Positions 1-64,000 of a stretch of DNA of 64,000 nucleotides are shown in pieces. Origin of the DNA: a virus (lineage: Duplodnaviria > Caudoviricetes). The notes beneath the pieces are model-generated. The model saw only the letters and a list, made by a program, of their open reading frames with translations, did no database searches and was not told the DNA's origin. The first letter of the stretch is position 1, and every line of letters begins with the position of its first letter. The stretch is taken from positions 1 to 64,000 of the IMG/VR virus record IMGVR_UViG_3300027820_000029; one strand, written 5' to 3'. A program made the position numbers and the translations under genes.

Positions 1-94
1 GATCTTGTGCTTCATAGGGTGAACCATCTTCTCTTTGTGTTGGAGGAGTCCAGTTAATTTCTGTTACTGGATTTCCAGCTTTTTCAAATATCAT
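1..94 (-). CDS. 5' part of a hypothetical protein (runs off left edge), MIFEKAGNPVTEINWTPPTQREDGSP...
   Basis: ATG at 94 with AAAGGAGA RBS at 99-106; frame open to window edge (read manually). Confidence 0.7.
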   Translation of the reverse strand, partial: MIFEKAGNPVTEINWTPPTQREDGSPYEAQD

Positions 95-109
95 AATTTC
101 TCCTTTATA

Positions 110-186
110 TGGTTGCCACGGCAAGATTTGAACTTGCAAAACACCTCATTTGTGAGAGGTAGGTATACCATTCCCTTCACGTGGCT
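110..186 (-). tRNA. tRNA of uncertain isotype (8-nt anticodon loop TCACAAAT), encoded CCA
   Basis: GCCACG/CGTGGC acceptor, GCAAG-TTCAAAT-CTTGC T arm, ACCTC/GAGGT anticodon stem, 3' ACCA. Confidence 0.7.
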
Positions 187-199
187 ATTATTTTAATAG

Positions 200-285
200 T
201 AGGGGTAGGCGGACTCGAACCGCCACGGAGATTTATCTCCAGCAGATTTTAAGTCTGATTCGGCTACCTATTACGACATACCCCT
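200..285 (-). tRNA. tRNA-Leu(TAA), class II
   Basis: AGGGGTA/TACCCCT acceptor, CT-TAA-AA loop, long variable arm, GGCGG-TTCGAGT-CCGCC T arm; no CCA. Confidence 0.92.
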
Positions 286-292
286 AAAATAA

Positions 293-913
293 TTATTTAT
301 TTAGTGATTTTTTACATCTTCTAAATGTAGGTGTTTGTGCATGGCAATTTGGACATAGAAGTCTTAAATTACTTAAATTATTATTTAGATTATTACCATC
401 TATATGGTCTAATTCTAAAGATAAATCATTATTTAGCCAATTAAAAATATTACATATATTACATTTATATTCCAATAAATTTTCTTTTATTAATCTATTT
501 TTTAGATTATATGATTTAAGAGGAAATTCATTATTTAAATAACTTTCTATAGGTCTACCTTTATTTCCTCCTTTATGATTTTCTCCTTGATTAGCTGCTT
601 TTCCTAAAAAATGATTTGTGTTTATATTTAATTCTTTTACTTTTTTATGAAAAGTACTATAATTTCCACCTGCAGGTATAATATTTAATTTTAATAAAAC
701 TTGTCTAATACTTGTACTTTCATTACAGGCAATTATAAATTCTTCATCTGTATAAGATGATTTAGAATACTTATTATGTAAATTTTCTTTTTTTATTTTA
801 TATGAAACAGAATTTTCTGTTCTATTTAAAATAGAACCAATCTCTTTATAAGTTAATCCATTACTTCTGTGTTCTTTAAGTAATTTTATTTCTTCTTGAG
901 TCCATCTTTTCAT
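293..913 (-). CDS. HNH homing endonuclease with N-terminal Myb-like HTH (RWTQEE)
   Basis: C-x2-C ... LELDHIDGNNLNN..NLRLLCPNCH HNH motif; located inside tRNA cluster. Confidence 0.88.
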   Translation of the reverse strand: MKRWTQEEIKLLKEHRSNGLTYKEIGSILNRTENSVSYKIKKENLHNKYSKSSYTDEEFIIACNESTSIRQVLLKLNIIPAGGNYSTFHKKVKELNINTNHFLGKAANQGENHKGGNKGRPIESYLNNEFPLKSYNLKNRLIKENLLEYKCNICNIFNWLNNDLSLELDHIDGNNLNNNLSNLRLLCPNCHAQTPTFRRCKKSLNK

Positions 914-939
914 TTTTATTCCTTATCGAATATTAAAAG

Positions 940-990
940 TAGACTAGCCAATGGATAAGCATTGGCAGGGTCGCTAAACCTTTTCGTCTA
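940..990 (-). promoter_or_regulatory. Endonuclease-leader three-way-junction motif, copy A
   Basis: TAGAC-GAAAAGG-tttagcga-CCCTG-CCAATG-cttatc-CATTGG-CTA-GTCTA upstream of RBS of 293..913. Confidence 0.75.
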
Positions 991-1002
991 TATCTCTTTT
1001 AA

Positions 1003-1182
1003 TTAAGTTGTAAATTCATACTCTCCAACTACATTGCCGAATAGTGTATCTCCATCCTTTATAGAAATACCCTCTTTTATTGCTTCTAATGTTTCTTGAA
1101 AAGACTCTTTAAATTCTTCTTTATCTATAGGTTTTAATGACTGGAAGGTAATAACAAACCGCCCTTTTACATTACTTTTCAT
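1003..1182 (-). CDS. hypothetical protein
   Basis: ORF track 1003..1263; likely start MKSNVK at 1182. Confidence 0.55.
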   Translation of the reverse strand: MKSNVKGRFVITFQSLKPIDKEEFKESFQETLEAIKEGISIKDGDTLFGNVVGEYEFTT

Positions 1183-1207
1183 AAATATCCTTTTTATTAT
1201 GTTCTTT

Positions 1208-1486
1208 CTACCACCAATATTCCTTTGGCCTTCTAGCCAAAGGAAATTCCGGGGCATCATCATAATTTATTAGTTTTTTAGTTCTTTCTTCTAATGCCTT
1301 TTCTTTAGCTCTATGTGGTCTGATATGGTACAATTTTTTAAACCACCTCGGACCTTTATCAATGGCGTAACCTTTAAAGCCTTTATCAGAAAAATGCTTA
1401 GCAATTTGTTGCTTTTCGTACTTCGCATTATGCTTATTTTCCCAGATAAAAGCTTCTTCTAATCTTTTTCTATATGTTCTTGACAT
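1208..1486 (-). CDS. hypothetical protein (MSRTYRK... basic phage family)
   Basis: ORF track; GGAGA RBS before ATG at 1486. Confidence 0.7.
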   Translation of the reverse strand: MSRTYRKRLEEAFIWENKHNAKYEKQQIAKHFSDKGFKGYAIDKGPRWFKKLYHIRPHRAKEKALEERTKKLINYDDAPEFPLARRPKEYWW

Positions 1487-1574
1487 TTTGATATCTCCTG
1501 TACTACAGATAGATATCATCCTTCCATTTTAGAATCATATTATTACTCCTTAAAAATAAAATTATACTTTACTT

Positions 1575-1746
1575 AAAAAATTACTAAGCATTCACAACTC
1601 TAGCTACATTTGTTATGTTGTGTAATTGTTAGTTGGTCATGACTCCAACATCTAGAAACGCTAAAACTATTACTCCCCAATTACACCAGTTTTGGGAATC
1701 GAACCCATTGGATCATCACTTTAGTATTAGTACTTAGTAATTTTTT
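1575..1746 (-). ncRNA. candidate structured ncRNA with tRNA-like T arm
   Basis: 16-bp closing stem, TGGG-TTCGATT-CCCA hairpin, GTGTAATTG/CAATTACAC helix, GTTGG/CCAAC hairpin; lies in tRNA cluster with no ORF. Confidence 0.5.
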
Positions 1747-1752
1747 AAATAT

Positions 1753-1821
1753 TGTTCCTACAGGGATTCGAACCCTGGTTTTCAGCTTGAGTAGCTAATG
1801 TCCTCACTAGACGATAGGAAC
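1753..1821 (-). tRNA. tRNA-Glu(CTC), short D loop, A at position 33
   Basis: GTTCCTA/TAGGAAC acceptor, TTAGC-TACTCAA-GCTGA anticodon arm, CAGGG-TTCGAAT-CCCTG T arm. Confidence 0.8.
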
Positions 1822-2012
1822 TCTTTTTCTAAAAGTTCTGCTAAAATATCTAAAGTATTTTGTGGAACCATTAATTTTTGTTCTTTAAAAGAGTTTGAAC
1901 AGGCTTTTATATAATTTATAGTTACTCTTATTCCATTTTGTTCGCCTGCTATATATGCCTTAGTAAATTCTTCTTTTAATTTTTCTCTAACTTTTGTATC
2001 TTCTATATTCAT
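1782..2012 (-). CDS. hypothetical protein overlapping 5' half of tRNA-Glu
   Basis: ORF track; stop codon lies inside the tRNA. Confidence 0.55.
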   Translation of the reverse strand: MNIEDTKVREKLKEEFTKAYIAGEQNGIRVTINYIKACSNSFKEQKLMVPQNTLDILAELLEKEFLSSSEDISYSS

Positions 2013-2021
2013 AATTTGTGC

Positions 2022-2093
2022 AGCTCCTACCAGGAATCAAACCTGGTTCTATTGGTTACAAGTCAATTGCATCATCATTTATGCTTTAGGAGC
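2022..2093 (-). tRNA. tRNA-Thr(TGT)
   Basis: GCTCCTA/TAGGAGC acceptor, CT-TGT-AA loop, CCAGG-TTTGATT-CCTGG T arm (T for C in loop), A at position 8. Confidence 0.8.
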
Positions 2094-2115
2094 ATATTTT
2101 ATCTCTCTACTAGAA

Positions 2116-2385
2116 TTAATTGTTTAACAGTTTTTGTTCAGTTACTTCTTCTACTACATGCATCTTATTTAAATTAACATTACATTTAATAAGCTGTAAA
2201 CAATCTACTTCTCCAATATACATATGTTCTTCTATTATTTCAAATTTATACTCATTAAAAAATTTAGATGATGAAAATATTTCTGGCAGACTAGATAAAT
2301 AGGGACCTTTATCCATATCTTTTCCTAAGAAGAAATTACTTCCATCCTTAAAATATACTTTAATAAAATATGCATTTTTAAACAT
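2116..2385 (-). CDS. hypothetical protein
   Basis: ORF track, packed in minus-strand operon. Confidence 0.6.
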   Translation of the reverse strand: MFKNAYFIKVYFKDGSNFFLGKDMDKGPYLSSLPEIFSSSKFFNEYKFEIIEEHMYIGEVDCLQLIKCNVNLNKMHVVEEVTEQKLLNN

Positions 2386-2737
2386 AATTAAATTCTTCTA
2401 TAGAAGGTTCAGAATCTGTACCATAAGTACAGTCAGAAGCATATTTCTCATCCCAAGGAGTGAACCAATATTCAGCTGCTTCTCCTATTTCTTCCCTTAC
2501 AATTTCATAGTAAAGATTTTCATCCCATTCATTTTCTTCTTTAAATTCTTCTTCGGTAGTCCCAAAGCCATGCATTCCATGCATATTTTCAGAAATTTCT
2601 CTAGCTTTTTCATATAATTCATCACAGAATTCACTTTCTATTTTATCTTTAGACCAAGTATCTGGATAAGTTACTATAGCTTTAATAGCTTCCATGTTAG
2701 TATAACAACCATATTCACAAAAATATTCTTTAATCAT
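2378..2737 (-). CDS. acidic hypothetical protein
   Basis: ORF track, overlaps neighbour. Confidence 0.65.
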   Translation of the reverse strand: MIKEYFCEYGCYTNMEAIKAIVTYPDTWSKDKIESEFCDELYEKAREISENMHGMHGFGTTEEEFKEENEWDENLYYEIVREEIGEAAEYWFTPWDEKYASDCTYGTDSEPSIEEFNYV

Positions 2738-2885
2738 TAGTCAATCTCTCAAATTGTTCTTTAGCAGTTTCATATGTTGTACCATTAAATTCCCAGTAGA
2801 TAATTTTATCTAATGTTCCTTGTATTTGATAATGATACTGTCATAAGGTAAGTCTATGTTTCGATTCTAAAAAATATGGGTACAT
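2730..2885 (-). pseudogene. small ORF interrupted by one in-frame TGA (2841-2843)
   Basis: MYPYFLESKHRLTL*QYHYQIQGTLDKIIYWEFNGTTYETAKEQFERLTND; first ORF after promoter 2917-2945. Confidence 0.45.
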
Positions 2886-2916
2886 TTTGTGCGCCTTTTG
2901 TTAATTCAATATAAAT

Positions 2917-2945
2917 ATTATACAGAAATTAGGGTTATAAGTCAA
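2917..2945 (-). promoter_or_regulatory. sigma70-type early promoter
   Basis: TTGACT-N17-TATAAT. Confidence 0.85.
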
Positions 2946-2948
2946 GAC

Positions 2949-3161
2949 TTATTTTTTCGATTCTTTCTGAGTTTCCTTATATAGTTTTATCACAGTTTTT
3001 ACAAAAGGGTCAACAAGTTCTTCCTTTATATTATTAACGGGTATATATACTTTACAATTATCTAGTTGTATTTCTATAAAAGATATTTTAGGTGACAATC
3101 GTGGTACTCGCTGAAATAATCTATTTAAAAGCGCCTTTGATTGTTTACCTTTAATATCCAT
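2949..3161 (-). CDS. hypothetical protein
   Basis: ORF track, coupled to upstream stop. Confidence 0.6.
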   Translation of the reverse strand: MDIKGKQSKALLNRLFQRVPRLSPKISFIEIQLDNCKVYIPVNNIKEELVDPFVKTVIKLYKETQKESKK

Positions 3162-3529
3162 TATAAATACTCTAATAGATCTTCGTTTTTCTTATCTAGT
3201 TTTTTCCACGTTTCCATATTCATAGGAATATGCTTAATATTTAATCCTTTATATGCTCGTAGCATGCGTTTTAGCTTTCGTTTTGTTGTAGTTTTATCAA
3301 ATGAATAATTCCAATAAAATCCATCTACTTCGCCTTGAGCTTTAGGTACATATAAACAAAAATCATATTGATTTCTAGTAGGTACATCAAACCAAAAAAG
3401 AATATGATATTTATTTCTAAAATGTACTCTAAGTCTAGGCATAATTTGAATAAGATTTTTCTTATAATTATACATCATATATCCAGGATATTCTCCTGAA
3501 AACTCACATACTTTTTCAATACTAGCCAT
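3161..3529 (-). CDS. hypothetical protein
   Basis: ORF track. Confidence 0.65.
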   Translation of the reverse strand: MASIEKVCEFSGEYPGYMMYNYKKNLIQIMPRLRVHFRNKYHILFWFDVPTRNQYDFCLYVPKAQGEVDGFYWNYSFDKTTTKRKLKRMLRAYKGLNIKHIPMNMETWKKLDKKNEDLLEYL

Positions 3530-3793
3530 TAACTAAATACCCTTCTAATTAATGTTGCTGACACACATAATCCTAGTGCAAAAATAAATACAGAAAATAT
3601 ACCAATAAGAGGTAAAAATGGCAGAAAGGGTAAAATTAATATATCCATTACCAACACCTATAATCGGTAATATTTTTCTCTTTCTTACATTTACGACATT
3701 TAATATAAATTGTATTTCCAATACCTGTAGGATACACCATATACATTATACCACTTTTGCATTTTTTATAATGTTTTTCGCTAAAATTTTTTT

Positions 3794-4033
3794 CTATTTC
3801 TTTGATATATCCTGACAACATAATTCTGTTTCTTCCCTTAATTTAATTACATCTTCTATTTTTGCATTTCTCCACACAAAAATATCATATGGTTCTATTT
3901 CTATATAACCACCTAAACTATAATCATATTCACCAATAAGCCTCTCCTCTACTTGTAAAATAAGTATATAACTTCTAAAAAGACGTTTTTGTACTATGTA
4001 TCTAGTTTTACCTGTTAAATTTTTACTATCCAT
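3794..4033 (-). CDS. hypothetical protein
   Basis: ORF track. Confidence 0.6.
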   Translation of the reverse strand: MDSKNLTGKTRYIVQKRLFRSYILILQVEERLIGEYDYSLGGYIEIEPYDIFVWRNAKIEDVIKLREETELCCQDISKK

Positions 4034-4051
4034 GCATTTCCTTGGTAGGTA

Positions 4052-4255
4052 TTAGCATTTATTAATATATTCTTTTCTGCCTTCAAAGAGTTCTATATTA
4101 TTTTCACTTTCCCAGTATCTAAATATAAAACCTTTAATTTCTAAAAATAATATAGTTCTATCTAATTCTTTAATTATTTTCCATCTACCAGTTATGTCTA
4201 CAGGTACCCAAGTCCACCCATATTCTCCCCACCTAATTTTTTTATGTACTCGCAT
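4052..4255 (-). CDS. hypothetical protein
   Basis: ORF track. Confidence 0.55.
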   Translation of the reverse strand: MRVHKKIRWGEYGWTWVPVDITGRWKIIKELDRTILFLEIKGFIFRYWESENNIELFEGRKEYINKC

Positions 4256-4868
4256 ATTTAAATGTTTCAGTATTGCCTCCCTTTAATAAATTAGTATTAA
4301 CTTTTAAATGTTCTATATTAGAAAGCCATTCTGCTTCTAACTTCATTGCAGCATCACCAGTATCAAAATTTCTTTCTAATATAACTTCATAAGCTTTTAT
4401 AGATAAGTTATTATCTGTCATTCTTTCTTTTAATGTTTTAGATGTAACACCTATTTTATATAAATTATGTTTGGGTATGTATACTAGATATGTAATACCT
4501 GGTTTATCACTAGATATTTTGCCAGTATTATTTTTAACACCACAATGCCCATCCCCTCTCAATTTAGAATTAGGTTCACATAAATATTCTGTATTGCAAA
4601 GTAAACATTTATGTAAAATTTTTGTATGGGCATTTATATAATCTTCTATTCGTATTGTATTTGGATTCTTAATCAAGAGCTCAGCATCATATTCTTTATT
4701 TGTTTTTGACATTTTATTATTTTTACTTTTCAATCCTACTTTTTTTGCCTGTTTTCCTATTGCGCCAGGACTTCTATCTAGCACTTCAGCTATATCTTTA
4801 TATAATAATCCTTCATTTACTAACATTATTAAAATTTCTCTATCTTCTTGTGTCCATAATTTACTCAT
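4242..4868 (-). CDS. putative homing endonuclease: 1 Myb-like HTH + Cys module + GIY-YIG/T5orf172-like domain
   Basis: LWTQED repeat; KILHKCLLC..C; GITYLVY...LYKIGVTS...LEAEWL; paralogous to 5737, 9272, 11931. Confidence 0.72.
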   Translation of the reverse strand: MSKLWTQEDREILIMLVNEGLLYKDIAEVLDRSPGAIGKQAKKVGLKSKNNKMSKTNKEYDAELLIKNPNTIRIEDYINAHTKILHKCLLCNTEYLCEPNSKLRGDGHCGVKNNTGKISSDKPGITYLVYIPKHNLYKIGVTSKTLKERMTDNNLSIKAYEVILERNFDTGDAAMKLEAEWLSNIEHLKVNTNLLKGGNTETFKYAST

Positions 4869-4893
4869 TTTTATTCCTTATCGAATATTAAAA

Positions 4894-4944
4894 GTAGACT
4901 AGCCAATGGATAAGCATTGGCAGGGATATCTCCTTTTCATCTAC
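4894..4944 (-). promoter_or_regulatory. Endonuclease-leader three-way-junction motif, copy B
   Basis: GTAGAT-GAAAAGG-agatat-CCCTG-CCAATG-cttatc-CATTGG-CTA-GTCTAC. Confidence 0.75.
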
Positions 4945-4963
4945 ATCTCTTTTAATTAGGGTT

Positions 4964-5048
4964 TTCGGCTACGGAGGAATCGAACCTCATACCCTCCACC
5001 TAGCGTTTAGGGTTCGGCTTAGAAGACCGAGGCCAGGGGCATAGCCGA
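4964..5048 (-). tRNA. atypical tRNA-Arg(TCT): vestigial D arm, long extra arm
   Basis: TCGGCTA/TAGCCGA acceptor (extendable), TCGGT-CTTCTAA-GCCGA anticodon arm, ACCCT/AGGGT extra arm, GAGG-TTCGATT-CCTC T arm. Confidence 0.65.
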
Positions 5049-5070
5049 AATCATCTCCATCACTGGGAGT

Positions 5071-5292
5071 TTAATCTTTAATACTAGAATAATGCTCGCC
5101 TGTTGGACCATTTTGACCTATTATATCTATCCTAGATATTTTCCTAGTAGGAGGGTCAATCAGTTGAATACTGCTATAATACATGCCTTTTCGCCACTCT
5201 ACAGCCTCTTGGTTATTCATCCAACGAGGTGGGCTAGTTTTATATAAATAGAAGTCTGCTATGCCTGTTAGAAATGCTTGTGACTTATCCAT
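5071..5292 (-). CDS. hypothetical protein
   Basis: ORF track. Confidence 0.6.
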   Translation of the reverse strand: MDKSQAFLTGIADFYLYKTSPPRWMNNQEAVEWRKGMYYSSIQLIDPPTRKISRIDIIGQNGPTGEHYSSIKD

Positions 5293-5457
5293 AATATCCT
5301 ATACCTATAACAGTTAAAAGTAAAATAATAACTGCAAGTAAAGTAACAGTTACTATACAGAAAATATCTTTACATCTATCCATAATATCCAGCCAATAGA
5401 ATTGCTGCCAATAATACGATTACTGTTATAACTACAGTTGCTGCTATACACATAACT

Positions 5458-5736
5458 TTATCCATATAATCCGCCAAAAATAAGGCCTAAGCCTACACTA
5501 GTAAGTATAATAACTTCCCAGGTTACTACTCTTTTAATATTTTCTTTCATCGGGTCTTTCTTTTCTGTCTCATAATCTTTAGATTGAGTATTACTAGCAC
5601 CGTGTTCTTTTAAATAGAATTCTACTTCATATAAATAGTCAAAACATTTATTTCTTTCTATTGTCGGCAATATGGATGTATCCTGTATAATATTTTTAAG
5701 CTTTTCTAAACTCTTCATCGCTGAATTTACATTCAT
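5458..5736 (-). CDS. hypothetical protein with C-terminal TM segment
   Basis: ORF track; hydrophobic C-terminus. Confidence 0.6.
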   Translation of the reverse strand: MNVNSAMKSLEKLKNIIQDTSILPTIERNKCFDYLYEVEFYLKEHGASNTQSKDYETEKKDPMKENIKRVVTWEVIILTSVGLGLIFGGLYG

Positions 5737-6624
5737 TCATTTATTCTCCAATCTAAACGTTTCTGTATTGCCACTATTAAGTAATCCTGTGTTAACTTTT
5801 AAATACTGTATATTAGAAAGCCATTCTGCTTCCAATTCCATCGCGTTTATTCCTTTATCAAAATGTCTTTCTAATATAACTTCATAATCTTTTATGCCAA
5901 TGTCCTTCATTCTTTTCTTTACTGTTCTAGATGTAATTCCTATTTTATAGAGCTTTTCATTCGGAAAATGTATTAGATAAGCTATGCCTGGTTTATCTTT
6001 AGGTATTCCATTAAGTTGTCTACCACAATGTCCATGCCCCTCTAATTTATGATTAGGAGCGCATAGATATTCTGTCCCGCAGATTAAACATTTATGTAGA
6101 ATCTTCGTGTTTGCTCCTTTATACTCTTCAATTCTTATTGTATCTGGGTTTTTAATTCTGAGCTCGGCATCATATTTTTCATTGGTTTTTATTCTATTAC
6201 TTTTTAATTCTAAGTTATTTGTCTTAGCTTTTATTGCACTAGTACTTCTACCTAATAAAAGTCCTATATCCTTATGCATAGTACCTACTTTTATTTCTTT
6301 TCTTAATACTTCTTCTTCATTTTTAGTCCAATTTTTTCTTCCTATACCTAATTTAAATACTTTAAATTCTATTGCTTTTATACTTCTGTCTACTACTTCA
6401 GCTATATCTTTATAGGGTAATCCTTCATTTACTAACATTATTAATATTTCTATATCTTCTTCAGTCCATTTTTTATTTTTACTTATTTTTAATTTTCGTG
6501 CTTTTTCACCTACTGCTCTATAACTTCTATCTAATATTTCAGCTATATCTTTATGCATAGTACCCAATTCTATTTGTTCTTTTAATACTTTTACATCATC
6601 TTCTGTCCATAGTCTTCTACTCAT
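5737..6624 (-). CDS. putative homing endonuclease: 3 Myb-like HTH repeats + Cys module + GIY-YIG/T5orf172-like domain
   Basis: WTEDD/WTEED/WTKNE repeats; GIAYLIHF...LYKIGITS; paralogue family. Confidence 0.75.
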   Translation of the reverse strand: MSRRLWTEDDVKVLKEQIELGTMHKDIAEILDRSYRAVGEKARKLKISKNKKWTEEDIEILIMLVNEGLPYKDIAEVVDRSIKAIEFKVFKLGIGRKNWTKNEEEVLRKEIKVGTMHKDIGLLLGRSTSAIKAKTNNLELKSNRIKTNEKYDAELRIKNPDTIRIEEYKGANTKILHKCLICGTEYLCAPNHKLEGHGHCGRQLNGIPKDKPGIAYLIHFPNEKLYKIGITSRTVKKRMKDIGIKDYEVILERHFDKGINAMELEAEWLSNIQYLKVNTGLLNSGNTETFRLENK

Positions 6625-6658
6625 TTTTATTACTCCTTATTAGTTTTATATAATAAAA

Positions 6659-6711
6659 GAGAGCTAGATAATAAATAAGGTATTATCAGGGAGATCAGCC
6701 TTTTCGCTCTC
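6659..6711 (-). promoter_or_regulatory. Endonuclease-leader three-way-junction motif, copy C
   Basis: GAGAGC-GAAAAGG-ctgatct-CCCTG-ATAATA-ccttatt-TATTAT-CTA-GCTCTC. Confidence 0.75.
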
Positions 6712-6742
6712 AAATATTTTTTAAATTTTTATTTAATCGTAC

Positions 6743-6771
6743 ATTATAACAAAATATAAGCTTAGTGTCAA
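6743..6771 (-). promoter_or_regulatory. sigma70-type early promoter
   Basis: TTGACA-N17-TATAAT, immediately upstream of motif C. Confidence 0.88.
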
Positions 6772-6838
6772 GCTCTATTTTTTGGATGCTTGTTCAAATT
6801 TTTCGTAGTTAACTAAACTAGGCCGAGTAGTATTTACT

Positions 6839-7039
6839 TTATAATTCATCTCTAAATTTAATAAATCTATTTAATCCTAAAGATATCATAATAATAGTAA
6901 TTACATAAGATGTTGCTAGTATTTCTATAGCAAATATTGTATAATATTTTAATGCTAAAGCAGCACCAATAATATAAATTACTAATCCAATTACAATTAA
7001 TATATACCCAATTATTTTATTTCGTATAATGTTCAACAT
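6839..7039 (-). CDS. small membrane protein (2 TM)
   Basis: ORF track; two hydrophobic stretches. Confidence 0.6.
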   Translation of the reverse strand: MLNIIRNKIIGYILIVIGLVIYIIGAALALKYYTIFAIEILATSYVITIIMISLGLNRFIKFRDEL

Positions 7040-7544
7040 ATTGTTTCCAATCCTTATGCTTGATTTCTTTATATTTTAACATTTTAACTACTAACTCATG
7101 ATAAGTAGGTCTATAAGGCCTATGCTTTGGAATAATATTATGATTATTCTTTTTAGCTTGATTACATTTTTTACATGCTGTAACTGAATTTGTCCAGCTA
7201 TGCCTGCCACCATGACTTTTAGGTTTTACATGATCTATAGTTAAAGATCGTGCAGAAAATCTAGTATGGCAATATTGACAAGTAAAATTATCTCTTAATT
7301 TTAAATTAAACTTAGACCATTTAGCATATACTTTAAAATGTTTATAAGTAGCTAATACAATTACTGAAGGAACCTTATATTTTTCATTAATTGTACTTAC
7401 CCATTCATCTTCATAAAAAGAAACAGGTATAGCTATACCTTCATATATTTTTTTAAATGCTTTTTGCCAATGAATAGTAGAAAGAGGTACTAAATTCAAG
7501 GGCATATAGTCTGCATTTAACTCTAGTACCATTAAGTCTTTCAT
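7017..7544 (-). CDS. HNH endonuclease (McrA-like, LVLNADY-type)
   Basis: RDNFTCQYC...LTIDHVKPKSHGG..SWTNSVTACKKCN. Confidence 0.9.
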   Translation of the reverse strand: MKDLMVLELNADYMPLNLVPLSTIHWQKAFKKIYEGIAIPVSFYEDEWVSTINEKYKVPSVIVLATYKHFKVYAKWSKFNLKLRDNFTCQYCHTRFSARSLTIDHVKPKSHGGRHSWTNSVTACKKCNQAKKNNHNIIPKHRPYRPTYHELVVKMLKYKEIKHKDWKQYVEHYTK

Positions 7545-7635
7545 TACTATACAGCTAAATTAACTAGTATAACTAGAATAATGATTAATACTAGGGCCCA
7601 TATAAAGGGCTCTCTTACCTTTGTCGAAAAGAATT

Positions 7636-7872
7636 TCATTGTTTTTCCTTATTATGTGTAATTCTTACTTTTACATTATCTGCTAAATCAGATAAGTTAA
7701 ATCGTGTAAATTCATCTAAGTTAGGTTTACTAAGTTTGTCTTCAATAAATTTTAGCAGTGCTTCATCAGTAGCTATCTTAGCTTTTAAATCTTCTTTATT
7801 TGATATTAGTTTTGCCCCTATTCCTAATATAACTACTATACCTATAACTTTCCAAAATGTTACAATATTCAT
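7636..7872 (-). CDS. hypothetical protein, N-terminal TM anchor
   Basis: ORF track. Confidence 0.6.
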   Translation of the reverse strand: MNIVTFWKVIGIVVILGIGAKLISNKEDLKAKIATDEALLKFIEDKLSKPNLDEFTRFNLSDLADNVKVRITHNKEKQ

Positions 7873-8132
7873 TATTTCTTTAAAATCTCCACCTCAGTCA
7901 TCTTATCTATAAAGAAATTTCTAAAATTTGAGGATAAACCTACTTCCTTTATAGCAGATATATATTGTTTATGAATAGAGTCTAGAACATACATGAATTC
8001 TTCACGTTCTTCTGCTGTATATTCACTTAAATCTACACAAAACATCTTATCATCAATGATACCAATAGGATGTACAATACGTGTAGTTTTCTTACCTTTT
8101 AGGTCTGTATAGTTAAACCGCTTCATAATCAT
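7872..8132 (-). CDS. hypothetical protein
   Basis: ORF track. Confidence 0.65.
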   Translation of the reverse strand: MIMKRFNYTDLKGKKTTRIVHPIGIIDDKMFCVDLSEYTAEEREEFMYVLDSIHKQYISAIKEVGLSSNFRNFFIDKMTEVEILKK

Positions 8133-8368
8133 AATGTTTTAATACCTTTAGTTAAGTTTAAAATTGTCCAAAGAAATAAATTAGTATATATTCCTCTTTC
8201 TTTCCATGAAAAAATCATAGCAGGTTGTTTATCTAGAACGTAATATTCCTTACCATTAAGTAATGTATAATATTCTACTATATCAGCCCAAGTTCTTTCT
8301 TTCCATTTACATCGGAATAAAAGTATAAATTGATCTCTAATCTTCATATAATCCTTCATCAATAGCAT
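8129..8368 (-). CDS. hypothetical protein
   Basis: ORF track. Confidence 0.5.
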   Translation of the reverse strand: MLLMKDYMKIRDQFILLFRCKWKERTWADIVEYYTLLNGKEYYVLDKQPAMIFSWKERGIYTNLFLWTILNLTKGIKTL

Positions 8369-8531
8369 CGTATAGTGATTCTAGAGTAGCTATAGTACAC
8401 TTATCTAGCCCAGTGATATTGCGTTTAAGCAAGCGACAAATATCTTTAATCCAATCTGCCTTAAGCTTACGCGGAGTCTTACCTCTAGTTTTCCTACTAT
8501 TCTCTAGTAGTCTTTCGTAATGTGCGCCCAT
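8337..8531 (-). CDS. hypothetical protein
   Basis: ORF track; AAAGG RBS, follows promoter 8559-8587. Confidence 0.65.
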   Translation of the reverse strand: MGAHYERLLENSRKTRGKTPRKLKADWIKDICRLLKRNITGLDKCTIATLESLYDAIDEGLYED

Positions 8532-8558
8532 TGACCTTTCCTTTCATTTAATATAAAT

Positions 8559-8587
8559 ATTATACAGAATTTAAGAATAAAAGTCAA
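8559..8587 (-). promoter_or_regulatory. sigma70-type early promoter
   Basis: TTGACT-N17-TATAAT. Confidence 0.85.
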
Positions 8588-8877
8588 GAAGTATTTTTAA
8601 CATCGTAATAATGATTTAATATTGCTGTAGTTAACATTTTTATTTTTTCCTGGCGAGGTAAAATCATAGTTGTAAACAAAGCTATAGGGAAAAGTAATAT
8701 TATAGTAATAAAAGTAGAGACACCCCATATTGCTATGGGGTAAGATTTTTTACGTTTTAATTGTTTTAAGCTAACTATATCATATACACACATTATTGCA
8801 TGTCTAGTATACCTTATGTGATATACCATTGCAAAACTTATTGCTAATATTAAATATAATTCCATTGTTTCCTTCAA
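8584..8877 (-). CDS. hypothetical membrane protein
   Basis: ORF track; hydrophobic segments. Confidence 0.55.
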   Translation of the reverse strand: MKETMELYLILAISFAMVYHIRYTRHAIMCVYDIVSLKQLKRKKSYPIAIWGVSTFITIILLFPIALFTTMILPRQEKIKMLTTAILNHYYDVKNTS

Positions 8878-9025
8878 CTAAGGACTTAGTAAAAGTCTTT
8901 AGTTCTTTAATATTTGTATTATTTATATTTTTACGTACATTATCTATATAAACAGTACTACTTGTCGGGCTATCCGACACTATTGTTATCGTCTTTCCTT
9001 GGTATTGGAAGCTTGCTGCTTTCAT
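8804..9025 (-). CDS. hypothetical protein
   Basis: ORF track. Confidence 0.5.
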   Translation of the reverse strand: MKAASFQYQGKTITIVSDSPTSSTVYIDNVRKNINNTNIKELKTFTKSLVEGNNGIIFNISNKFCNGISHKVY

Positions 9026-9155
9026 AAGAATAGTCCTTAAAGGTTCGTTTACAGTGAATACAGGCTATATATTCCTTTGTAAAGTCTAAATGTTTTTCTT
9101 TCTTCAACAATTTTATGTTTTTTGACTTACAATATAGACAGGTATTATTAATCAT
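8970..9155 (-). CDS. small zinc-ribbon protein (CxxC...CxxC)
   Basis: CLYC and CIHC motifs; likely ATG at 9155 right after stop of frameshifted nuclease tail. Confidence 0.6.
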   Translation of the reverse strand: MINNTCLYCKSKNIKLLKKEKHLDFTKEYIACIHCKRTFKDYSYESSKLPIPRKDDNNSVG

Positions 9156-9156
9156 T

Positions 9157-9763
9157 TTATGAATATCTAAATGTTTCTGTATTACCATCTTTGAGTAATT
9201 TAGTGTTAATTTTTAAATGCTCTACATTTTTAAGCCATTCTTTTTCTACTGCCATCGCACTTTTCCCTTTATCAAAATGTCATAATTTCATATTCTGGCA
9301 TACCATACATCCTTCGTTTTACTGTATTAGATGTAACACCTATTTTATATATATCTTCATTTATAAAATATATTAGATAAGTTATAGCTGGTCTATCTCT
9401 AGATACTTCTCCCTTACCAGTGCCACAATATCCTTCTAATTTATGATTAGGAGCACAGAAATACTCTGTTCCGCAGACTAAACATTTATGTAAAATTTTT
9501 GCATCAGCATTTATATAATCTTCTATTCTTATAGTATTTGGATTTTTAATCTTTAGTTCGACATCATATTGTGAATTTGTTTTTAATGCAAAATTTTCAC
9601 TTTTTAGATTTAATTTATTCATTTTAGCATAAATTGCACTGCGACTTCTTTCTAGAAGAAATGCTATATCTTTAGCAAAAGCCCCTAATTTTATTTCTTC
9701 TTTTAATAATTCTTCTTCTTCTTTTGTCCATCTTCTACCCATTTTTTTATTACTCCTTAACAT
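9157..9763 (-). pseudogene. frameshifted member of the Myb-HTH/GIY-YIG-like endonuclease family
   Basis: ORF 9272..9763 stops at YEIMTF*; the conserved tail HFDKGKSAMAVEKEWL...GNTETFRYS* continues in another frame to 9157. Confidence 0.8.
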
Positions 9764-10035
9764 CCTTCTAGAGGATGAAATGAGTCTATAATTTTTAATC
9801 TTTCCTTAAAATCTTTTTTTAAGTTTTCTTTAGTCATTTTTGCCGTGCCTCTAATGTTATTAGCTATAACTTCTGCTAGCTTTTTATTTCCATGGGAATA
9901 TACTGTTGGAAATTGAGGTTCGGCTAACCTAGCTGCTGCTAACATACCTTTGTGATAAGCATCTAAACAATGTTCTCGATCGGCTTGTGTATTTCTTTTG
10001 CTATACTCATTAAACCATTTATCAAATTCATTCAT
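9757..10035 (-). CDS. hypothetical protein
   Basis: ORF track. Confidence 0.6.
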   Translation of the reverse strand: MNEFDKWFNEYSKRNTQADREHCLDAYHKGMLAAARLAEPQFPTVYSHGNKKLAEVIANNIRGTAKMTKENLKKDFKERLKIIDSFHPLEGC

Positions 10036-10125
10036 TTTATTAATCCTAAATATCTAAATTCTTTACAATCTTTTTTTAAGTTTTCTATTTGTTTTTCTAG
10101 TAAAGCTATCTTTAAGCTCTTCTTA

Positions 10126-10335
10126 TCATTCATATCCTTCATATAGATTATCAAATATTTCATCAAATATTTCATCAATTCTATCTTTCAAATGCTCTTC
10201 AGCAGCTCCTACTCCACCTCGAAAAGCTTTTTCTGCTTTATCACGGTCTAGTGAAGAATAGTTAGAATATTTATTATTAGGATAGTTATTTTGTTGATAA
10301 ATAACTAAGTCCCACCAGTCATCGAATCGCTTCAT
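10126..10335 (-). CDS. hypothetical protein
   Basis: ORF track. Confidence 0.6.
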   Translation of the reverse strand: MKRFDDWWDLVIYQQNNYPNNKYSNYSSLDRDKAEKAFRGGVGAAEEHLKDRIDEIFDEIFDNLYEGYE

Positions 10336-10586
10336 TCATAAATTCCCTCTAATTCTCGTTCTTTATCTACAAGAACATCATCTTTCCAATTGTCTAGAAA
10401 CATATCGTTTTCTCGTTTAGGGCAATATCGACCTGCATCGAATTCACCAGCATGTCGCCGATAATTAAATTCATCATTGCCTATTTCTAGGCGTAAGCGA
10501 CTTTTAAGCCAGTGGTCTTCAGCACCATCGAAGCCGCAGTGTATGCAGCAAGCGTCGTCATCCCATTCATGAGCTAATCTATTCAT
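10332..10586 (-). CDS. hypothetical Cys/His-rich protein
   Basis: ORF track; H..CCIHC motif. Confidence 0.6.
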   Translation of the reverse strand: MNRLAHEWDDDACCIHCGFDGAEDHWLKSRLRLEIGNDEFNYRRHAGEFDAGRYCPKRENDMFLDNWKDDVLVDKERELEGIYE

Positions 10587-10786
10587 TTTACTATCTCCTT
10601 AATAATCTCTACAGGTTCCCAGTCTTGGTAATAGGTTAACCCATTATCATCATGACGACTTTTGTTAACCAACACTTCAATAATAGCCTTGTACATCTCA
10701 TAGTTATCACCAAAATAAACTAGGCTATTAATAGTAGGAACTTCTGCGCCTGAAGGTAATTTCTCTTTTAATTTAATTCTAATCAT
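10583..10786 (-). CDS. hypothetical protein
   Basis: ORF track. Confidence 0.6.
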   Translation of the reverse strand: MIRIKLKEKLPSGAEVPTINSLVYFGDNYEMYKAIIEVLVNKSRHDDNGLTYYQDWEPVEIIKEIVK

Positions 10787-11076
10787 TATTTAGCTACTTG
10801 GTTAAGATCTTCTTCTAAAATAAGAGTTTCCGCTCCATCACATTCGGTAATTATAAATTTTGTTCCTTCATCTACCCAGTAGACCATACAATCCATCAGT
10901 CCACCCATATATTCTTCAGGCCAGTTCTTTTCAGCAATAGTCATAATCTCTTTCTCTTCTTTCTTTTCTTCAAATGCTTTTACTAGTTCCTGATCTAATG
11001 CCATTTCAGGCTTTTCCCATGTTGACCAGCTACCACCATAGCTAGTACTAACTAATATTCCAATTTGTTTAGTCAT
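10786..11076 (-). CDS. conserved phage hypothetical protein (GGSWSTW...EGTKF.I.ECDGAE family)
   Basis: recognisable widespread phage motif pattern; RBS present. Confidence 0.7.
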   Translation of the reverse strand: MTKQIGILVSTSYGGSWSTWEKPEMALDQELVKAFEEKKEEKEIMTIAEKNWPEEYMGGLMDCMVYWVDEGTKFIITECDGAETLILEEDLNQVAK

Positions 11077-11245
11077 TTTTATTACTCTTTACGGTAAGGT
11101 TTCATTTTAGTACGAAACCAGCCATGGGTTTTAACATCATATTCGGCAGCTTCATGCTCATAAATATACTTTAACGGCCGAGGGGCCTGACTCTCTTTTC
11201 TTCTTTTCTTATAATCTTCGAACGATTCGTTTTCTTTTCTTTTCA

Positions 11246-11863
11246 TTACATTCCCCATTTAAGACCATAATGCTTAGCACAGGTTTTACCAAAACCAACG
11301 TGCTTACTAGTTGGGTCGCTTAATCGCCTACCACAATACATACAAGCTCCGAGTTTACCAGCCATAACTTTCGATACACCTAGTGGGTCTAAGGCCAATT
11401 CCTGTATCACGGTTTTAATATCTTCAGTGAGTTCATCAGACTCTGGAACAATCATATTATCTATGATACGAGCGATAAACTTGCGCTTACCATGGTTTTT
11501 CCAACCATCACGATAGACATCAATATTTTGACTATCTTTCTTGAAGTTAAGCTGAACAAATACATTTTCTTTGCTAAGAAGACGAATCTTAGGGTATTTA
11601 AGATTTTCACCAGCAATCTGGAACATAACGTAAATAGCCTTGAAATCACCATAAATAGGCTCAGCCTTTTTAACCTTGGCTACGAGTTTATTTACCCAAT
11701 TCCATTGTGAATTAGATAAATTCTGTTTGTCAATAAATTGTTGTGTAAGGCTACTAGCAAAGTTCTGGTCTTTAGCCGGTAGTTCATTTGTAATATCTAT
11801 TAGAGTATTTAAAGACTCTAATTTCTCTTTGTACGCCTGCATTTCAGTGTCTATATTAATCAT
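11246..11863 (-). CDS. protein with C-terminal DUF6011-like zinc finger
   Basis: CMYCGRRLSDPTS...GFGKTCAKH; likely ATG at 11863 after GGAG RBS and promoter. Confidence 0.72.
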   Translation of the reverse strand: MINIDTEMQAYKEKLESLNTLIDITNELPAKDQNFASSLTQQFIDKQNLSNSQWNWVNKLVAKVKKAEPIYGDFKAIYVMFQIAGENLKYPKIRLLSKENVFVQLNFKKDSQNIDVYRDGWKNHGKRKFIARIIDNMIVPESDELTEDIKTVIQELALDPLGVSKVMAGKLGACMYCGRRLSDPTSKHVGFGKTCAKHYGLKWGM

Positions 11864-11891
11864 CTTTTTCTGTCTCCCAGTTGATAAATAT

Positions 11892-11920
11892 ATTATACAG
11901 AAATTTAAGATAAAAGTCAA
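11892..11920 (-). promoter_or_regulatory. sigma70-type early promoter
   Basis: TTGACT-N17-TATAAT. Confidence 0.85.
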
Positions 11921-11930
11921 GAAGTATTTT

Positions 11931-12677
11931 TTAACACTTAAAGGTTTCTGTGTTGCCATCATTTAATAATCCTGTGTTAACTTTTAAATGTTTTATATTT
12001 TCGAGCCATTCTTTTTCTAACGCCATTGCATCTAAGCCTTTGCCAAAGTGCCTTTCTAGTATGATTTCATATTCTTTTGCGCCTATACCCCCCATTCTTT
12101 GTTTTACTGTTCTAGATGTGATACCTACTTTGTATAGGTTTTCATTTGGAAAATGTACTAAGTAAGTTATCCCTGGTTTATTACTAGGTATTCCATTACC
12201 TTGATTATCTTTATAATTACAATGTTTTTTACCTTGTAATTTACCATCAGGGCTACATAAATGTTCAGTATTGCAAATAATACATTTATGTAGGATTTTT
12301 ATATCCCTTCCTTTATAGTCTTCAATTCTTATTATATCTGGATTTTTAATTTTTAGTTCGGCATCATATTGCTCATTAGTTTTTAATATTTTTCTATTTT
12401 TACTTTTTAAGTCTAATCTAGCTGCTTTATTTTGTATTGCTTTAAGACTTTTATTCAATAGAATAGATATTTTTTGTTGTGTACTACCTAATTCCATTTG
12501 TTCTTTTAATATTTTTATATCTTTTTCAGACCATTTTTTTATACCTAATCTATGTGCTTTTAATTGTACTGCTTTTGTACTTTTATCTAATATTTCAGCT
12601 ATATCTGTATGTGTAGTACCTAGGGCTATTTCTTCTTTTAATATTTCTATATCTTCTTCAGTCCATCTTTTAGCCAT
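11931..12677 (-). CDS. putative homing endonuclease: 2 Myb-like HTH repeats + Cys module + GIY-YIG/T5orf172-like domain
   Basis: WTEED/WSEKD repeats; GITYLVHF...LYKVGITS...LEKEWL. Confidence 0.75.
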   Translation of the reverse strand: MAKRWTEEDIEILKEEIALGTTHTDIAEILDKSTKAVQLKAHRLGIKKWSEKDIKILKEQMELGSTQQKISILLNKSLKAIQNKAARLDLKSKNRKILKTNEQYDAELKIKNPDIIRIEDYKGRDIKILHKCIICNTEHLCSPDGKLQGKKHCNYKDNQGNGIPSNKPGITYLVHFPNENLYKVGITSRTVKQRMGGIGAKEYEIILERHFGKGLDAMALEKEWLENIKHLKVNTGLLNDGNTETFKC

Positions 12678-12682
12678 TTCTT

Positions 12683-12720
12683 CTCCTTATATATTTAAGG
12701 GTGGAAAATATTTATTATCT
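12683..12720. repeat. 38-bp imperfect direct repeat, copy 1 (copy 2 at 13413-13450)
   Basis: CTC(C/T)TTATATATTTA..G..GGAAAATATTTATTATCT in both. Confidence 0.7.
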
Positions 12721-13314
12721 CCATGCTTTTGCTTGTTTTGCTAATGCTGTAAAATTTAATACTGACATATCAACTGCATAAGCTGCTGCATAAGTTGTAT
12801 TAGCTTTATAAACTGCCTTAGCTGCACAAGCTGCTGCATGAGCTGCTGCATAAGCTGCTGCATTAGCTTCTGCACAAGCTGCTGCATAAGCTGCTGCATG
12901 AGCTATATCAGCTGCATCAGTTGTATTAGTTACTAGGTATTTATCTGCCCATGCATCCCATTTAGGTATTTTATATGTTAATACTGCCTTAGTACATAGT
13001 ATAGCAAATATTATTTTATCATCTAAACTAAAGTTAGGTAATTTAATTTTATCTTTTAACTTCATAGACTTAGTGCCCATTTTTAATCCATCTGAATTAA
13101 CTATAGGTCCACATTCAACTGAATAACAAATAGGATTTCTTATATTAGCATGTATAGGATTAAATAATATAGCACACTCTGGTGACTCATAACAATGAAA
13201 TACTTTATTAGTACATAAGTCATTTCCAGGTTCATTAATTATATATGTTTTTCCTACTTCCCATTTAAAGTTTTCATATGTTGTAAGATCTTTATTTAAT
13301 AATTTATACTTCAA
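12715..13314 (-). CDS. DUF7666-like protein with Ala-rich AAYAAA repeats
   Basis: YKLLNKDLTTY.NF.WEVGKTY...C...FHC pattern then AAxAAA repeats. Confidence 0.65.
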   Translation of the reverse strand: MKYKLLNKDLTTYENFKWEVGKTYIINEPGNDLCTNKVFHCYESPECAILFNPIHANIRNPICYSVECGPIVNSDGLKMGTKSMKLKDKIKLPNFSLDDKIIFAILCTKAVLTYKIPKWDAWADKYLVTNTTDAADIAHAAAYAAACAEANAAAYAAAHAAACAAKAVYKANTTYAAAYAVDMSVLNFTALAKQAKAWR

Positions 13315-13533
13315 AACTTATTCCTTTTTTATCAAGTTATGTGGATTACTAGTACAGCTTCTAGAAGTTTGTATAAGTTGTAATAATTTCTTCAGCTTTT
13401 GCATAAATATTACTCTTTATATATTTAGGGAAGGAAAATATTTATTATCTTCACCACACCAAGTATGTTTCTGGAAAACAGCCTATTATCTGGGTTAGGT
13501 AACGTTGTAGTCTTAGAATCCCAAAAGCATTGT

Positions 13534-14139
13534 TTATTTATCCTTTTTCTCTATCAATAATATTGCTTTCTTTTCACGCCAATCAACATTAGTTGTATCA
13601 CTATAAAATACATAGCTTAGCATCCATAGTTGTATCACTATAGATATATAAGGAATAATAAGTGATAAATACTGATAAGTATTTAAAAGCTTAGCTGTTC
13701 CATAAAAAGTTGCCATTAACCATCCAATTATTGATATACAAACTGATAATCTAAATAATGCTGATTCTATGCTAGAATGAATAAAAGCATTTCCTTTACT
13801 AACTTCGCATAAGCGAGGTAATATTTTTTTGTGAATATAAATACCGTTTATTGTTAGTGCTAGAACAATAGTAACTTTTGCCCAAATCTTTTCGTTGAGA
13901 ATATATTTAGGATCTTCTTGATAACCTAGCCAAACAAATGCAATACCTGACAGCCACAAACCTATTAATGCTAATATAGTTATACGCGATACAAACTGTA
14001 TCACTGTGTAAAAATCAGTACTAAAAGGTTTTCGTGAAGATAATACTCGCTGTAGTATAATATGCTCCGCTACTAGAGTAGATCCTAGTGCTGCAGCTAG
14101 TGATAAGATATGTATATTTGTAGCTATTAACTTCCACAT
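13534..14139 (-). CDS. multi-pass membrane protein, bacterial-type family
   Basis: about 5 TM segments; LW.SG...NEKIWAK.TIV.ALT.NG..IH...LP motif. Confidence 0.7.
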   Translation of the reverse strand: MWKLIATNIHILSLAAALGSTLVAEHIILQRVLSSRKPFSTDFYTVIQFVSRITILALIGLWLSGIAFVWLGYQEDPKYILNEKIWAKVTIVLALTINGIYIHKKILPRLCEVSKGNAFIHSSIESALFRLSVCISIIGWLMATFYGTAKLLNTYQYLSLIIPYISIVIQLWMLSYVFYSDTTNVDWREKKAILLIEKKDK

Positions 14140-14372
14140 TTATCTCTTTCCTTTAATATAATCAAATCAAATAACCAGCGTTGAAAAGTTGCTAAGTATT
14201 CATTTGGAATTTCTTCCCAGGTTTGTATTTCTTCTAAAGATAGATTTAGCTCGTAAGCTACTTTTTCTTTAGTCCAACCACTTCCTATTAAAAAATCTTT
14301 AAGCCTCAAAACCAATTCCTTTTTTATCAAATTCAGGGTTACGTTCATCATAGCCAAAGCCATAATAACCAT
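14127..14372 (-). CDS. hypothetical protein, possible HTH
   Basis: ORF track; GWTKEKVAYELNLSLEEIQTWE. Confidence 0.45.
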   Translation of the reverse strand: MVIMALAMMNVTLNLIKKELVLRLKDFLIGSGWTKEKVAYELNLSLEEIQTWEEIPNEYLATFQRWLFDLIILKERDKCGS

Positions 14373-15078
14373 GTGGATTAGCTAATACTCTAGTACCTTT
14401 TATAGTATAATCACTAGAGTTATGCATGTGACCGTGCACCCAGGTTAAAACCTTAGGTCCAAAGAAAGAAGACATGTCAGTATAATATGCCATAGTTAAA
14501 GCATCACATTTATAATATTCTAGGCTAGAAGTAATATGAGGGGCAGTATGCGTCATCACTATAGCACGAGTTTCAGACTCTAGTGAATCTAAAGTTTTAG
14601 TTAAAAAATCTCTAAATTGGAAATGCATCTTAGTTGTAATTTGCGCGTTTATTCTAAAGTAGTTCTTTCCATCAAACCACTTAATTTTACGGTAATCATT
14701 TATATTAAATTGAGCAGCATTACCGGCTACTGGAGAGCTAAGGTCTGTCCACATAGTTCCACCAATTAAAACTAAATCTGAGCCTAAAGGGACACAAGTG
14801 TTATTTAAGAAAATAACCCCTGTATCTTCTTCTACATTGTTCATCATTTCTATAGACTTTTGAAATACTTGACCATAGCTTTCATGATTTCCAGCTATGA
14901 TAAATACTTTCTCCCAGCCTTGAGTAGTACATTTAAGTAAAAATTCTTTATAGGCAGAATATTGTGAGCATAGGCCAATATCTCCAGCTAAGAGGAGATA
15001 AGAGCTTTCTCCATCCCAGGCAGGGACAAAATCGTGCCCAAACTCTGCATGAATATCACTAAATAACTGAAACTTCAT
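14299..15078 (-). CDS. calcineurin-like metallophosphoesterase
   Basis: SDIH, AGDI, GNHE, HTAP, HGHMH motifs. Confidence 0.92.
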   Translation of the reverse strand: MKFQLFSDIHAEFGHDFVPAWDGESSYLLLAGDIGLCSQYSAYKEFLLKCTTQGWEKVFIIAGNHESYGQVFQKSIEMMNNVEEDTGVIFLNNTCVPLGSDLVLIGGTMWTDLSSPVAGNAAQFNINDYRKIKWFDGKNYFRINAQITTKMHFQFRDFLTKTLDSLESETRAIVMTHTAPHITSSLEYYKCDALTMAYYTDMSSFFGPKVLTWVHGHMHNSSDYTIKGTRVLANPHGYYGFGYDERNPEFDKKGIGFEA

Positions 15079-15346
15079 TTATTACCTCACATAACATATC
15101 AAAAGTAATATCAAAAATAGTATCTCCGTGTTCTAATCTTTCTTCATTAATAAACTTTCCTCGATGTATAAATTCATCACCACTTTCCCATAATTCAAAA
15201 AAGTTTAAAGTACCAGTACTACAAACATAAATTGGATTTTTAAAAAAGAAATCAATCTTAAATCCTGTAGAATGAGATTTAAATTTATGAGCTATTTTTC
15301 CAGAGCCTAATAGTTTTCTATTTCTAGTATATAAATATATCTTCAT
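15059..15346 (-). CDS. hypothetical protein
   Basis: ORF track. Confidence 0.6.
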   Translation of the reverse strand: MKIYLYTRNRKLLGSGKIAHKFKSHSTGFKIDFFFKNPIYVCSTGTLNFFELWESGDEFIHRGKFINEERLEHGDTIFDITFDMLCEVINEVSVI

Positions 15347-15567
15347 TTTCCTAATACTAGGTTATGCCAGCGTTCACATTGAATAGTAGTTTCTTGCAAT
15401 TGTTGCGTTAGTCCGTTATTTTCTAGTTCAAGTTGCTTAACTAAGATTTCAATAGTTTCTAGTTCAGCTTGTACATGTTCATTTGTGCTAGCTTCAGCTA
15501 GCCGAGCAATTCGTTCGCTTATTTTCATTTGTGAGTTTTCCATTATCATCTTCCTTAAGAGTACCAA
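15343..15567 (-). CDS. hypothetical coiled-coil protein
   Basis: ORF track. Confidence 0.6.
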   Translation of the reverse strand: MVLLRKMIMENSQMKISERIARLAEASTNEHVQAELETIEILVKQLELENNGLTQQLQETTIQCERWHNLVLGK

Positions 15568-15572
15568 ATATA

Positions 15573-15854
15573 TTATTCTAAGAATACTTCAGAGTAAAAC
15601 TTAGCATCAATAGAGGCATCAGTAGAAGAAGAACGAATAAAAATTAAGAGTTTTACTAGCTCCCATTCTGAGTAGTCAAAAGTAACTACCTTATTCTCAT
15701 CAAAAGTAAGAATTATTTCATTACCAGTATCTTGGTAATCTATAGCAGTTTTAGAGCAATAATCAGCAGTCCATTCTGAACCGTAATATTCAATTGCAGA
15801 AGGAGAGGTAAAACTATACTGTAGGGTATTGTCTAGAGAAATTAATTTTTGCAT
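15573..15854 (-). CDS. hypothetical protein
   Basis: ORF track; first gene after promoter 15887-15915. Confidence 0.65.
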   Translation of the reverse strand: MQKLISLDNTLQYSFTSPSAIEYYGSEWTADYCSKTAIDYQDTGNEIILTFDENKVVTFDYSEWELVKLLIFIRSSSTDASIDAKFYSEVFLE

Positions 15855-15886
15855 ATTTTTGTAACCTTTTTGAGATTTAAAGTAAT

Positions 15887-15915
15887 ATTATACCAAATTT
15901 TAAGAGCGATGTCAA
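15887..15915 (-). promoter_or_regulatory. sigma70-type early promoter
   Basis: TTGACA-N17-TATAAT. Confidence 0.88.
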
Positions 15916-16038
15916 CACATAAAAAATCGATGCTTATACTAAAACCTAATAAAAACGGCTAGAGAAAAACTAAAGAAAAAGAGAGTTTTACAACTTTTTG
16001 CAACATTTATGAATATTTCTACATCTAAAAAATAGGTA

Positions 16039-16067
16039 TTGTAATTTGCTAAAAAATGTGCTATAAT
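16039..16067 (+). promoter_or_regulatory. sigma70-like promoter facing a non-coding interval
   Basis: TTGTAA-N17-TATAAT. Confidence 0.55.
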
Positions 16068-16329
16068 ATAATAAATTAAGAGGGCTGAGAACAACAGAGA
16101 CAATTTTTAAAAATTTTTCTCTGTAAAGAGATGAGTGGGTTGTTAAACCTCGCTATCAACCTATCATCACTGTTACGATAAAGAGAAAACTATAAATTTA
16201 TAATAAATTGGCTAGGTGGTGGGAGAAGCCCCTTAATTTTGTCTAATAAAATTACAAATAAATTTGATTTTTTATGCTAAAATTAATATATAAATATTTT
16301 CTTATTTAAAAATATTAATTCAATAAAAT

Positions 16330-16368
16330 ACCCCATTGAAAAAATTAAAACTTTCAATGGGGTTTTTT
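16330..16368. terminator. hairpin/terminator (possibly bidirectional)
   Basis: CCCCATTGAAA...TTTCAATGGGG followed by T-run on plus strand. Confidence 0.7.
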
Positions 16369-16372
16369 CATT

Positions 16373-17236
16373 TTACCAAGGTTTATTTGTTTTATTACTA
16401 ATAACTACATCTCTAGCTTTTGGTATTTTATCCCAATTATATGGGTCTAAAATCATAGCACCACTAGTATCTCTTATACTAGCATTACCTAACCATAATT
16501 GAAGAAGCATCATTATTGCACCTTTTGGTACATGAATAATTTCATATTTATCTTGATCCCATTCATCAACTTGATAATCAATAGAAGCGGCTTGATGCCC
16601 CCATGGAGCTTCACATTCTTCAGTTATTTTAGGGCTAGATTCATCCCAAGCTTCATTAAGAACTTTAATACTAGCTAAATTACACTTATATGCTGTAGCA
16701 GGTTTTAATTCTCCTGAAGATTTAACAGTTAATGCTTGAATTCTAGCTTCTTTGAATTCTTCATCACTGTATTCTTTAAATGGGATAGGTTCAAGAATCC
16801 ATTCTAGTCCTGAACCTAAAAAGTATTTTAGCATTTCATCTTTTTTATCCCATGCTTCATACTTTATATTATTATTTAATTTATGCGCATACATAAATAT
16901 AGGAGTCCAGGTACCAAATCTAGGATTTTTGGTTAATGATTTACTTATTAGTTTACTTCTAGGAACATTATATATTGCTTTTAGCATAGATAATACTATT
17001 TCCTTAGGAATATCTCCATTAGGAGTATGTATTACATTAGGTATATTTTTAAATGTTTTAGTTGCATTAATTTTATTTTCATTACCATATAATTTAACTG
17101 AACTAAATATTGGTAATAAATGGTCCAATGATATTGTTTGTAATGCATTGGCAAATTTCCAATTTGTTAAACCATTATCTCTAGCAGTTTCAGCTTTATC
17201 TGCTATTTCTTTCCAGGGTATATCTTTAATATTCAT
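16373..17236 (-). CDS. conserved T5-family hypothetical protein
   Basis: segments RFGTWTPIFMYAHK..NIKYEAWD and MLLQLWL...SIR recall a conserved T5-like early protein (recalled, not searched). Confidence 0.6.
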   Translation of the reverse strand: MNIKDIPWKEIADKAETARDNGLTNWKFANALQTISLDHLLPIFSSVKLYGNENKINATKTFKNIPNVIHTPNGDIPKEIVLSMLKAIYNVPRSKLISKSLTKNPRFGTWTPIFMYAHKLNNNIKYEAWDKKDEMLKYFLGSGLEWILEPIPFKEYSDEEFKEARIQALTVKSSGELKPATAYKCNLASIKVLNEAWDESSPKITEECEAPWGHQAASIDYQVDEWDQDKYEIIHVPKGAIMMLLQLWLGNASIRDTSGAMILDPYNWDKIPKARDVVISNKTNKPW

Positions 17237-17598
17237 TCTTTTCCTTTTAATTTATTAATTTCATTTTGTAGGTTTTTAACTACATTAATTAATGTTAAAA
17301 TTTCTAATTTATTTGCTTTTTGAACTGTTTCTAATTCTCCTTCCGGTAATTTACTCTCCTTTTCTAATGTCTGTACTAGCTGTACTTTAGTTTGTGGTTT
17401 ATCTTTCGTTACTTTAGAAACTCTAAGATTAGGTATATAAATCTTCATCTTAACAAGTTTCATTGTGATACTATTTTTAGGTTTATCTAAATGTTCGCAC
17501 ATTACTTTAATAGCATCAGCACGTTCTTCAGGTGTTTGACATGCACTATAAATAGAATGCATGTATTTTTCGTCTTCTTCAGTATATTTTGGTTGCAT
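17233..17598 (-). CDS. A2/D3-like DNA-binding protein paralogue
   Basis: KYTEED...Y...IKVMCEHLDKPKNSITMKLVKMKIY...TKVQLVQTLE; same layout as T5 A2. Confidence 0.6.
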   Translation of the reverse strand: MQPKYTEEDEKYMHSIYSACQTPEERADAIKVMCEHLDKPKNSITMKLVKMKIYIPNLRVSKVTKDKPQTKVQLVQTLEKESKLPEGELETVQKANKLEILTLINVVKNLQNEINKLKGKE

Positions 17599-17675
17599 TA
17601 AAAATTTACTCCTCGCATGATTTTACTTCGTAAAATCAAGCTTATATTTTTCATATTTTTTTAATTTGAAAATAT

Positions 17676-17704
17676 ATTATACAGAATTTAAGTTCATTTG
17701 TCAA
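17676..17704 (-). promoter_or_regulatory. sigma70-type promoter
   Basis: TTGACA-N17-TATAAT. Confidence 0.88.
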
Positions 17705-17730
17705 GAAGTATTTTTTATTTGTTAAAAAAA

Positions 17731-17753
17731 GACCCCCCCTAGGGAGGGGGCGT
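17731..17753 (-). terminator. intrinsic terminator after 17762..18118
   Basis: GC-rich CCCC(C)/GGGG(G) hairpin followed by T-run on minus strand. Confidence 0.7.
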
Positions 17754-17761
17754 TTCTTAGT

Positions 17762-18118
17762 TTATTCTTTAACTCCCATTTCAGCATTTACACTTTGGGA
17801 CATTCTGACAATAGCTTCCCAATGTGCAGTCAAGTCTCGCAGAGAGGCATTTTTATAAGAAGGTAGTTCAACACCATATACATTTTCCATGGCGGTAATA
17901 ACATCTTCTTTGTTAACCTTGTTAACAGTAGCAGAAGGTTTAGCTTTAGGTACATAAACCTTTTCTGCTACAAGTTTACCACGTACTTGAGGTACTGTAA
18001 CTTCAAACTCCTTGGCTAGTGCTTTAACTACTGCACTGCGTGTAGCATAGTCAGCTTCCTTAGAAGCATTATAGGTATCTAGCATGTGGCTAGTTTGCTG
18101 TGTTGTAAAATTACTCAT
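17762..18118 (-). CDS. A2-like DNA-binding protein
   Basis: NFTTQQT...Y...VVKALAKEFEVTVPQVRGKLVAEKVYVPK resembles T5 A2; own promoter and terminator. Confidence 0.7.
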   Translation of the reverse strand: MSNFTTQQTSHMLDTYNASKEADYATRSAVVKALAKEFEVTVPQVRGKLVAEKVYVPKAKPSATVNKVNKEDVITAMENVYGVELPSYKNASLRDLTAHWEAIVRMSQSVNAEMGVKE

Positions 18119-18182
18119 TTTTTCTTTCTCCTGGTTAATTAATTTAATTTAAAAATTGAACTTTTTCTCATTCAATAAATAT

Positions 18183-18211
18183 ATTATACTTTGTTTTAGC
18201 AGAGGAGTCAA
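18183..18211 (-). promoter_or_regulatory. sigma70-type promoter
   Basis: TTGACT-N17-TATAAT. Confidence 0.85.
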
Positions 18212-18239
18212 GAGTTATATTTTGATTGCTTAAGGTATC

Positions 18240-18402
18240 ATTATTTATGTTTCATCATTATTGTTAGCTTCATCACTGTTTGCTTCATCACTGTGTTAGC
18301 TGTATCACTTGTACCACGCTGTATCACGCTTTATCGTTGTATCACGCTGTATCACGCTTCATCGTTGTATCATGCTGTATCACGCTTCATCGCTGTATCA
18401 CT
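18240..18402. repeat. array of 9-10-bp direct repeats (GCTGTATCAC / GCTTCATCG)
   Basis: about 7 TGTATCA copies interleaved with GCTTCATC; outliers near 18736 and 18865. Confidence 0.85.
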
Positions 18403-18921
18403 TTCAAACTTTTATTCTCCCGCAGCACCGCTTGCGGGCCCGCTCCCACGTTTTATTTTGCAGCCGGCGCCCGTACAGTGATGGTCGGTGCACAGCATTT
18501 GGTTTCTATAAATTTGTGGGAATTTCTTAGTAATAAGGTAAGTTTCTTAAGATTGCTTAATTTTTGTTATTTTTTTTCGATATTTCTTAAAATTTCTTTG
18601 TTTTAATCAATTTCACGTTATAAATTTCGTTTTCTCAAGGTATCCTAACATATATCCTTAATGCAATTCAGAAAAATCTAGATAACGCTTCAGAATTTAA
18701 CTTACATTATTCTGGACTCCTTTAATACTAACAGTCACTGTATCACTGGAGTCGGGAAGTTATTTCTAGCCGAGCTGGAAAAAATTTTTTAGAAATTTTT
18801 GAAATTAGCGCGCGCAAAATCGTGCAGATGTTATTTTGGTACTCTTAAAAATTCGGGGAAATTACTTCATCGCTGTATCACTGTCTCCCTGGGTTGGGCT
18901 TAGGGAAAAATAAAAAAGTAC

Positions 18922-18951
18922 TTGACAAACCCTAGCCCGCTGTGATAAAAT
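18922..18951 (+). promoter_or_regulatory. rightward sigma70-like promoter followed by GGCGCC
   Basis: TTGACA-N18-TAAAAT. Confidence 0.6.
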
Positions 18952-19013
18952 GGCGCCCACGGAAGATACGAAAAAATATCGTTTTTGTACTCGCGCGGGC
19001 GCAGCAAAATTAT

Positions 19014-19595
19014 TTATAAATCAAGCATCTCTTCTTCTTCAGGGAATTCTAATTCTAACATTTGGTTATAATTTCCTAAGTATGAACCATCTGCCATATA
19101 AAACGCAGAAACAGTATCATCAACAAAACATGGTTGATTTTCTTTATTAAATACTTCATATCCAAAGCGAGACATGTTATTCATGTTTATAGCTTCTTCT
19201 AGCTTTTTATCATATTCAGATTTTTCAATTATTTCAACTTCATTAATTTTATCATCTTTATCAATTATTTCAACTTCATTAATTTTATCATCTTTATCAA
19301 TTATTTCAACTTCATTAATTTTATCAATTATTTCAACTTTTTCAATTTTTTCAATTTTTTCAATTTTTTCAATTTTTTCAATTTTATCAAATTCTTTTAA
19401 AAATTTATCAATTTTTTCATCTACATTTAAAGGAATTCTATTTTTTCGATTTATTCCAAATTTCCCCGAATACCTCTGTGTTATTGCAGAAACTGACCTA
19501 TGTGGTAAAAATTTTTCCTGTATTTCTTGGTCTGTCATATTTGTACTTTTATGAATTTTTTTAAGTAATTCATCTTCTTTATTTTGCCAATGCAT
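19014..19595 (-). CDS. Myb-like HTH protein with tandem-repeat linker (KIE)n and (VEIIDKDDKINE)n
   Basis: HWQNKEDELL...HRSVSAITQR; 9-bp and 36-bp tandem repeats at about 19225-19385; promoter at 19665-19693. Confidence 0.7.
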   Translation of the reverse strand: MHWQNKEDELLKKIHKSTNMTDQEIQEKFLPHRSVSAITQRYSGKFGINRKNRIPLNVDEKIDKFLKEFDKIEKIEKIEKIEKIEKVEIIDKINEVEIIDKDDKINEVEIIDKDDKINEVEIIEKSEYDKKLEEAINMNNMSRFGYEVFNKENQPCFVDDTVSAFYMADGSYLGNYNQMLELEFPEEEEMLDL

Positions 19596-19664
19596 TTTAA
19601 CTCCTTTATATATCTAAATTATTTTAACTATTTTAAATAAATGAATTATTTCATTTATTTTAAT

Positions 19665-19693
19665 ATTATACCAAATTTTAAAATATTTGTCAA
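19665..19693 (-). promoter_or_regulatory. sigma70-type promoter
   Basis: TTGACA-N17-TATAAT. Confidence 0.88.
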
Positions 19694-20228
19694 GCAACTT
19701 TTTTTATGGATTAATTTAGTACTTAGATTTAGTACATTACTTTAGTACTTAGATTTAGTACTTTATTAATATGTAAAAATCGAATCGGTACTCTACTCAG
19801 CCAGCCAAAGGCGCAAGCGCCTATTAGAATATGTTTATATTCTAATATAATAATATTAGCAAATTCTAATATAAGTTCAGCTTATACCCCCATAAAAAAA
19901 TTTTGTGCAAAAAAGACTTGACCGCCGGTGATTGGCCATGTTATACTGGTAGTAGCGTGCTCGCGCGAGCGGCGCCTATAAGAATTTTTTATGCCATTAT
20001 AAAAAACTTTTGCTTGACAAGGCATCCAGCCTAGTGTACCATGGTATTGTGGGAGACTCGGGTCCTAGGGACGGCGCAATACCGTCAATAAATTGACGGT
20101 ATTCTGGGGCAGCAGTATATTAGAATATTCTAATATACTGCTATTCGAATGCAAAAAAAGGCCCCGCCAATTTTTTGGCGGAGCCTGGTTAAAAAGTGGC
20201 GGGGAAATTCTCCCCGCCGGATTAGCGA

Positions 20229-20645
20229 TTAACTGCTAAGATAGTTTGATACATCGTTATAGCGAGCCGCCATTGTATTGACGCTTTCGACATACACGAT
20301 CAAAGCCGTTAAATCGGTCTTGTTGAGCTTCTCAGCGGAAACAAGGTTTAAACCTACCATCTCAACAAATTGCGCGGCCAAAACATCCTTTTTTGCTGGA
20401 GCAGCGCCGGTAACACTTGAAACCTTTTCTTTCGGCCGATAGAGCTTCTCAAGCTCTCCAGTTGCGTTTTCAAAGGTCATAGGAGCAAGTTTAGCGATAA
20501 CACCCTTCCAGGATTTTCCGAGATCCGCCGCAATCTGGCGAACAACAGAATCGCGCATTTCCTGATCTTCATCCCGTACCGCAGTATAGCGGTCACGAAT
20601 TTCCGAAATCATAGTTTCGGTATAGTTCGGGGTTTTTGTAGCCAT
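20229..20645 (-). CDS. A2-like DNA-binding protein (pre-early type)
   Basis: NYTETM...Y...VVRQIAADLGKSWKGVIAKL...KKDVLAAQF...SAEKLNKTDL; own promoter 20700-20728 and terminators at 20164-20218. Confidence 0.7.
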   Translation of the reverse strand: MATKTPNYTETMISEIRDRYTAVRDEDQEMRDSVVRQIAADLGKSWKGVIAKLAPMTFENATGELEKLYRPKEKVSSVTGAAPAKKDVLAAQFVEMVGLNLVSAEKLNKTDLTALIVYVESVNTMAARYNDVSNYLSS

Positions 20646-20699
20646 AGTGCATTTTCTCCGGTAAATTCAGGTCGGGACCATTCCCGACCTGATGTAAAC

Positions 20700-20728
20700 A
20701 TTATATAGAAGTGTTAACCTGGTGTCAA
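20700..20728 (-). promoter_or_regulatory. sigma70-type promoter
   Basis: TTGACA-N17-TATAAT. Confidence 0.88.
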
Positions 20729-20742
20729 CACTTTATTTCACT

Positions 20743-21468
20743 TTATTTTGCAATAAAGTGATTTTTCACTTGCATTTGTCTCCAGTCTGGTTTTTTCAGA
20801 TCCACTAAATTTTTCAAAGCCCGACGTTTTGTAATGGCTCTCAAAATCGGTAACTCATAGTCTATAATATCCTCCAGAGCTGTATGTGGTTCGTTTGGCA
20901 AATCTGGGTTACCTAGCAAAAAACGTGCCATAATTTCAGCGTTAGCTTTATAAGACATATTGCCGAATTTTGTAGGATTATTAAAACCATGCACATCCAA
21001 AACAAATTCCCGATACTTTTTAGATTGCGCCCAAATATCCGCAGCTGCGGCCCATAGACAAAATCGTTTTGAAAAACCCGTTAAATCAATTCCGGTTTTT
21101 TCACACTTGTCAACATCGAAAGGCAAGTTATACGCAGTCAAAAATGGGTCATAGTTTACTTTAACCCTATCTAACCAACGATTAATAGCCGATGCACTGG
21201 CTAACATACGCGAGCCACCTTCTAACATACGGGAATAAACATCATACCGTTTTGACAAGCTGTCCCGATTCCAGATTGAGTCTACTGGAGCAGAGTTATC
21301 ATAGAATAGTGGATGCGATTCCCGATTATTATAAACCCCGGCAACTAATACCGCACATTGTGCCGTTGTATTACCTTTACGATCAACCACCACAGCAGCA
21401 AAATCTGCTACTTTATCCGTCCGAGTTGTTTCTGTGTCAATAATACAAATAAACTGCTTTTTAGCCAT
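20743..21468 (-). CDS. DEDDh-family 3'-5' exonuclease
   Basis: IIDTETT (ExoI), AYNLPFD (ExoII), HTALEDI (ExoIII). Confidence 0.85.
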   Translation of the reverse strand: MAKKQFICIIDTETTRTDKVADFAAVVVDRKGNTTAQCAVLVAGVYNNRESHPLFYDNSAPVDSIWNRDSLSKRYDVYSRMLEGGSRMLASASAINRWLDRVKVNYDPFLTAYNLPFDVDKCEKTGIDLTGFSKRFCLWAAAADIWAQSKKYREFVLDVHGFNNPTKFGNMSYKANAEIMARFLLGNPDLPNEPHTALEDIIDYELPILRAITKRRALKNLVDLKKPDWRQMQVKNHFIAK

Positions 21469-21471
21469 AAT

Positions 21472-21954
21472 TTAATATCCTTGTTTTGACGGGGTGTATA
21501 CCCCGACCGCAGAGAGATTATCGCACACCTTGCCTAGATAGTCAAGGTTATCCTCAAAAAAAGTTATAGGTAAATCTCGAAACTGTTTAAGCTGTCGAAA
21601 CATTGACAACCATTTAACCTTGAGTAACGCGCCGCTGGTATTTTGACCTTTTAGCCTACCGAAAATTTTATCTGGTATACCAAGGTGTTTAGCGATAAAA
21701 TCCAGGTCTGGTTTTTTTAAAACCCGCGCAGTAGCGATAACCACATAAATTTCAGGGTTGTCAATATCTTGACGGTATTTTTTTGCCAGTGGCAAAAGCG
21801 AATCCCTAGCGATTTTTTCTGGCGTGCTGTTTTTTCGCCAATACGCCAGGTCAATTTTCGTGCCACATGGCAAAGTTTTGTAACGATGTAGGCTACAAAT
21901 TATCGTACCATCCAAATCATATACGTTAATTTTTTTAAGCATTCCAAACTCCAA
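21472..21954 (-). CDS. HAD-superfamily phosphatase (PNKP 3'-phosphatase-like)
   Basis: YDLDGT motif I, ATAR motif II, K, FFEDN motif IV. Confidence 0.85.
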   Translation of the reverse strand: MEFGMLKKINVYDLDGTIICSLHRYKTLPCGTKIDLAYWRKNSTPEKIARDSLLPLAKKYRQDIDNPEIYVVIATARVLKKPDLDFIAKHLGIPDKIFGRLKGQNTSGALLKVKWLSMFRQLKQFRDLPITFFEDNLDYLGKVCDNLSAVGVYTPSKQGY

Positions 21955-22147
21955 AACTGTTTGCTATCAGAAAGTAAGATTGTAACAGAAACAAGCTGTG
22001 TTGTCTAGTCTTTTTGAACAATATTAACAAAAAAAGACAACTAATTATTCCTACAATAAATCCGCCAAAATAATGGCGACTAGAAAGTAGGCCAAAACCC
22101 ACAGCGGCAAAAAACGTGCCAACATATTCAAAATATTTTTCATTCAT
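21935..22147 (-). CDS. small membrane protein, weakly PnuC-like
   Basis: 3 hydrophobic segments; likely ATG at 22147 with GAGG RBS (track start 22231 overlaps a promoter). Confidence 0.55.
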   Translation of the reverse strand: MNEKYFEYVGTFFAAVGFGLLSSRHYFGGFIVGIISCLFLLILFKKTRQHSLFLLQSYFLIANSFGVWNA

Positions 22148-22219
22148 AATCTGTGCCTCAATTCCAGAAACAGAATTATCGCATATCGCAATATCTTTGT
22201 ATATACCCCATTTGGGGTA

Positions 22220-22402
22220 TTGACAACCCACAGGCGGCTGTGGTATAATGGCGCCTCCGTCAAAAATCTGGCACCATGCAAAATCTGTGCCAATTTATTT
22301 TGTCAATATCCACAAATAGGTATTGACACCAGGCAGCGGCTCCTGTATAATGAAAGTAGCGGATTCCCGCGGCGGCGCAAAAAAGCGTCAAGAAATTGAC
22401 GC
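22220..22402 (+). promoter_or_regulatory. two rightward sigma70 promoters with GGCGC boxes, palindromes and a sigma54-type box
   Basis: TTGACA-N18-TATAAT (22220), TTGACA-N17-TATAAT (22323); TGGCAC-N5-TTGCA on minus strand at 22276-22293. Confidence 0.7.
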
Positions 22403-22457
22403 TTATGTTACAAAATCTAGGGAGATAAATATATCTCCCTAGGAAAAGCAACAAATT

Positions 22458-22667
22458 TTATGCAAATTTAATGAAGCCCTTAAAATCTACCGCTAATTCG
22501 TATGGAGCATAATAAAATACTTCAGACACAAAATCATTTATATCTTCAAATTCGATCTCGAATGTTTCATCAATATCTTTATTTTCAGATTCAGAATTTT
22601 TCGATACCCAACATTTTCCATTTGAAATTGGGGTGTCATGTTTAATATGTAAGTATAATTCTTTCAT
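22458..22667 (-). CDS. acidic hypothetical protein
   Basis: ORF track; ATGA coupling. Confidence 0.6.
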   Translation of the reverse strand: MKELYLHIKHDTPISNGKCWVSKNSESENKDIDETFEIEFEDINDFVSEVFYYAPYELAVDFKGFIKFA

Positions 22668-22969
22668 TCATAAAACTCCTGATATGCTAGTCTACACCAG
22701 CGTTTAAAAATTTTTCCGTGGTTCCAGGCTTTACCATTTTCAGCTTGCCATACATGAATCATTTCATGCACCAGGGTATTGAATTTTTCCTGTTTTGATA
22801 GTGTTTCGGATATTCCTATAACCAATCCGCCGAGTTGCGTAGTTGTAAAACCATCTATTAAATAAGTGACATCAAATTGTTTTTTGCTACCATCAAATTT
22901 TATGATGTCAACACTAGGCAACTCGCTACCAAAAAGACGGTCATTCACTTTGTTGTATAGCGAGCGCAT
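22664..22969 (-). CDS. SprT-like zinc metalloprotease
   Basis: TLVHEMIHVWQ...HGKIFKRWC; AGGAGG RBS. Confidence 0.8.
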   Translation of the reverse strand: MRSLYNKVNDRLFGSELPSVDIIKFDGSKKQFDVTYLIDGFTTTQLGGLVIGISETLSKQEKFNTLVHEMIHVWQAENGKAWNHGKIFKRWCRLAYQEFYE

Positions 22970-22980
22970 AGTTCCTCCTT

Positions 22981-23262
22981 TTAGATAAAACCGTTTAGTG
23001 GGCCATAAACGAAGGTGGTGGGAATTGCCCGCGTTATTTCATTTTGCCAGTAAGTGAAGTAGTTCACCTTGCCGGATTTGTTTATCCACCGAAACTGAAT
23101 TTCATCAGCTCCAAGGTCATGCTTGAGGGATTCCAAATTTCGCTTACTGCAATAACAACCGCGCAGAATGTAAAAATCAATGCCAGAATTCCAATCAGAA
23201 AGAACATCTCTTTTCGTTTCATATTTTGCTCCATAAGCGGGTACCAAAGTGATTAAAGACAT
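22981..23262 (-). CDS. conserved phage early hypothetical protein (MSLITLVPAYG..Y...DV..DW..G.DF)
   Basis: ATG at 23262 with AGGAG RBS; upstream part of track ORF is repeat sequence. Confidence 0.7.
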   Translation of the reverse strand: MSLITLVPAYGAKYETKRDVLSDWNSGIDFYILRGCYCSKRNLESLKHDLGADEIQFRWINKSGKVNYFTYWQNEITRAIPTTFVYGPLNGFI

Positions 23263-23265
23263 TGT

Positions 23266-23587
23266 GCAATCTCCTGTAACTGAGAGGCTAGTATATACTA
23301 GCCTCTCAGTGATGTCAACTAATATTTTCCATTGCATCTTCAACGAAATATTTAGCTTCCCGTAGTCCACAATCGAATTCCCAACGAATAAGTTTAATTG
23401 CCTTAATTTTATCAAGTTTTCCGAGTTTAGCAGCAAAACTGTAAAATAATTCAACATATTCTGGTGAACGATCTGTATCGAAACTTACATCATTCGGCAG
23501 ATTTACCGTAGTTTTCAAATTTATATACATAACAATCTCCTGTAAGTGAGAGGCTAGTATATACTAGCCTCTCCTAGATGTCAATTA
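23266..23587. repeat. two ~55-bp leader repeats containing the perfect palindrome GAGAGGCTAGTATATACTAGCCTCTC
   Basis: about 23266-23322 and 23532-23587; each includes the RBS of the next gene. Confidence 0.88.
23315..23530 (-). CDS. ribosomal protein bL12 (L7/L12) C-terminal-domain-like protein
   Basis: KIKAIKLIRWEFDCGLREAKYFVE matches the KI.VIK.VR..T.LGLKEAK.LVE pattern. Confidence 0.65.
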   Translation of the reverse strand: MYINLKTTVNLPNDVSFDTDRSPEYVELFYSFAAKLGKLDKIKAIKLIRWEFDCGLREAKYFVEDAMENIS

Positions 23588-23794
23588 AAAGTTTTCAGGA
23601 TTTACCCGGCGGAGCCAGGTAGCAACGGTTTCAGGATAGATCGCTGTTGCCAGCGATTCAAGTGCTGTAGCATCTTTAAACTCGCTGCGCTTGAAAGTAA
23701 AGTAGCTTTTTAGCGCCTTATTTCGACGAGTGTTATTTTCCGCCAGGTTGCGATCTTTACGGGTGGATTTTTTGGTACAGGTCTTTTTGCTCAT
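23585..23794 (-). CDS. basic hypothetical protein
   Basis: ORF track; GGAGAG RBS; promoter TTGACA-N17-TATACT at 23847-23875. Confidence 0.7.
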   Translation of the reverse strand: MSKKTCTKKSTRKDRNLAENNTRRNKALKSYFTFKRSEFKDATALESLATAIYPETVATWLRRVNPENF

Positions 23795-23871
23795 AATTTA
23801 CTCTCCGCCGAATTTGTGTGCCAGATAAAATATCGCCACTGAGATAAGTATAGTCAAAATTTCATTCATTG

Positions 23872-23958
23872 TCAAGGCCCTTTGTAAAGTATTTTAAAAA
23901 CAAGCCAACCTACCGGCAAACTTGCGAGTGCAATAAATAAACCAGCTAAAATTTCCAT
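23872..23958 (-). CDS. 28-aa single-TM peptide MEILAGLFIALASLPVGWLVFKILYKGP
   Basis: GGAGA RBS, directly after promoter 23985-24013 (not in ORF track). Confidence 0.65.
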   Translation of the reverse strand: MEILAGLFIALASLPVGWLVFKILYKGP

Positions 23959-23984
23959 TCTTTAGTTCTCCAAATCAAAGATAT

Positions 23985-24013
23985 ATTATAACAAAATTCG
24001 GATCGCTTGTCAA
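23985..24013 (-). promoter_or_regulatory. sigma70-type promoter
   Basis: TTGACA-N17-TATAAT. Confidence 0.88.
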
Positions 24014-24335
24014 CATCGGTTTTTAACATCGCTTTTTAACATCGGTTTATAACATCGGTTTATAACATGTCAATTTTTTGACACACCGTCAATTTTTTGA
24101 CACACCGTCAATATTTTGACACATGCAAGAATCATGCCAGCGTCAAAATATTGACACATGCAAAAATCGTGCCAACCTGGCACCGCCAATTTGTTGACGC
24201 CCGCGCTCCCCTCTAGGCCACCTCCCCATATGCTGAATTGAGGCCCATTGTAGCACGGATTACAGCCAGGCACAACCCCTTTTGGAAAATAAATATTGGC
24301 ACATTTCTTGCTAATGCAATTATCGTGCCAGGTCC
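24012..24335. repeat. regulatory hub: 4 x 13-bp AACATCG(G/C)TTT(T/A)T, 3 palindromes at 19-bp spacing, four sigma54-type boxes
   Basis: read directly from sequence. Confidence 0.85.
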
Positions 24336-24548
24336 GCCGGCGCTTTTCATAAAATGTTTTTATGGTGGTATAAAAAAATTTAGTGCATAAAGTTGTTGCT
24401 ATGTATACGCGGTTCCTGTATCATGAAAGTAGCGTGCCCTGCTCGGGCGCCGTCAACAAGTTGACGGTATAAGGAGCGTCAATTTCTTGACGCATTTTGG
24501 TGCAAGGGCGCCAAAAACCCCTTGAAAATCAAGGGGTTATGAAGCAGT

Positions 24549-24746
24549 CTACCAAGCTGAATATCCGGGTTCCGTGATGTAAATTTCGCGGCACAAGTCA
24601 TCAGTGTAGCCATGATCTGGCATGATTATTGCATCAGATGGAAGATCCATCTGCTCACGCACATAGTCGCAAGCTGCCGCCCAAGTGTCAAATTCTTGAC
24701 GGTAGGTTCCATCTTCTGCGTTCAGAACTGTAAGGTATTTCGACAT
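24549..24746 (-). CDS. hypothetical protein
   Basis: likely start MSKYLTV at 24746 with GAGG RBS; terminator hairpin at about 24515-24540. Confidence 0.65.
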   Translation of the reverse strand: MSKYLTVLNAEDGTYRQEFDTWAAACDYVREQMDLPSDAIIMPDHGYTDDLCREIYITEPGYSAW

Positions 24747-24806
24747 AGTTTTGTTGCCTCTTTGAAAGTTGCCACCGCCAGGAATTTGACGGTGGCTTAG
24801 TGTCAA

Positions 24807-25070
24807 CTAAATGGCGGTCCAGCTTGAGCGGTCGATCATAGACGGCATGTCGCGCGCTGGCACAAAATTAACATGACCGTCAAGAATACGGCAGAACCAG
24901 CCGTCCAAAAAACCTTTCTTTACCATGCTAATAACATGGGTTTTACGCGCCTGTTCAGAGCCCATGAAAAACTTAAAACTTTTGACTGGTAAGGTAGTCA
25001 AAATTTTGACGGTAGCCTTTCGTCCAGCAACGGTCTGTTGGTGGGTACATGTCGATTTGTATGTGTTCAT
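24807..25070 (-). CDS. hypothetical protein
   Basis: ORF track; GGAG RBS. Confidence 0.7.
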   Translation of the reverse strand: MNTYKSTCTHQQTVAGRKATVKILTTLPVKSFKFFMGSEQARKTHVISMVKKGFLDGWFCRILDGHVNFVPARDMPSMIDRSSWTAI

Positions 25071-25073
25071 ATA

Positions 25074-25193
25074 TTAGACTCCAAAAATTGAGCTGAGGAT
25101 AACGGCAATGGGAGCGCCTAGAAAAGCACTCAAGAAAATCACAAGAAACTTCCAATCACACTTGGCATGAAATTTGCTGTAGTCATAAACCAT
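25074..25193 (-). CDS. 39-aa single-TM peptide MVYDYSKFHAKCDWKFLVIFLSAFLGAPIAVILSSIFGV
   Basis: GAGGT RBS; follows promoter TTGACA-N17-TAACAT at 25245-25273 (not in ORF track). Confidence 0.65.
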   Translation of the reverse strand: MVYDYSKFHAKCDWKFLVIFLSAFLGAPIAVILSSIFGV

Positions 25194-25424
25194 GGTAATA
25201 CCTCTGGTAGGGCGGGTGGTGGTGGTTTTTTGTAACATGCGAGCATGTTAATCCTATTTTCTATTCTTGTCAAGCTTTAAACGCATTGAAATAAAAATAA
25301 ATTCTAGTTTCTTTTTATGTGCCCATAAAAAACTTTTGGGGCATATTTTGTGTCAATATCTCTAATGGGGTATTGACAAGTAAGGGATAGCTGTGGTAAA
25401 ATTGGCGCCGCCAAATTTTTGACG

Positions 25425-25530
25425 CATAAGCTACGCTTATGCGCGCATAGAAACATCCTATTTGACGTCAAAAATCTGGCACATAAGCTCAGCTTATGCG
25501 CGCATAGAAACATCCTATTTGACGTCAAAT
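25425..25530. repeat. 57-bp tandem duplication with internal hairpin and TTTGACGTCAAA palindrome
   Basis: CATAAGCTnnGCTTATGCGCGCATAGAAACATCCTATTTGACGTCAAA twice. Confidence 0.85.
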
Positions 25531-25718
25531 TCCTGGCGGCGCTGTTCGCGCCTGGCGTTATGACGCCAGGGCCTCCGGCAGGGTGGAAGCCAGGCCAGCG
25601 GGCCTGGCATGCTTTTTGACTTGCAAAAGCTATGCCAATATTTATTTTCTGAAAAGGGTTGTAATGCTCAGCCAGGCTGTTATACTGCACTCTCACCCAC
25701 ACAGAAAAGGACCGAAAA

Positions 25719-25937
25719 ATGAGCATATCCGTCAAAATCGTAGAACACGCCGCGCACCATTGCTTCCAGGATGCTATCCGCATCAACACCTTTCGTGAGT
25801 GGGAAGAATGCCATCACCGGCTGTCGGGGATGGTAACCTTGGCAATCTGGGCAGACGCCAGCCGTAGCGCAAAAACCACACTACAATTATTGCGAGACAT
25901 CGCAATGGAACGCAAATGGATGACTTTTGACGCTTAG
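25719..25937 (+). CDS. hypothetical protein
   Basis: AAAGGA RBS; promoter TTGTAA-N16-TATACT at 25659-25686. Confidence 0.65.
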   Translation: MSISVKIVEHAAHHCFQDAIRINTFREWEECHHRLSGMVTLAIWADASRSAKTTLQLLRDIAMERKWMTFDA

Positions 25938-26181
25938 CGTCAAAAGTTTGACCACCCGTCAAATCTTTGACGGGTGGGGGCGGTTATCGGACTTGGTCCG
26001 AGGCTCCTCGGACCTCACTACCCCACGCGTAAACGATACAAGGTTTTTGAGAAACTACTACAAGGTGTATAAGATTTTTGAGAAACCAAGGTATATTTTT
26101 TGCATTGATTTTAGAGAGCTAAAATAAAATATTAACTTTAATATGCTAATCTACACCTAGCCTAAAAAGTATCAAGTGGGA

Positions 26182-26210
26182 TTGACATGGACAAAAAAAT
26201 TTGATATAAT
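26182..26210 (+). promoter_or_regulatory. sigma70-type late promoter for terS operon
   Basis: TTGACA-N17-TATAAT. Confidence 0.85.
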
Positions 26211-26243
26211 GCAATTTAATAATAGAAAAAATAAGGAGTACAC

Positions 26244-26699
26244 ATGTCTAATGCAATGATGAATCCAGAAGAAACTTATAGGATGCCACCAGAATTGCTA
26301 GAAGTTACTACTAGATATTTAGAAACAGCTAGTATAGAAGAAACAGCAAGTACATTAGATATACCTGTAGAAAAGGTAGTATACTATTTAAATAAAAAAG
26401 AGTCAAAAAGATTTATAGATACAATCTTCTTAGAACAAGGATATATAAATAGAACAAAGCTACAATCCACTCTAGATACAATTATAGATAAAAAACTGCT
26501 AGAGTTAGAAGAAGCAGAGTTAACTAGTAATAAAGACATTGCAGACTTATTAACTCTAGCATTAAAAATGCGAGAAAGCTTTGTAAAAGATTTAGTAGCA
26601 GAACCAAAAGAAACACAACAAACAAACGTACAAGTTAATGGCCCAGCAAATTTTGGGCTTAATTATAATAATTTACTAACTAAACTTATTGAGGATTGA
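26244..26699 (+). CDS. terS: terminase small subunit, T5-type
   Basis: YL...A..L.I...KRFIDTIFLEQGY.NR.KL...LD.IIDKKL.ELEE...S.KDI.DLL...QTNVQ pattern of T5 TerS; position at head of late operon. Confidence 0.8.
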   Translation: MSNAMMNPEETYRMPPELLEVTTRYLETASIEETASTLDIPVEKVVYYLNKKESKRFIDTIFLEQGYINRTKLQSTLDTIIDKKLLELEEAELTSNKDIADLLTLALKMRESFVKDLVAEPKETQQTNVQVNGPANFGLNYNNLLTKLIED

Positions 26700-26700
26700 C

Positions 26701-26964
26701 ATGGTAGACGAAACAAGATGGAGACATCATAGAAGAGCATTCGCTTCAGCAACAACAAGCGCAGCAGTGACAAAAAGTGACAGCACTGTATTAGATTTTA
26801 ATGCACTATTTGTAGGAGGCGGTGGAGACGTAAGTATAGACCATGAAGAAGGCGGAGCAGCAGTGGTTTATTTAGGCGTATTACCTGGTTCAATCCTACC
26901 TGTTAGTGGAGTTAGAGTAAATGCAGCTACGACTGCAACTAATATAGTTTGGATGAAGTGGTAG
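26701..26964 (+). CDS. head spike base protein (RcGTA Rcc01079-like)
   Basis: AVTKSDSTVL.FNALFVGGGGDV...GVLPGSILPV...RV.AATTATNIV pattern. Confidence 0.75.
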   Translation: MVDETRWRHHRRAFASATTSAAVTKSDSTVLDFNALFVGGGGDVSIDHEEGGAAVVYLGVLPGSILPVSGVRVNAATTATNIVWMKW

Positions 26965-27146
26965 TGGGAACTTTAGCTATCATTGGAATATCTACAGCAA
27001 GTATGCCTAATAGACTTTTCAGAGGTATATTAGCTTCTAGTGGTACATTTATACTTACTGGTAGCACTATTTCAATACCTAAAAAATTAGAAGCTACTAG
27101 TGGTACATTTACACTTTCTGGTACTTCAGTTACATTAGGATCATAA
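26949..27146 (+). CDS. small protein with two SGTF(I/T)L(T/S)G repeats
   Basis: same repeat as 33176 and 38228; start uncertain. Confidence 0.55.
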   Translation: MDEVVVGTLAIIGISTASMPNRLFRGILASSGTFILTGSTISIPKKLEATSGTFTLSGTSVTLGS

Positions 27147-27147
27147 A

Positions 27148-27420
27148 ATGGCAAAACAAGATATAGACTTAGGTACCGGTCCAGATACACCTGGAGCTGA
27201 TAATTTATATGAAGCATTTAGCAAAGTAAAAGATAACTTTGATGAACTTTATGCTGAAAAAATTATACTTGTTAGTGAATATACAGTAGCAACTTTACCT
27301 TCAGCATCAACATATGATAATGCAATTATTATTGTATCCGATGAAACTGGGGGTAGAACCTTAGCTACTAGTGATGGAGATAAATGGTATAGAGTTAGTG
27401 ATGGAGTTGAAGTTTCATAA
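27148..27420 (+). CDS. virion structural protein with T4 gp9/gp10-like N-terminal motif
   Basis: MAKQDIDLGTGPD.PGADNLYEAF.KV..NFDELY. Confidence 0.65.
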   Translation: MAKQDIDLGTGPDTPGADNLYEAFSKVKDNFDELYAEKIILVSEYTVATLPSASTYDNAIIIVSDETGGRTLATSDGDKWYRVSDGVEVS

Positions 27421-27782
27421 TGGCTAAACAAGCAATAGACATGGGTACCGGTCCAGATACACCTGGAGCTGATACATTAAACTCTGGATTTACAAAGGTA
27501 AATGCCAATTTTGATGAATTATATATTAGAAATGGTGAATATACTCCCGCAGGAGTTTTAGTGTATCCATATATAAATGCACAAACTGTAGTTTATGCTA
27601 GCGGTATTGTAGATTATGTATCTACATCTTATGATTCTAAAACATGGACTCTAGGCCCTTCCGCATATAATGCTGTAGGACAAGTAACAGAAATAACCGC
27701 TACAGATAGTATCACAGAATGGACAAAAACTATTGCTTATACTAATGGTGTAGTATCTAGTGAAGGAGAGTGGACAACATGA
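27420..27782 (+). CDS. virion structural protein with T4 gp9/gp10-like N-terminal motif
   Basis: MAKQAIDMGTGPDTPGADTLNSGFTKVNANFDELY; about 30 nt identical to previous gene start. Confidence 0.65.
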   Translation: MAKQAIDMGTGPDTPGADTLNSGFTKVNANFDELYIRNGEYTPAGVLVYPYINAQTVVYASGIVDYVSTSYDSKTWTLGPSAYNAVGQVTEITATDSITEWTKTIAYTNGVVSSEGEWTT

Positions 27783-28165
27783 GTTTAGCCGATGCTATAC
27801 TAGGAAGTATAAAAATACCTAATAATGCTTTACAAGTAAGTACTGGATATATGGAAGTAAAATATCTAGCCAATGCATTAAATACTACTGGAACTAAAAC
27901 TTCTTTAGAATATGGTGTAGATAATATATCATGGCCTGCTTCATTTCAACTTATTGCCACAGGACGAGGTTCAAATACTACTGCTGTAGAAATTGAAGTT
28001 TCTAATGATAATATTAATTATTCGTTCTATTGTTATCTATCATTAAGTGGTGGATCTACAGGTATAACACGTACTTCAGGAATTATACCTTGGAAATACG
28101 TACGTATTACTTGTACTATATTACAGAACCCCGGTACAGGTACTTATTCGGTGATAATGCTATGA
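27779..28165 (+). CDS. putative structural beta-sandwich protein
   Basis: VEIEVSNDNINY...WKYVRI pattern; ATGA coupling. Confidence 0.6.
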   Translation: MSLADAILGSIKIPNNALQVSTGYMEVKYLANALNTTGTKTSLEYGVDNISWPASFQLIATGRGSNTTAVEIEVSNDNINYSFYCYLSLSGGSTGITRTSGIIPWKYVRITCTILQNPGTGTYSVIML

Positions 28166-28740
28166 AAACTAATTATTTATTACATAACCCCGTTAACTTA
28201 AATATTCCTGGTAGTTTAGATATAAATGGTACATATATTTTTACTCATGTAGTAGGAACTGCTTCTGAGCGTGCAAATACTGCATTATCATTCTTAACTA
28301 CTGGTTTAGTATGGGATGAAAATGATACTGGTGATATTTATAAATTTATTGGTCCTTTAGTTACTGACTGGATTCAAATTGGTACTGCTGGAGCTATTAA
28401 TGTTAATCCATTACTAATTTCTGGTGAAGATCAAACAAATGATGTCATTAAGGTGGAGGAGAGATTCGCTTATCATCATGTAGAGCCTTCACAGACAGCT
28501 GAGATTTTAGGGACTACAGGGGCAGCAGGTGATTTCTTGCACACTATCACCTGGAGGAACACAGGAAATGGTCAAATAACCATTATTGACGGATCTACAA
28601 ATGTACTAGCGGTAGCCGGCATTGGCACACCAGCTAGTGTTCAGACTGGTACATATATTATTGATGCTGTATGCACAACTGCCTGGAAGATCACCACAGG
28701 TTCTGGGTGTGAGGTATTAGCTACAGGCAGATTTACCTAA
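28162..28740 (+). CDS. putative structural/fibre protein
   Basis: likely ATG at 28162 by ATGA overlap; ends ATGRFT. Confidence 0.65.
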   Translation: MKTNYLLHNPVNLNIPGSLDINGTYIFTHVVGTASERANTALSFLTTGLVWDENDTGDIYKFIGPLVTDWIQIGTAGAINVNPLLISGEDQTNDVIKVEERFAYHHVEPSQTAEILGTTGAAGDFLHTITWRNTGNGQITIIDGSTNVLAVAGIGTPASVQTGTYIIDAVCTTAWKITTGSGCEVLATGRFT

Positions 28741-30206
28741 TGGCTGACTTCTTCGTATCCCAATCTGGTGCTGGATCCACAGATGGGTCTAGTCCTGCCA
28801 ATGCGCAGGCTATTGGCTCTGTCACATGGTCATCTCACCCAGGGAATGATGTCTATTTATTGGGGTTGATAACAACAGGTGTAAATGTCAATGCAGATGC
28901 CACTGAGGGTAACGAAATTGTTATCCGTGGTGATGGGGCTACTCCCGGTGTAATTACCGTAACAGGGGCGTATGGGATTTTATTCGCAGGCGATTGGATT
29001 ATCCTGAAGAACATAACTGTTACAGGTTGCAGCACTTATGGTATTAAGATTGCGTCTGCGGTAGATGTAACAGGTTCGACTATTGATAATTGCGAGATAA
29101 CAGATAATGTGCAGCGGGGTATATCTTATTTGCAATCCAGTGGCACTGCAAAAACTCTCGATCAATTAACTATTACAGATTCCACGATAACGGGTAGTGG
29201 ATATGAGGGTATCAGGGTCACGATAGAAGCAGCAGGTGCTGCCTCTGATAAGATTACGAATTTAACTATTACTGGGAATACTATTACTGGTAATGGTGGA
29301 ACACTTTACGCTGGAATCCGTGTGGGTGATAGCGGTCATGTTTCTGCTATTAACGAAACCCTAGTTATTGACAATAATACGGTATCGAGTAATCGAGGGA
29401 TTGGTGGGGTTCTCATTATAGGGTTCACCGATACATCGTATGTTAGCAGTTTTTCCGGTAATACATGCAATGGGAACTTAGGGGTTCTCGGTGGGATGAA
29501 TATTCAGGTATCGGCGTATTTCACAATTGAAAATAACACATGTAACAATAATGAGGCGGATGAAGGCATTGATGGTCATGGTCTACTCATTGATGATGGC
29601 TGCGACAATATTATTTGCAGGCATAATTCATGTAGCGGAAATGTTGGCTATAGCGGTGCGGATATAACATCTGGGGCCGGGATAATGGTGTTATCTGTGA
29701 CAAATGGTGAGATATACGGAAACCTGGGAACAGGAAATCGAATTGGGATGATATTGGGTGGTGCGTCAGCCCATACATCGACTCGCATTTATAATAATAC
29801 TTTTGTTAATTCGACTCATTATGGATTCATTGCGGGCGATGCGATGGCAGATGATGTAGTTGAGATCAAAAACAACATTTTCACAGGTGATAGTGATGGG
29901 TTTTACGTCAATACCGGAACAGATCAGACAGATGAAGATTACAACATCTTCTATGGGTTTGATACTCCGACTACAAACCATACCCTGGGGACTAATACCT
30001 TAACTTCAGATCCTCTTTTAGATGCTAACTACAAACCAACTGTTGATTCGCCTGCTTATGAAGCAGGGATATTTGTATCTTCTATTAAGGATTACCAAGG
30101 CAGACCATATCATATCCCACCAACTATAGGAGCTTATGAGTTTACTTCTGGATTCCCTGCGCAGCCAAGAACATCAACTAATACTCGTATAGGCAGATTT
30201 ACATGA
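28740..30206 (+). CDS. right-handed parallel beta-helix protein (pectin-lyase fold) with choice-of-anchor-Q-like tail
   Basis: N/G/I-rich beta-helix repeats; DPLL...P..DSPAYEAG...D..G.P...PTIGAYE. Confidence 0.8.
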   Translation: MADFFVSQSGAGSTDGSSPANAQAIGSVTWSSHPGNDVYLLGLITTGVNVNADATEGNEIVIRGDGATPGVITVTGAYGILFAGDWIILKNITVTGCSTYGIKIASAVDVTGSTIDNCEITDNVQRGISYLQSSGTAKTLDQLTITDSTITGSGYEGIRVTIEAAGAASDKITNLTITGNTITGNGGTLYAGIRVGDSGHVSAINETLVIDNNTVSSNRGIGGVLIIGFTDTSYVSSFSGNTCNGNLGVLGGMNIQVSAYFTIENNTCNNNEADEGIDGHGLLIDDGCDNIICRHNSCSGNVGYSGADITSGAGIMVLSVTNGEIYGNLGTGNRIGMILGGASAHTSTRIYNNTFVNSTHYGFIAGDAMADDVVEIKNNIFTGDSDGFYVNTGTDQTDEDYNIFYGFDTPTTNHTLGTNTLTSDPLLDANYKPTVDSPAYEAGIFVSSIKDYQGRPYHIPPTIGAYEFTSGFPAQPRTSTNTRIGRFT

Positions 30207-31876
30207 CCACAAGTTATTTGGATGTAAATGCTGTTGGGGGTGGTGATGGCACAGTGGGGACGCCGTGGAATTCTCTGCCGGATGCTGAGACTAATAAGGC
30301 GTCTTGGGATGAACTCAGGATAAAGCGAGGGACAGTAGAGAATCTTGCGGACTATGGCGCTGAGTCTAAGTGCACATTTTATAGTGGGGATTCGGATAAG
30401 ACAGTAACGACATATTATAATGGTGATGGGTCTGATGATATATCACAGCCAAAACCTGTTTTTGACCATTATCACACATCAGAGGCTGGTGATTGGACAG
30501 AGGTAGACCCTACAGATCCGACTAGCCTATCTCCTGGGTCTAATCTATGGATTTTAGATGGTGGAATAGCATCATATAACCCCATACAGGCAGTGTGGTT
30601 TGGGGATGACTTTACCCCGGGCCAGTATCAGTTAGAATATTGGACTGTTGTGACTTCTACGCTTACCGATGTGACGACGAATGTCCCTGCTCAAGCTTTT
30701 CAGTTTGATTGGTTTCGGGGAACGGCAGAAGACAATAACCGGTTAATCGTGTATTCAGTAGGGAACCCCGTCACTTATTATGGCGCGGTGTACTGGAGTG
30801 CAAATACCAAAGATAGAGTTTTTGAAGCTTTCAATTCCGATAACATTGTGATTGAAAACCTGTGTTTCCGTTATACCTCCCTAGGGGTGTTTAATGAAAG
30901 TGCAACAGATTCAACTACAGTCACTGGTGCTATTGTACAGGATTGTGCTTTTAATCGTTGTGGTACGGGGATAAGAATTGCCGGGGCGGAGGGAACCTCA
31001 CGAATTATGGATAATGCGATAATCAGGCGCAATACATTTTCCGACATTTTGCGTGGGGGGATTTGGGTTAGAGGTGAAGTAAGAAACGCTCGTATTTATG
31101 GGAATGCCTTTACCTCTAACGGGCTGGCTGTGTCGACTGGGGGAGTATATTTTAGTAAATGTATTCCTGGTACTGGATATTATAATTATGTGTATAACAA
31201 TACATTTACAGATATGACATATGGACGATTTTACAACGGTGATGGAGGGGGGATAGAGACTGATTCGCAGACCACAAATACACGGATATATGGAAATGCT
31301 ATTTCTCGATGTTATCAAGCATGGCATGATAACTCGGGCAAGGAAAATTGGTTTTATTCTAATCTGGTAGACGATTGTGGAATGGTTTATTTCGCAACTG
31401 ATGCAACAAGCCAGGATGGGAATAATGCGCACATTATTAATAATACCTGCACTAATTTAACTGTGGATAGCACTTACAATGATGGCGACCAAACGCCTAA
31501 AGCTGCGATCCAGTATTCACCTATGACAATTGCTGGAGGCGAGACAAAGAATAATATTCTTTCAGGCTTATCTGGTAGCGGGATTCGTCGTTTTGACGCG
31601 CACAGTATTACTGAAGACAATAATTGCTTCAACGGATTTGCAGTAAATGTGATTGATGAAAATGATAATGCGGAATCTATTGGTAGTAACAGCATATCAA
31701 CCGATCCTCTTTTAGGCGCGGATAATAAACCACTAGTAGATTCCCCAGTCTACGAAGCTGGCGTTTACACTGACGCGATAAAAGATCGTAACGGTAGACC
31801 ATATCATATCCCACCAACTATAGGAGCTTATGAGTTTACTTCTGGTTTTCAACCTCAAGATCGTTTACTACGATAA
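30203..31876 (+). CDS. right-handed parallel beta-helix protein with choice-of-anchor-Q-like tail
   Basis: beta-helix repeats; 50 nt of 3' end identical to previous gene. Confidence 0.8.
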   Translation: MTTSYLDVNAVGGGDGTVGTPWNSLPDAETNKASWDELRIKRGTVENLADYGAESKCTFYSGDSDKTVTTYYNGDGSDDISQPKPVFDHYHTSEAGDWTEVDPTDPTSLSPGSNLWILDGGIASYNPIQAVWFGDDFTPGQYQLEYWTVVTSTLTDVTTNVPAQAFQFDWFRGTAEDNNRLIVYSVGNPVTYYGAVYWSANTKDRVFEAFNSDNIVIENLCFRYTSLGVFNESATDSTTVTGAIVQDCAFNRCGTGIRIAGAEGTSRIMDNAIIRRNTFSDILRGGIWVRGEVRNARIYGNAFTSNGLAVSTGGVYFSKCIPGTGYYNYVYNNTFTDMTYGRFYNGDGGGIETDSQTTNTRIYGNAISRCYQAWHDNSGKENWFYSNLVDDCGMVYFATDATSQDGNNAHIINNTCTNLTVDSTYNDGDQTPKAAIQYSPMTIAGGETKNNILSGLSGSGIRRFDAHSITEDNNCFNGFAVNVIDENDNAESIGSNSISTDPLLGADNKPLVDSPVYEAGVYTDAIKDRNGRPYHIPPTIGAYEFTSGFQPQDRLLR

Positions 31877-33171
31877 TGAAAATCTCTCGTGATAATATTA
31901 GTGATACTTCTATTACAGAATATCCTGTAAAAGAACGCCTAATAAAACTAGATATAAGTAAGTACTTACAACTAATAGATATTGAACCTGTCCCGCCACA
32001 AATAGCTTTTATAAATGCTATTAATAATCCTGAATATAGATTTATTACTGCAGTATTAAGTAGACGTACAGGTAAAAGTTTTATAGCTAATGTAATCGGT
32101 CACTTAATTACTTTAATACCCGGATGTAATATATTAGTTATAGCACCAAACTATGCTCTTTCTAGTATTTCTTGGGATAATCAGAAAAAACTATTAACAG
32201 CTTTTGGTGTAGAAGTACAAAAATCAAATGCCAAAGATAAGATAATAGAATTAAAAAATGGGTCAACAATTAGAATGGGCTCTGTAGGACAGGTAGACTC
32301 TGTAATCGGACGCAGTTATGATTTAATTATATTTGATGAATGTGCTGTTAATAATGATGGAGCAGATGCATTTAATGTTCAGTTGTGCCCTACATTAGAT
32401 AAAGTAAATAGTAAAGCTATTTTTATTAGTACACCTCGCGGTAATAATTGGTTTCACGAATTTTATAAACGTGGATTTTCAAATAATTTTCCCACTTGGG
32501 CTTCTATACTTAGTACATATCATGATAATCCTAGAACAGATTTACAAGCTATAGAAGATGCAAAAGCATCAATGAGTCGCGCTGAATTCGCACAAGAACA
32601 TTTATGTGAATTTATAGCATTAGAAGGTCAAATATTTAATCTTAATAAGACTCAAATAGTAGATATAGATATATCTACTTTAGAAGTATTAGATGTAGTA
32701 GCTGGATTGGACTTAGGATTTAGAGATCCAACAGCTTTTATTGTTGCTTTAACAGATGGTTATAATTACTATTTAGTTGATGAATATTTAAATAACGAAT
32801 CTGGTACATCTGAGTACGCTAAGATGATACAAGATAAAATTTCAGAACATAATATTGATTTTATCTATATTGATTCAGCTGCACAACAAACACGCTATGA
32901 CTTAGCATATGATTATGATATTACTACTATAAATGCTAAGAAATCAGTAAATGATGGTATTGGATATTTATCATCACTGGTAGATCATGATAGAATATTC
33001 ATCTCTTCTAGTTGTACTAATATAATAGATATGTTTGATAATTATCGATGGGATCCTAGAGAAGGATTACTAGCAGAACGCCCATTACATGATAAGTATT
33101 GTCATATTGCAGATGCGGTAAGATATGCTTTATATACTCACTCACATAATTTAGAAACTATAGGCAGCTAG
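31876..33171 (+). CDS. terL: terminase large subunit, T5-type
   Basis: LSRRTGKS Walker A, LIIFDE Walker B, ISTPRG, AGLDLG nuclease motif, H..DA.RYA. Confidence 0.95.
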   Translation: MKISRDNISDTSITEYPVKERLIKLDISKYLQLIDIEPVPPQIAFINAINNPEYRFITAVLSRRTGKSFIANVIGHLITLIPGCNILVIAPNYALSSISWDNQKKLLTAFGVEVQKSNAKDKIIELKNGSTIRMGSVGQVDSVIGRSYDLIIFDECAVNNDGADAFNVQLCPTLDKVNSKAIFISTPRGNNWFHEFYKRGFSNNFPTWASILSTYHDNPRTDLQAIEDAKASMSRAEFAQEHLCEFIALEGQIFNLNKTQIVDIDISTLEVLDVVAGLDLGFRDPTAFIVALTDGYNYYLVDEYLNNESGTSEYAKMIQDKISEHNIDFIYIDSAAQQTRYDLAYDYDITTINAKKSVNDGIGYLSSLVDHDRIFISSSCTNIIDMFDNYRWDPREGLLAERPLHDKYCHIADAVRYALYTHSHNLETIGS

Positions 33172-33175
33172 TAGT

Positions 33176-34786
33176 ATGGCTCAGCTTAAATACCCAATTT
33201 CAGATAGAGCAACTGACTCGTGGACAACAACTCCTTTATGGAGTGATGTTGATGATCAATCAGATGCGGACTGGATATCCAGTCCTACGTCGGGTAGTAA
33301 TAATGCCTGTGATCTTAATATTGATGCTTTAGAAGATCCTGAAGCTGACGATATTGTTGTTTATTACCGTGCTCAGCGTGCATCTGGCGGCGCTGCAATC
33401 CGTCTTGACGTATACACCGTTGACGATGGGCTTATCCATACAGGAACACAGCAAGGTCCTGGTAGTTCATTTGCTGAGTACACAGAAACACTAACAACTG
33501 GTGAACGCCAAAACATAACAGACTGGGACGGTCTGTATGTTCGCATTACGCAAATCGCTAACAATAAAGGTGTATTGGTTTCTGCTGTCTGGGTAACAGC
33601 ACCTGATGCCCCTACACCTACTCCTTATTCAATAGATGCTACATCTGGAACGTATACTTTAACTGGCAGCACTACTGCCCTTAGCAAAGCTTACTCTTTG
33701 GCTAGTGCATCTGGGGTATATACTCTTAGTGGTACTACTGTAGATTTTAATACTGGATATGTATTAGATGCTACATCTGGAACGTATACTCTTAGCGGTA
33801 CTACTGCCTCTCTTAAAGGTGCTCTTAGTTTAGCTGGTGCTTCTGGAACGTATACACTTAGTGGTACTACTGTTGGATTAGATACTGCTTATACATTAGA
33901 TGTAGACTCTGGAACGTATACTCTTAGCGGTATCACTGTAGATCTTAATAGTACTTATACATTAGATGTAGACTCTGGAACGTATACTCTTAGCGGTAGT
34001 GATGTAGCTCTTAATAGTACTTATACATTAGATATAGACTCTGGAACATATACTCTTAGCGGTAGTGATGTAGCTCTTGAAACCGCTGGTGCTTATTCAC
34101 TAGCTGGTGCTTCTGGAACATATATACTTACTGGTACTACTGTTGATCTTAATAGTACTTATACATTAGATATAGACTCTGGAACATATATACTTACTGG
34201 TACTGATGTAGCTCTTGGAACTGCTGGTACTTATACATTAGATATAGACTCTGGAACATATACACTTAGTGGTACTACTGTTGACCTTAGCGCTGAGCAT
34301 ACATTAGATGTAGACTCTGGAACATATACTCTTAGTGGTAGTACTGTCGACCTTAGCGCTGAGCATACATTAGATGCAGCATCTGGAGCACTTACTCTTA
34401 GCGGCAGCACTGTAGAACTAGAAACTACTGGTACTTATTTACTAAATGCAGATACTGGAACGTATACACTTAGCGGTACTACTGTCGACCTTAGCGCTGA
34501 GCATACACTAGATGCAGCATCTGGAGCACTTACTCTTAGCGGTATCACTGTAGATCTTAATGGTGCCCTTACATTAGATGTAGATACTGGAGCTTATACA
34601 CTTACTGGTACTGCTGTAGAATTAGAAACTACTAGTACAGGTACTTATTCATTAGATGTAGACTCTGGAACGTATACACTTAGCGGATTTGCTATAGAAT
34701 TAGATACTGCCCCTAGAACCTATGCCTTAGATATTAATTCTGGTCGCGGATGGCATTACTGGCTCCGCAAACGTAAAACGGGATAA
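33176..34786 (+). CDS. fibre-like protein with about 16 Y-x-LD-x-x-SGTYTLSG-x-x-V-x-L repeats
   Basis: 22-26-aa repeats after a ~150-aa globular N-terminus. Confidence 0.8.
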   Translation: MAQLKYPISDRATDSWTTTPLWSDVDDQSDADWISSPTSGSNNACDLNIDALEDPEADDIVVYYRAQRASGGAAIRLDVYTVDDGLIHTGTQQGPGSSFAEYTETLTTGERQNITDWDGLYVRITQIANNKGVLVSAVWVTAPDAPTPTPYSIDATSGTYTLTGSTTALSKAYSLASASGVYTLSGTTVDFNTGYVLDATSGTYTLSGTTASLKGALSLAGASGTYTLSGTTVGLDTAYTLDVDSGTYTLSGITVDLNSTYTLDVDSGTYTLSGSDVALNSTYTLDIDSGTYTLSGSDVALETAGAYSLAGASGTYILTGTTVDLNSTYTLDIDSGTYILTGTDVALGTAGTYTLDIDSGTYTLSGTTVDLSAEHTLDVDSGTYTLSGSTVDLSAEHTLDAASGALTLSGSTVELETTGTYLLNADTGTYTLSGTTVDLSAEHTLDAASGALTLSGITVDLNGALTLDVDTGAYTLTGTAVELETTSTGTYSLDVDSGTYTLSGFAIELDTAPRTYALDINSGRGWHYWLRKRKTG

Positions 34787-34794
34787 AACTTAGA

Positions 34795-35157
34795 ATGTCA
34801 GCAGGAACATTAAATTTAAATATAGAAAGAGGCAGTATATTTGCCAAAACATTAGTTTGGAAGGATGCAGATAAAAATCCTATAAGCTTAGCAGGAAAAA
34901 GTGCACGTATGCAAATACGTCAACGAGTAGATGATATAGCTTATATAGCCGAATTAACTACTGGAAATAGCGGCATAGTTTTAGAAAGTGGTTCAGTTAC
35001 TGGACAAATACAATTATATATAGGTGCAGTTGAAACAGATACATTTGATACTGATTTTGCTGTTTATGACTTAGAAATATACGAAAACGGAAACGCAAAT
35101 AATGTTATACGTTTACTTCAGGGACAAGTTATTATTTCTGAAGGTGTAACTAGATAG
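34795..35157 (+). CDS. LtfC/p132-like fibre collar/adaptor beta-sandwich protein
   Basis: NL.IERG..F...W.D....I.L.G..ARMQIR...AVYDLEI...V.RLLQG.V.IS.GVTR. Confidence 0.7.
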   Translation: MSAGTLNLNIERGSIFAKTLVWKDADKNPISLAGKSARMQIRQRVDDIAYIAELTTGNSGIVLESGSVTGQIQLYIGAVETDTFDTDFAVYDLEIYENGNANNVIRLLQGQVIISEGVTR

Positions 35158-35204
35158 ATTTATTTCGCTTTCGCGAAATTAATTAATAGAGAGAGGAAAA
35201 AAGA

Positions 35205-35630
35205 ATGGCAAATGCAAGTAAGTTTAATCAATTTGTAGAAGATTTAGGGCTAGGAGTACATAATTTTAATGCTGATCAATTAAATGTAGCTTTATATCAA
35301 GATACAGCATCAATTACTGCAGCAAGTGGACCACTTTTGGGTAATTTAAGTAATGAAGTAACAGGTACAGGTTATACTACTAAAGGAAAAGATATTACAA
35401 ATACATGGTCAGAAACTACAGGTACAGCAACATGCGGTGCTTCAAGCCCTGCGGCATGGACAGCAGGAGCAAGTGATTGGGATAGTATTCAATATGCAGT
35501 AGTATTTAATGAAGATGCAACTGGGCCAGATGAATTAGTAATGTATTGGGATAATGGATCAACAATTGATTTAACAGCAGATGATACGTTTACCTTTACT
35601 ATTACAACTAGTATATTTACTTTAGCCTAA
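35205..35630 (+). CDS. conserved virion structural protein
   Basis: KFNQFVEDLGLGVHNF..D.L.VAL...GTGYT...WTA pattern; GAGAGG RBS. Confidence 0.65.
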   Translation: MANASKFNQFVEDLGLGVHNFNADQLNVALYQDTASITAASGPLLGNLSNEVTGTGYTTKGKDITNTWSETTGTATCGASSPAAWTAGASDWDSIQYAVVFNEDATGPDELVMYWDNGSTIDLTADDTFTFTITTSIFTLA

Positions 35631-35839
35631 TGCATGATTATCATAAGTTTATTAGAGAGCAAATAAAAAAGAAACCTGAATTCCAACGCGAATGCTGTAG
35701 GGATATAAATAACCTACAGTATTCCGTTAAGGATAATAATGTTTATGATAAAGTAGTATTAAGATGCAGACATTGTCATAAACTACACTATCATATGTTA
35801 GGAGAAAGCGCCCATATAGGTGCTAGGGTTAGGAGATAA
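35630..35839 (+). CDS. hypothetical protein (C-x2-C, His-rich)
   Basis: ORF track; TAATG coupling. Confidence 0.55.
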   Translation: MHDYHKFIREQIKKKPEFQRECCRDINNLQYSVKDNNVYDKVVLRCRHCHKLHYHMLGESAHIGARVRR

Positions 35840-36020
35840 CATGTTACATGATTTAATCGAAACCTCGGAACACACAGACACCTTCTTCCACCACGGTACA
35901 TCTGGTCACTGGAAAGACATTTTATCACCAGACCAAGCTAAGAGAATAGAGTCCGACCACAGGGAAGTGATGGAACAGTATGGCTATTTAGCCAGTAATG
36001 TGAGAGAAATTTATGCCTGA
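35820..36020 (+). pseudogene. C-terminal fragment of a PAPS-dependent sulfotransferase
   Basis: FFHHGTSGHWKDILSPDQAKRIE...VMEQYGY matches the FFRKG..GDWK..L...M..LGY terminus; N-terminal 5'PSB loop absent. Confidence 0.55.
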
Positions 36021-36369
36021 TTTAAGAGTGTATGGTTCAACTACTGGAGAGATGAATAATTTCTACTTTCCGTTTCTCGATCCTGATTCGTCGACCGGGG
36101 ATTATCAGACTTCAGACCCGTCACCGTCATCATCTACAGATCTAATTTTATATCTGGATGGTGTGGCGGCAACTGGAGGTGCTGCGGCATCGAATGCCAC
36201 ACTGTCATTTCTGACTGGTGGATATGGGAAACTGGCATTAGTCACTGCTCAGATGCAGGCCGAGATCATTGTGGCGATGATTGTTGATGCTACTGCTACC
36301 AAGGAATGGGTCGATACCTCCATCATCATCCACACAGGAGGTCATGCCAGTGCACTACATTCTGGTTAG
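36013..36369 (+). CDS. putative structural protein
   Basis: ORF track; GC-richer block. Confidence 0.6.
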   Translation: MPDLRVYGSTTGEMNNFYFPFLDPDSSTGDYQTSDPSPSSSTDLILYLDGVAATGGAAASNATLSFLTGGYGKLALVTAQMQAEIIVAMIVDATATKEWVDTSIIIHTGGHASALHSG

Positions 36370-38215
36370 TCTTTTATGTCTGCCATTTCTGGCTAATGCA
36401 GCTCCGACTTATTACTGTGTCTCCAGTAATGGGACTTCAGCTTGGGATGATGGTGGAGACAATTGCATTGGTTCAGTGGGTGACTGTACAGGTCTTACAG
36501 GAACGGCTGCCTGTGATTTAGATACAGCGAATGATGAGGCAGTTGTTGAAGATGTAATCTATTTACAAGCCGGAACATACGGTACTGGTGAACAGATACG
36601 TCCAGCTAGATCCGGGACTGATAACGATAATCGGATTACATATCAGGCTTATGGTGATGGTCAAGTTACGATGAATTGGACGGGAACAGGTGGTTATACG
36701 GATAGGGGTTCAATTGCACTAGGAGAGCGTGATTATATTACAGTAAATGGTGCAGGGCCTAGTGATGAGGATGGCACTAGAAGAATCGTGCACATACCTA
36801 CAGGTTTTGTTTCTACTTACGGGAATGCGTGTGGATCTGAAGGGACGATAGTTAAAAATGTTGTTTTAGGTTATCGCAATGGAGGGGATGGAAGCATAAC
36901 GGCAAGTCGCGGATGGTCTGCCTGTGCCAGCACTTGGGAAGGATCTTTTACGACTATATATAATGTATTTGAGAATAATGAAATATACGGTGAGCATGAC
37001 GCACAAAATGATAGTACTGAGGAAACACAAGATTTAATTCAAGTAGCAAAAGACTCAGATTATAACTTGTATCAAGATAATATAATAGATAGTGCATCAC
37101 ATGACGCATTGTATATTTCTAGTACACTAGCTACAAATAATGTAGTCCGAAATAATGTTATTAGCAACGATTATCATACCGCCTGCGCTCTTTGGCACGC
37201 TGGAGGAAATAATTTATGGGAAGGGAATGAATGTAGATCGTCTTTTGATTATGATCAATGGCCCGGAGCAACACCGGGGAATGCCCTTCAGTTATCAGCC
37301 CCTGATAACATAATTCGATACAATATAATACACAAAGGGGGAGCAGCAGACTATACGAGTTCGGCGCTTGGAGGGTTGAAAACAACATCGGGTACTAGTG
37401 GGGGTGATTCAGACGCGACTGATAATCACATTTACAATAATACGATGGTAAAAAATCGTAACCATTCGTATGGGCTACAGTATGTTGGGACGAATTTTCT
37501 AGATTTAGGAAATAATCGGATGGTTAACAATCTACTGTATGGAAACCCATATTCTGGCGTCTTAGTTCAATATGCTGGTGGATCACAAAATTTACCAGAC
37601 GGAATCCGAGACAAGTGGTTTACTAATATGATCGGGACTAGCAGTGGAACTGATTATATTAATGCTGCGGATTTAGGTGGTAGAAATGCTTCAGAAGCAG
37701 AGTCTCTGTCTGGTCCTACGTATCCAGAATTTACAGACATCATAACAGTTGATCCATTATTCACTAATTATAATAATAGTGATTACACGTTAACAGAGTC
37801 TAGTACGTTAATAGATCGGGGGACAAATCTAACCATCATCACAGGATCAGATTCTGGGAGTGGAACATCACTATACGTAGCGGATTCAAAGTATTTTTAT
37901 GATGTGTCAGGGTTTCCGACATGGATGGGTATGCAAGGGGACTGGATAGCAGTAGGGTCGAATTTATCTGGTAGTGCAAAGGTCCAGATAGCATCAGTTG
38001 ATTATGTAAACAATATAATTACTTTAGAAAATAGCATCAGTCGTAATGTAGATGATTTGGTTTGGCTGTGGAAGGACAGTCGCGGGAATTTAGTTATTTC
38101 GGGTGATGCGCCGGATATTGGTGCGTTGGAATATAAAGCAGAAGATGGTGGCGTTATCACCAGTCCAGGCGTGCGTCCAGGCGTGCGTCCAGGTGTCAGG
38201 CCAGGCGTAAGATAA
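36281..38215 (+). CDS. parallel beta-helix protein with signal-peptide-like segment, anchor-Q-like end and (GVRP)4 tail
   Basis: in-frame ATG 36344 MPVHYILVSLLCLPFLANA-AP; beta-helix repeats; DPLF...S.LID.G...DAPDIGALEY. Confidence 0.75.
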   Translation: MLMLLLPRNGSIPPSSSTQEVMPVHYILVSLLCLPFLANAAPTYYCVSSNGTSAWDDGGDNCIGSVGDCTGLTGTAACDLDTANDEAVVEDVIYLQAGTYGTGEQIRPARSGTDNDNRITYQAYGDGQVTMNWTGTGGYTDRGSIALGERDYITVNGAGPSDEDGTRRIVHIPTGFVSTYGNACGSEGTIVKNVVLGYRNGGDGSITASRGWSACASTWEGSFTTIYNVFENNEIYGEHDAQNDSTEETQDLIQVAKDSDYNLYQDNIIDSASHDALYISSTLATNNVVRNNVISNDYHTACALWHAGGNNLWEGNECRSSFDYDQWPGATPGNALQLSAPDNIIRYNIIHKGGAADYTSSALGGLKTTSGTSGGDSDATDNHIYNNTMVKNRNHSYGLQYVGTNFLDLGNNRMVNNLLYGNPYSGVLVQYAGGSQNLPDGIRDKWFTNMIGTSSGTDYINAADLGGRNASEAESLSGPTYPEFTDIITVDPLFTNYNNSDYTLTESSTLIDRGTNLTIITGSDSGSGTSLYVADSKYFYDVSGFPTWMGMQGDWIAVGSNLSGSAKVQIASVDYVNNIITLENSISRNVDDLVWLWKDSRGNLVISGDAPDIGALEYKAEDGGVITSPGVRPGVRPGVRPGVR

Positions 38216-38227
38216 AGGGATAGACTA

Positions 38228-41149
38228 ATGGCTGCTCCAGTAATTGAAATCGGTGATCTAACAAATAGTTCCAATAATTCAGTCGACACAACTCCAGATG
38301 TTAGTTATCCAGCCTATGCGGATGGTGATTTACTTATCACCGTTCTTGCAATGGATGACGATACAGTTAATTTCCCTATTACCCCGCCGTCAACTGGCCC
38401 TTTCAGTGAGACTCTAGAATTTACAGCAGTTGCTGGCGATACCGGGTCTCAGGCTGGTCCTGGTATAGGACTTATCGCATGGGTAGGAACAGATAGTAGA
38501 AGCAGTGGGGCACACGCTTGGGCTATTGGTAGCACGGGGCAACGTTGGAATGCGTATACAATTCTCGTTCCAGCGGGCGAGTTTGATGCAGGCACTCCTA
38601 TAGATTCGGTTTCTGATATAGGCGGCAATGCTACCTCAAGTAATAATGTTACGACCCCTTCGTGGGATACTGACACGGCGGGTGGACGTGTTCTTGTAGG
38701 CTGTGCGGTCGATACTAGGGCCTGGGGCGCAGCAGCTTCTGGATGGACAACAGTTGATTCTGATGAAGCTACAACAGTCACCATTGCAATAACAACAAGA
38801 AATGCTGAAACAACGTCTACTGAGACAATATCTAGCGTTACTCATACGATTGACGGATCAGATATTGATACTAGTTCTACAGTTGGATTGGTTATTAATG
38901 GGCCTGTTGCTGGTGAAGCTTATTCAATAGATGCAGCTTCTGGAACGTATACACTTACTGGTACTGCTGTAGATCTTAGTGGCACTCTTTTATTAGATGC
39001 AGCTTCTGGAACGTATACACTTACTGGTACTGCTGTAACTCTAGATCCTGTATATAATCATACATTAGATGCAGCTTCTGGAACGTATACACTTACTGGA
39101 TCTACTGTAGGTCTTAATACTGGATATGTATTAGATGCAGCTTCTGGAACGTATACGCTTACTGGTACTGCTGTAGATCTTAGCGGCACTCTTTTATTAG
39201 ATGCAGCTTCTGGAACGTATACACTTACCGGTACTGCTGTAGATCTTAATACTGCTAGTGCTTATACATTAGATGCAGCTTCTGGAACGTATACACTTAC
39301 TGGATCTACTGTAGGTCTTAATACTGGATATGTATTAGATGCAGCTTCTGGAACGTATACGCTTACTGGTACTGCTGTAGATCTTAGCGGCACTCTTTTA
39401 TTAGATGCAGCTTCTGGAACGTATACACTTACCGGTACTGCTGTAGATCTTAATACTGCTAGTGCTTATACATTAGATGCAGCTTCTGGAACGTATACAC
39501 TTACTGGATCTACTGTAGGTATTAATACTGGATATGTATTAGATGCAGCTTCTGGAACGTATACGCTTACTGGTACTGCTGTAGATCTTAGCGGCACTCT
39601 TTTATTAGATGCAGCTTCTGGATCATATACACTTACTGGTACTGCTGTAGACCTTAGTGCTTCATTATCGGAAGCTGCAGATTCTTGGTTTAATGGTACA
39701 TGGTGGAAATCTCCATTTTGGGGAACAACATGGTGGGGTACAGCAGTAGGTGTTTATTCAATAGATGCAGCTTCTGGATCATATACACTTACTGGTACTA
39801 TTGTAGATCTTAATACTGGATATGTATTAGATGCAGCTTCTGGAACGTATACACTTACTGGTACTGCTGTAACTCTAGATCCTGTATATAATCATACATT
39901 AGATGCAGCTTCTGGATCATATACACTTACTGGTACTGCTGTAACTTTAGATCCTGTATATAATCATACATTAGATGCAGCTTCTGGAACGTATACACTT
40001 ACTGGATCTACTGTAACTTTAGATCCTGTATATAATCATACATTAGATGCAGCTTCTGGAACATATACACTTACGGGTACTGCTGTAACTTTAGATCCTG
40101 TATATAATCATACATTAGATGCAGCTTCTGGAACATATACACTTACGGGTACTGCTGTAACTTTTGATACTGAAGGCGCTTATACATTAGATGCAGCTTC
40201 TGGAGCTTATACACTTACTGGTACTGCTGTAACTTTAGCTCCTGTATATAATCATACATTAGATGCAGCTTCTGGAACGTATACACTTACTGGATCTACT
40301 GTAGGTCTTAATACTGGATATGTATTAGATGCAGCTTCTGGAACATATACACTTACTGGATCTACTGTAGGTCTTAATACTGGATATGTATTAGATGCAG
40401 CTTCTGGAACATATACACTTACTGGATCTATTGTAGGTCTTAATACTGGATATGTATTAAATACAGCTTCTGGAACGTATACATTAACTGGTACTGCTGT
40501 AACTTTTAATACTGAAGGTGCTTATTCAATAGATGCAGCTTCTGGATCATATACACTTACTGGTACTGCTGTAACTTTAGATCCTGTATATAATCATACA
40601 TTAGATGCAGCTTCTGGATCATATACACTTACTGGTACTGCAGTAGATCTTAGTGCTGGATACGTATTAGATACAGCATCTGGAACTTATATACTTACTG
40701 GTTCTACTGTAGATCTTGATCCTGTATATAATCATACATTAGATGTAGATTTCGGAATATATACACTTACTGGTTCTATTGTAGCTCTTGAACCTGTATA
40801 TAATCATACATTAGATGCAGACTCTGGATCCTATATACTTACTGGTACTGATGTAGGATTAGGTCTATCTAATACTTATTCATTAGACGCAGATTCTGGA
40901 GCGTATACACTTACAGGTTCGACGACAGTATTTGATATTATTTATAATCATACATTAGATGCAGTAGCAGGAACTTATACATTTACAGGAAGTTTTGTAT
41001 TATTTGACACGGAATACACCAATAGTTTATCTTATTGGGCAGGAGTTAAAACTTTTATAACAATAATAGAAGAAGAAAAGGCTGTATCTTTAGTAAGTAA
41101 TAATATTTCAATATATAATACTTCTAAAACTAAGGATATGCCTATATAA
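38228..41149 (+). CDS. large fibre-like protein with about 29 LDAASGTYTLTG repeats
   Basis: repeat array with 204-bp higher-order periodicity and a central Trp-rich motif. Confidence 0.85.
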   Translation: MAAPVIEIGDLTNSSNNSVDTTPDVSYPAYADGDLLITVLAMDDDTVNFPITPPSTGPFSETLEFTAVAGDTGSQAGPGIGLIAWVGTDSRSSGAHAWAIGSTGQRWNAYTILVPAGEFDAGTPIDSVSDIGGNATSSNNVTTPSWDTDTAGGRVLVGCAVDTRAWGAAASGWTTVDSDEATTVTIAITTRNAETTSTETISSVTHTIDGSDIDTSSTVGLVINGPVAGEAYSIDAASGTYTLTGTAVDLSGTLLLDAASGTYTLTGTAVTLDPVYNHTLDAASGTYTLTGSTVGLNTGYVLDAASGTYTLTGTAVDLSGTLLLDAASGTYTLTGTAVDLNTASAYTLDAASGTYTLTGSTVGLNTGYVLDAASGTYTLTGTAVDLSGTLLLDAASGTYTLTGTAVDLNTASAYTLDAASGTYTLTGSTVGINTGYVLDAASGTYTLTGTAVDLSGTLLLDAASGSYTLTGTAVDLSASLSEAADSWFNGTWWKSPFWGTTWWGTAVGVYSIDAASGSYTLTGTIVDLNTGYVLDAASGTYTLTGTAVTLDPVYNHTLDAASGSYTLTGTAVTLDPVYNHTLDAASGTYTLTGSTVTLDPVYNHTLDAASGTYTLTGTAVTLDPVYNHTLDAASGTYTLTGTAVTFDTEGAYTLDAASGAYTLTGTAVTLAPVYNHTLDAASGTYTLTGSTVGLNTGYVLDAASGTYTLTGSTVGLNTGYVLDAASGTYTLTGSIVGLNTGYVLNTASGTYTLTGTAVTFNTEGAYSIDAASGSYTLTGTAVTLDPVYNHTLDAASGSYTLTGTAVDLSAGYVLDTASGTYILTGSTVDLDPVYNHTLDVDFGIYTLTGSIVALEPVYNHTLDADSGSYILTGTDVGLGLSNTYSLDADSGAYTLTGSTTVFDIIYNHTLDAVAGTYTFTGSFVLFDTEYTNSLSYWAGVKTFITIIEEEKAVSLVSNNISIYNTSKTKDMPI

Positions 41150-41160
41150 GAGGAAAATAT

Positions 41161-41565
41161 ATGAATGATTCCGAAGAATCTACTGACAAAAGTGTAAAAA
41201 AATGGTATATTTATATTTTATTAGCTTCTTTACTTTCTGGTGGTGGATCTTTAGGCATTAATTCATTAACTTCATCCGTACGAAATGATTCATTTACAGG
41301 TGCACAAGGTAAAGAACTTAAAGAACTTATGTATAATTTATATGGTGAACAAACTAAAAGAATAGACGAAAAATATAAAGAAATTAGTAAAATAGATGAT
41401 AAATTAGTTATTGCACTATCAAAAACATATACGAAAGATCAAATACGTGAACGTATAACAGATATAAAACATCGTATAGAAAAAGTAGATATAGGAGCTA
41501 AAACTAGATGTGCTCGTATGGAAAAGACAGGTATAAAAGTAAATGAAGATATACGACATATATAG
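41161..41565 (+). CDS. membrane-anchored coiled-coil protein
   Basis: N-terminal TM segment; GAGG RBS. Confidence 0.6.
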   Translation: MNDSEESTDKSVKKWYIYILLASLLSGGGSLGINSLTSSVRNDSFTGAQGKELKELMYNLYGEQTKRIDEKYKEISKIDDKLVIALSKTYTKDQIRERITDIKHRIEKVDIGAKTRCARMEKTGIKVNEDIRHI

Positions 41566-41676
41566 TCTTATAGCAAAATTACCTCCACCACCATTACTTA
41601 CAGAAGTAGCTACAACAATAATTTCTATGCAAAAAGAACATGATTGGATGGTTAATAAATTAAGGAGAATACCTTA

Positions 41677-42009
41677 ATGATAACAGATCCGACATGGTGG
41701 CTAACCTTTGATTATAAACTATCTTTAGTTGTTATAGTAGTTTCAGCTTTGATAAGTGTAGTTGTAGGAATATGGCGTTTATCAAAACGATATTCAGAAA
41801 TACTTCACGGATTGGATGAAAAGGTTTCACATAGCGAACTAAAGGCATTTAAAACTGAAATCCTTGACCATGTGGAAAAGTCTTCAGATCGGATCAAGGT
41901 TGATATGGCTCAAGACAAGAAGGAAAATCGAGGTGATCACAAAGACATTTTAATATCTCTTGGTGAGTTAAATCGTTTATTTGTTACTCATATAGATAGA
42001 AAAAAATAA
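41677..42009 (+). CDS. single-TM coiled-coil protein (holin/XhlA-like candidate)
   Basis: TM segment then coiled coil; AAGGAG RBS. Confidence 0.5.
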   Translation: MITDPTWWLTFDYKLSLVVIVVSALISVVVGIWRLSKRYSEILHGLDEKVSHSELKAFKTEILDHVEKSSDRIKVDMAQDKKENRGDHKDILISLGELNRLFVTHIDRKK

Positions 42010-42026
42010 AAGAGGATTACTTTAAA

Positions 42027-45000
42027 ATGGCAAAACAAACAGTAGATTTAGGAGATGGACCTGATATAGGTATATCAGATAATTTGTATGAAGGGTTTAC
42101 TAAGGTAAATGAAAATACAGATGAGTTATATAGTAGAGTAGAAAATTTAGAATTAAAAGAAAGTAGTGTAGTATTTGAACTTACAATTGATTCAAATACT
42201 TTATTTGCTAATTTAACACCTATCAATACTACTTATGATAGTTATATAATTACTAATACTGAAGATTTAGATCCATTAAATACAGATCCTTTATGGGTAC
42301 AAGGAGTACTCCCTACTCAAATAGAATTACCTGATTGGAATTCTTATACTTATTATTTATGGTTATTAGATAATACTACAGTTACTGAGGTACTTACATC
42401 TGATGGTTCTAGCGGGGTAACAGTAACACCAACAAGAACTACTGAAACGCCAGATGATGTTACGTTTATCGATGTTGAGAACGCCCAACTAACCTTTGTA
42501 GTTACTTCCAATGCAGTAACAATCTCAGGATTACTCGCTCAAACAAGTATTTCTATTACTAATGGCGAATACTCTATTAATTCGGGTACTTTCACAAATG
42601 CAGATGGTGTTATTTCAAACACTGATACTGTTACATTACGTCAATTATCATCAGGAAGTGTGGTGACAACAACAACAGTGACAGTGATACTGGGAGATCG
42701 TACTGAAACTTGGAATGTAACAACAATCTCAGATATATTTTTACAATCATTCACCGCCACTGTTGATATCGATACAACGACTGCTGATTTAACCTGGGGA
42801 TATCAAGGAGCAACACCTCCGGTAGAATGGATCATTAAAGAAGACGATACAAGTTTCCCTGCTGTAGATGATGGTGACTGGGACGACACGGGCGAACCAG
42901 AAACATTTGCCTTGTCTGATAACAATTCTCATACGCTGACAGCGAGGGTAAAGGATGCTGATGATAATATCAGCAATGCTATTACTGTAACTGTTACTCC
43001 AACGACAAGTGCATCACCTACGATCACATCATTTACAACGCTGAATCCAACTGCCGGTTCCCAGGCTTATCTATTTTCATTAGCAGCAACAGGTACCATC
43101 ACTCATTACATGATTACTGACAATGACCTGGATCAACCTGCAGAGGGTGACGGTGGATGGGTAGCATGGGCAGGTGATTATACGGATGAAGCAGCTACAT
43201 TAGATGCACTTGTCGATACGACGGTTCGAGCATACGTCAAAAATGATGGAACAAGTCCAGATGATATATCAGCAGCCGCTGCATCCTTTGTCGATACATC
43301 TGTATCGGGCATAGATACAGCGCCGAATGGTGATTATCTTTGGGTTAATGATCCATCAATTTCAGCAACAAACCTTGGGCGTACCTATTCTGGTTCTGGG
43401 TCTCTTACCTTGGATGGCACATCTGGGGGATTAGATGCTTTAGTAGATACTACTGGGGATGATGATAATCATTCTGTAACAATTGCCGGAACTTATACAG
43501 CAGTAACAATTCAGAATTTTGATTTTCAGGGTTCAAATTATGGTCATATCTATATAAATAGAGGAGGCAGTCCCGGGTCGCCAATTGATGTAACAATACG
43601 GAATTGCAAGTTTGGCCCAAGCAATGTAAATGCTTCAGCACCAAATCTGTTTAAGTCTGCTATATCTTTATATCAAGTTAATAATTCAGATGTTGATATT
43701 TTAGGCAACTGGTTTGATGATCCAGATTCAGTTATGACTTTCGAGAACTGTGATTCAATAGCATTAAGGGTGCGACATAATTTTGTTAGCGATACACATG
43801 CGCGGAATACTACTGTTAATTGGTTACAACGGGGAATTAACTTCATTATTAGTCGGGCTGGCTCATGTACTGGGGACATTTCAGAGAATATTATGTATAA
43901 CCCAACGGGCACTGCACAGATGCAGGACTACTTCAATATAGCAGATCCTCGGGGCAGCATAGGAACGCCATTTGATATTACAAGAAATCGCATTTGGTAT
44001 CCTTCATCTACATCTAGTACAGAAGCAGTCTTCCAGATATCGGATGGTACCGCTAGTACCTATATAGATATGAACGAGAACACAATGATAGACGCAAATA
44101 CATTTTTACAGTTTTCGTCTGGGCGCGGGCATCTATTCCGAAATAATAAGGGTTATACATCTGAGGCATTCCCAGCTGTAGGATCTGGTTATATCGTGCA
44201 GGTATATAGATATTCTATTGACCCTGGCGGACTATATGAATGTGAGTTCAGTAATAATACATTTTTGCATAATTATGATGATGGGAGTGGTAATTTAACT
44301 CCTCTCCGCGATGGTACAGGGTATTTTTACCCATCATACGGGCGAAATGAAGATGGATCACAAGGCCCATGGAATCACGGATTGAGCAGCGAGTCTCCAA
44401 TTACTGGATTTACTACCACTAATGACTGGAACCATTCAGATTGGGCAAATGGAGTTGGTAAGTCAGAATTATGGCGGGCATCCTGGACGCAGTTTAGTTA
44501 TGCAGGAGCAGATGGACTTACCCCCACAATTAATTACGATTCCCCATGGTCAGGTGATGGTGGTGATCAAGATTTTACAGCGAGAAGTGTTACCTCGGCA
44601 GCTTATGGTGATGGCGCAGCAATTAATTCTATTCAGCAGCACGATCTGATAGCCCTAGTATCAGGAGGCGTGGCGCCTTACGAGATCACTTTTGTAAATA
44701 ATAAATCTGGCGGGATTACAGTTACAATCAATCCTGATGGTCAAGCCGTCATATGGACAGAAGATGATACGGCAGGAGTATTTACTTACAATTACACTGT
44801 GACAGACTCAGAAGGATCTACAGCCACAGGTACTATTAGCGGAACGACTGTTGATTCATCTCCTGCTACATCCCTGCACTATGACCAGAATGATGAAGAT
44901 TATATCTGTATCGATGTAGTAGATCCTCATGAGTATTATGCAAGAACTTGGGGAGATCCCCCGCTATTAGCTGAATGGGAAGCAAGACCAGGGAGTGGAT

Positions 45001-45437
45001 CACCAAATAATACTTATATGCAGTGCACCCCCTATTCTGGGAATATTGCTTCTGATGATGTCGAGACTGATTCTTGTGAATTAGTCTACAGATTGCATTT
45101 TGATGCAGACGGGACTTATACAGTCCATGTCTGCGGGATGGCACTTGAGTCATCTAGTTATAGTGAGGTGTGGGTTGGTTTTAATGATGAAGTTGACTTG
45201 AATTATATCAAGGTCACAGTCGGAACTGACCCGATAACATCCGCTGACTGGTATTGGGATGACGGGACAGCAGATGGATCAGCGGTACAGATCATCGATC
45301 CTGCCAGTGGGGATACTAATTACAACCTTCATGTCTGGAAGAAGAGAGGTGGATTCGCTCTTGGTAAGATTGTCGTTACCAAAGGTGCTGAGCCAACAGG
45401 CGCTGGACCCGCAATAAGTCCACAGGCTCCATTCTAA
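42027..45437 (+). CDS. multidomain fibre/adhesin: gp9/10-like N-terminus, Ig-like modules, beta-helix, C-terminal carbohydrate-binding-like domain
   Basis: MAKQTVDLGDGPD...F.KVN.N.DELY; PDDVTF...SN.V.ISG...GEYSIN module; N-rich beta-helix. Confidence 0.7.
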   Translation: MAKQTVDLGDGPDIGISDNLYEGFTKVNENTDELYSRVENLELKESSVVFELTIDSNTLFANLTPINTTYDSYIITNTEDLDPLNTDPLWVQGVLPTQIELPDWNSYTYYLWLLDNTTVTEVLTSDGSSGVTVTPTRTTETPDDVTFIDVENAQLTFVVTSNAVTISGLLAQTSISITNGEYSINSGTFTNADGVISNTDTVTLRQLSSGSVVTTTTVTVILGDRTETWNVTTISDIFLQSFTATVDIDTTTADLTWGYQGATPPVEWIIKEDDTSFPAVDDGDWDDTGEPETFALSDNNSHTLTARVKDADDNISNAITVTVTPTTSASPTITSFTTLNPTAGSQAYLFSLAATGTITHYMITDNDLDQPAEGDGGWVAWAGDYTDEAATLDALVDTTVRAYVKNDGTSPDDISAAAASFVDTSVSGIDTAPNGDYLWVNDPSISATNLGRTYSGSGSLTLDGTSGGLDALVDTTGDDDNHSVTIAGTYTAVTIQNFDFQGSNYGHIYINRGGSPGSPIDVTIRNCKFGPSNVNASAPNLFKSAISLYQVNNSDVDILGNWFDDPDSVMTFENCDSIALRVRHNFVSDTHARNTTVNWLQRGINFIISRAGSCTGDISENIMYNPTGTAQMQDYFNIADPRGSIGTPFDITRNRIWYPSSTSSTEAVFQISDGTASTYIDMNENTMIDANTFLQFSSGRGHLFRNNKGYTSEAFPAVGSGYIVQVYRYSIDPGGLYECEFSNNTFLHNYDDGSGNLTPLRDGTGYFYPSYGRNEDGSQGPWNHGLSSESPITGFTTTNDWNHSDWANGVGKSELWRASWTQFSYAGADGLTPTINYDSPWSGDGGDQDFTARSVTSAAYGDGAAINSIQQHDLIALVSGGVAPYEITFVNNKSGGITVTINPDGQAVIWTEDDTAGVFTYNYTVTDSEGSTATGTISGTTVDSSPATSLHYDQNDEDYICIDVVDPHEYYARTWGDPPLLAEWEARPGSGSPNNTYMQCTPYSGNIASDDVETDSCELVYRLHFDADGTYTVHVCGMALESSSYSEVWVGFNDEVDLNYIKVTVGTDPITSADWYWDDGTADGSAVQIIDPASGDTNYNLHVWKKRGGFALGKIVVTKGAEPTGAGPAISPQAPF

Positions 45438-45508
45438 CTGATCATGATTCCAGAAGATCCTATTTGGTGGGGAACATATGTATTTGATTAATAAGATAGA
45501 GTTAAAAA

Positions 45509-45898
45509 ATGACAAATTTAAAAAGAGATGAAATAAAATATATTAGAGACATTAGTAAGTCTGCATATGCTAAAGAAAAGGAATGCTATATATGTGGAGC
45601 CACAGAAGAATTACAATTTCACCATTTTTATTCTATGACCTTATTGTGGGAAAAATGGAAAAAAGATAATGGATATAGCGTAAGAGATGTTGATCATATT
45701 TTAGAACTCAGGGAAGAGTTCAAAGATCATCATTTAAAAGAAATATATCAAGATACTATTACATTATGTAAGTTCCATCATGTAGAAAAATTACATAAGA
45801 TATATGGAAAAGTACCATCATTAACTACAGCAGAGAAGCAAAAACGTTGGTGCGACCGACAAAGAGTAAAGTTTCAGGAGAAGTTGAATGCCGGCTGA
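45509..45898 (+). CDS. T5-type nicking site-specific HNH endonuclease
   Basis: IRD..KS.Y.K..EC.ICG..EEL.FHH...TLC..HH..LH.IYGK.P...A.KQ.RW pattern; synteny between terL and portal as in T5. Confidence 0.85.
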   Translation: MTNLKRDEIKYIRDISKSAYAKEKECYICGATEELQFHHFYSMTLLWEKWKKDNGYSVRDVDHILELREEFKDHHLKEIYQDTITLCKFHHVEKLHKIYGKVPSLTTAEKQKRWCDRQRVKFQEKLNAG

Positions 45899-46505
45899 AA
45901 AAACTAAAGCTAGAAGTAAATTATGGCAAAATTTAGATTCTTTAGATTCTAGATTAGATACTATAGAAACACTAAAATGGGAGGATCTGAGATTTCCAGC
46001 CATAGGGCGAAATATTGATGTTTCGGCTGGTAGGATAGATTATGATTTTGCCGAACTTGGGGTTGGATTCGCAAATAATACTCGATATACTGAAGAGATG
46101 GTAGGTCACATTATTCAATTGCCGCATGCTTGGGCCGAAGGCTCTGAAATAAATCCGCATATTCATTGGATACAGGCACAAGCGGCTGTGCCCAATTGGA
46201 TGATTGAGTATAGAGTATATAATAATGGGGATACTCCTCCAGTTTCTTGGACACAAGCAATAACAAATACGCCAGCATTTACTTATACTAGTGGTAGTAT
46301 AGCACAGATAAGCGGTTTTTCTAGCATCTCGATGACAGGTTTAACAGTGTCTTGTATGGTGGATATAAAACTATACCGGGATACAGGGAATGTTAGTACA
46401 CTTTTTTCTGGGGCAGATCCTGTAAATACAACAGTGCTTTTGAAGGAGTTTGACATTCATTACCAAAGTGATGCACGTGGTTCAGTTGTGGAGTACACAA
46501 AATAA
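45888..46505 (+). CDS. putative head-associated structural protein
   Basis: WEDLRFP...QLPH.W.EG..I.PHIHW...DIHYQ pattern; N-terminus similar to 46741. Confidence 0.6.
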   Translation: MPAEKTKARSKLWQNLDSLDSRLDTIETLKWEDLRFPAIGRNIDVSAGRIDYDFAELGVGFANNTRYTEEMVGHIIQLPHAWAEGSEINPHIHWIQAQAAVPNWMIEYRVYNNGDTPPVSWTQAITNTPAFTYTSGSIAQISGFSSISMTGLTVSCMVDIKLYRDTGNVSTLFSGADPVNTTVLLKEFDIHYQSDARGSVVEYTK

Positions 46506-46522
46506 AATATAATAAAATAAAT

Positions 46523-46570
46523 GGCGAAAAGGTTTAGCGACCCTGGTAGTACTCCGATTACTATCTAGCC
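46523..46570 (+). promoter_or_regulatory. Endonuclease-leader three-way-junction motif, copy D
   Basis: GGC-GAAAAGG-tttagcga-CCCTG-GTAGTA-ctccgat-TACTAT-CTA-GCC. Confidence 0.75.
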
Positions 46571-46595
46571 TTATTCATCGGAGAAATAGTATATC

Positions 46596-46690
46596 ATGTT
46601 AAATTAGTTAGTAGATTGCATGTATCAAGTAATCTTCAGATAATTACGGCTGAAGAGAATTTACAAAAGAGTAATAAGTTTAAAACATAG
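46596..46690 (+). pseudogene. internally deleted HNH endonuclease remnant
   Basis: GGAG RBS + ATG at 46596, then out-of-frame KLVSRLHVSSNLQIITAEENLQKSNKFKT*, matching the C-termini of 49123 and 56781. Confidence 0.8.
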
Positions 46691-46740
46691 CTCTAAAAAA
46701 TATAATAACGTAGAGACGAGCAAAAAGAGGAATTAAGAAA

Positions 46741-47532
46741 ATGAGTAGAGCACAACGTACTAAAAGTAGAGCAAAATTATATAATGCCCTTAGTGGTGTA
46801 AAAGAGATTACAGGAGCAGGCGGTGAATTAGCTGTAGGTTCAATTGATTTTGGGGCTGTAGCAATTCCTACAGATACCGTGACAATTGGTGATTATGTGT
46901 TTGAATTTACATTAGCTGCTTCAGAAGCAGCTGGAACTTCCGCCGGGACAGCGGCAGATCCCCATCTAGTAGCCCATGGAGCAAATGTACAAGCTTCGTC
47001 AGATAATCTTGCAGCACAAATTTTAGCTGAAACAGCGACAACTGGAGCTTGGGGTTACCTTTACCCCGATGATTCTGTGGGTTGTGTAGCAGACGGTACA
47101 GATAAAGTAACATTAACCTTTTGGCCTGGTGCATGGGCTAATGATGTAACTATAGTAGATGGCTGCGATACAGCGGGTGTAGTTGTACAACCTGTAACTG
47201 CCTCTTTAGGGGTAGACGCGCCAATAATAGATTTTAATGTTAAGCGTAATATTTTAGATACAACAGGAAGTGCATCTAATCAGGAATACTATGTTTTAGA
47301 TGATGGCGAAGTTGTAGGTGATACAGCAACTATTACTGTTAAAACTTTTGCTTCTGGGGATACCCCAACAGTTCTAGGACATTTTGAAGAAATAGGTACG
47401 CCTATGGTGGAAATGGAAATGGTCACTGCAGAACCTGGTGTAACTGTAGAGTTGCTATGGACTGGAGCAGCTTGGGAACTTACAAATTATAGTAGCTTTG
47501 CAACAATTCCAGATTTTACAGCTTCAGCGTAA
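46741..47532 (+). CDS. putative head decoration/structural protein
   Basis: acidic, A/T/G-rich; followed by strong terminator. Confidence 0.6.
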   Translation: MSRAQRTKSRAKLYNALSGVKEITGAGGELAVGSIDFGAVAIPTDTVTIGDYVFEFTLAASEAAGTSAGTAADPHLVAHGANVQASSDNLAAQILAETATTGAWGYLYPDDSVGCVADGTDKVTLTFWPGAWANDVTIVDGCDTAGVVVQPVTASLGVDAPIIDFNVKRNILDTTGSASNQEYYVLDDGEVVGDTATITVKTFASGDTPTVLGHFEEIGTPMVEMEMVTAEPGVTVELLWTGAAWELTNYSSFATIPDFTASA

Positions 47533-47541
47533 TATCTATAT

Positions 47542-47572
47542 TAAGTACCACTACTTCGGTAGTGGTACTTAT
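47542..47572 (+). terminator. hairpin TAAGTACCACTAC-TTCG-GTAGTGGTACTTA
   Basis: perfect 13-bp stem with UUCG loop. Confidence 0.8.
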
Positions 47573-47789
47573 AGGAATATATAATAATGGAACAAATATA
47601 TAACATGTTGAAGTACTTAAAAGAGTTAATAGATAAATATTCTATTACTCAAAATTATACTATGGTAGATTATTTAAAAGAATTAATGCAAAGATTAAGA
47701 CGCCTATTAGGTGAGGTGACTTGTAATATGACTGTATTTTCTGCACATTCAACCCTTATATATTGTAATACAGTAGGGAAAATTATAAG

Positions 47790-49007
47790 ATGAAAAGGTT
47801 CTTAGTAGATATAATAAATAAATTAAATCCAGCGCAACCTGAGATTGTTGAAGATTTTGGGCAGCAACATGCACCTTCAGTGAACCTACGAACCAATCAG
47901 GCTGCTTATAATGTATTAGAAATTGTTAATCGTGGAGTTAACTTAATTGTTGATTCTGCGGCGGGCGTCCCTTTAGATGTCGGAGATATATTAGAGTTCA
48001 GTGATACAAGTACACGCATACGTAAGAAAAGATTAAATCAATTATTAAATTTTAGGCCAAATAATTTTTATAATGCTGACGTATTTAAGCGCAATATATT
48101 CTTAGATTTAATACTAGAAGGGGACGCTTTTTTATATTATGATGGGGTACATTTATATAATCTTCCTGCAACCAGCGTTAATACTATAGCAGATGAGAAA
48201 TTTTTCATTAAGCATTATGAATATAAGGAAAAAGTTTTTAAGCCAAATGAAATAATACATATAAAAGAGAATGCTTCTGATAGTATATTTACAGGTACCT
48301 CTAGATTAGATTCTGCAAAAGCTAGTCTTAACTTACTAGTTAGTATGAATTCTTTCCAAACTAATTTTTTCGAGAATTCAGCTATACCAGGTATAATTTT
48401 AACTACACCTAATCCTTTATCAGAACGTGTTAAGAATCGATTGGTTCAGCAGTGGTCGAGCAAATATAACCCTAAGCGTGGTGGAAAACGCCCGCTAATT
48501 TTGGACGGAGAATTTAAGGTAGAATCCTTATCAAAATATAATTTCAAAGAATTAGATTTTAATGAAAGTATTGCGCTACAGGAAACAAAAGTATTAAAAG
48601 CTTTAGGAGTACCGCCTGTTCTTTTAAATTCTGGCAATAATGCTAACATTAACCCTAACATGCGGATGTTTTTTATACAAACAGTTATACCTTTAGTTAA
48701 TAAGCTGACACAAGCTCTTGAGATGCAATTTGGGTATGATATTAAACCTATTACACAGAATGTTCATGCGCTACGTCCAGAGTTGCAAGATCAGGCAAAC
48801 TTCTTATCTAGTTTAGTAAATTCTGGAATCTTAACTCGCAATGAAGCTCGAGAAGAATTAAGAAAGCATCCTAAAACAGGAAACGAAGACCCCGATAACA
48901 TTGCAGATAATTTAATACTCCCTGCAAACGTTGCAGGTTCAGCACAAGATGCAGGGCAGGGCGGAAGACCTGAAGAAGACAAAGATGAACTAGAAGATAA
49001 TAAATAG
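47790..49007 (+). CDS. portal protein (HK97/T5 family)
   Basis: V.R.V.LI...LN.RPN...F...L.LEG.AF...EIIHIK...GTSRL...FFENSAIPG.IL...ALGVPPVLL...LT.NEAR. Confidence 0.93.
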   Translation: MKRFLVDIINKLNPAQPEIVEDFGQQHAPSVNLRTNQAAYNVLEIVNRGVNLIVDSAAGVPLDVGDILEFSDTSTRIRKKRLNQLLNFRPNNFYNADVFKRNIFLDLILEGDAFLYYDGVHLYNLPATSVNTIADEKFFIKHYEYKEKVFKPNEIIHIKENASDSIFTGTSRLDSAKASLNLLVSMNSFQTNFFENSAIPGIILTTPNPLSERVKNRLVQQWSSKYNPKRGGKRPLILDGEFKVESLSKYNFKELDFNESIALQETKVLKALGVPPVLLNSGNNANINPNMRMFFIQTVIPLVNKLTQALEMQFGYDIKPITQNVHALRPELQDQANFLSSLVNSGILTRNEAREELRKHPKTGNEDPDNIADNLILPANVAGSAQDAGQGGRPEEDKDELEDNK

Positions 49008-49050
49008 AATTTGATATAATACATGAGTAAATAAAAATTTTTAACAAAAC

Positions 49051-49097
49051 GGCGAAAAGGGTAATTCCCCTGCCAGTATCCTAAGTACTGGCTAGTC
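49051..49097 (+). promoter_or_regulatory. Endonuclease-leader three-way-junction motif, copy E
   Basis: GGC-GAAAAGG-gtaattc-CCCTG-CCAGTA-tcctaag-TACTGG-CTA-GTC. Confidence 0.75.
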
Positions 49098-49122
49098 ATA
49101 TAATACCCTTAGGAGGTAAAAA

Positions 49123-49824
49123 ATGAAAACGAATAAAGAAATTGTAACTGAAATTATTAAAGACTTGGAAAAGATTGTTGGACTTAACTGGCCAATAAGA
49201 AAAGATGCTAAAGTATCAAAAGAAAAATTGATAGATTGCTGGTCTGCTTATAGAAAAGATTCAGAATATAATTTTTATAATTATACACATTCAAATAGTT
49301 TAGGTATAGCATACAAAAAAATATTTATTAATATAATAAAAAATAATATTCAATCTTGGAAAAATTATATTTTGAATTTATATAATTATAAATATTGTTA
49401 TAAATGTGGAAAATTAAAAAAATTAAATGAATTTACTTTAAGTAAACATACAATGTCCAATCATGAAAGTGAATGTAAAGATTGTAAAAAAAATTATTAC
49501 CAAAATAATAAAGAAAATATACTTGAAAGAAGTAAAAAGCATTATCAGAACAATAAAGAAAAATATGCTGCAAAAGATGCAAAAAGGCGAGCAGCTAAAT
49601 TAAATCGCACGCCTGCTTGGCTCACTGAACAAGATTTAAAAGATATAGAAAGCTTTTATACTAAAACACAAGAACTAACAGAAGAAACTGGTATACAACA
49701 TCATGTCGACCATATAATTCCTTTACAAGGTGAATTAATATCTGGATTACATGTTCCTAGTAATCTTCAAATACTCCCAGCTAAAGAAAACTTACAGAAG
49801 GGAAATAAATTTGAAGTTATATAA
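49123..49824 (+). CDS. HNH homing endonuclease between portal and capsid genes
   Basis: CYKC...CKDC zinc module; HHVDHIIPLQG..ISGLHVPSNLQ...ENL.KGNKF. Confidence 0.9.
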   Translation: MKTNKEIVTEIIKDLEKIVGLNWPIRKDAKVSKEKLIDCWSAYRKDSEYNFYNYTHSNSLGIAYKKIFINIIKNNIQSWKNYILNLYNYKYCYKCGKLKKLNEFTLSKHTMSNHESECKDCKKNYYQNNKENILERSKKHYQNNKEKYAAKDAKRRAAKLNRTPAWLTEQDLKDIESFYTKTQELTEETGIQHHVDHIIPLQGELISGLHVPSNLQILPAKENLQKGNKFEVI

Positions 49825-49839
49825 TTTGGAGGGAATTAA

Positions 49840-51819
49840 ATGACAAACAAAGAATATAAGAAACCATTATTTATGACAATGGGGTTTAAAGCTGCTGAAA
49901 TTAATGAAGATAATGAAAAGTTAAAAATTGAAGGCTTTGCTAATACAACATCTAAGGACCGGCAAGGCGATGTAATACTTGAGGACGCCTGGAAAAATGG
50001 GGCATTATCTAATTACCTTAAAAACCCTATTGTTTTAGCATTTCATAATGCCGAAAAGCCCATAGGAGAAGTTGTAGAACATAGTATTACTTCTGCAGGT
50101 CTTCATGTTGTTGCAGAAATTAGTAAAGCTAGCGGAGAAATATATAATCTAATTCGAGAAGGAGTTTTAAAGGCTTTTTCCGTTGGCTTCAAAGTAGGGG
50201 ATGCTGATTATGATACAGAGACTGATATATTTGTTATTAAGCAATTAGAATTATTCGAAATATCAGTTGTATCTATTCCGGCTAGCCCAGACTCAATTTT
50301 CTCTATTCAAAAGTCTTTGAATGAGGAAGAATATTTAGAATTCAAAAATTTATACAATAAAAATCAGGAAGACGCAATAAAAATTGCAGAACCTGATATA
50401 GGAGAAGAAAACGAGATGGATAAAGACAAAATCTCTATTACTACAGAAGAATTAAAGAAATTAGAAAAAGATGCAGTAGATAAGGCTATGGCCAAGAAAG
50501 CTGCTGATGAAGCCCGTGCAGCACAGACAACTGAAGTGATTAAGAACGTTTCTACAGAAGTTGTTAGCACCGCGGAGGAAAGAATACTGCAGGAAGTTGA
50601 GAAGAGATTAACTGAGAAAGAATCAACTTTGGAAGAAACTCTTGAAGGTTTACGTGCAGATCTTAAAGAAAAGAATGATGAAATTATTGCTATGAATAAG
50701 AGCAAGATGGAGTTCGTAACTGATTCTAGCAAGAAAGCTATTATTTCTGATACAGAAAAAGAAACTGCAGTATTAGCTGCTAAAATCATGGGTGTACCTT
50801 TAGATTCAACAAAATACTTTAAGGATGTAATTACTAAAGCTGGTGGTGCTCACGTACAAAGCTTGGGTGGATTAGATACTTCTTCACCAGAAGATTGGGA
50901 GAATTTATTCTCTACTAATCTTTATGAAGATGTTAAAGGTAAAACTATTATTGAACCAATGTTTTCTAATAGGGTTGCAATGACTTCTAGAACTTTAGTA
51001 TTCCCATATAATCCAGACGCGGGGTTAGCAGAATGGGTACCAGATAGTCAGTATAAAACTGCAGGTACAGTAACAGATCCTAACTCAACCGGTGCTCTAG
51101 CTGGACAAACACATTTAGTTAAAGATAATGTTCTAAAAGCTGAAAAATTAGCTAGTAAAGAATTTATTGGCTATGAAGAAGAAGAGGATTCAATCATTGC
51201 TTTGACCCCAATTATTCGTGATGCGGTTATGCGTAGAATGGTACGTTCTACAGATATGGAGTTACTACGTGGTAATGTTGGTGCTGATTTGGGTACAGGT
51301 AATGGTTTAATTGATGGTATTTCTACATTAGCAGCAGATGCCGTTGATTATGATTATACTCAGCCAGGAACATTTGGTAGTGCTAATCCAGTAACTGTAG
51401 CTGATCTACAACAAACACGTAGATTAATGGGAGTATATGGATTAACTCCTGGCGATATTACATATATTGTAAGTCAGACTGTAATGTATGATCTTATGGA
51501 TGATCCCGATTTTAGAACAATGGATCTAGTTGGGGACCGCGCTACTATTATTCGTGGACAAATTGGTTCTATTAATGGATCTCCAGTTGTAGTATCTGAT
51601 TCCTTTGCTGCTTATGCAACAGGAACTGTACAGGCAGTTGCTCTTAATAGTTCTAACTACCTATTCGGTGAACTTCGTGGAATGATGGTAGAACGTGATA
51701 GAGATATTGTTAACCAAAGTAATGTTATTGTTGCTACACGTAGATTTGCCTTTAGTGAAATCGTACCTGCCGTAGATAATGGTGGCAGAAGTTCATGTGC
51801 TAACCTGGTAACTGCTTAA
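49840..51819 (+). CDS. prohead protease (HK97/S78) fused to scaffold + major capsid protein
   Basis: N-terminal KIEGFAN..DRQGDVI...LAFH..PIG...FSVGF...EISVVSIPA; coiled coil; HK97-fold capsid; in-frame internal GGAG/ATG at 50416. Confidence 0.9.
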   Translation: MTNKEYKKPLFMTMGFKAAEINEDNEKLKIEGFANTTSKDRQGDVILEDAWKNGALSNYLKNPIVLAFHNAEKPIGEVVEHSITSAGLHVVAEISKASGEIYNLIREGVLKAFSVGFKVGDADYDTETDIFVIKQLELFEISVVSIPASPDSIFSIQKSLNEEEYLEFKNLYNKNQEDAIKIAEPDIGEENEMDKDKISITTEELKKLEKDAVDKAMAKKAADEARAAQTTEVIKNVSTEVVSTAEERILQEVEKRLTEKESTLEETLEGLRADLKEKNDEIIAMNKSKMEFVTDSSKKAIISDTEKETAVLAAKIMGVPLDSTKYFKDVITKAGGAHVQSLGGLDTSSPEDWENLFSTNLYEDVKGKTIIEPMFSNRVAMTSRTLVFPYNPDAGLAEWVPDSQYKTAGTVTDPNSTGALAGQTHLVKDNVLKAEKLASKEFIGYEEEEDSIIALTPIIRDAVMRRMVRSTDMELLRGNVGADLGTGNGLIDGISTLAADAVDYDYTQPGTFGSANPVTVADLQQTRRLMGVYGLTPGDITYIVSQTVMYDLMDDPDFRTMDLVGDRATIIRGQIGSINGSPVVVSDSFAAYATGTVQAVALNSSNYLFGELRGMMVERDRDIVNQSNVIVATRRFAFSEIVPAVDNGGRSSCANLVTA

Positions 51820-51871
51820 TTTTTAGTAAGATATAATCTTACTAATTTTGGCTGTTTAATTTTGGCTTTAT

Positions 51872-51904
51872 GTGCCGGGGCCCTCCGGTTCCGGCACTCT
51901 TTTT
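51872..51904 (+). terminator. intrinsic terminator after capsid gene
   Basis: GTGCCGG...CCGGCAC + TCTTTTT. Confidence 0.8.
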
Positions 51905-51913
51905 AGGATAATA

Positions 51914-52486
51914 ATGGCAATACTTAATTTAAGAAATTATAAAGAGTATAAAAATATAGCAAGTAATTCAAAGGATGCTAAGCATACTAAAATTATTAAT
52001 GCTGTAAATTCTTATATACCTATCTATTGTAATAGAAATTTTACAGATTATTATGCAACAGATAAAGTTGAATATTTTGATGGAACAGTTGATGAAATAT
52101 ATCCTAAAGAAATTCCTATAATATCTGTAACATCTCTTGAGTATTCTACGAATGCTGGTCAAAATTATTTAGCCCTAACTGAATATGCACAATTTAATAT
52201 TGATTATAATTTAGATAGAATAGTATCTGTATACAGTCAATTTATAGATACAGCTTATCCAATAAATAGTTTAAAATTAACATATAAAGGCGGCTTTGAA
52301 GAATATCCAGAAGATATAGTTCAAGCCGCTGTTAGTTTAGTAGAATATTTTGATGAAGAAAATTATACTCTAAGAAAATCTTTAGCTGGAGCTAGTCAAG
52401 ATAATGTTATAATACCAGATAAAACAGCTGTATTACCTCCTCATATTAGGAGAGTGTTAGAGATGTATCGAGTTATTGCTTTATAA
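51914..52486 (+). CDS. head completion/head-tail adaptor (T5 p144-like)
   Basis: L..YK.YK.I...D...YC.R.F...P.DI.QA...LV.YF...LP.HI.RVL..YR; start moved past terminator. Confidence 0.8.
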   Translation: MAILNLRNYKEYKNIASNSKDAKHTKIINAVNSYIPIYCNRNFTDYYATDKVEYFDGTVDEIYPKEIPIISVTSLEYSTNAGQNYLALTEYAQFNIDYNLDRIVSVYSQFIDTAYPINSLKLTYKGGFEEYPEDIVQAAVSLVEYFDEENYTLRKSLAGASQDNVIIPDKTAVLPPHIRRVLEMYRVIAL

Positions 52487-53871
52487 TGGCTAAAATAACC
52501 AAAACTAAAACTACAGTTAAAAAGACTACACAAGATAAAAAGAAATATGAAATAGCTCTAGAGGAAATTATTAAAACAATTAAAAAAGGACCGCCTGCCT
52601 TAAAGGCGGCGGGTATTACTAGTAATACTTTTAGAGATGTATTAAATCAATATCCTATACATTATATGCAATTAACTACTATACAAAAAGAACATTTAGA
52701 TAATATAATAGCACTTAGAGAAGAAAGCTTAAGACAAAAGGAACATGCTAAAACACGGCAAGGGCTGGAAGAATTTAAGAAAGTAAAAGCTGGTGATGAG
52801 GGTGTAAAATTTAGAACTCTGAAAACCCTTAAAGAAGACTTAAATAAAACATTACCTGAATCTGAAAGAATAGGTGAATTAGGGCACACAAACTTGAGTA
52901 ATGCAGGAATTTGGTATAGACTTCTAGAACAAAACTTGCCTGGGTTAGATGATGGTACTCGGGAATTAATACATAAATCTAAATTAGTATTGGATTCACT
53001 AGACGCAATTCAGCCTACTGATTATAAAATATTAAATATGTTAGGCGCTCAAAGTCAAACAAAAACTTCGAAAGCTGCAAATGTATTAGAATATGTAAAA
53101 TTTTTAAATCAAAAACCCAATTATATTGAGCATAATTTAGAATACGAAAATATACAAACTGAAGGATTAGCCTCGACAAAGTTACATATAACTTCTCAAA
53201 GTACAGCCTTTAATAAATTAACAGGGTCGGCAGCTAAACATATTGGAGATGTAATACAAGGTTATAATGCTAAATTCACTACGTCTTTAGGAAAACATAT
53301 ACTAGGAAAAACGAATAACTTCCCGAATATAACTAGTTCTTTTGGTATTCTAAGGTATGTGGATGAACTTATATCTAATTTAATTTCGGGTAAAAAAACA
53401 AAGAAGGTAAATACAAAGAAGCGTAAATCTAGTAGAGAAAAGATTGGGGTTTTACCTAGATTAAAGAAAATAATAGCCAGATTCAATAAGGCGAAAATTA
53501 GGGAACCGTCTCCTCCGCCTCCTGAAGAGGAACTGGATTTCTTAGGGTTAATAGCTCTAATAAACCAATCCTTAGCTCAGCGGGTAGAAGATTTGATGGG
53601 CAAGTCAAAAGACCCACCTGTTAAATTAAGGTACCAAACGGGCAGGTTCGCTGAAAGTGCTAGGCTTTTAACTTTAACGCGAGAGCAGGCAGGGATATTA
53701 TATGGTACTTACACTTATATGAGAAACCCGTACGACACGTTTTTACCAGGCGGGAGGCTCAATCCTCCTGAAGAGCGTAACCCGATGATTTACATAGAAG
53801 GGGCTGTTCGAGACTTAGCACAAACAATACTTAAACAAAGGTTCCCAGGAATACAGTTGGAGATGCAATAA
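52486..53871 (+). CDS. tail completion protein (T5 p143-like C-terminal domain, long N-terminal extension)
   Basis: LRYQTGRFAES...Y.Y.RNPY..F...RNP...IE..VR..A; synteny. Confidence 0.72.
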   Translation: MAKITKTKTTVKKTTQDKKKYEIALEEIIKTIKKGPPALKAAGITSNTFRDVLNQYPIHYMQLTTIQKEHLDNIIALREESLRQKEHAKTRQGLEEFKKVKAGDEGVKFRTLKTLKEDLNKTLPESERIGELGHTNLSNAGIWYRLLEQNLPGLDDGTRELIHKSKLVLDSLDAIQPTDYKILNMLGAQSQTKTSKAANVLEYVKFLNQKPNYIEHNLEYENIQTEGLASTKLHITSQSTAFNKLTGSAAKHIGDVIQGYNAKFTTSLGKHILGKTNNFPNITSSFGILRYVDELISNLISGKKTKKVNTKKRKSSREKIGVLPRLKKIIARFNKAKIREPSPPPPEEELDFLGLIALINQSLAQRVEDLMGKSKDPPVKLRYQTGRFAESARLLTLTREQAGILYGTYTYMRNPYDTFLPGGRLNPPEERNPMIYIEGAVRDLAQTILKQRFPGIQLEMQ

Positions 53872-53873
53872 TA

Positions 53874-54308
53874 ATGTCGAAAAGAAGTCAAATTGTGAAT
53901 GCATTAGTAGAAAAGCTTAAAGGTATAGATGGCTCTACTGGATTTAATACAAATTTGTACAATAACGTGGAAAATCGTTTAAAATTCTGGGATGAGGTTA
54001 ATGACTATCCTTCTGTCTATACTACTGTTGGGACTGAAACTAGAGAATACTTACCTGGGGGATTCAAGTGGGGCCACCTGCTTATTACTTTGCGAGTTTA
54101 TGTAGATGATGAAAATCCACAACAGAAATTAGAACAAATATTTGAAGATATAGAAAACGTTGTAGATAGCAACGGAAATTTAGAATACAATACGAATATG
54201 TTCACGGAAGATATTAAGATACTTCGTATAGACACAGATGAGGGTTTATTAAGTCCGATAGGTGTCGGAGAGGTAACCCTACAAATAATGTACGACTTAC
54301 AAACATAG
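53874..54308 (+). CDS. tail terminator protein (T5 p142-like)
   Basis: RS.IV.AL..KL..IDG...NV..RLKFWDEV.DYP...DEGLL.P.GVGE. Confidence 0.85.
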   Translation: MSKRSQIVNALVEKLKGIDGSTGFNTNLYNNVENRLKFWDEVNDYPSVYTTVGTETREYLPGGFKWGHLLITLRVYVDDENPQQKLEQIFEDIENVVDSNGNLEYNTNMFTEDIKILRIDTDEGLLSPIGVGEVTLQIMYDLQT

Positions 54309-54355
54309 ATAAAGATCTAATGTAAAGAGACGTACAAAAGAAAGGAGATTAAATA

Positions 54356-55819
54356 ATGGCACGATCACTAGCACGTAATACTAGTTTGTTTGCGACGTCC
54401 TTGGACGACACACTAACTGGTGCAACTAGTTTAAATACTTTTGAACTGAAGGTATTAGATGGATATAGTTTTAGTCAAGATGTAACAACACAAGAAGTGG
54501 GCGTAAACGAAGCAGGCACATCGCCTGTGAGGGGTACGCTCGGCTTTAATACTGCTCTTAATCCAGTAGATGTTAGTTTCAGTACTTATGTACGTTCATA
54601 TTCTAATACGGAAGACACCAATGGAGATACTAGATCTGCAGCAGATTGTGTTGAAAGAATACTTTGGGCATCTGCAATGGGTGATCCAACATCTTGGGCT
54701 TATGTAATTGGAACAGATGTTGGCACAGGTCATGTTATAACAGCACAAACAGACAGTGCATTAACATTTGGACTGGGTGCATCTAATGTTAATGAATTAC
54801 TATCATTAACTTTGTACTTTGTACTTGAACAAACAACTTATAAAATAACAGACTTTAATGTTTCAACAGCAGAAGTAGATTTTAGTATTGATGGTATTGC
54901 AACTATTAATTGGACTGGACAGGGATCGCGAGTTTTAGAAGCCCCGGCAGAGCATACAGCTATTGCTGCTTGGGATGCAGGGACTGAATATTTAGGAGTT
55001 CCAGCAACTACTACAAGTACTTTCTTACGTAATAAGTTAAGTACTATGGATTTAAAAGATAATGATTTAGCAACGACTCCAGCTATAGATGGAATTCAGC
55101 ACTCAGTACAAACATATACATTAGGTACTGGTACTGTTTTAGAATTTGGGGCTCAAACACTTACAGCAGCTATGGTAGGAGGTAGAATTAGAAATAATAC
55201 TGTAATTGCAGGTGATGCTGATGATATACGTGGGTGGGCAACTATTATTGCTATAGATGATGGTAATGATGAAATTACAGTGTCAGAAAATGTAGATGCT
55301 GATACTATTACAGGGTCTACTAAATGGACAGTTAGTAATGATGATTTAGATATATTTACAGCAGTTCAAAGTGCTGGAGTTGTATATAATATACCTATTA
55401 CAGGAGCTACATTAACTCTAGAAAATAACTTTACTTACCTGACACCTGAGGAATTAGCTATTGTTAACTTACCTTTAGCAGGCTTTGCAGGAAACCGTGT
55501 AACAAGTGGTAGTTTGACCGCATATTTGAATACAGGTGCTACAGGCTCTGGTGGGTTGTTATCTGATATGTTAGCAAAGATTGAAGGCTCAGTATCAAAT
55601 AACTTTGAAATTATTTTCCATATGGGAGGAGCAGCAGCAGATACTCCTAGGGTAGATTTTACTATTGCTCATGCGCAAATATCTGTTCCAACCACAAATG
55701 TGGAAGATATTATCGCTACTGAGATACAATTTAGTGGTAAGCCTTGGAGTGATTCATTAGAAGCAGGATCATTTGAGGATACTAATGAATTGGTAATTAC
55801 ATACGTACCACCAGCATAA
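54356..55819 (+). CDS. major tail tube protein (T5 pb6-like)
   Basis: L.RNT.LF...SFSQD...NEAG..P.RG...FN..LNP...SFSTY...YLTP; internal insertion, no C-terminal Ig domain seen. Confidence 0.9.
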   Translation: MARSLARNTSLFATSLDDTLTGATSLNTFELKVLDGYSFSQDVTTQEVGVNEAGTSPVRGTLGFNTALNPVDVSFSTYVRSYSNTEDTNGDTRSAADCVERILWASAMGDPTSWAYVIGTDVGTGHVITAQTDSALTFGLGASNVNELLSLTLYFVLEQTTYKITDFNVSTAEVDFSIDGIATINWTGQGSRVLEAPAEHTAIAAWDAGTEYLGVPATTTSTFLRNKLSTMDLKDNDLATTPAIDGIQHSVQTYTLGTGTVLEFGAQTLTAAMVGGRIRNNTVIAGDADDIRGWATIIAIDDGNDEITVSENVDADTITGSTKWTVSNDDLDIFTAVQSAGVVYNIPITGATLTLENNFTYLTPEELAIVNLPLAGFAGNRVTSGSLTAYLNTGATGSGGLLSDMLAKIEGSVSNNFEIIFHMGGAAADTPRVDFTIAHAQISVPTTNVEDIIATEIQFSGKPWSDSLEAGSFEDTNELVITYVPPA

Positions 55820-55855
55820 ACTAATAAACTAATAATAATAATACTATAAACAGAA

Positions 55856-55884
55856 TGAGGGGGGTAAAACCCCCTCACTTTTAA
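55856..55884 (+). terminator. intrinsic terminator after major tail gene
   Basis: GAGGGG...CCCCTC hairpin + CACTTTT. Confidence 0.7.
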
Positions 55885-55909
55885 AAGCAAAATTAAGGAG
55901 AACAAAATT

Positions 55910-56320
55910 ATGGAATTAGCTAAACTTATAGTACCCAGCAAGACTGTCTGGGTAGAATATCCTGGATTGTCAGGCTTTGAAATTGAGCTTGCGTACTTGA
56001 CCAGGGACGAATTGATGAAAATTCGTGATAGGTCTACGACCAAAAATTTCACCAGAAAAAGCAGGAAGGTTGAAGATGAAGTCGATAACGATATATTTCA
56101 ATCTGAATACTTCAGGGCAGTAATAAAAAATTGGAAGGGATTAAGATACGAATATTTGCCCAAATTAATTCCAGTTGATTTATCTGAGGTAGAAGATTTA
56201 GAGGATGAGCTTGAGTATTCTGAAAAGAACGCTGAGGCGTTAATGCGAAATTGCTCAGAATTCGATGGCTTTGTAGGTTCTATATTGGAGGAGGTTAGTA
56301 ATTTTACGAAGAGCAGTTAA
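55910..56320 (+). CDS. tail assembly chaperone (T5 p139-like, G-type)
   Basis: V..EYPG..GF.I.L.YL.R..L.K.R...I..WKGL...NFT ending; synteny. Confidence 0.85.
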   Translation: MELAKLIVPSKTVWVEYPGLSGFEIELAYLTRDELMKIRDRSTTKNFTRKSRKVEDEVDNDIFQSEYFRAVIKNWKGLRYEYLPKLIPVDLSEVEDLEDELEYSEKNAEALMRNCSEFDGFVGSILEEVSNFTKSS

Positions 56321-56715
56321 ATCTGCTCAACAAAAAATTACAAAACTTTTTTGATAATTCTGAGCTTAAAATGACTAAAGAACGGTATTTATTATTATGC
56401 GAACAGCTCGGCAATGAGCCAAAAGATAATGAGATCCCCGCCGAGTTTGAAGATTTTCCTTATACCGTGCAAACTGCTATAACTATATACCATATATTGA
56501 GTGATAGGTGGGATGGCTTTTCAGGAACTTACTTCGGAAAGGACTATTCGCTTCTACCATACTTAGTAAAGTTATATAGGATAGAAGATGAGTCTCAACT
56601 GCTTCAATTTTTATTATTAATAGATAGAATAATTATTGCAAAACGTTCAGAAGATCAGAAACGAAGAAATAAGAAAACCACCGGTAAAAAAAGTGGTATA
56701 AATATACAAGGGTGA
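56302..56715 (+). CDS. tail assembly chaperone second segment (T-type), probably reached by -1 frameshift
   Basis: track ORF 56371..56715; its frame is open from 56302, exactly at AAT TTT of upstream gene. Confidence 0.7.
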   Translation, partial: FYEEQLNLLNKKLQNFFDNSELKMTKERYLLLCEQLGNEPKDNEIPAEFEDFPYTVQTAITIYHILSDRWDGFSGTYFGKDYSLLPYLVKLYRIEDESQLLQFLLLIDRIIIAKRSEDQKRRNKKTTGKKSGINIQG

Positions 56716-56760
56716 AAAGGATAGCTTCCCTGCTAGTACCACTATTACTAGCTAGCCCTT
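56708..56760 (+). promoter_or_regulatory. Endonuclease-leader three-way-junction motif, copy F
   Basis: AAGGGT-GAAAAGG-atagctt-CCCTG-CTAGTA-ccactat-TACTAG-CTA-GCCCTT; contains the TGA stop of the upstream gene. Confidence 0.75.
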
Positions 56761-56780
56761 ATCTATAGTGGAGATATAAA

Positions 56781-57461
56781 ATGGAAAAAACAAATAAAGA
56801 AATTATAACTGAAATTATTGAAGATTTAGAGCAAACAGAAGGGTTAAATTGGCCTAAAGCGCATAATGCAAAAGTATCAAGAGAAAAATTAATAGAATGC
56901 TGGTCTGAATATAGAGAAGGATCTGATTATAAATATTTTAATTATTATGGTAAGGGTGGTTTATGTAAAGTGTATAAAAATATATTTAGTAATATAAATA
57001 AAGAATCACGTAGTGAATTGTGGAAAACATATATTTTAAGACTTTATAATTATAAATATTGTAATATATGTGGAGAATTAAAAAAATTAGATGAATTTTA
57101 CTTAGATGCAGCTAAAATATCTAAGAAACGTTGTCAATGTAAAGATTGTATGAAAAAATACAGAGAGAATAATAGAGATAAGAGTGCTACAGCAACTGCA
57201 AAGTACAGGGCAGCAAAATTACAACGTATGCCAGCATGGGCCAATTTAGAAGCTATAAAAGAAATATATATTAATTGTCCAGAGGGCTATCACGTAGACC
57301 ATATAGTGCCTTTACAGGGAAACTTAGTATCAGGGTTTCATATAGAAAATAATTTACAGTATTTAAAAGCGGAAGATAATCTTTCTAAGAGTAATAAATT
57401 CAGTTTGGAAGATAATTTGGAATATTTACCTTATTTTCCTGCTAATAAGTTTGAAGTGTAA
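56781..57461 (+). CDS. HNH homing endonuclease between chaperones and tape measure, paralogue of 49123
   Basis: shared TNKEI.TEII.DLE...GLNWP N-terminus; YHVDHIVPLQG.LVSGFHIENNLQYL...NL.KSNKF. Confidence 0.9.
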   Translation: MEKTNKEIITEIIEDLEQTEGLNWPKAHNAKVSREKLIECWSEYREGSDYKYFNYYGKGGLCKVYKNIFSNINKESRSELWKTYILRLYNYKYCNICGELKKLDEFYLDAAKISKKRCQCKDCMKKYRENNRDKSATATAKYRAAKLQRMPAWANLEAIKEIYINCPEGYHVDHIVPLQGNLVSGFHIENNLQYLKAEDNLSKSNKFSLEDNLEYLPYFPANKFEV

Positions 57462-57481
57462 AAGTATAAAAAAGGAACAAT

Positions 57482-60400
57482 ATGACAACAGTTTCAGAAC
57501 AAGAGTATCTGCTAAAAGTTGTGACTAAGGGATTAGGAGAAGCTGTAGCTGAAATAAAAACTTTAAATAAAAATATGGAAAAATCCGCCAAAGCTACAGG
57601 GAAGGCGAGTGAATCATATGAAACTCTTGGTGGCACAACGGATAAATATGGTAGAGCAATAAAGGGGGTAGGCCATTTAACCAACAATGCGACCAAAAGT
57701 TTTTCAAAAATGTCGCAAGGCATGCAATCGGGTCTAGTACCTGCATACGCGACCGTCGCCGCAAATGTATTTGCCCTTACGGCTGCATTCGGTGCACTAA
57801 GCAGAGCTGCTGATTTACAAATATTAATAGAATCTGCTGAAATATTGGCTACACAAACAGGTAGGTCGCTTGTTGGCTTAGCTAATAATATGAAGGCCAT
57901 TACTGATGGTGCTTTATCTATGAAAGATGCACTTACAAGTGCATCTATTGCTGCATCTGCCGGATTTGACAATACTACTATTAAAGAACTTACACAGGTA
58001 GCTAGAAATGCTTCAGTAGCACTCGGCAGAGATTTAACAGACTCTATGAATCGAGTATTCAAAGGTGCTATAAAGGCTGAGCCCGAATTATTAGATGAAT
58101 TAGGCATTATACTTAGATTAGAACCTGCAACTAATAAATATGCTGCAAGTCTAGGAAAGGCTGCTTCAGAATTAACAACATTCGAAAAGCAGCAAGCAGT
58201 TGTAAATGCAGTTTTAGAGCAAGGTCAAGATAAATTCGCTACCTTTGGTGATGTAGATACTAATCCATATACTAAATTAGCTGCAGCTTTTCAAGACATA
58301 GCTAATAGTTTAATAACACTTATAGCTACACCAATAGCTGGATTTTTAGAATTTTTTACTGAGAATACTACGGCATTAACTGCTGCAATTATTATATTTG
58401 CTAATAGTGTATTAAAAACAGCTATTCCTGCTTTAACTTCTTTAGAACGTAATATAACTGATGTTATAGATAAAGGTTTTGCTAAATTAAGTATTAGTAC
58501 TGCTGTTAAGAAAATGAAAGAGGAGTTGGATGGTACTTTAAGACGCCCAGAGTTTGATAAAGGTATTCTAACTTCAATTGTAGAGGATGAAGTAAAGAAT
58601 TTAGGAGAGATAGGAAGTGAAGCTGGTAAAGCTTTAGGAGCCGGTTTAACATCTATCTTAGATGATCCTTCTATTTCAGATAAAGAAAAATTTTCAAAAA
58701 TTTACTTAAATGCAGATTCTGCTATTACAAGTTTAAAAAATAACACAGAGGCACTAGGGCAAGTATCTAAAGAAGAATTAGGAGCTATAGTTACTACAGC
58801 GGAAGCCGCTAAAGAAGCATTACGTAAAATGGGTGTACCTGTAAGTGTATTTAGAGAGCGTATTGCAGATTTGGGAACAATTATTAAAAAAAATATACCT
58901 TTTGCTGCAACTTTAGCAAACTCATTTAGTAATTTTGTTAAATTAACTAAAGCTGGTATATCTTCTGGATTTGCTGCAGGACTATCAGAAGGATTTAGCG
59001 GAATAACTAAAGCTGTTATACTAGCTAATTTAAAATTTGAAGAATATGCTAGACTTGGAAATGAAGTAGGTAAAACAAATCAATTTATAAATATTACTTT
59101 AATACGATTATCTGGTGTTTTTGGTACAGTATTAAAAGGTATAAATACTTTAATACCTATTATAGGTCAATTAACTATAGCTTGGTCACTTCTTAGCAGT
59201 GGATATTTATTTTTCTTAAATTTATTTAGAGATGAAGAAAAATTTGATAATATTACTAAAGCTTTTGAAGATCAAGAAAAAGCATTAAAAACAGCAGAAA
59301 AAGCAATTAAAAAATATAATATAGAATTAAAGCCTTTATTAGATACAACAGATAATGTAACTAAAAAACTAGAACTACAAAAAAATGTATTATTAGAATT
59401 AACTAATACTATGGAAGATTCTATAGATAATGTAAATGTTGAAGATTTTGGCTTCTTTGGTGCTGATTTAGATGATTTTACAGATAATATAGTAAAAATG
59501 TCAGATGCATTAAGTGATTTAGGTGCAACTGATGAAGTAAATGTTATATTAAGAGAGTTTAATAACTTAACAAACTTAAGTGCAAAAGAAGCAATAAAAG
59601 CAGGCAGAGATTTTGCTAATTTATCTAAAGAAATGTATAATTTAGCAGATGCAACTAATGAAGCTAATGAAGGACTAAAAAAAGCATTTGATGAATTACA
59701 TAAAGGTTTTGAAAATATACAAGGAAGTTTGCCTACTCTAACAGGAATAGAACAAACATTTGTATCTTTATCAGAAATTTTATCTCGACAAGTATTTACT
59801 GATGCTATAACATTTGGATCAAATTTAGAAACTCTTAGGGCTTATGAAATAGAATTATTAGGAATTGGTGAGGCACAAAAGTCTTTATTAGCAATATCAG
59901 GAGCTTTAGAACATGTTGAAGGAGTAAGACAATCTCAAATAGAAGAAAATACCAAAAAAATAGCTAAGGAAGCAAAAGAAATATCTTCTATAACAAATAT
60001 GTGGAAGCAAGGCGCAGAAGCGCTTAAAGCTTTAATGGATCCAGATATAACATATGAACATAGATCTATAAAGGTTATAGAGAATGAAACTACTGAAGCT
60101 ACTAAAGCTATTGATGATCTTGGTAATTCTATAGAAAGACTTCGTAGAGAAGCTAAAAAAGATATTGAAATTATAACAAATGCAATAAGAGAATTAGTTG
60201 AAGAATTAAATTTATTAATAAATGCACAATTAGAATATTCTAGACAAGTTCAACAATTAGATTTTGAAAAATCTTTACCTGGCGTTAGTTTTGCAGAGAG
60301 TTTAAAATTATCTAGTAAAATAATGGATATAAATATAGCTAAATTAAAAATATTAAAAACACAAGCAGACTTAGTAAATACAGCAAATAAAAAGACTATA

Positions 60401-63400
60401 GAAAGTACAGAAGAAGCTATAAATAAGGTACAAAATCCTATAACAGATCATTTGGATTATGCAGAGTTTGCTAAACTTGAAAAAGATGCAGAAACAGCAC
60501 AACAGACTAAGAATAAAGCATTAATAAAAGAGTTACAACTTAAATCTCAATTAGGAGATTTAGAACTTGAAATAAATAAAGTAAGAATTAATGAATTTAA
60601 AATGTTGAAAGGTTATATTATAGAGTTAGCCGCTTTAGTATCTAAAGGAATTTGGATCCCACCTGGAGCTCAAGAAGCTACAGCTAAATTAAAAGAACTT
60701 TATTCTCAAATTACAGGGTATAGTGCTGAGATATTGGAAAATAATTTTAAATCATTTTTATACTATAATGAGGCTTTAAGTAGAGTTAATGCTACAGCTT
60801 TAGGATTGTATAATCAAACAGAAGAAATAAAGCGGAGAACTGAAGCCCTTAAAGAGGAAAGTAAGGTTTTAAAAACTAATCTTACTATTTCAGATGATTT
60901 AATTGAAAGTGCGGTTAATTTAGAAATAGCAAGAACAGAAGCACAGTCAGATGCTCTTAAAGGAGCATTATATGCTAATAGGATACCTGGAGATGTAAGT
61001 AGCGGTCTTGCAATAGGTGCAGATAGTGATGAGCGCAAAAAATTAGGAGCAATTTTAAAGGAATTAGCTGTAAAAGAAGTTGAATTAGAAAAACAAAAAA
61101 CAGCACTGGTAAATAAACAATTAGAACAAGAAAATATAAAAATTAAACTACAACAGGATTCTATAAGGTCTACACTTAGGGAAGGATTATTTATATCTAA
61201 AGCTAAAGAAATACAAATTAAACAAGAAGAAGAATTATTAGCTTTATCAAAACGTACAAAGGAATATAATACAGCAGGATATAAAGAACAAGAAAAACTT
61301 ATAAAAGAAAGAGCTAAATTAGCATATAAAACAGATTTAAATGCAGATCTAGGAGCAGCTACTGAGTCAGCTAGAGAATTTTCAGATGTAATGGAAACAT
61401 TAGCTGATAGGTTAGAAAATTTAGGAAGTTCAACAGATAAATTTAGGGCTGGATTAGTAGCTATTGCTGAAATATCTGTATTATCAGATTCAGAAACTGC
61501 AATTGGTTTATCTCAGTTAGCTATATTAACTGAAGAATTTGGATCTCAAACTGAAGAAGTTAGAAAAAGTTTTGAAGCTATGGCATTATTTGCTGCTGGT
61601 GCAGCAGGTGCATTAGCTAATGCCTTTGAAGAGGGATCTACCGCTGCAGAAACATTTCAAGTTATACAAACAGGTTTAGCATTAGTATCGGCTGTTAGAG
61701 CAGTTATGGAACAAGGTACTGGTGGTGATCCATATACAGCATTTGCTAGAATGGCTGCTATGGCTGCCGCTGCCGCTGCATTACTCAGCCAAATTAATGT
61801 CTCCTTTAGTGGGGGAGGTGGTGGATTTACTGCAGCAGAACCGGCAACTTTCCAAGATCAATTTGGAGCACAAGGTGCTCAAGGAATAGATTTACAAACT
61901 AATTCTCTAAGAGATTCTATTGATGCATTAGTAGATATAGATACAGATTTATTCGGTGTTAATAGAGACTTAAAGATTAGTATAGTTAATTTAAATAGAA
62001 CTTTTGATGCTCTTGGTGCTGCTGTATTTAATCAATCTGGTGATTTCTCAGCTGGCAATATATTAGACCAATTTGGAATTCAGTTTGGTACTGAACTTAA
62101 AGGTGGATCTTTTGGCGGACTTTTTGGTAGTTCAACTAAGACAAATGAATTATTAGCTGCGGGTATTCAATTCGGAGCTACTATAGGATTAGTAGGTGAT
62201 ACATTAGGTGGTTCAATAATAGATGCCGATGCTTATATAACACAACAAATAACAAAAACTAAAAGTAGTTTCTTTGGTGGTAGTAAAACAAAAGTAAGAA
62301 TAGAAACTAGTGTTTCAGAATTAGAACCAAGAGTTGGAAAAGCATTACAAGATGCTTTAGATATTACATTAGATACTTTATTAGGATTATTTGAATCTTT
62401 AGGTTCAGATATACCTAAATTATTGAGTGGGTTTGCCGGATTAGATATAGATGTAACAAAGTTAGATTTATCTGGTAAATCTGCTAAAGATCAGTCAGAT
62501 ACTATAGCAGCATTCTTTTCTAATTTAACAAATGAACTTATTGATGATTTAGTTCCAGGATTAGAGGCCTTTACTAAAGCCGGGGAAGAGCTTACAGATA
62601 CATTAATTAGAATAAGTACAGAAACTCAAGAATTAAATACATCTTTTTCTACTATAGGATTAAAAATATCAGACTTTGGATTATTTGATAATATAGAAGA
62701 AGATTATAATACTTTTATTACTAATATACCAGCAGGTGTAGCTACAATTAATCAAGATATACAAGATCAAATAGATGCTATAGAAGCTACTAAATTTGTT
62801 CCGCCTGTTTTAGATACTACAGATAGTGGTTATCTTATAGATAATAAACGAATATTTGAAGCAACACTCAAAACTAAATCAGAGTTTGAAAAAAATAAAC
62901 GAGAAGCAATTGCTGCATTAGAAGAAGATTTATATTCTATTACTAGTGCCGTTGTTCCTACTATAGAAGCTTTTAAAGTATTAACTTTAGCTGCATGGAA
63001 TGAAGCATTTTTATCTGGTTTTGAAAATGTAGATGAAATGTCAGATATTAGTGAAAGATTTTATACTGCATTATTTTCAGAACAAGAATTAGCAGATATA
63101 GCTGTAACAAATGCCGAAGATGTTGTTGGTAAAGGAATAGCAGAATTAGCTGGTGTATTATATAAACAAGGATTTGGTGAGTTTGCAAACTTATTATCTG
63201 AAGATATGTCTACTGAAGATTTAAGAGATATCTTTGATGTTTTAACAGAAATAGGGGCTTTTGCTTCTGTAGAAGGTGCAGCACTACTTGGAATATTTGT
63301 TAGAGCTGGAGTAGCCGTTGGTGACTTAGAAATTGCTATAGAAGAAGCAGTTGAAGAAGTAAATAATTTAAATCAACAATATGAAAGACAAATTGCATTA

Positions 63401-64000
63401 TTTGGTCTATTAGGGAAAGAATTAGATTTATTACAATTAGATTTTGATTTTGCAGATGCATTAACAGAAGCCGAAGAAACAGGTACTGATATAGCATTAG
63501 TAGAAACCTATTATGGATTAGAAAGACTACAGATTATAAAAGATTATAATGATCAAATATTAGCAGAATTTGAATCAGTATTTAGTGCAATTTCTGATAG
63601 TGTTTTATCTGTATCTAGAGATATATCTACTTGGGATGAGTTAGCATATCAAAGTGCAAAAATAGAAAAGATATTAAGTAAATTAATACCAACACTTAAA
63701 ACTCCTATAAATGTACAAAGTTTATTACAAGCATATGATTTTGATGCAATATTTGAAGAGATATTTGCTTTTGAAGATATAATTACTCCAGAAAATATAA
63801 GTGAACAAATAACTTTAGTTGAAGATTTAAGAACTGCTGTAATTGCTAGATATGAAGCAGAAAAAGAAGCTATTAATGAAATTGAAGAATTAATAGAAAA
63901 TTTAGAAGATTTTATTGGGGATATAAGTGATTTTATTGATAGTCTATTTGTACAAGAAATATCTCCAACAACAAGTTATGAAAAATTAATAGAGTCTGAA
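57482..64000 (+). CDS. tail tape measure protein (T5 pb2-like N-terminus), incomplete, at least 2173 aa
   Basis: ATG 57482; SFSKMSQGMQSGLVPAYATVAANVFAL.AAF..L.RAA; helical A/E/L-rich; frame open where spot-checked up to the window end. Confidence 0.9.
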   Translation, partial: MTTVSEQEYLLKVVTKGLGEAVAEIKTLNKNMEKSAKATGKASESYETLGGTTDKYGRAIKGVGHLTNNATKSFSKMSQGMQSGLVPAYATVAANVFALTAAFGALSRAADLQILIESAEILATQTGRSLVGLANNMKAITDGALSMKDALTSASIAASAGFDNTTIKELTQVARNASVALGRDLTDSMNRVFKGAIKAEPELLDELGIILRLEPATNKYAASLGKAASELTTFEKQQAVVNAVLEQGQDKFATFGDVDTNPYTKLAAAFQDIANSLITLIATPIAGFLEFFTENTTALTAAIIIFANSVLKTAIPALTSLERNITDVIDKGFAKLSISTAVKKMKEELDGTLRRPEFDKGILTSIVEDEVKNLGEIGSEAGKALGAGLTSILDDPSISDKEKFSKIYLNADSAITSLKNNTEALGQVSKEELGAIVTTAEAAKEALRKMGVPVSVFRERIADLGTIIKKNIPFAATLANSFSNFVKLTKAGISSGFAAGLSEGFSGITKAVILANLKFEEYARLGNEVGKTNQFINITLIRLSGVFGTVLKGINTLIPIIGQLTIAWSLLSSGYLFFLNLFRDEEKFDNITKAFEDQEKALKTAEKAIKKYNIELKPLLDTTDNVTKKLELQKNVLLELTNTMEDSIDNVNVEDFGFFGADLDDFTDNIVKMSDALSDLGATDEVNVILREFNNLTNLSAKEAIKAGRDFANLSKEMYNLADATNEANEGLKKAFDELHKGFENIQGSLPTLTGIEQTFVSLSEILSRQVFTDAITFGSNLETLRAYEIELLGIGEAQKSLLAISGALEHVEGVRQSQIEENTKKIAKEAKEISSITNMWKQGAEALKALMDPDITYEHRSIKVIENETTEATKAIDDLGNSIERLRREAKKDIEIITNAIRELVEELNLLINAQLEYSRQVQQLDFEKSLPGVSFAESLKLSSKIMDINIAKLKILKTQADLVNTANKKTIESTEEAINKVQNPITDHLDYAEFAKLEKDAETAQQTKNKALIKELQLKSQLGDLELEINKVRINEFKMLKGYIIELAALVSKGIWIPPGAQEATAKLKELYSQITGYSAEILENNFKSFLYYNEALSRVNATALGLYNQTEEIKRRTEALKEESKVLKTNLTISDDLIESAVNLEIARTEAQSDALKGALYANRIPGDVSSGLAIGADSDERKKLGAILKELAVKEVELEKQKTALVNKQLEQENIKIKLQQDSIRSTLREGLFISKAKEIQIKQEEELLALSKRTKEYNTAGYKEQEKLIKERAKLAYKTDLNADLGAATESAREFSDVMETLADRLENLGSSTDKFRAGLVAIAEISVLSDSETAIGLSQLAILTEEFGSQTEEVRKSFEAMALFAAGAAGALANAFEEGSTAAETFQVIQTGLALVSAVRAVMEQGTGGDPYTAFARMAAMAAAAAALLSQINVSFSGGGGGFTAAEPATFQDQFGAQGAQGIDLQTNSLRDSIDALVDIDTDLFGVNRDLKISIVNLNRTFDALGAAVFNQSGDFSAGNILDQFGIQFGTELKGGSFGGLFGSSTKTNELLAAGIQFGATIGLVGDTLGGSIIDADAYITQQITKTKSSFFGGSKTKVRIETSVSELEPRVGKALQDALDITLDTLLGLFESLGSDIPKLLSGFAGLDIDVTKLDLSGKSAKDQSDTIAAFFSNLTNELIDDLVPGLEAFTKAGEELTDTLIRISTETQELNTSFSTIGLKISDFGLFDNIEEDYNTFITNIPAGVATINQDIQDQIDAIEATKFVPPVLDTTDSGYLIDNKRIFEATLKTKSEFEKNKREAIAALEEDLYSITSAVVPTIEAFKVLTLAAWNEAFLSGFENVDEMSDISERFYTALFSEQELADIAVTNAEDVVGKGIAELAGVLYKQGFGEFANLLSEDMSTEDLRDIFDVLTEIGAFASVEGAALLGIFVRAGVAVGDLEIAIEEAVEEVNNLNQQYERQIALFGLLGKELDLLQLDFDFADALTEAEETGTDIALVETYYGLERLQIIKDYNDQILAEFESVFSAISDSVLSVSRDISTWDELAYQSAKIEKILSKLIPTLKTPINVQSLLQAYDFDAIFEEIFAFEDIITPENISEQITLVEDLRTAVIARYEAEKEAINEIEELIENLEDFIGDISDFIDSLFVQEISPTTSYEKLIESE

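Follow-up and report, generated by a model that had tools for sequence, protein, structure and literature searches.

The leader of phage homing-endonuclease genes is a permuted variant of the int-alpA RNA motif and a putative translation lock

Homing endonucleases are toxic passengers, and their silencing is known only for a few genes of the T4 type, by means of ad hoc hairpins. In the genes of I-TevI, I-TevII, I-TevIII, segB and Aeh1 mobE, RNA structures sequester the ribosome-binding site (RBS), as reviewed in PMC2988022. The Rfam families int-alpA (RF02996) and DUF3800-IX (RF02968) were both described in a survey by Weinberg et al. 2017 (PMC5737381); the int-alpA consensus runs in the order P1, UA, hairpin, GAAAA, hairpin, CUG, P1′. 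We describe here a leader of nuclease genes in an uncultured, T5-like phage. It is a new permuted variant of an already catalogued RNA motif, int-alpA, and, as judged from its sequence, it most likely acts as a translation-repressing leader for toxic nuclease genes. The window analysed is a stretch of 64,000 nt from a record of 78,038 bases.

Six leaders and the genes behind them

Three minus-strand and three plus-strand elements had been reported in an earlier note, and reading the sequence at each of them confirmed all six in place and orientation. The pattern GAAAAGG-N5-10-CCCTG-N15-25-CTAG matched six times in the window and not once in 100 shuffles, and in the whole 78,038-base record it matched the same six sites and no others. 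The covariance model R1 gave the six copies 48–63 bits, with the next best match in the window at 10 bits, and found exactly six copies across the whole record. The statement that no copy lies elsewhere is borne out by the pattern and by the model, each of which finds six where none is expected by chance. On single-sequence folding, the three-way junction was the minimum free energy (MFE) or the centroid structure in all six copies.

From 5′ to 3′ the core of the leader consists of P1, GAAAA, P2, CU, P3, UA and P1′. The earlier description of three helices in ~50 nt does not hold, the element being ~85–95 nt long with four helices. In the half that was overlooked, the P3 loop is complementary over 6–7 nt to the Shine-Dalgarno (SD) region, which a small fourth hairpin, P4, carries in its loop; the RBS core is formed by the 3′ strand of this hairpin. 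The two loops can therefore kiss.

On the minus strand, the core of copy 1 (939–991, R1 60.8 bits, centroid fold) is followed by a P4 hairpin (UAUUC/GAAUA, 917–932) whose 3′ strand holds the SD; the P3 loop CUUAUC can base-pair with the loop of this hairpin, GAUAAG (927-922). The start codon at 913-911 opens a nuclease gene (293–913) with a Myb-like helix-turn-helix (HTH) and an HNH domain (Pfam; PHROGs phrog_10822, E=1e-44). Copy 2 (4894–4944, minus, 50.0 bits, MFE fold) has its P4 hairpin with the SD at 4872–4887, the kissing target GAUAAG at 4882-4877 and the start codon at 4868-4866, and it precedes a gene (4242–4868) for an HTH plus T5orf172/GIY-YIG-like domain (phrog_681, E=4e-18). An identical stretch of ~60 nt, including P3, P4 and SD, is common to copies 1 and 2, which suggests exchange between the cassettes. 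Copy 3 (6659–6711, minus, 50.3 bits, MFE fold) has a weak P4 (ACU/AGU, 6632–6644) with loop AAUAAGG (6641-6635) complementary to the P3 loop CCUUAUU, and a start codon at 6624-6622; by domain and family searches its gene (5737–6624) encodes three HTH repeats and a T5orf172-like domain. A predicted sigma-70-type promoter, TTGACA-17-TATAAT with TG (6743–6771, minus), lies ~30 nt 5′ of this leader and is the sole 12/12 consensus match within 7.7 kb.

On the plus strand, copy 4 is an orphan leader (46520–46573, 48.0 bits, MFE fold). Its P4 (UUC/GAA) and start region occupy 46574–46598, with complementarity between the P4 loop AUCGGAG (46577-46583) and the P3 loop CUCCGAU, and with an ATG at 46596 whose reading frame has three further codons before a stop. 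Behind it, tblastx revealed the C-terminal remnant (46601–46690, plus) of a deleted HNH/EndoVII-type nuclease gene, which matches the ends of two other genes of the window, 49123-49824 (68% identity over 28 aa, E=6e-10) and 56781-57461 (E=4e-8). Copy 5 (49048–49100, plus, 51.9 bits, MFE fold, z=-2.8) has P4 (ACC/GGU) at 49105–49117, with the loop CUUAGGA (49108-49114) complementary to the P3 loop, and the start codon at 49123. The gene (49123–49824, plus) encodes a zinc module with EndoVII/HNH (phrog_1035, E=1e-24) and is an insertion in the head operon, flanked 5′ by the portal gene (47790-49007) and 3′ by the protease/major head gene (49840-51819). Copy 6 (56708–56760, plus, 62.6 bits, MFE fold) has P4 (UAUCU/AGAUA) at 56760–56776, whose loop AUAGUGG (56765-56771) can base-pair with the P3 loop CCACUAU, and a start codon at 56781. 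Its gene (56781–57461, plus), again zinc module plus EndoVII/HNH (phrog_1035, E=2e-15), is a tail operon insertion, with the tail assembly chaperone (56371-56715) on its 5′ side and the tape measure gene (from 57482) on its 3′ side. The claim that each copy precedes an endonuclease start stands for the five copies before intact nuclease genes and fails for copy 4, which precedes the remnant of a deleted one. The wider view of a strand-specific, portable RNA module heading free-standing nuclease genes of several folds is supported.

Relatives, covariation and the permuted int-alpA junction

Covariation of P1 and P3 in the six copies had been read correctly, and in a larger alignment both helices covary strongly among at least about 130 unique related sequences on contigs of uncultured phages. 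Changes on both sides were found in 5–6 of the 6 pairs in P1 and in all 7 pairs of P3 in the relatives' alignments, and the observed covariation score was reached by none of 500 shuffles in each of two alignments (62 and 96 hits). GAAAAGG, CCCTG and CTA had been called invariant; this applies nearly to the joining strands GAAAA, CU and UA. P1 is closed by the final G of CTAG, and the last base of CCCTG forms a pair with the C that opens CTAG; as both Gs covary in relatives, they are paired positions rather than invariant junction bases. Across phages of ~40–65% GC the three strands and their closing pairs are nearly invariant while every helix varies. U-G closes P1 in 6–7 distinct sequences, several other G-U pairs occur, and all are confined to the sense strand, in agreement with the argument that the wobbles favour RNA.

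Perfect complementarity of at least 6 nt between P3 loop and SD is present in all six window copies and, among the matches listed, in 80% of the 129 unique relatives, while loops set against the downstream regions of other instances gave 2%; the relatives listed have 52 distinct P3 loop sequences. The pairing target mostly ends 7–9 nt 5′ of the start codon, contains an SD-like purine run in 102 of 103 cases and is flanked by a P4 stem of at least 4 bp in 86% of cases versus 21% of control windows. A proximal decoy site was absent from the window class (0/103), which has a single pairing site.

The leader is present in well over 100 uncultured phage contigs, before at least four nuclease folds. 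Tabulation of the proteins encoded 3′ of it links it to nuclease genes: 29 of 42 match phrog_1035 (EndoVII/HNH), and there are also matches to GIY-YIG, T5orf172, HNH_3 and DUF559. The motif is phage-specific: of the pattern matches, about half were structured in viral contigs, but only 2 of 120 in contigs of bacterial and archaeal genomes. One copy (22497-22548) occurs in the cultured E. coli phage EP_H11 (OP688485.1). In 36 of the 130 relatives listed (control 3/512), a predicted promoter −10 element ends 4–8 nt before P1, an arrangement not seen in the window copies, and some relatives' copies begin 1–5 nt past a tRNA 3′ end. Apart from the SD-locking copies (class A) there is a GC-rich subclass (class B), with the same junction, UUCG-type loops and no SD pairing. 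It is located 3′ of stop codons and 5′ of a U-run and a promoter, and it looks actinophage-like (near-leaderless starts). Consistent U-runs 3′ of P1′ were not found in class A.

The earlier note did not recognise a known family. Direct Rfam searches indeed match nothing for the window copies, but the view fails as written, the junction being a circular permutation of int-alpA and the strand order that of DUF3800-IX. The leader shares with int-alpA the joining strands UA, GAAAA and CU in equal cyclic order, the closing pairs C/UA/G, C/GAAAA/G and C/CU/G (alignments A1, A2 and A4), a hairpin loop complementary to a purine-rich site 3′ of the closing helix, and occurrence in mobile elements. It differs in that its ends are opened in another helix, which gives the linear order described above, and in that the anti-SD loop is on another arm. 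Because the ends lie in different helices, R1 and the int-alpA model each miss the other family. Thus, the int-alpA model (gathering score 35.8 bits) gave no match at E<=1 in this record and four other motif-bearing records, and sensitive scans of four leader instances gave none at E<=10. Conversely, a model built solely from eight permuted copies of the leader motif (R2) returned 10 of 10 tested true int-alpA RNAs as its top 10 matches, at their Rfam coordinates and with 13–28 bits (eight with E<0.01), whereas the unpermuted R1 found none of the same ten. No copies of int-alpA topology were found in 1.9 Mb of motif-bearing viral loci. The conserved 3′ tail of int-alpA with its AgGG site has its analogue in the loop pairing of the leaders. 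In int-alpA a proximal decoy accompanies the real SD, while the leaders of the window class pair with the real SD alone, which P4 holds. The settings differ as well: in the copies examined, int-alpA precedes non-nuclease genes of Pseudomonadales chromosomes, and the leaders precede nucleases in phage contigs.

DUF3800-IX, as judged from its family model, has the same linear order as the leader (P1, GAA., P2, U, P3, UA, P1′) and differs by a long GC-rich P1 followed by a U-run. A GC-rich class B relative scored 21.1 bits (E=0.016) across the whole model, whose gathering score is 36.8, and the window copies gave no match. A DUF3800 (PF12686) gene was found neither in this record nor in five class B records.

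A putative lock on the ribosome-binding site

Structure, covariation, RBS pairing, gene association and permutation of the leader are all shown here by sequence comparison. Of the three options raised earlier, namely translational control, an RNA partner and a processing signal, the first is the best fit, given the pairing of the P3 loop with the RBS, and we infer that the loop–SD pairing lowers translation. Each element would form the ~85–95 nt 5′ leader of a homing-endonuclease mRNA, in which the compact junction would present the P3 loop as a cis anti-SD sequence making 6–7 Watson–Crick pairs with the P4 loop. As the RBS core lies in the 3′ strand of P4, the lock would be double, consisting of the kissing helix and the P4 stem. 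Translation of the toxic nuclease would be low or conditional, even where the gene belongs to a late operon with strong transcription or has a consensus promoter to itself, and the module would move together with nuclease genes of unrelated folds. Overall, a kissing-loop/P4 lock of the RBS that limits homing-endonuclease translation, on a permuted int-alpA junction, is probable (roughly 0.7).

The R1 search found no such leader at at least three other nuclease-type genes of the window (7017-7544, 9272-9763 and 11931-12677); these manage without it, a point against the lock model.

The lock model alone leaves the near-invariant junction strands unexplained, since a simple hairpin would suffice to hide the SD, and as the class B junction lacks SD pairing, it should have some role independent of SD hiding. 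We consider it possible, if only tentatively, that the UA/GAAAA/CU junction has a function of its own, as a sensor or small catalytic RNA, that phages and satellites reuse it in at least two permutations (int-alpA versus the nuclease leader and DUF3800-IX), and that it actively gates nuclease translation, as more than a passive clamp. A sensor, be it a riboswitch-like aptamer or the site of a universal host factor, whose occupancy sets the RBS lock and times nuclease synthesis to the state of the infected cell, would refine the lock explanation rather than replace it. It would account for junction strands and closing pairs that stay near-invariant while the helices vary, and for one core with two outputs, SD locking in class A, and in class B and DUF3800-IX a P1 stem with a U-run behind it. 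The proximal decoy and real SD of int-alpA look like a two-state switch, and 36 of the 130 relatives listed would start at or a few nucleotides from the predicted transcription start, as many riboswitches do. Nevertheless, nothing about the regulated genes hints at a ligand, only one pairing site exists in the window class (decoys 0/103), termination control in class B would have little to regulate because a promoter follows directly, and natural circular permutation is, to our knowledge, rare among riboswitches; the specific sensor reading is doubtful.

A conserved small junction in several permutations is typical of hammerhead and twister ribozymes, and the small three-way junction, with its conserved core and at least two circular permutations, could be a self-cleaving or catalytic RNA whose cut frees the nuclease mRNA from an upstream transcript or tRNA, or detaches the anti-SD arm, and so times translation. 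Copies beginning 1–5 nt after a tRNA 3′ end would suit such a cut, and UA-G...C-GAAA may resemble the stem II side of the hammerhead core. The hammerhead itself does not fit: of its core strands GAAA(A) alone is present and CUGAUGA is absent, UA and CU make up the rest of the junction, and CU is followed by a paired G. Cleavage is improbable in general, as no Rfam ribozyme family matched the leader instances scanned, even at E<=10, many copies start at their own predicted promoter, so that cleavage would have nothing to remove, and class B copies have terminator-like U-runs. Such U-runs were considered at odds with self-cleavage by the authors of PMC5737381. That the element is mainly a 5′-terminal protective fold or a cassette terminator or insulator, with SD pairing secondary, is hardly more plausible. 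The near-consensus promoter would place P1 at the very 5′ end of the transcript in those 36 of 130 relatives listed, and class B copies lie at gene 3′ ends with a U-run; yet complementarity kept through 52 different loop sequences indicates selection on loop–SD pairing, class A has no consistent U-runs after P1′, and simple stem-loops suffice to protect ends. Repetition at the borders of mobile nuclease genes, and the ~60 nt shared by copies 1 and 2, could also point to an element acting as DNA, be it a site for recombination or homing or the nuclease cassette's promoter. This is very improbable, for G-U pairs occur on the sense strand only, the orientation of the element always follows the gene, helices covary while their sequence is free, and loop pairing with an RBS is meaningless for DNA.

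Significance and comparison with RBS-gating RNAs

If the lock reading holds, the leader is a shared, portable way of keeping phage nucleases quiet, and it offers a testable function for the orphan family int-alpA. As int-alpA, and perhaps DUF3800-IX, have the leader's junction, one set of experiments could explain several motifs, and the copy in EP_H11, a cultured E. coli phage, makes the lock model testable in a standard host. It is also evident that natural circular permutations escape covariance-model searches.

In guanidine-II-type kissing-loop riboswitches, a loop–loop helix of two hairpins sets the accessibility of the RBS. The likeness to the leader is one of analogy only, a loop–loop helix gating an RBS, without similarity in sequence or junction. 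The T4-type genes are closer in that a cis RNA structure hides the SD of selfish nuclease genes located within phage operons, with the presumed purpose of limiting or delaying nuclease synthesis; here too, comparative analysis predicts the SD to be paired within an upstream RNA structure. Neither a conserved internal promoter nor a lock-releasing alternative pairing was found in the leaders, and no conserved promoter-like element was recognised between P3 and SD. The T4-type structures are simple, unrelated hairpins released by late promoters inside the structure (PMC2988022), whereas the leader has a conserved junction and a loop–loop interaction that are common to many phages and nuclease folds.

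Copies of the leader and their covariation

The consensus that the earlier note had claimed for six elements was seen at all six places and on the strands it had named, that is, near 939-991, 4894-4944 and 6659-6711 on the minus strand (copies 1-3) and near 46520-46573, 49048-49100 and 56708-56760 on the plus strand (copies 4-6). The pattern GAAAAGG-N5-10-CCCTG-N15-25-CTAG gave six matches in the window vs none in 100 shuffles, and the whole 78,038-base record returned the same six only. A covariance model of the native motif order (R1), derived from 52 structured pattern matches, scored the six copies at 48-63 bits with the next window match at 10 bits, and found exactly six copies in the full record. 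There is no seventh copy by either search, as the reading by eye had it. For 6/6 copies the MFE or centroid structure from single-sequence folding was the three-way junction (P1, GAAAA, P2, CU, P3, UA, P1′); the folding z-scores were modest, as expected at an RNA length of ~50 nt.

An exact-pattern scan of IMG/VR has been employed to collect relatives and returned more than 113 loci, with both P1 and P3 present in about half of the matches listed. In a second scan GAAAAGGGTAGCTCCCC alone served as the query and the 3′ half was left free; TG followed in 90 of 95 unique matches among those listed. The junction bases had been described as invariant. Among the matches listed, this holds for the UA strand, which is constant. 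It does not hold for the last base of CCCTG (G) and the C of CTAG, which change together to U-A, and P1 is closed by C-G, U-G or G-C. R1 hits in two sets of loci numbered 62 and 96 among the matches listed, and in these alignments two-sided changes were observed at 5-6 of six P1 pairs and at all seven P3 pairs, the covariation score was equalled by 0 of 500 shuffles, and the signal was lost when partner columns were slid. The covariation proposed for P1 and P3 is therefore upheld in the larger alignments. P2 is a hairpin of 3-4 bp with a free loop sequence and a variable third pair. When bacterial and archaeal genome contigs (596 Gb) were scanned with the same pattern, only two of the 120 loci listed were structured, so these matches were dismissed as mostly chance and the motif is assigned to phages. 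A complete 114-kb phage record (G002, the record of L019, with loci L129, L130, L132 and L133) carries six copies, some with GAAAAA in the junction or UCU replacing CU; these variants show positions that tolerate change.

The portal protein of the phage studied here is ~40% identical to T5-like phage portals. No cultured phage was matched when a 4-kb stretch (48000-52000) served as megablast query, and the motif is absent from T5 and four other Demerecviridae phages. One cultured Escherichia (E. coli) phage, EP_H11 (OP688485.1; 111 kb, pig-farm origin), has a single copy at 22497-22548 (L362:1497-1548, 68.5 bits), whose P3 loop CCGCUU pairs with AAGCGG of the Shine-Dalgarno (SD) sequence and which precedes a 303-aa protein that carries no annotation and matches GIY-YIG weakly. 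The phage offers a tractable experimental system.

Pairing of the P3 loop with the ribosome-binding site

The P3 loop of each of the six copies is exactly complementary to 6-7 nt located 4-17 nt past P1′ and 6-10 nt ahead of the start codon. The loop and its target are CUUAUC and GAUAAG in copies 1 and 2, CCUUAUU and AAUAAGG in copy 3, CUCCGAU and AUCGGAG in copy 4, UCCUAAG and CUUAGGA in copy 5, and CCACUAU and AUAGUGG in copy 6. Relatives among the matches listed comprised 130 unique instances, 129 with a parsed P3 loop; 80% of the latter have perfect Watson-Crick complementarity of at least 6 nt, vs only 2% when a loop is compared with the downstream region of another instance, and 52 different loop sequences occur. 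For 102 of 103 cases among these matches, the target continues into a stretch of purines resembling an SD.

A small hairpin, P4, holds this target in its loop, and the 3′ strand of P4 is the SD core. A flanking P4 stem of at least 4 bp was found in 86% of cases among the matches listed vs 21% of control windows; the stems in the window are UAUUC/GAAUA (copies 1 and 2), UAUCU/AGAUA (copy 6), ACC/GGU (copy 5), UUC/GAA (copy 4) and ACU/AGU (copy 3). In the six-copy record G002 the SDs sit in clear P4 loops, e.g., GCCA-CGGAGG-UGGC. Taken together, the complementarity and P4 define a four-helix leader of ~85-95 nt, which replaces the ~50-nt element of the earlier description, and a predicted loop-loop (kissing) interaction covers the ribosome-binding site.

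Leaders 1 and 2 (939-1005 and 4894-4958, minus) are identical from P3 via P4 and the SD as far as the start codon, and again over ~14 nt ahead of P1. P2 differs between them, as does P1, where the changes are compensated. The genes after them have a common N-terminal HTH and different nuclease domains. This likeness of leaders and mixing of domains suggests, at the level of sequence, that cassette parts may have been exchanged within the genome.

Genes, RNA ends and possible function

Gene 1 encodes Myb-HTH with HNH, genes 2 and 3 HTH with a T5orf172/GIY-YIG-like domain, and genes 5 and 6 a zinc-module EndoVII/HNH protein. After copy 4, an ATG is followed by three codons and a stop, and then by the final ~26-28 codons of a gene like those behind copies 5 and 6; as only these C-terminal codons remain, copy 4 is a leader left by internal deletion. 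The claim that each copy precedes an endonuclease start thus holds for copies 1, 2, 3, 5 and 6, and copy 4 precedes a remnant. The portal and protease/major head genes flank gene 5, the tail chaperone and tape measure genes flank gene 6, and a perfect match to a TTGACA-17-TATAAT promoter is found ahead of gene 3. The endonuclease linkage extends to the relatives, where phrog_1035 (EndoVII/HNH) accounts for 29 of 42 downstream proteins and the others include GIY-YIG, T5orf172, HNH_3 and DUF559, among the matches listed. Three nuclease-type genes in the window (7017-7544, 9272-9763 and 11931-12677, all minus), one HNH and two HTH with phrog_681 endonuclease, are leaderless and tight against upstream genes.

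Pairing of a ribosome-binding site is an established means of hindering 30S binding. In the leader, that effect is expected from the P4 stem combined with the selected pairing of the P3 loop and this site, and we consider the leader a probable translation lock (probability roughly 0.7). Translational control, one of the options raised earlier, thereby gains the pairing in 6/6 copies, with the lock itself held at that probability. T4-type homing endonuclease genes are documented to be held back by such pairing (PMC2988022). The lock may be constitutive; its release by a signal acting on the junction is a tentative addition that we hold to be rather unlikely. That the junction has value of its own is shown by a second, GC-rich class of about a dozen instances, which keeps the junction, with UUCG-type loops capping P2 and P3 among the matches listed, and has no SD partner for its loops. 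Examples are L086:9014-9063, L086:9872-9921, L078:9130-9180, L063:7821-7871 and L035:3150-3199 (minus). These lie 15-17 nt past a stop codon; a U-run, a TTGACA/TAGAAT-type promoter and near-leaderless starts follow, and the neighbours are small genes of unknown function. This value of the junction is unexplained by the translation-lock model. A small conserved hairpin, ACGAG..CUCGU, stands before the GC-rich element. In L086, small genes are surrounded by repeats of this unit, which resembles a terminator-plus-promoter cassette.

The fold might instead mainly serve the RNA ends. Among the matches listed, 36 of 130 relatives have a near-consensus promoter whose end lies 4-8 nt ahead of P1, vs 3 of 512 control windows, and seven relatives have a tRNA gene at most 120 nt upstream (ARAGORN), with P1 beginning 1-5 nt past the tRNA 3′ end in five of the seven. 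Because these ends lie just upstream, P1 is often the predicted very 5′ end of the RNA; nevertheless, we regard this reading as improbable, and give the same low standing to an involvement of cleavage. Hammerhead identity was rejected, the CUGAUGA strand being missing. A role at the DNA level is very improbable, since G-U pairs are confined to the sense strand, as the argument from wobbles had anticipated, and since the ribosome-binding site is the partner of one loop. In the window, 2022-2093 (minus) is a tRNA by the Rfam model (53.6 bits) with no call by ARAGORN. Just upstream of leader 2, at about 4965-4990, a tRNA T-arm-like stretch, GGTTCGATTCC, is called by neither ARAGORN nor Rfam and may be a tRNA remnant.

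Relation to int-alpA and DUF3800-IX RNAs

Rfam at the gathering threshold gave only tRNAs in the whole window, and the copies matched no family even at E ≤ 10. Sensitive scans of four instances gave nothing relevant except a sub-threshold match of a GC-rich relative to DUF3800-IX (RF02968). This match is full-length and the linear order is that of the motif. The RF02968 model has no match in this or other motif-bearing records, no DUF3800 protein gene was found in this record or in five records of the GC-rich class, and no true DUF3800-IX example was found in 5 and then 151 actinobacterial genomes, so the relation rests on one weak match.

The int-alpA model (RF02996) likewise has no match in this or four other motif-bearing records, and R1 misses all ten of the true int-alpA RNAs examined (from Pseudomonadales genomes). 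The int-alpA consensus order is P1, UA, hairpin, GAAAA, hairpin, CUG, P1′ and a U-rich tail with AgGG; joining strands, closing pairs and cyclic order are those of the motif, but the chain ends lie in another helix. A second model (R2) was made from eight motif copies, each cut open within the P3 loop and joined at P1 through an arbitrary tetraloop; two sequences are imperfectly placed in its MAFFT alignment, a flaw that could only make the model weaker. With R2 the ten int-alpA RNAs were the ten best hits in 29 kb, at the Rfam coordinates, over the full model length and at 13-28 bits (8/10 with E < 0.01). R2 also hits the native copies, but because they have the contiguous GAAAA-P2-CU block in common with it, these hits were not counted as evidence. 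As strands and order match and R2 recovers int-alpA, the motif junction is, on comparison of sequence and predicted fold, a circularly permuted int-alpA junction. The earlier note did not recognise the motif as a known family; the copies lack a direct Rfam match, but their junction is of a known kind. In L354 and L355, both true int-alpA RNAs, the hairpin GGGUAGCUCC is identical to the commonest P2 of the motif among the matches listed, placed after UA and not after GAAAA; common ancestry or a preference for a stable hairpin may account for this. Neither int-alpA-topology copies nor a third permutation were found in the fetched viral loci.

The searchable literature yielded no account of this leader, whether under endonuclease-linked leaders, riboswitches or kissing-loop control, nor any functional study of int-alpA RNA. 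The two differ in that int-alpA carries its anti-SD loop on another arm and has a proximal decoy site besides the real SD, whereas the present class has a single site, no decoy being found in it; the int-alpA copies examined precede non-nuclease genes. The leader is a new, permuted form of the known int-alpA kind.
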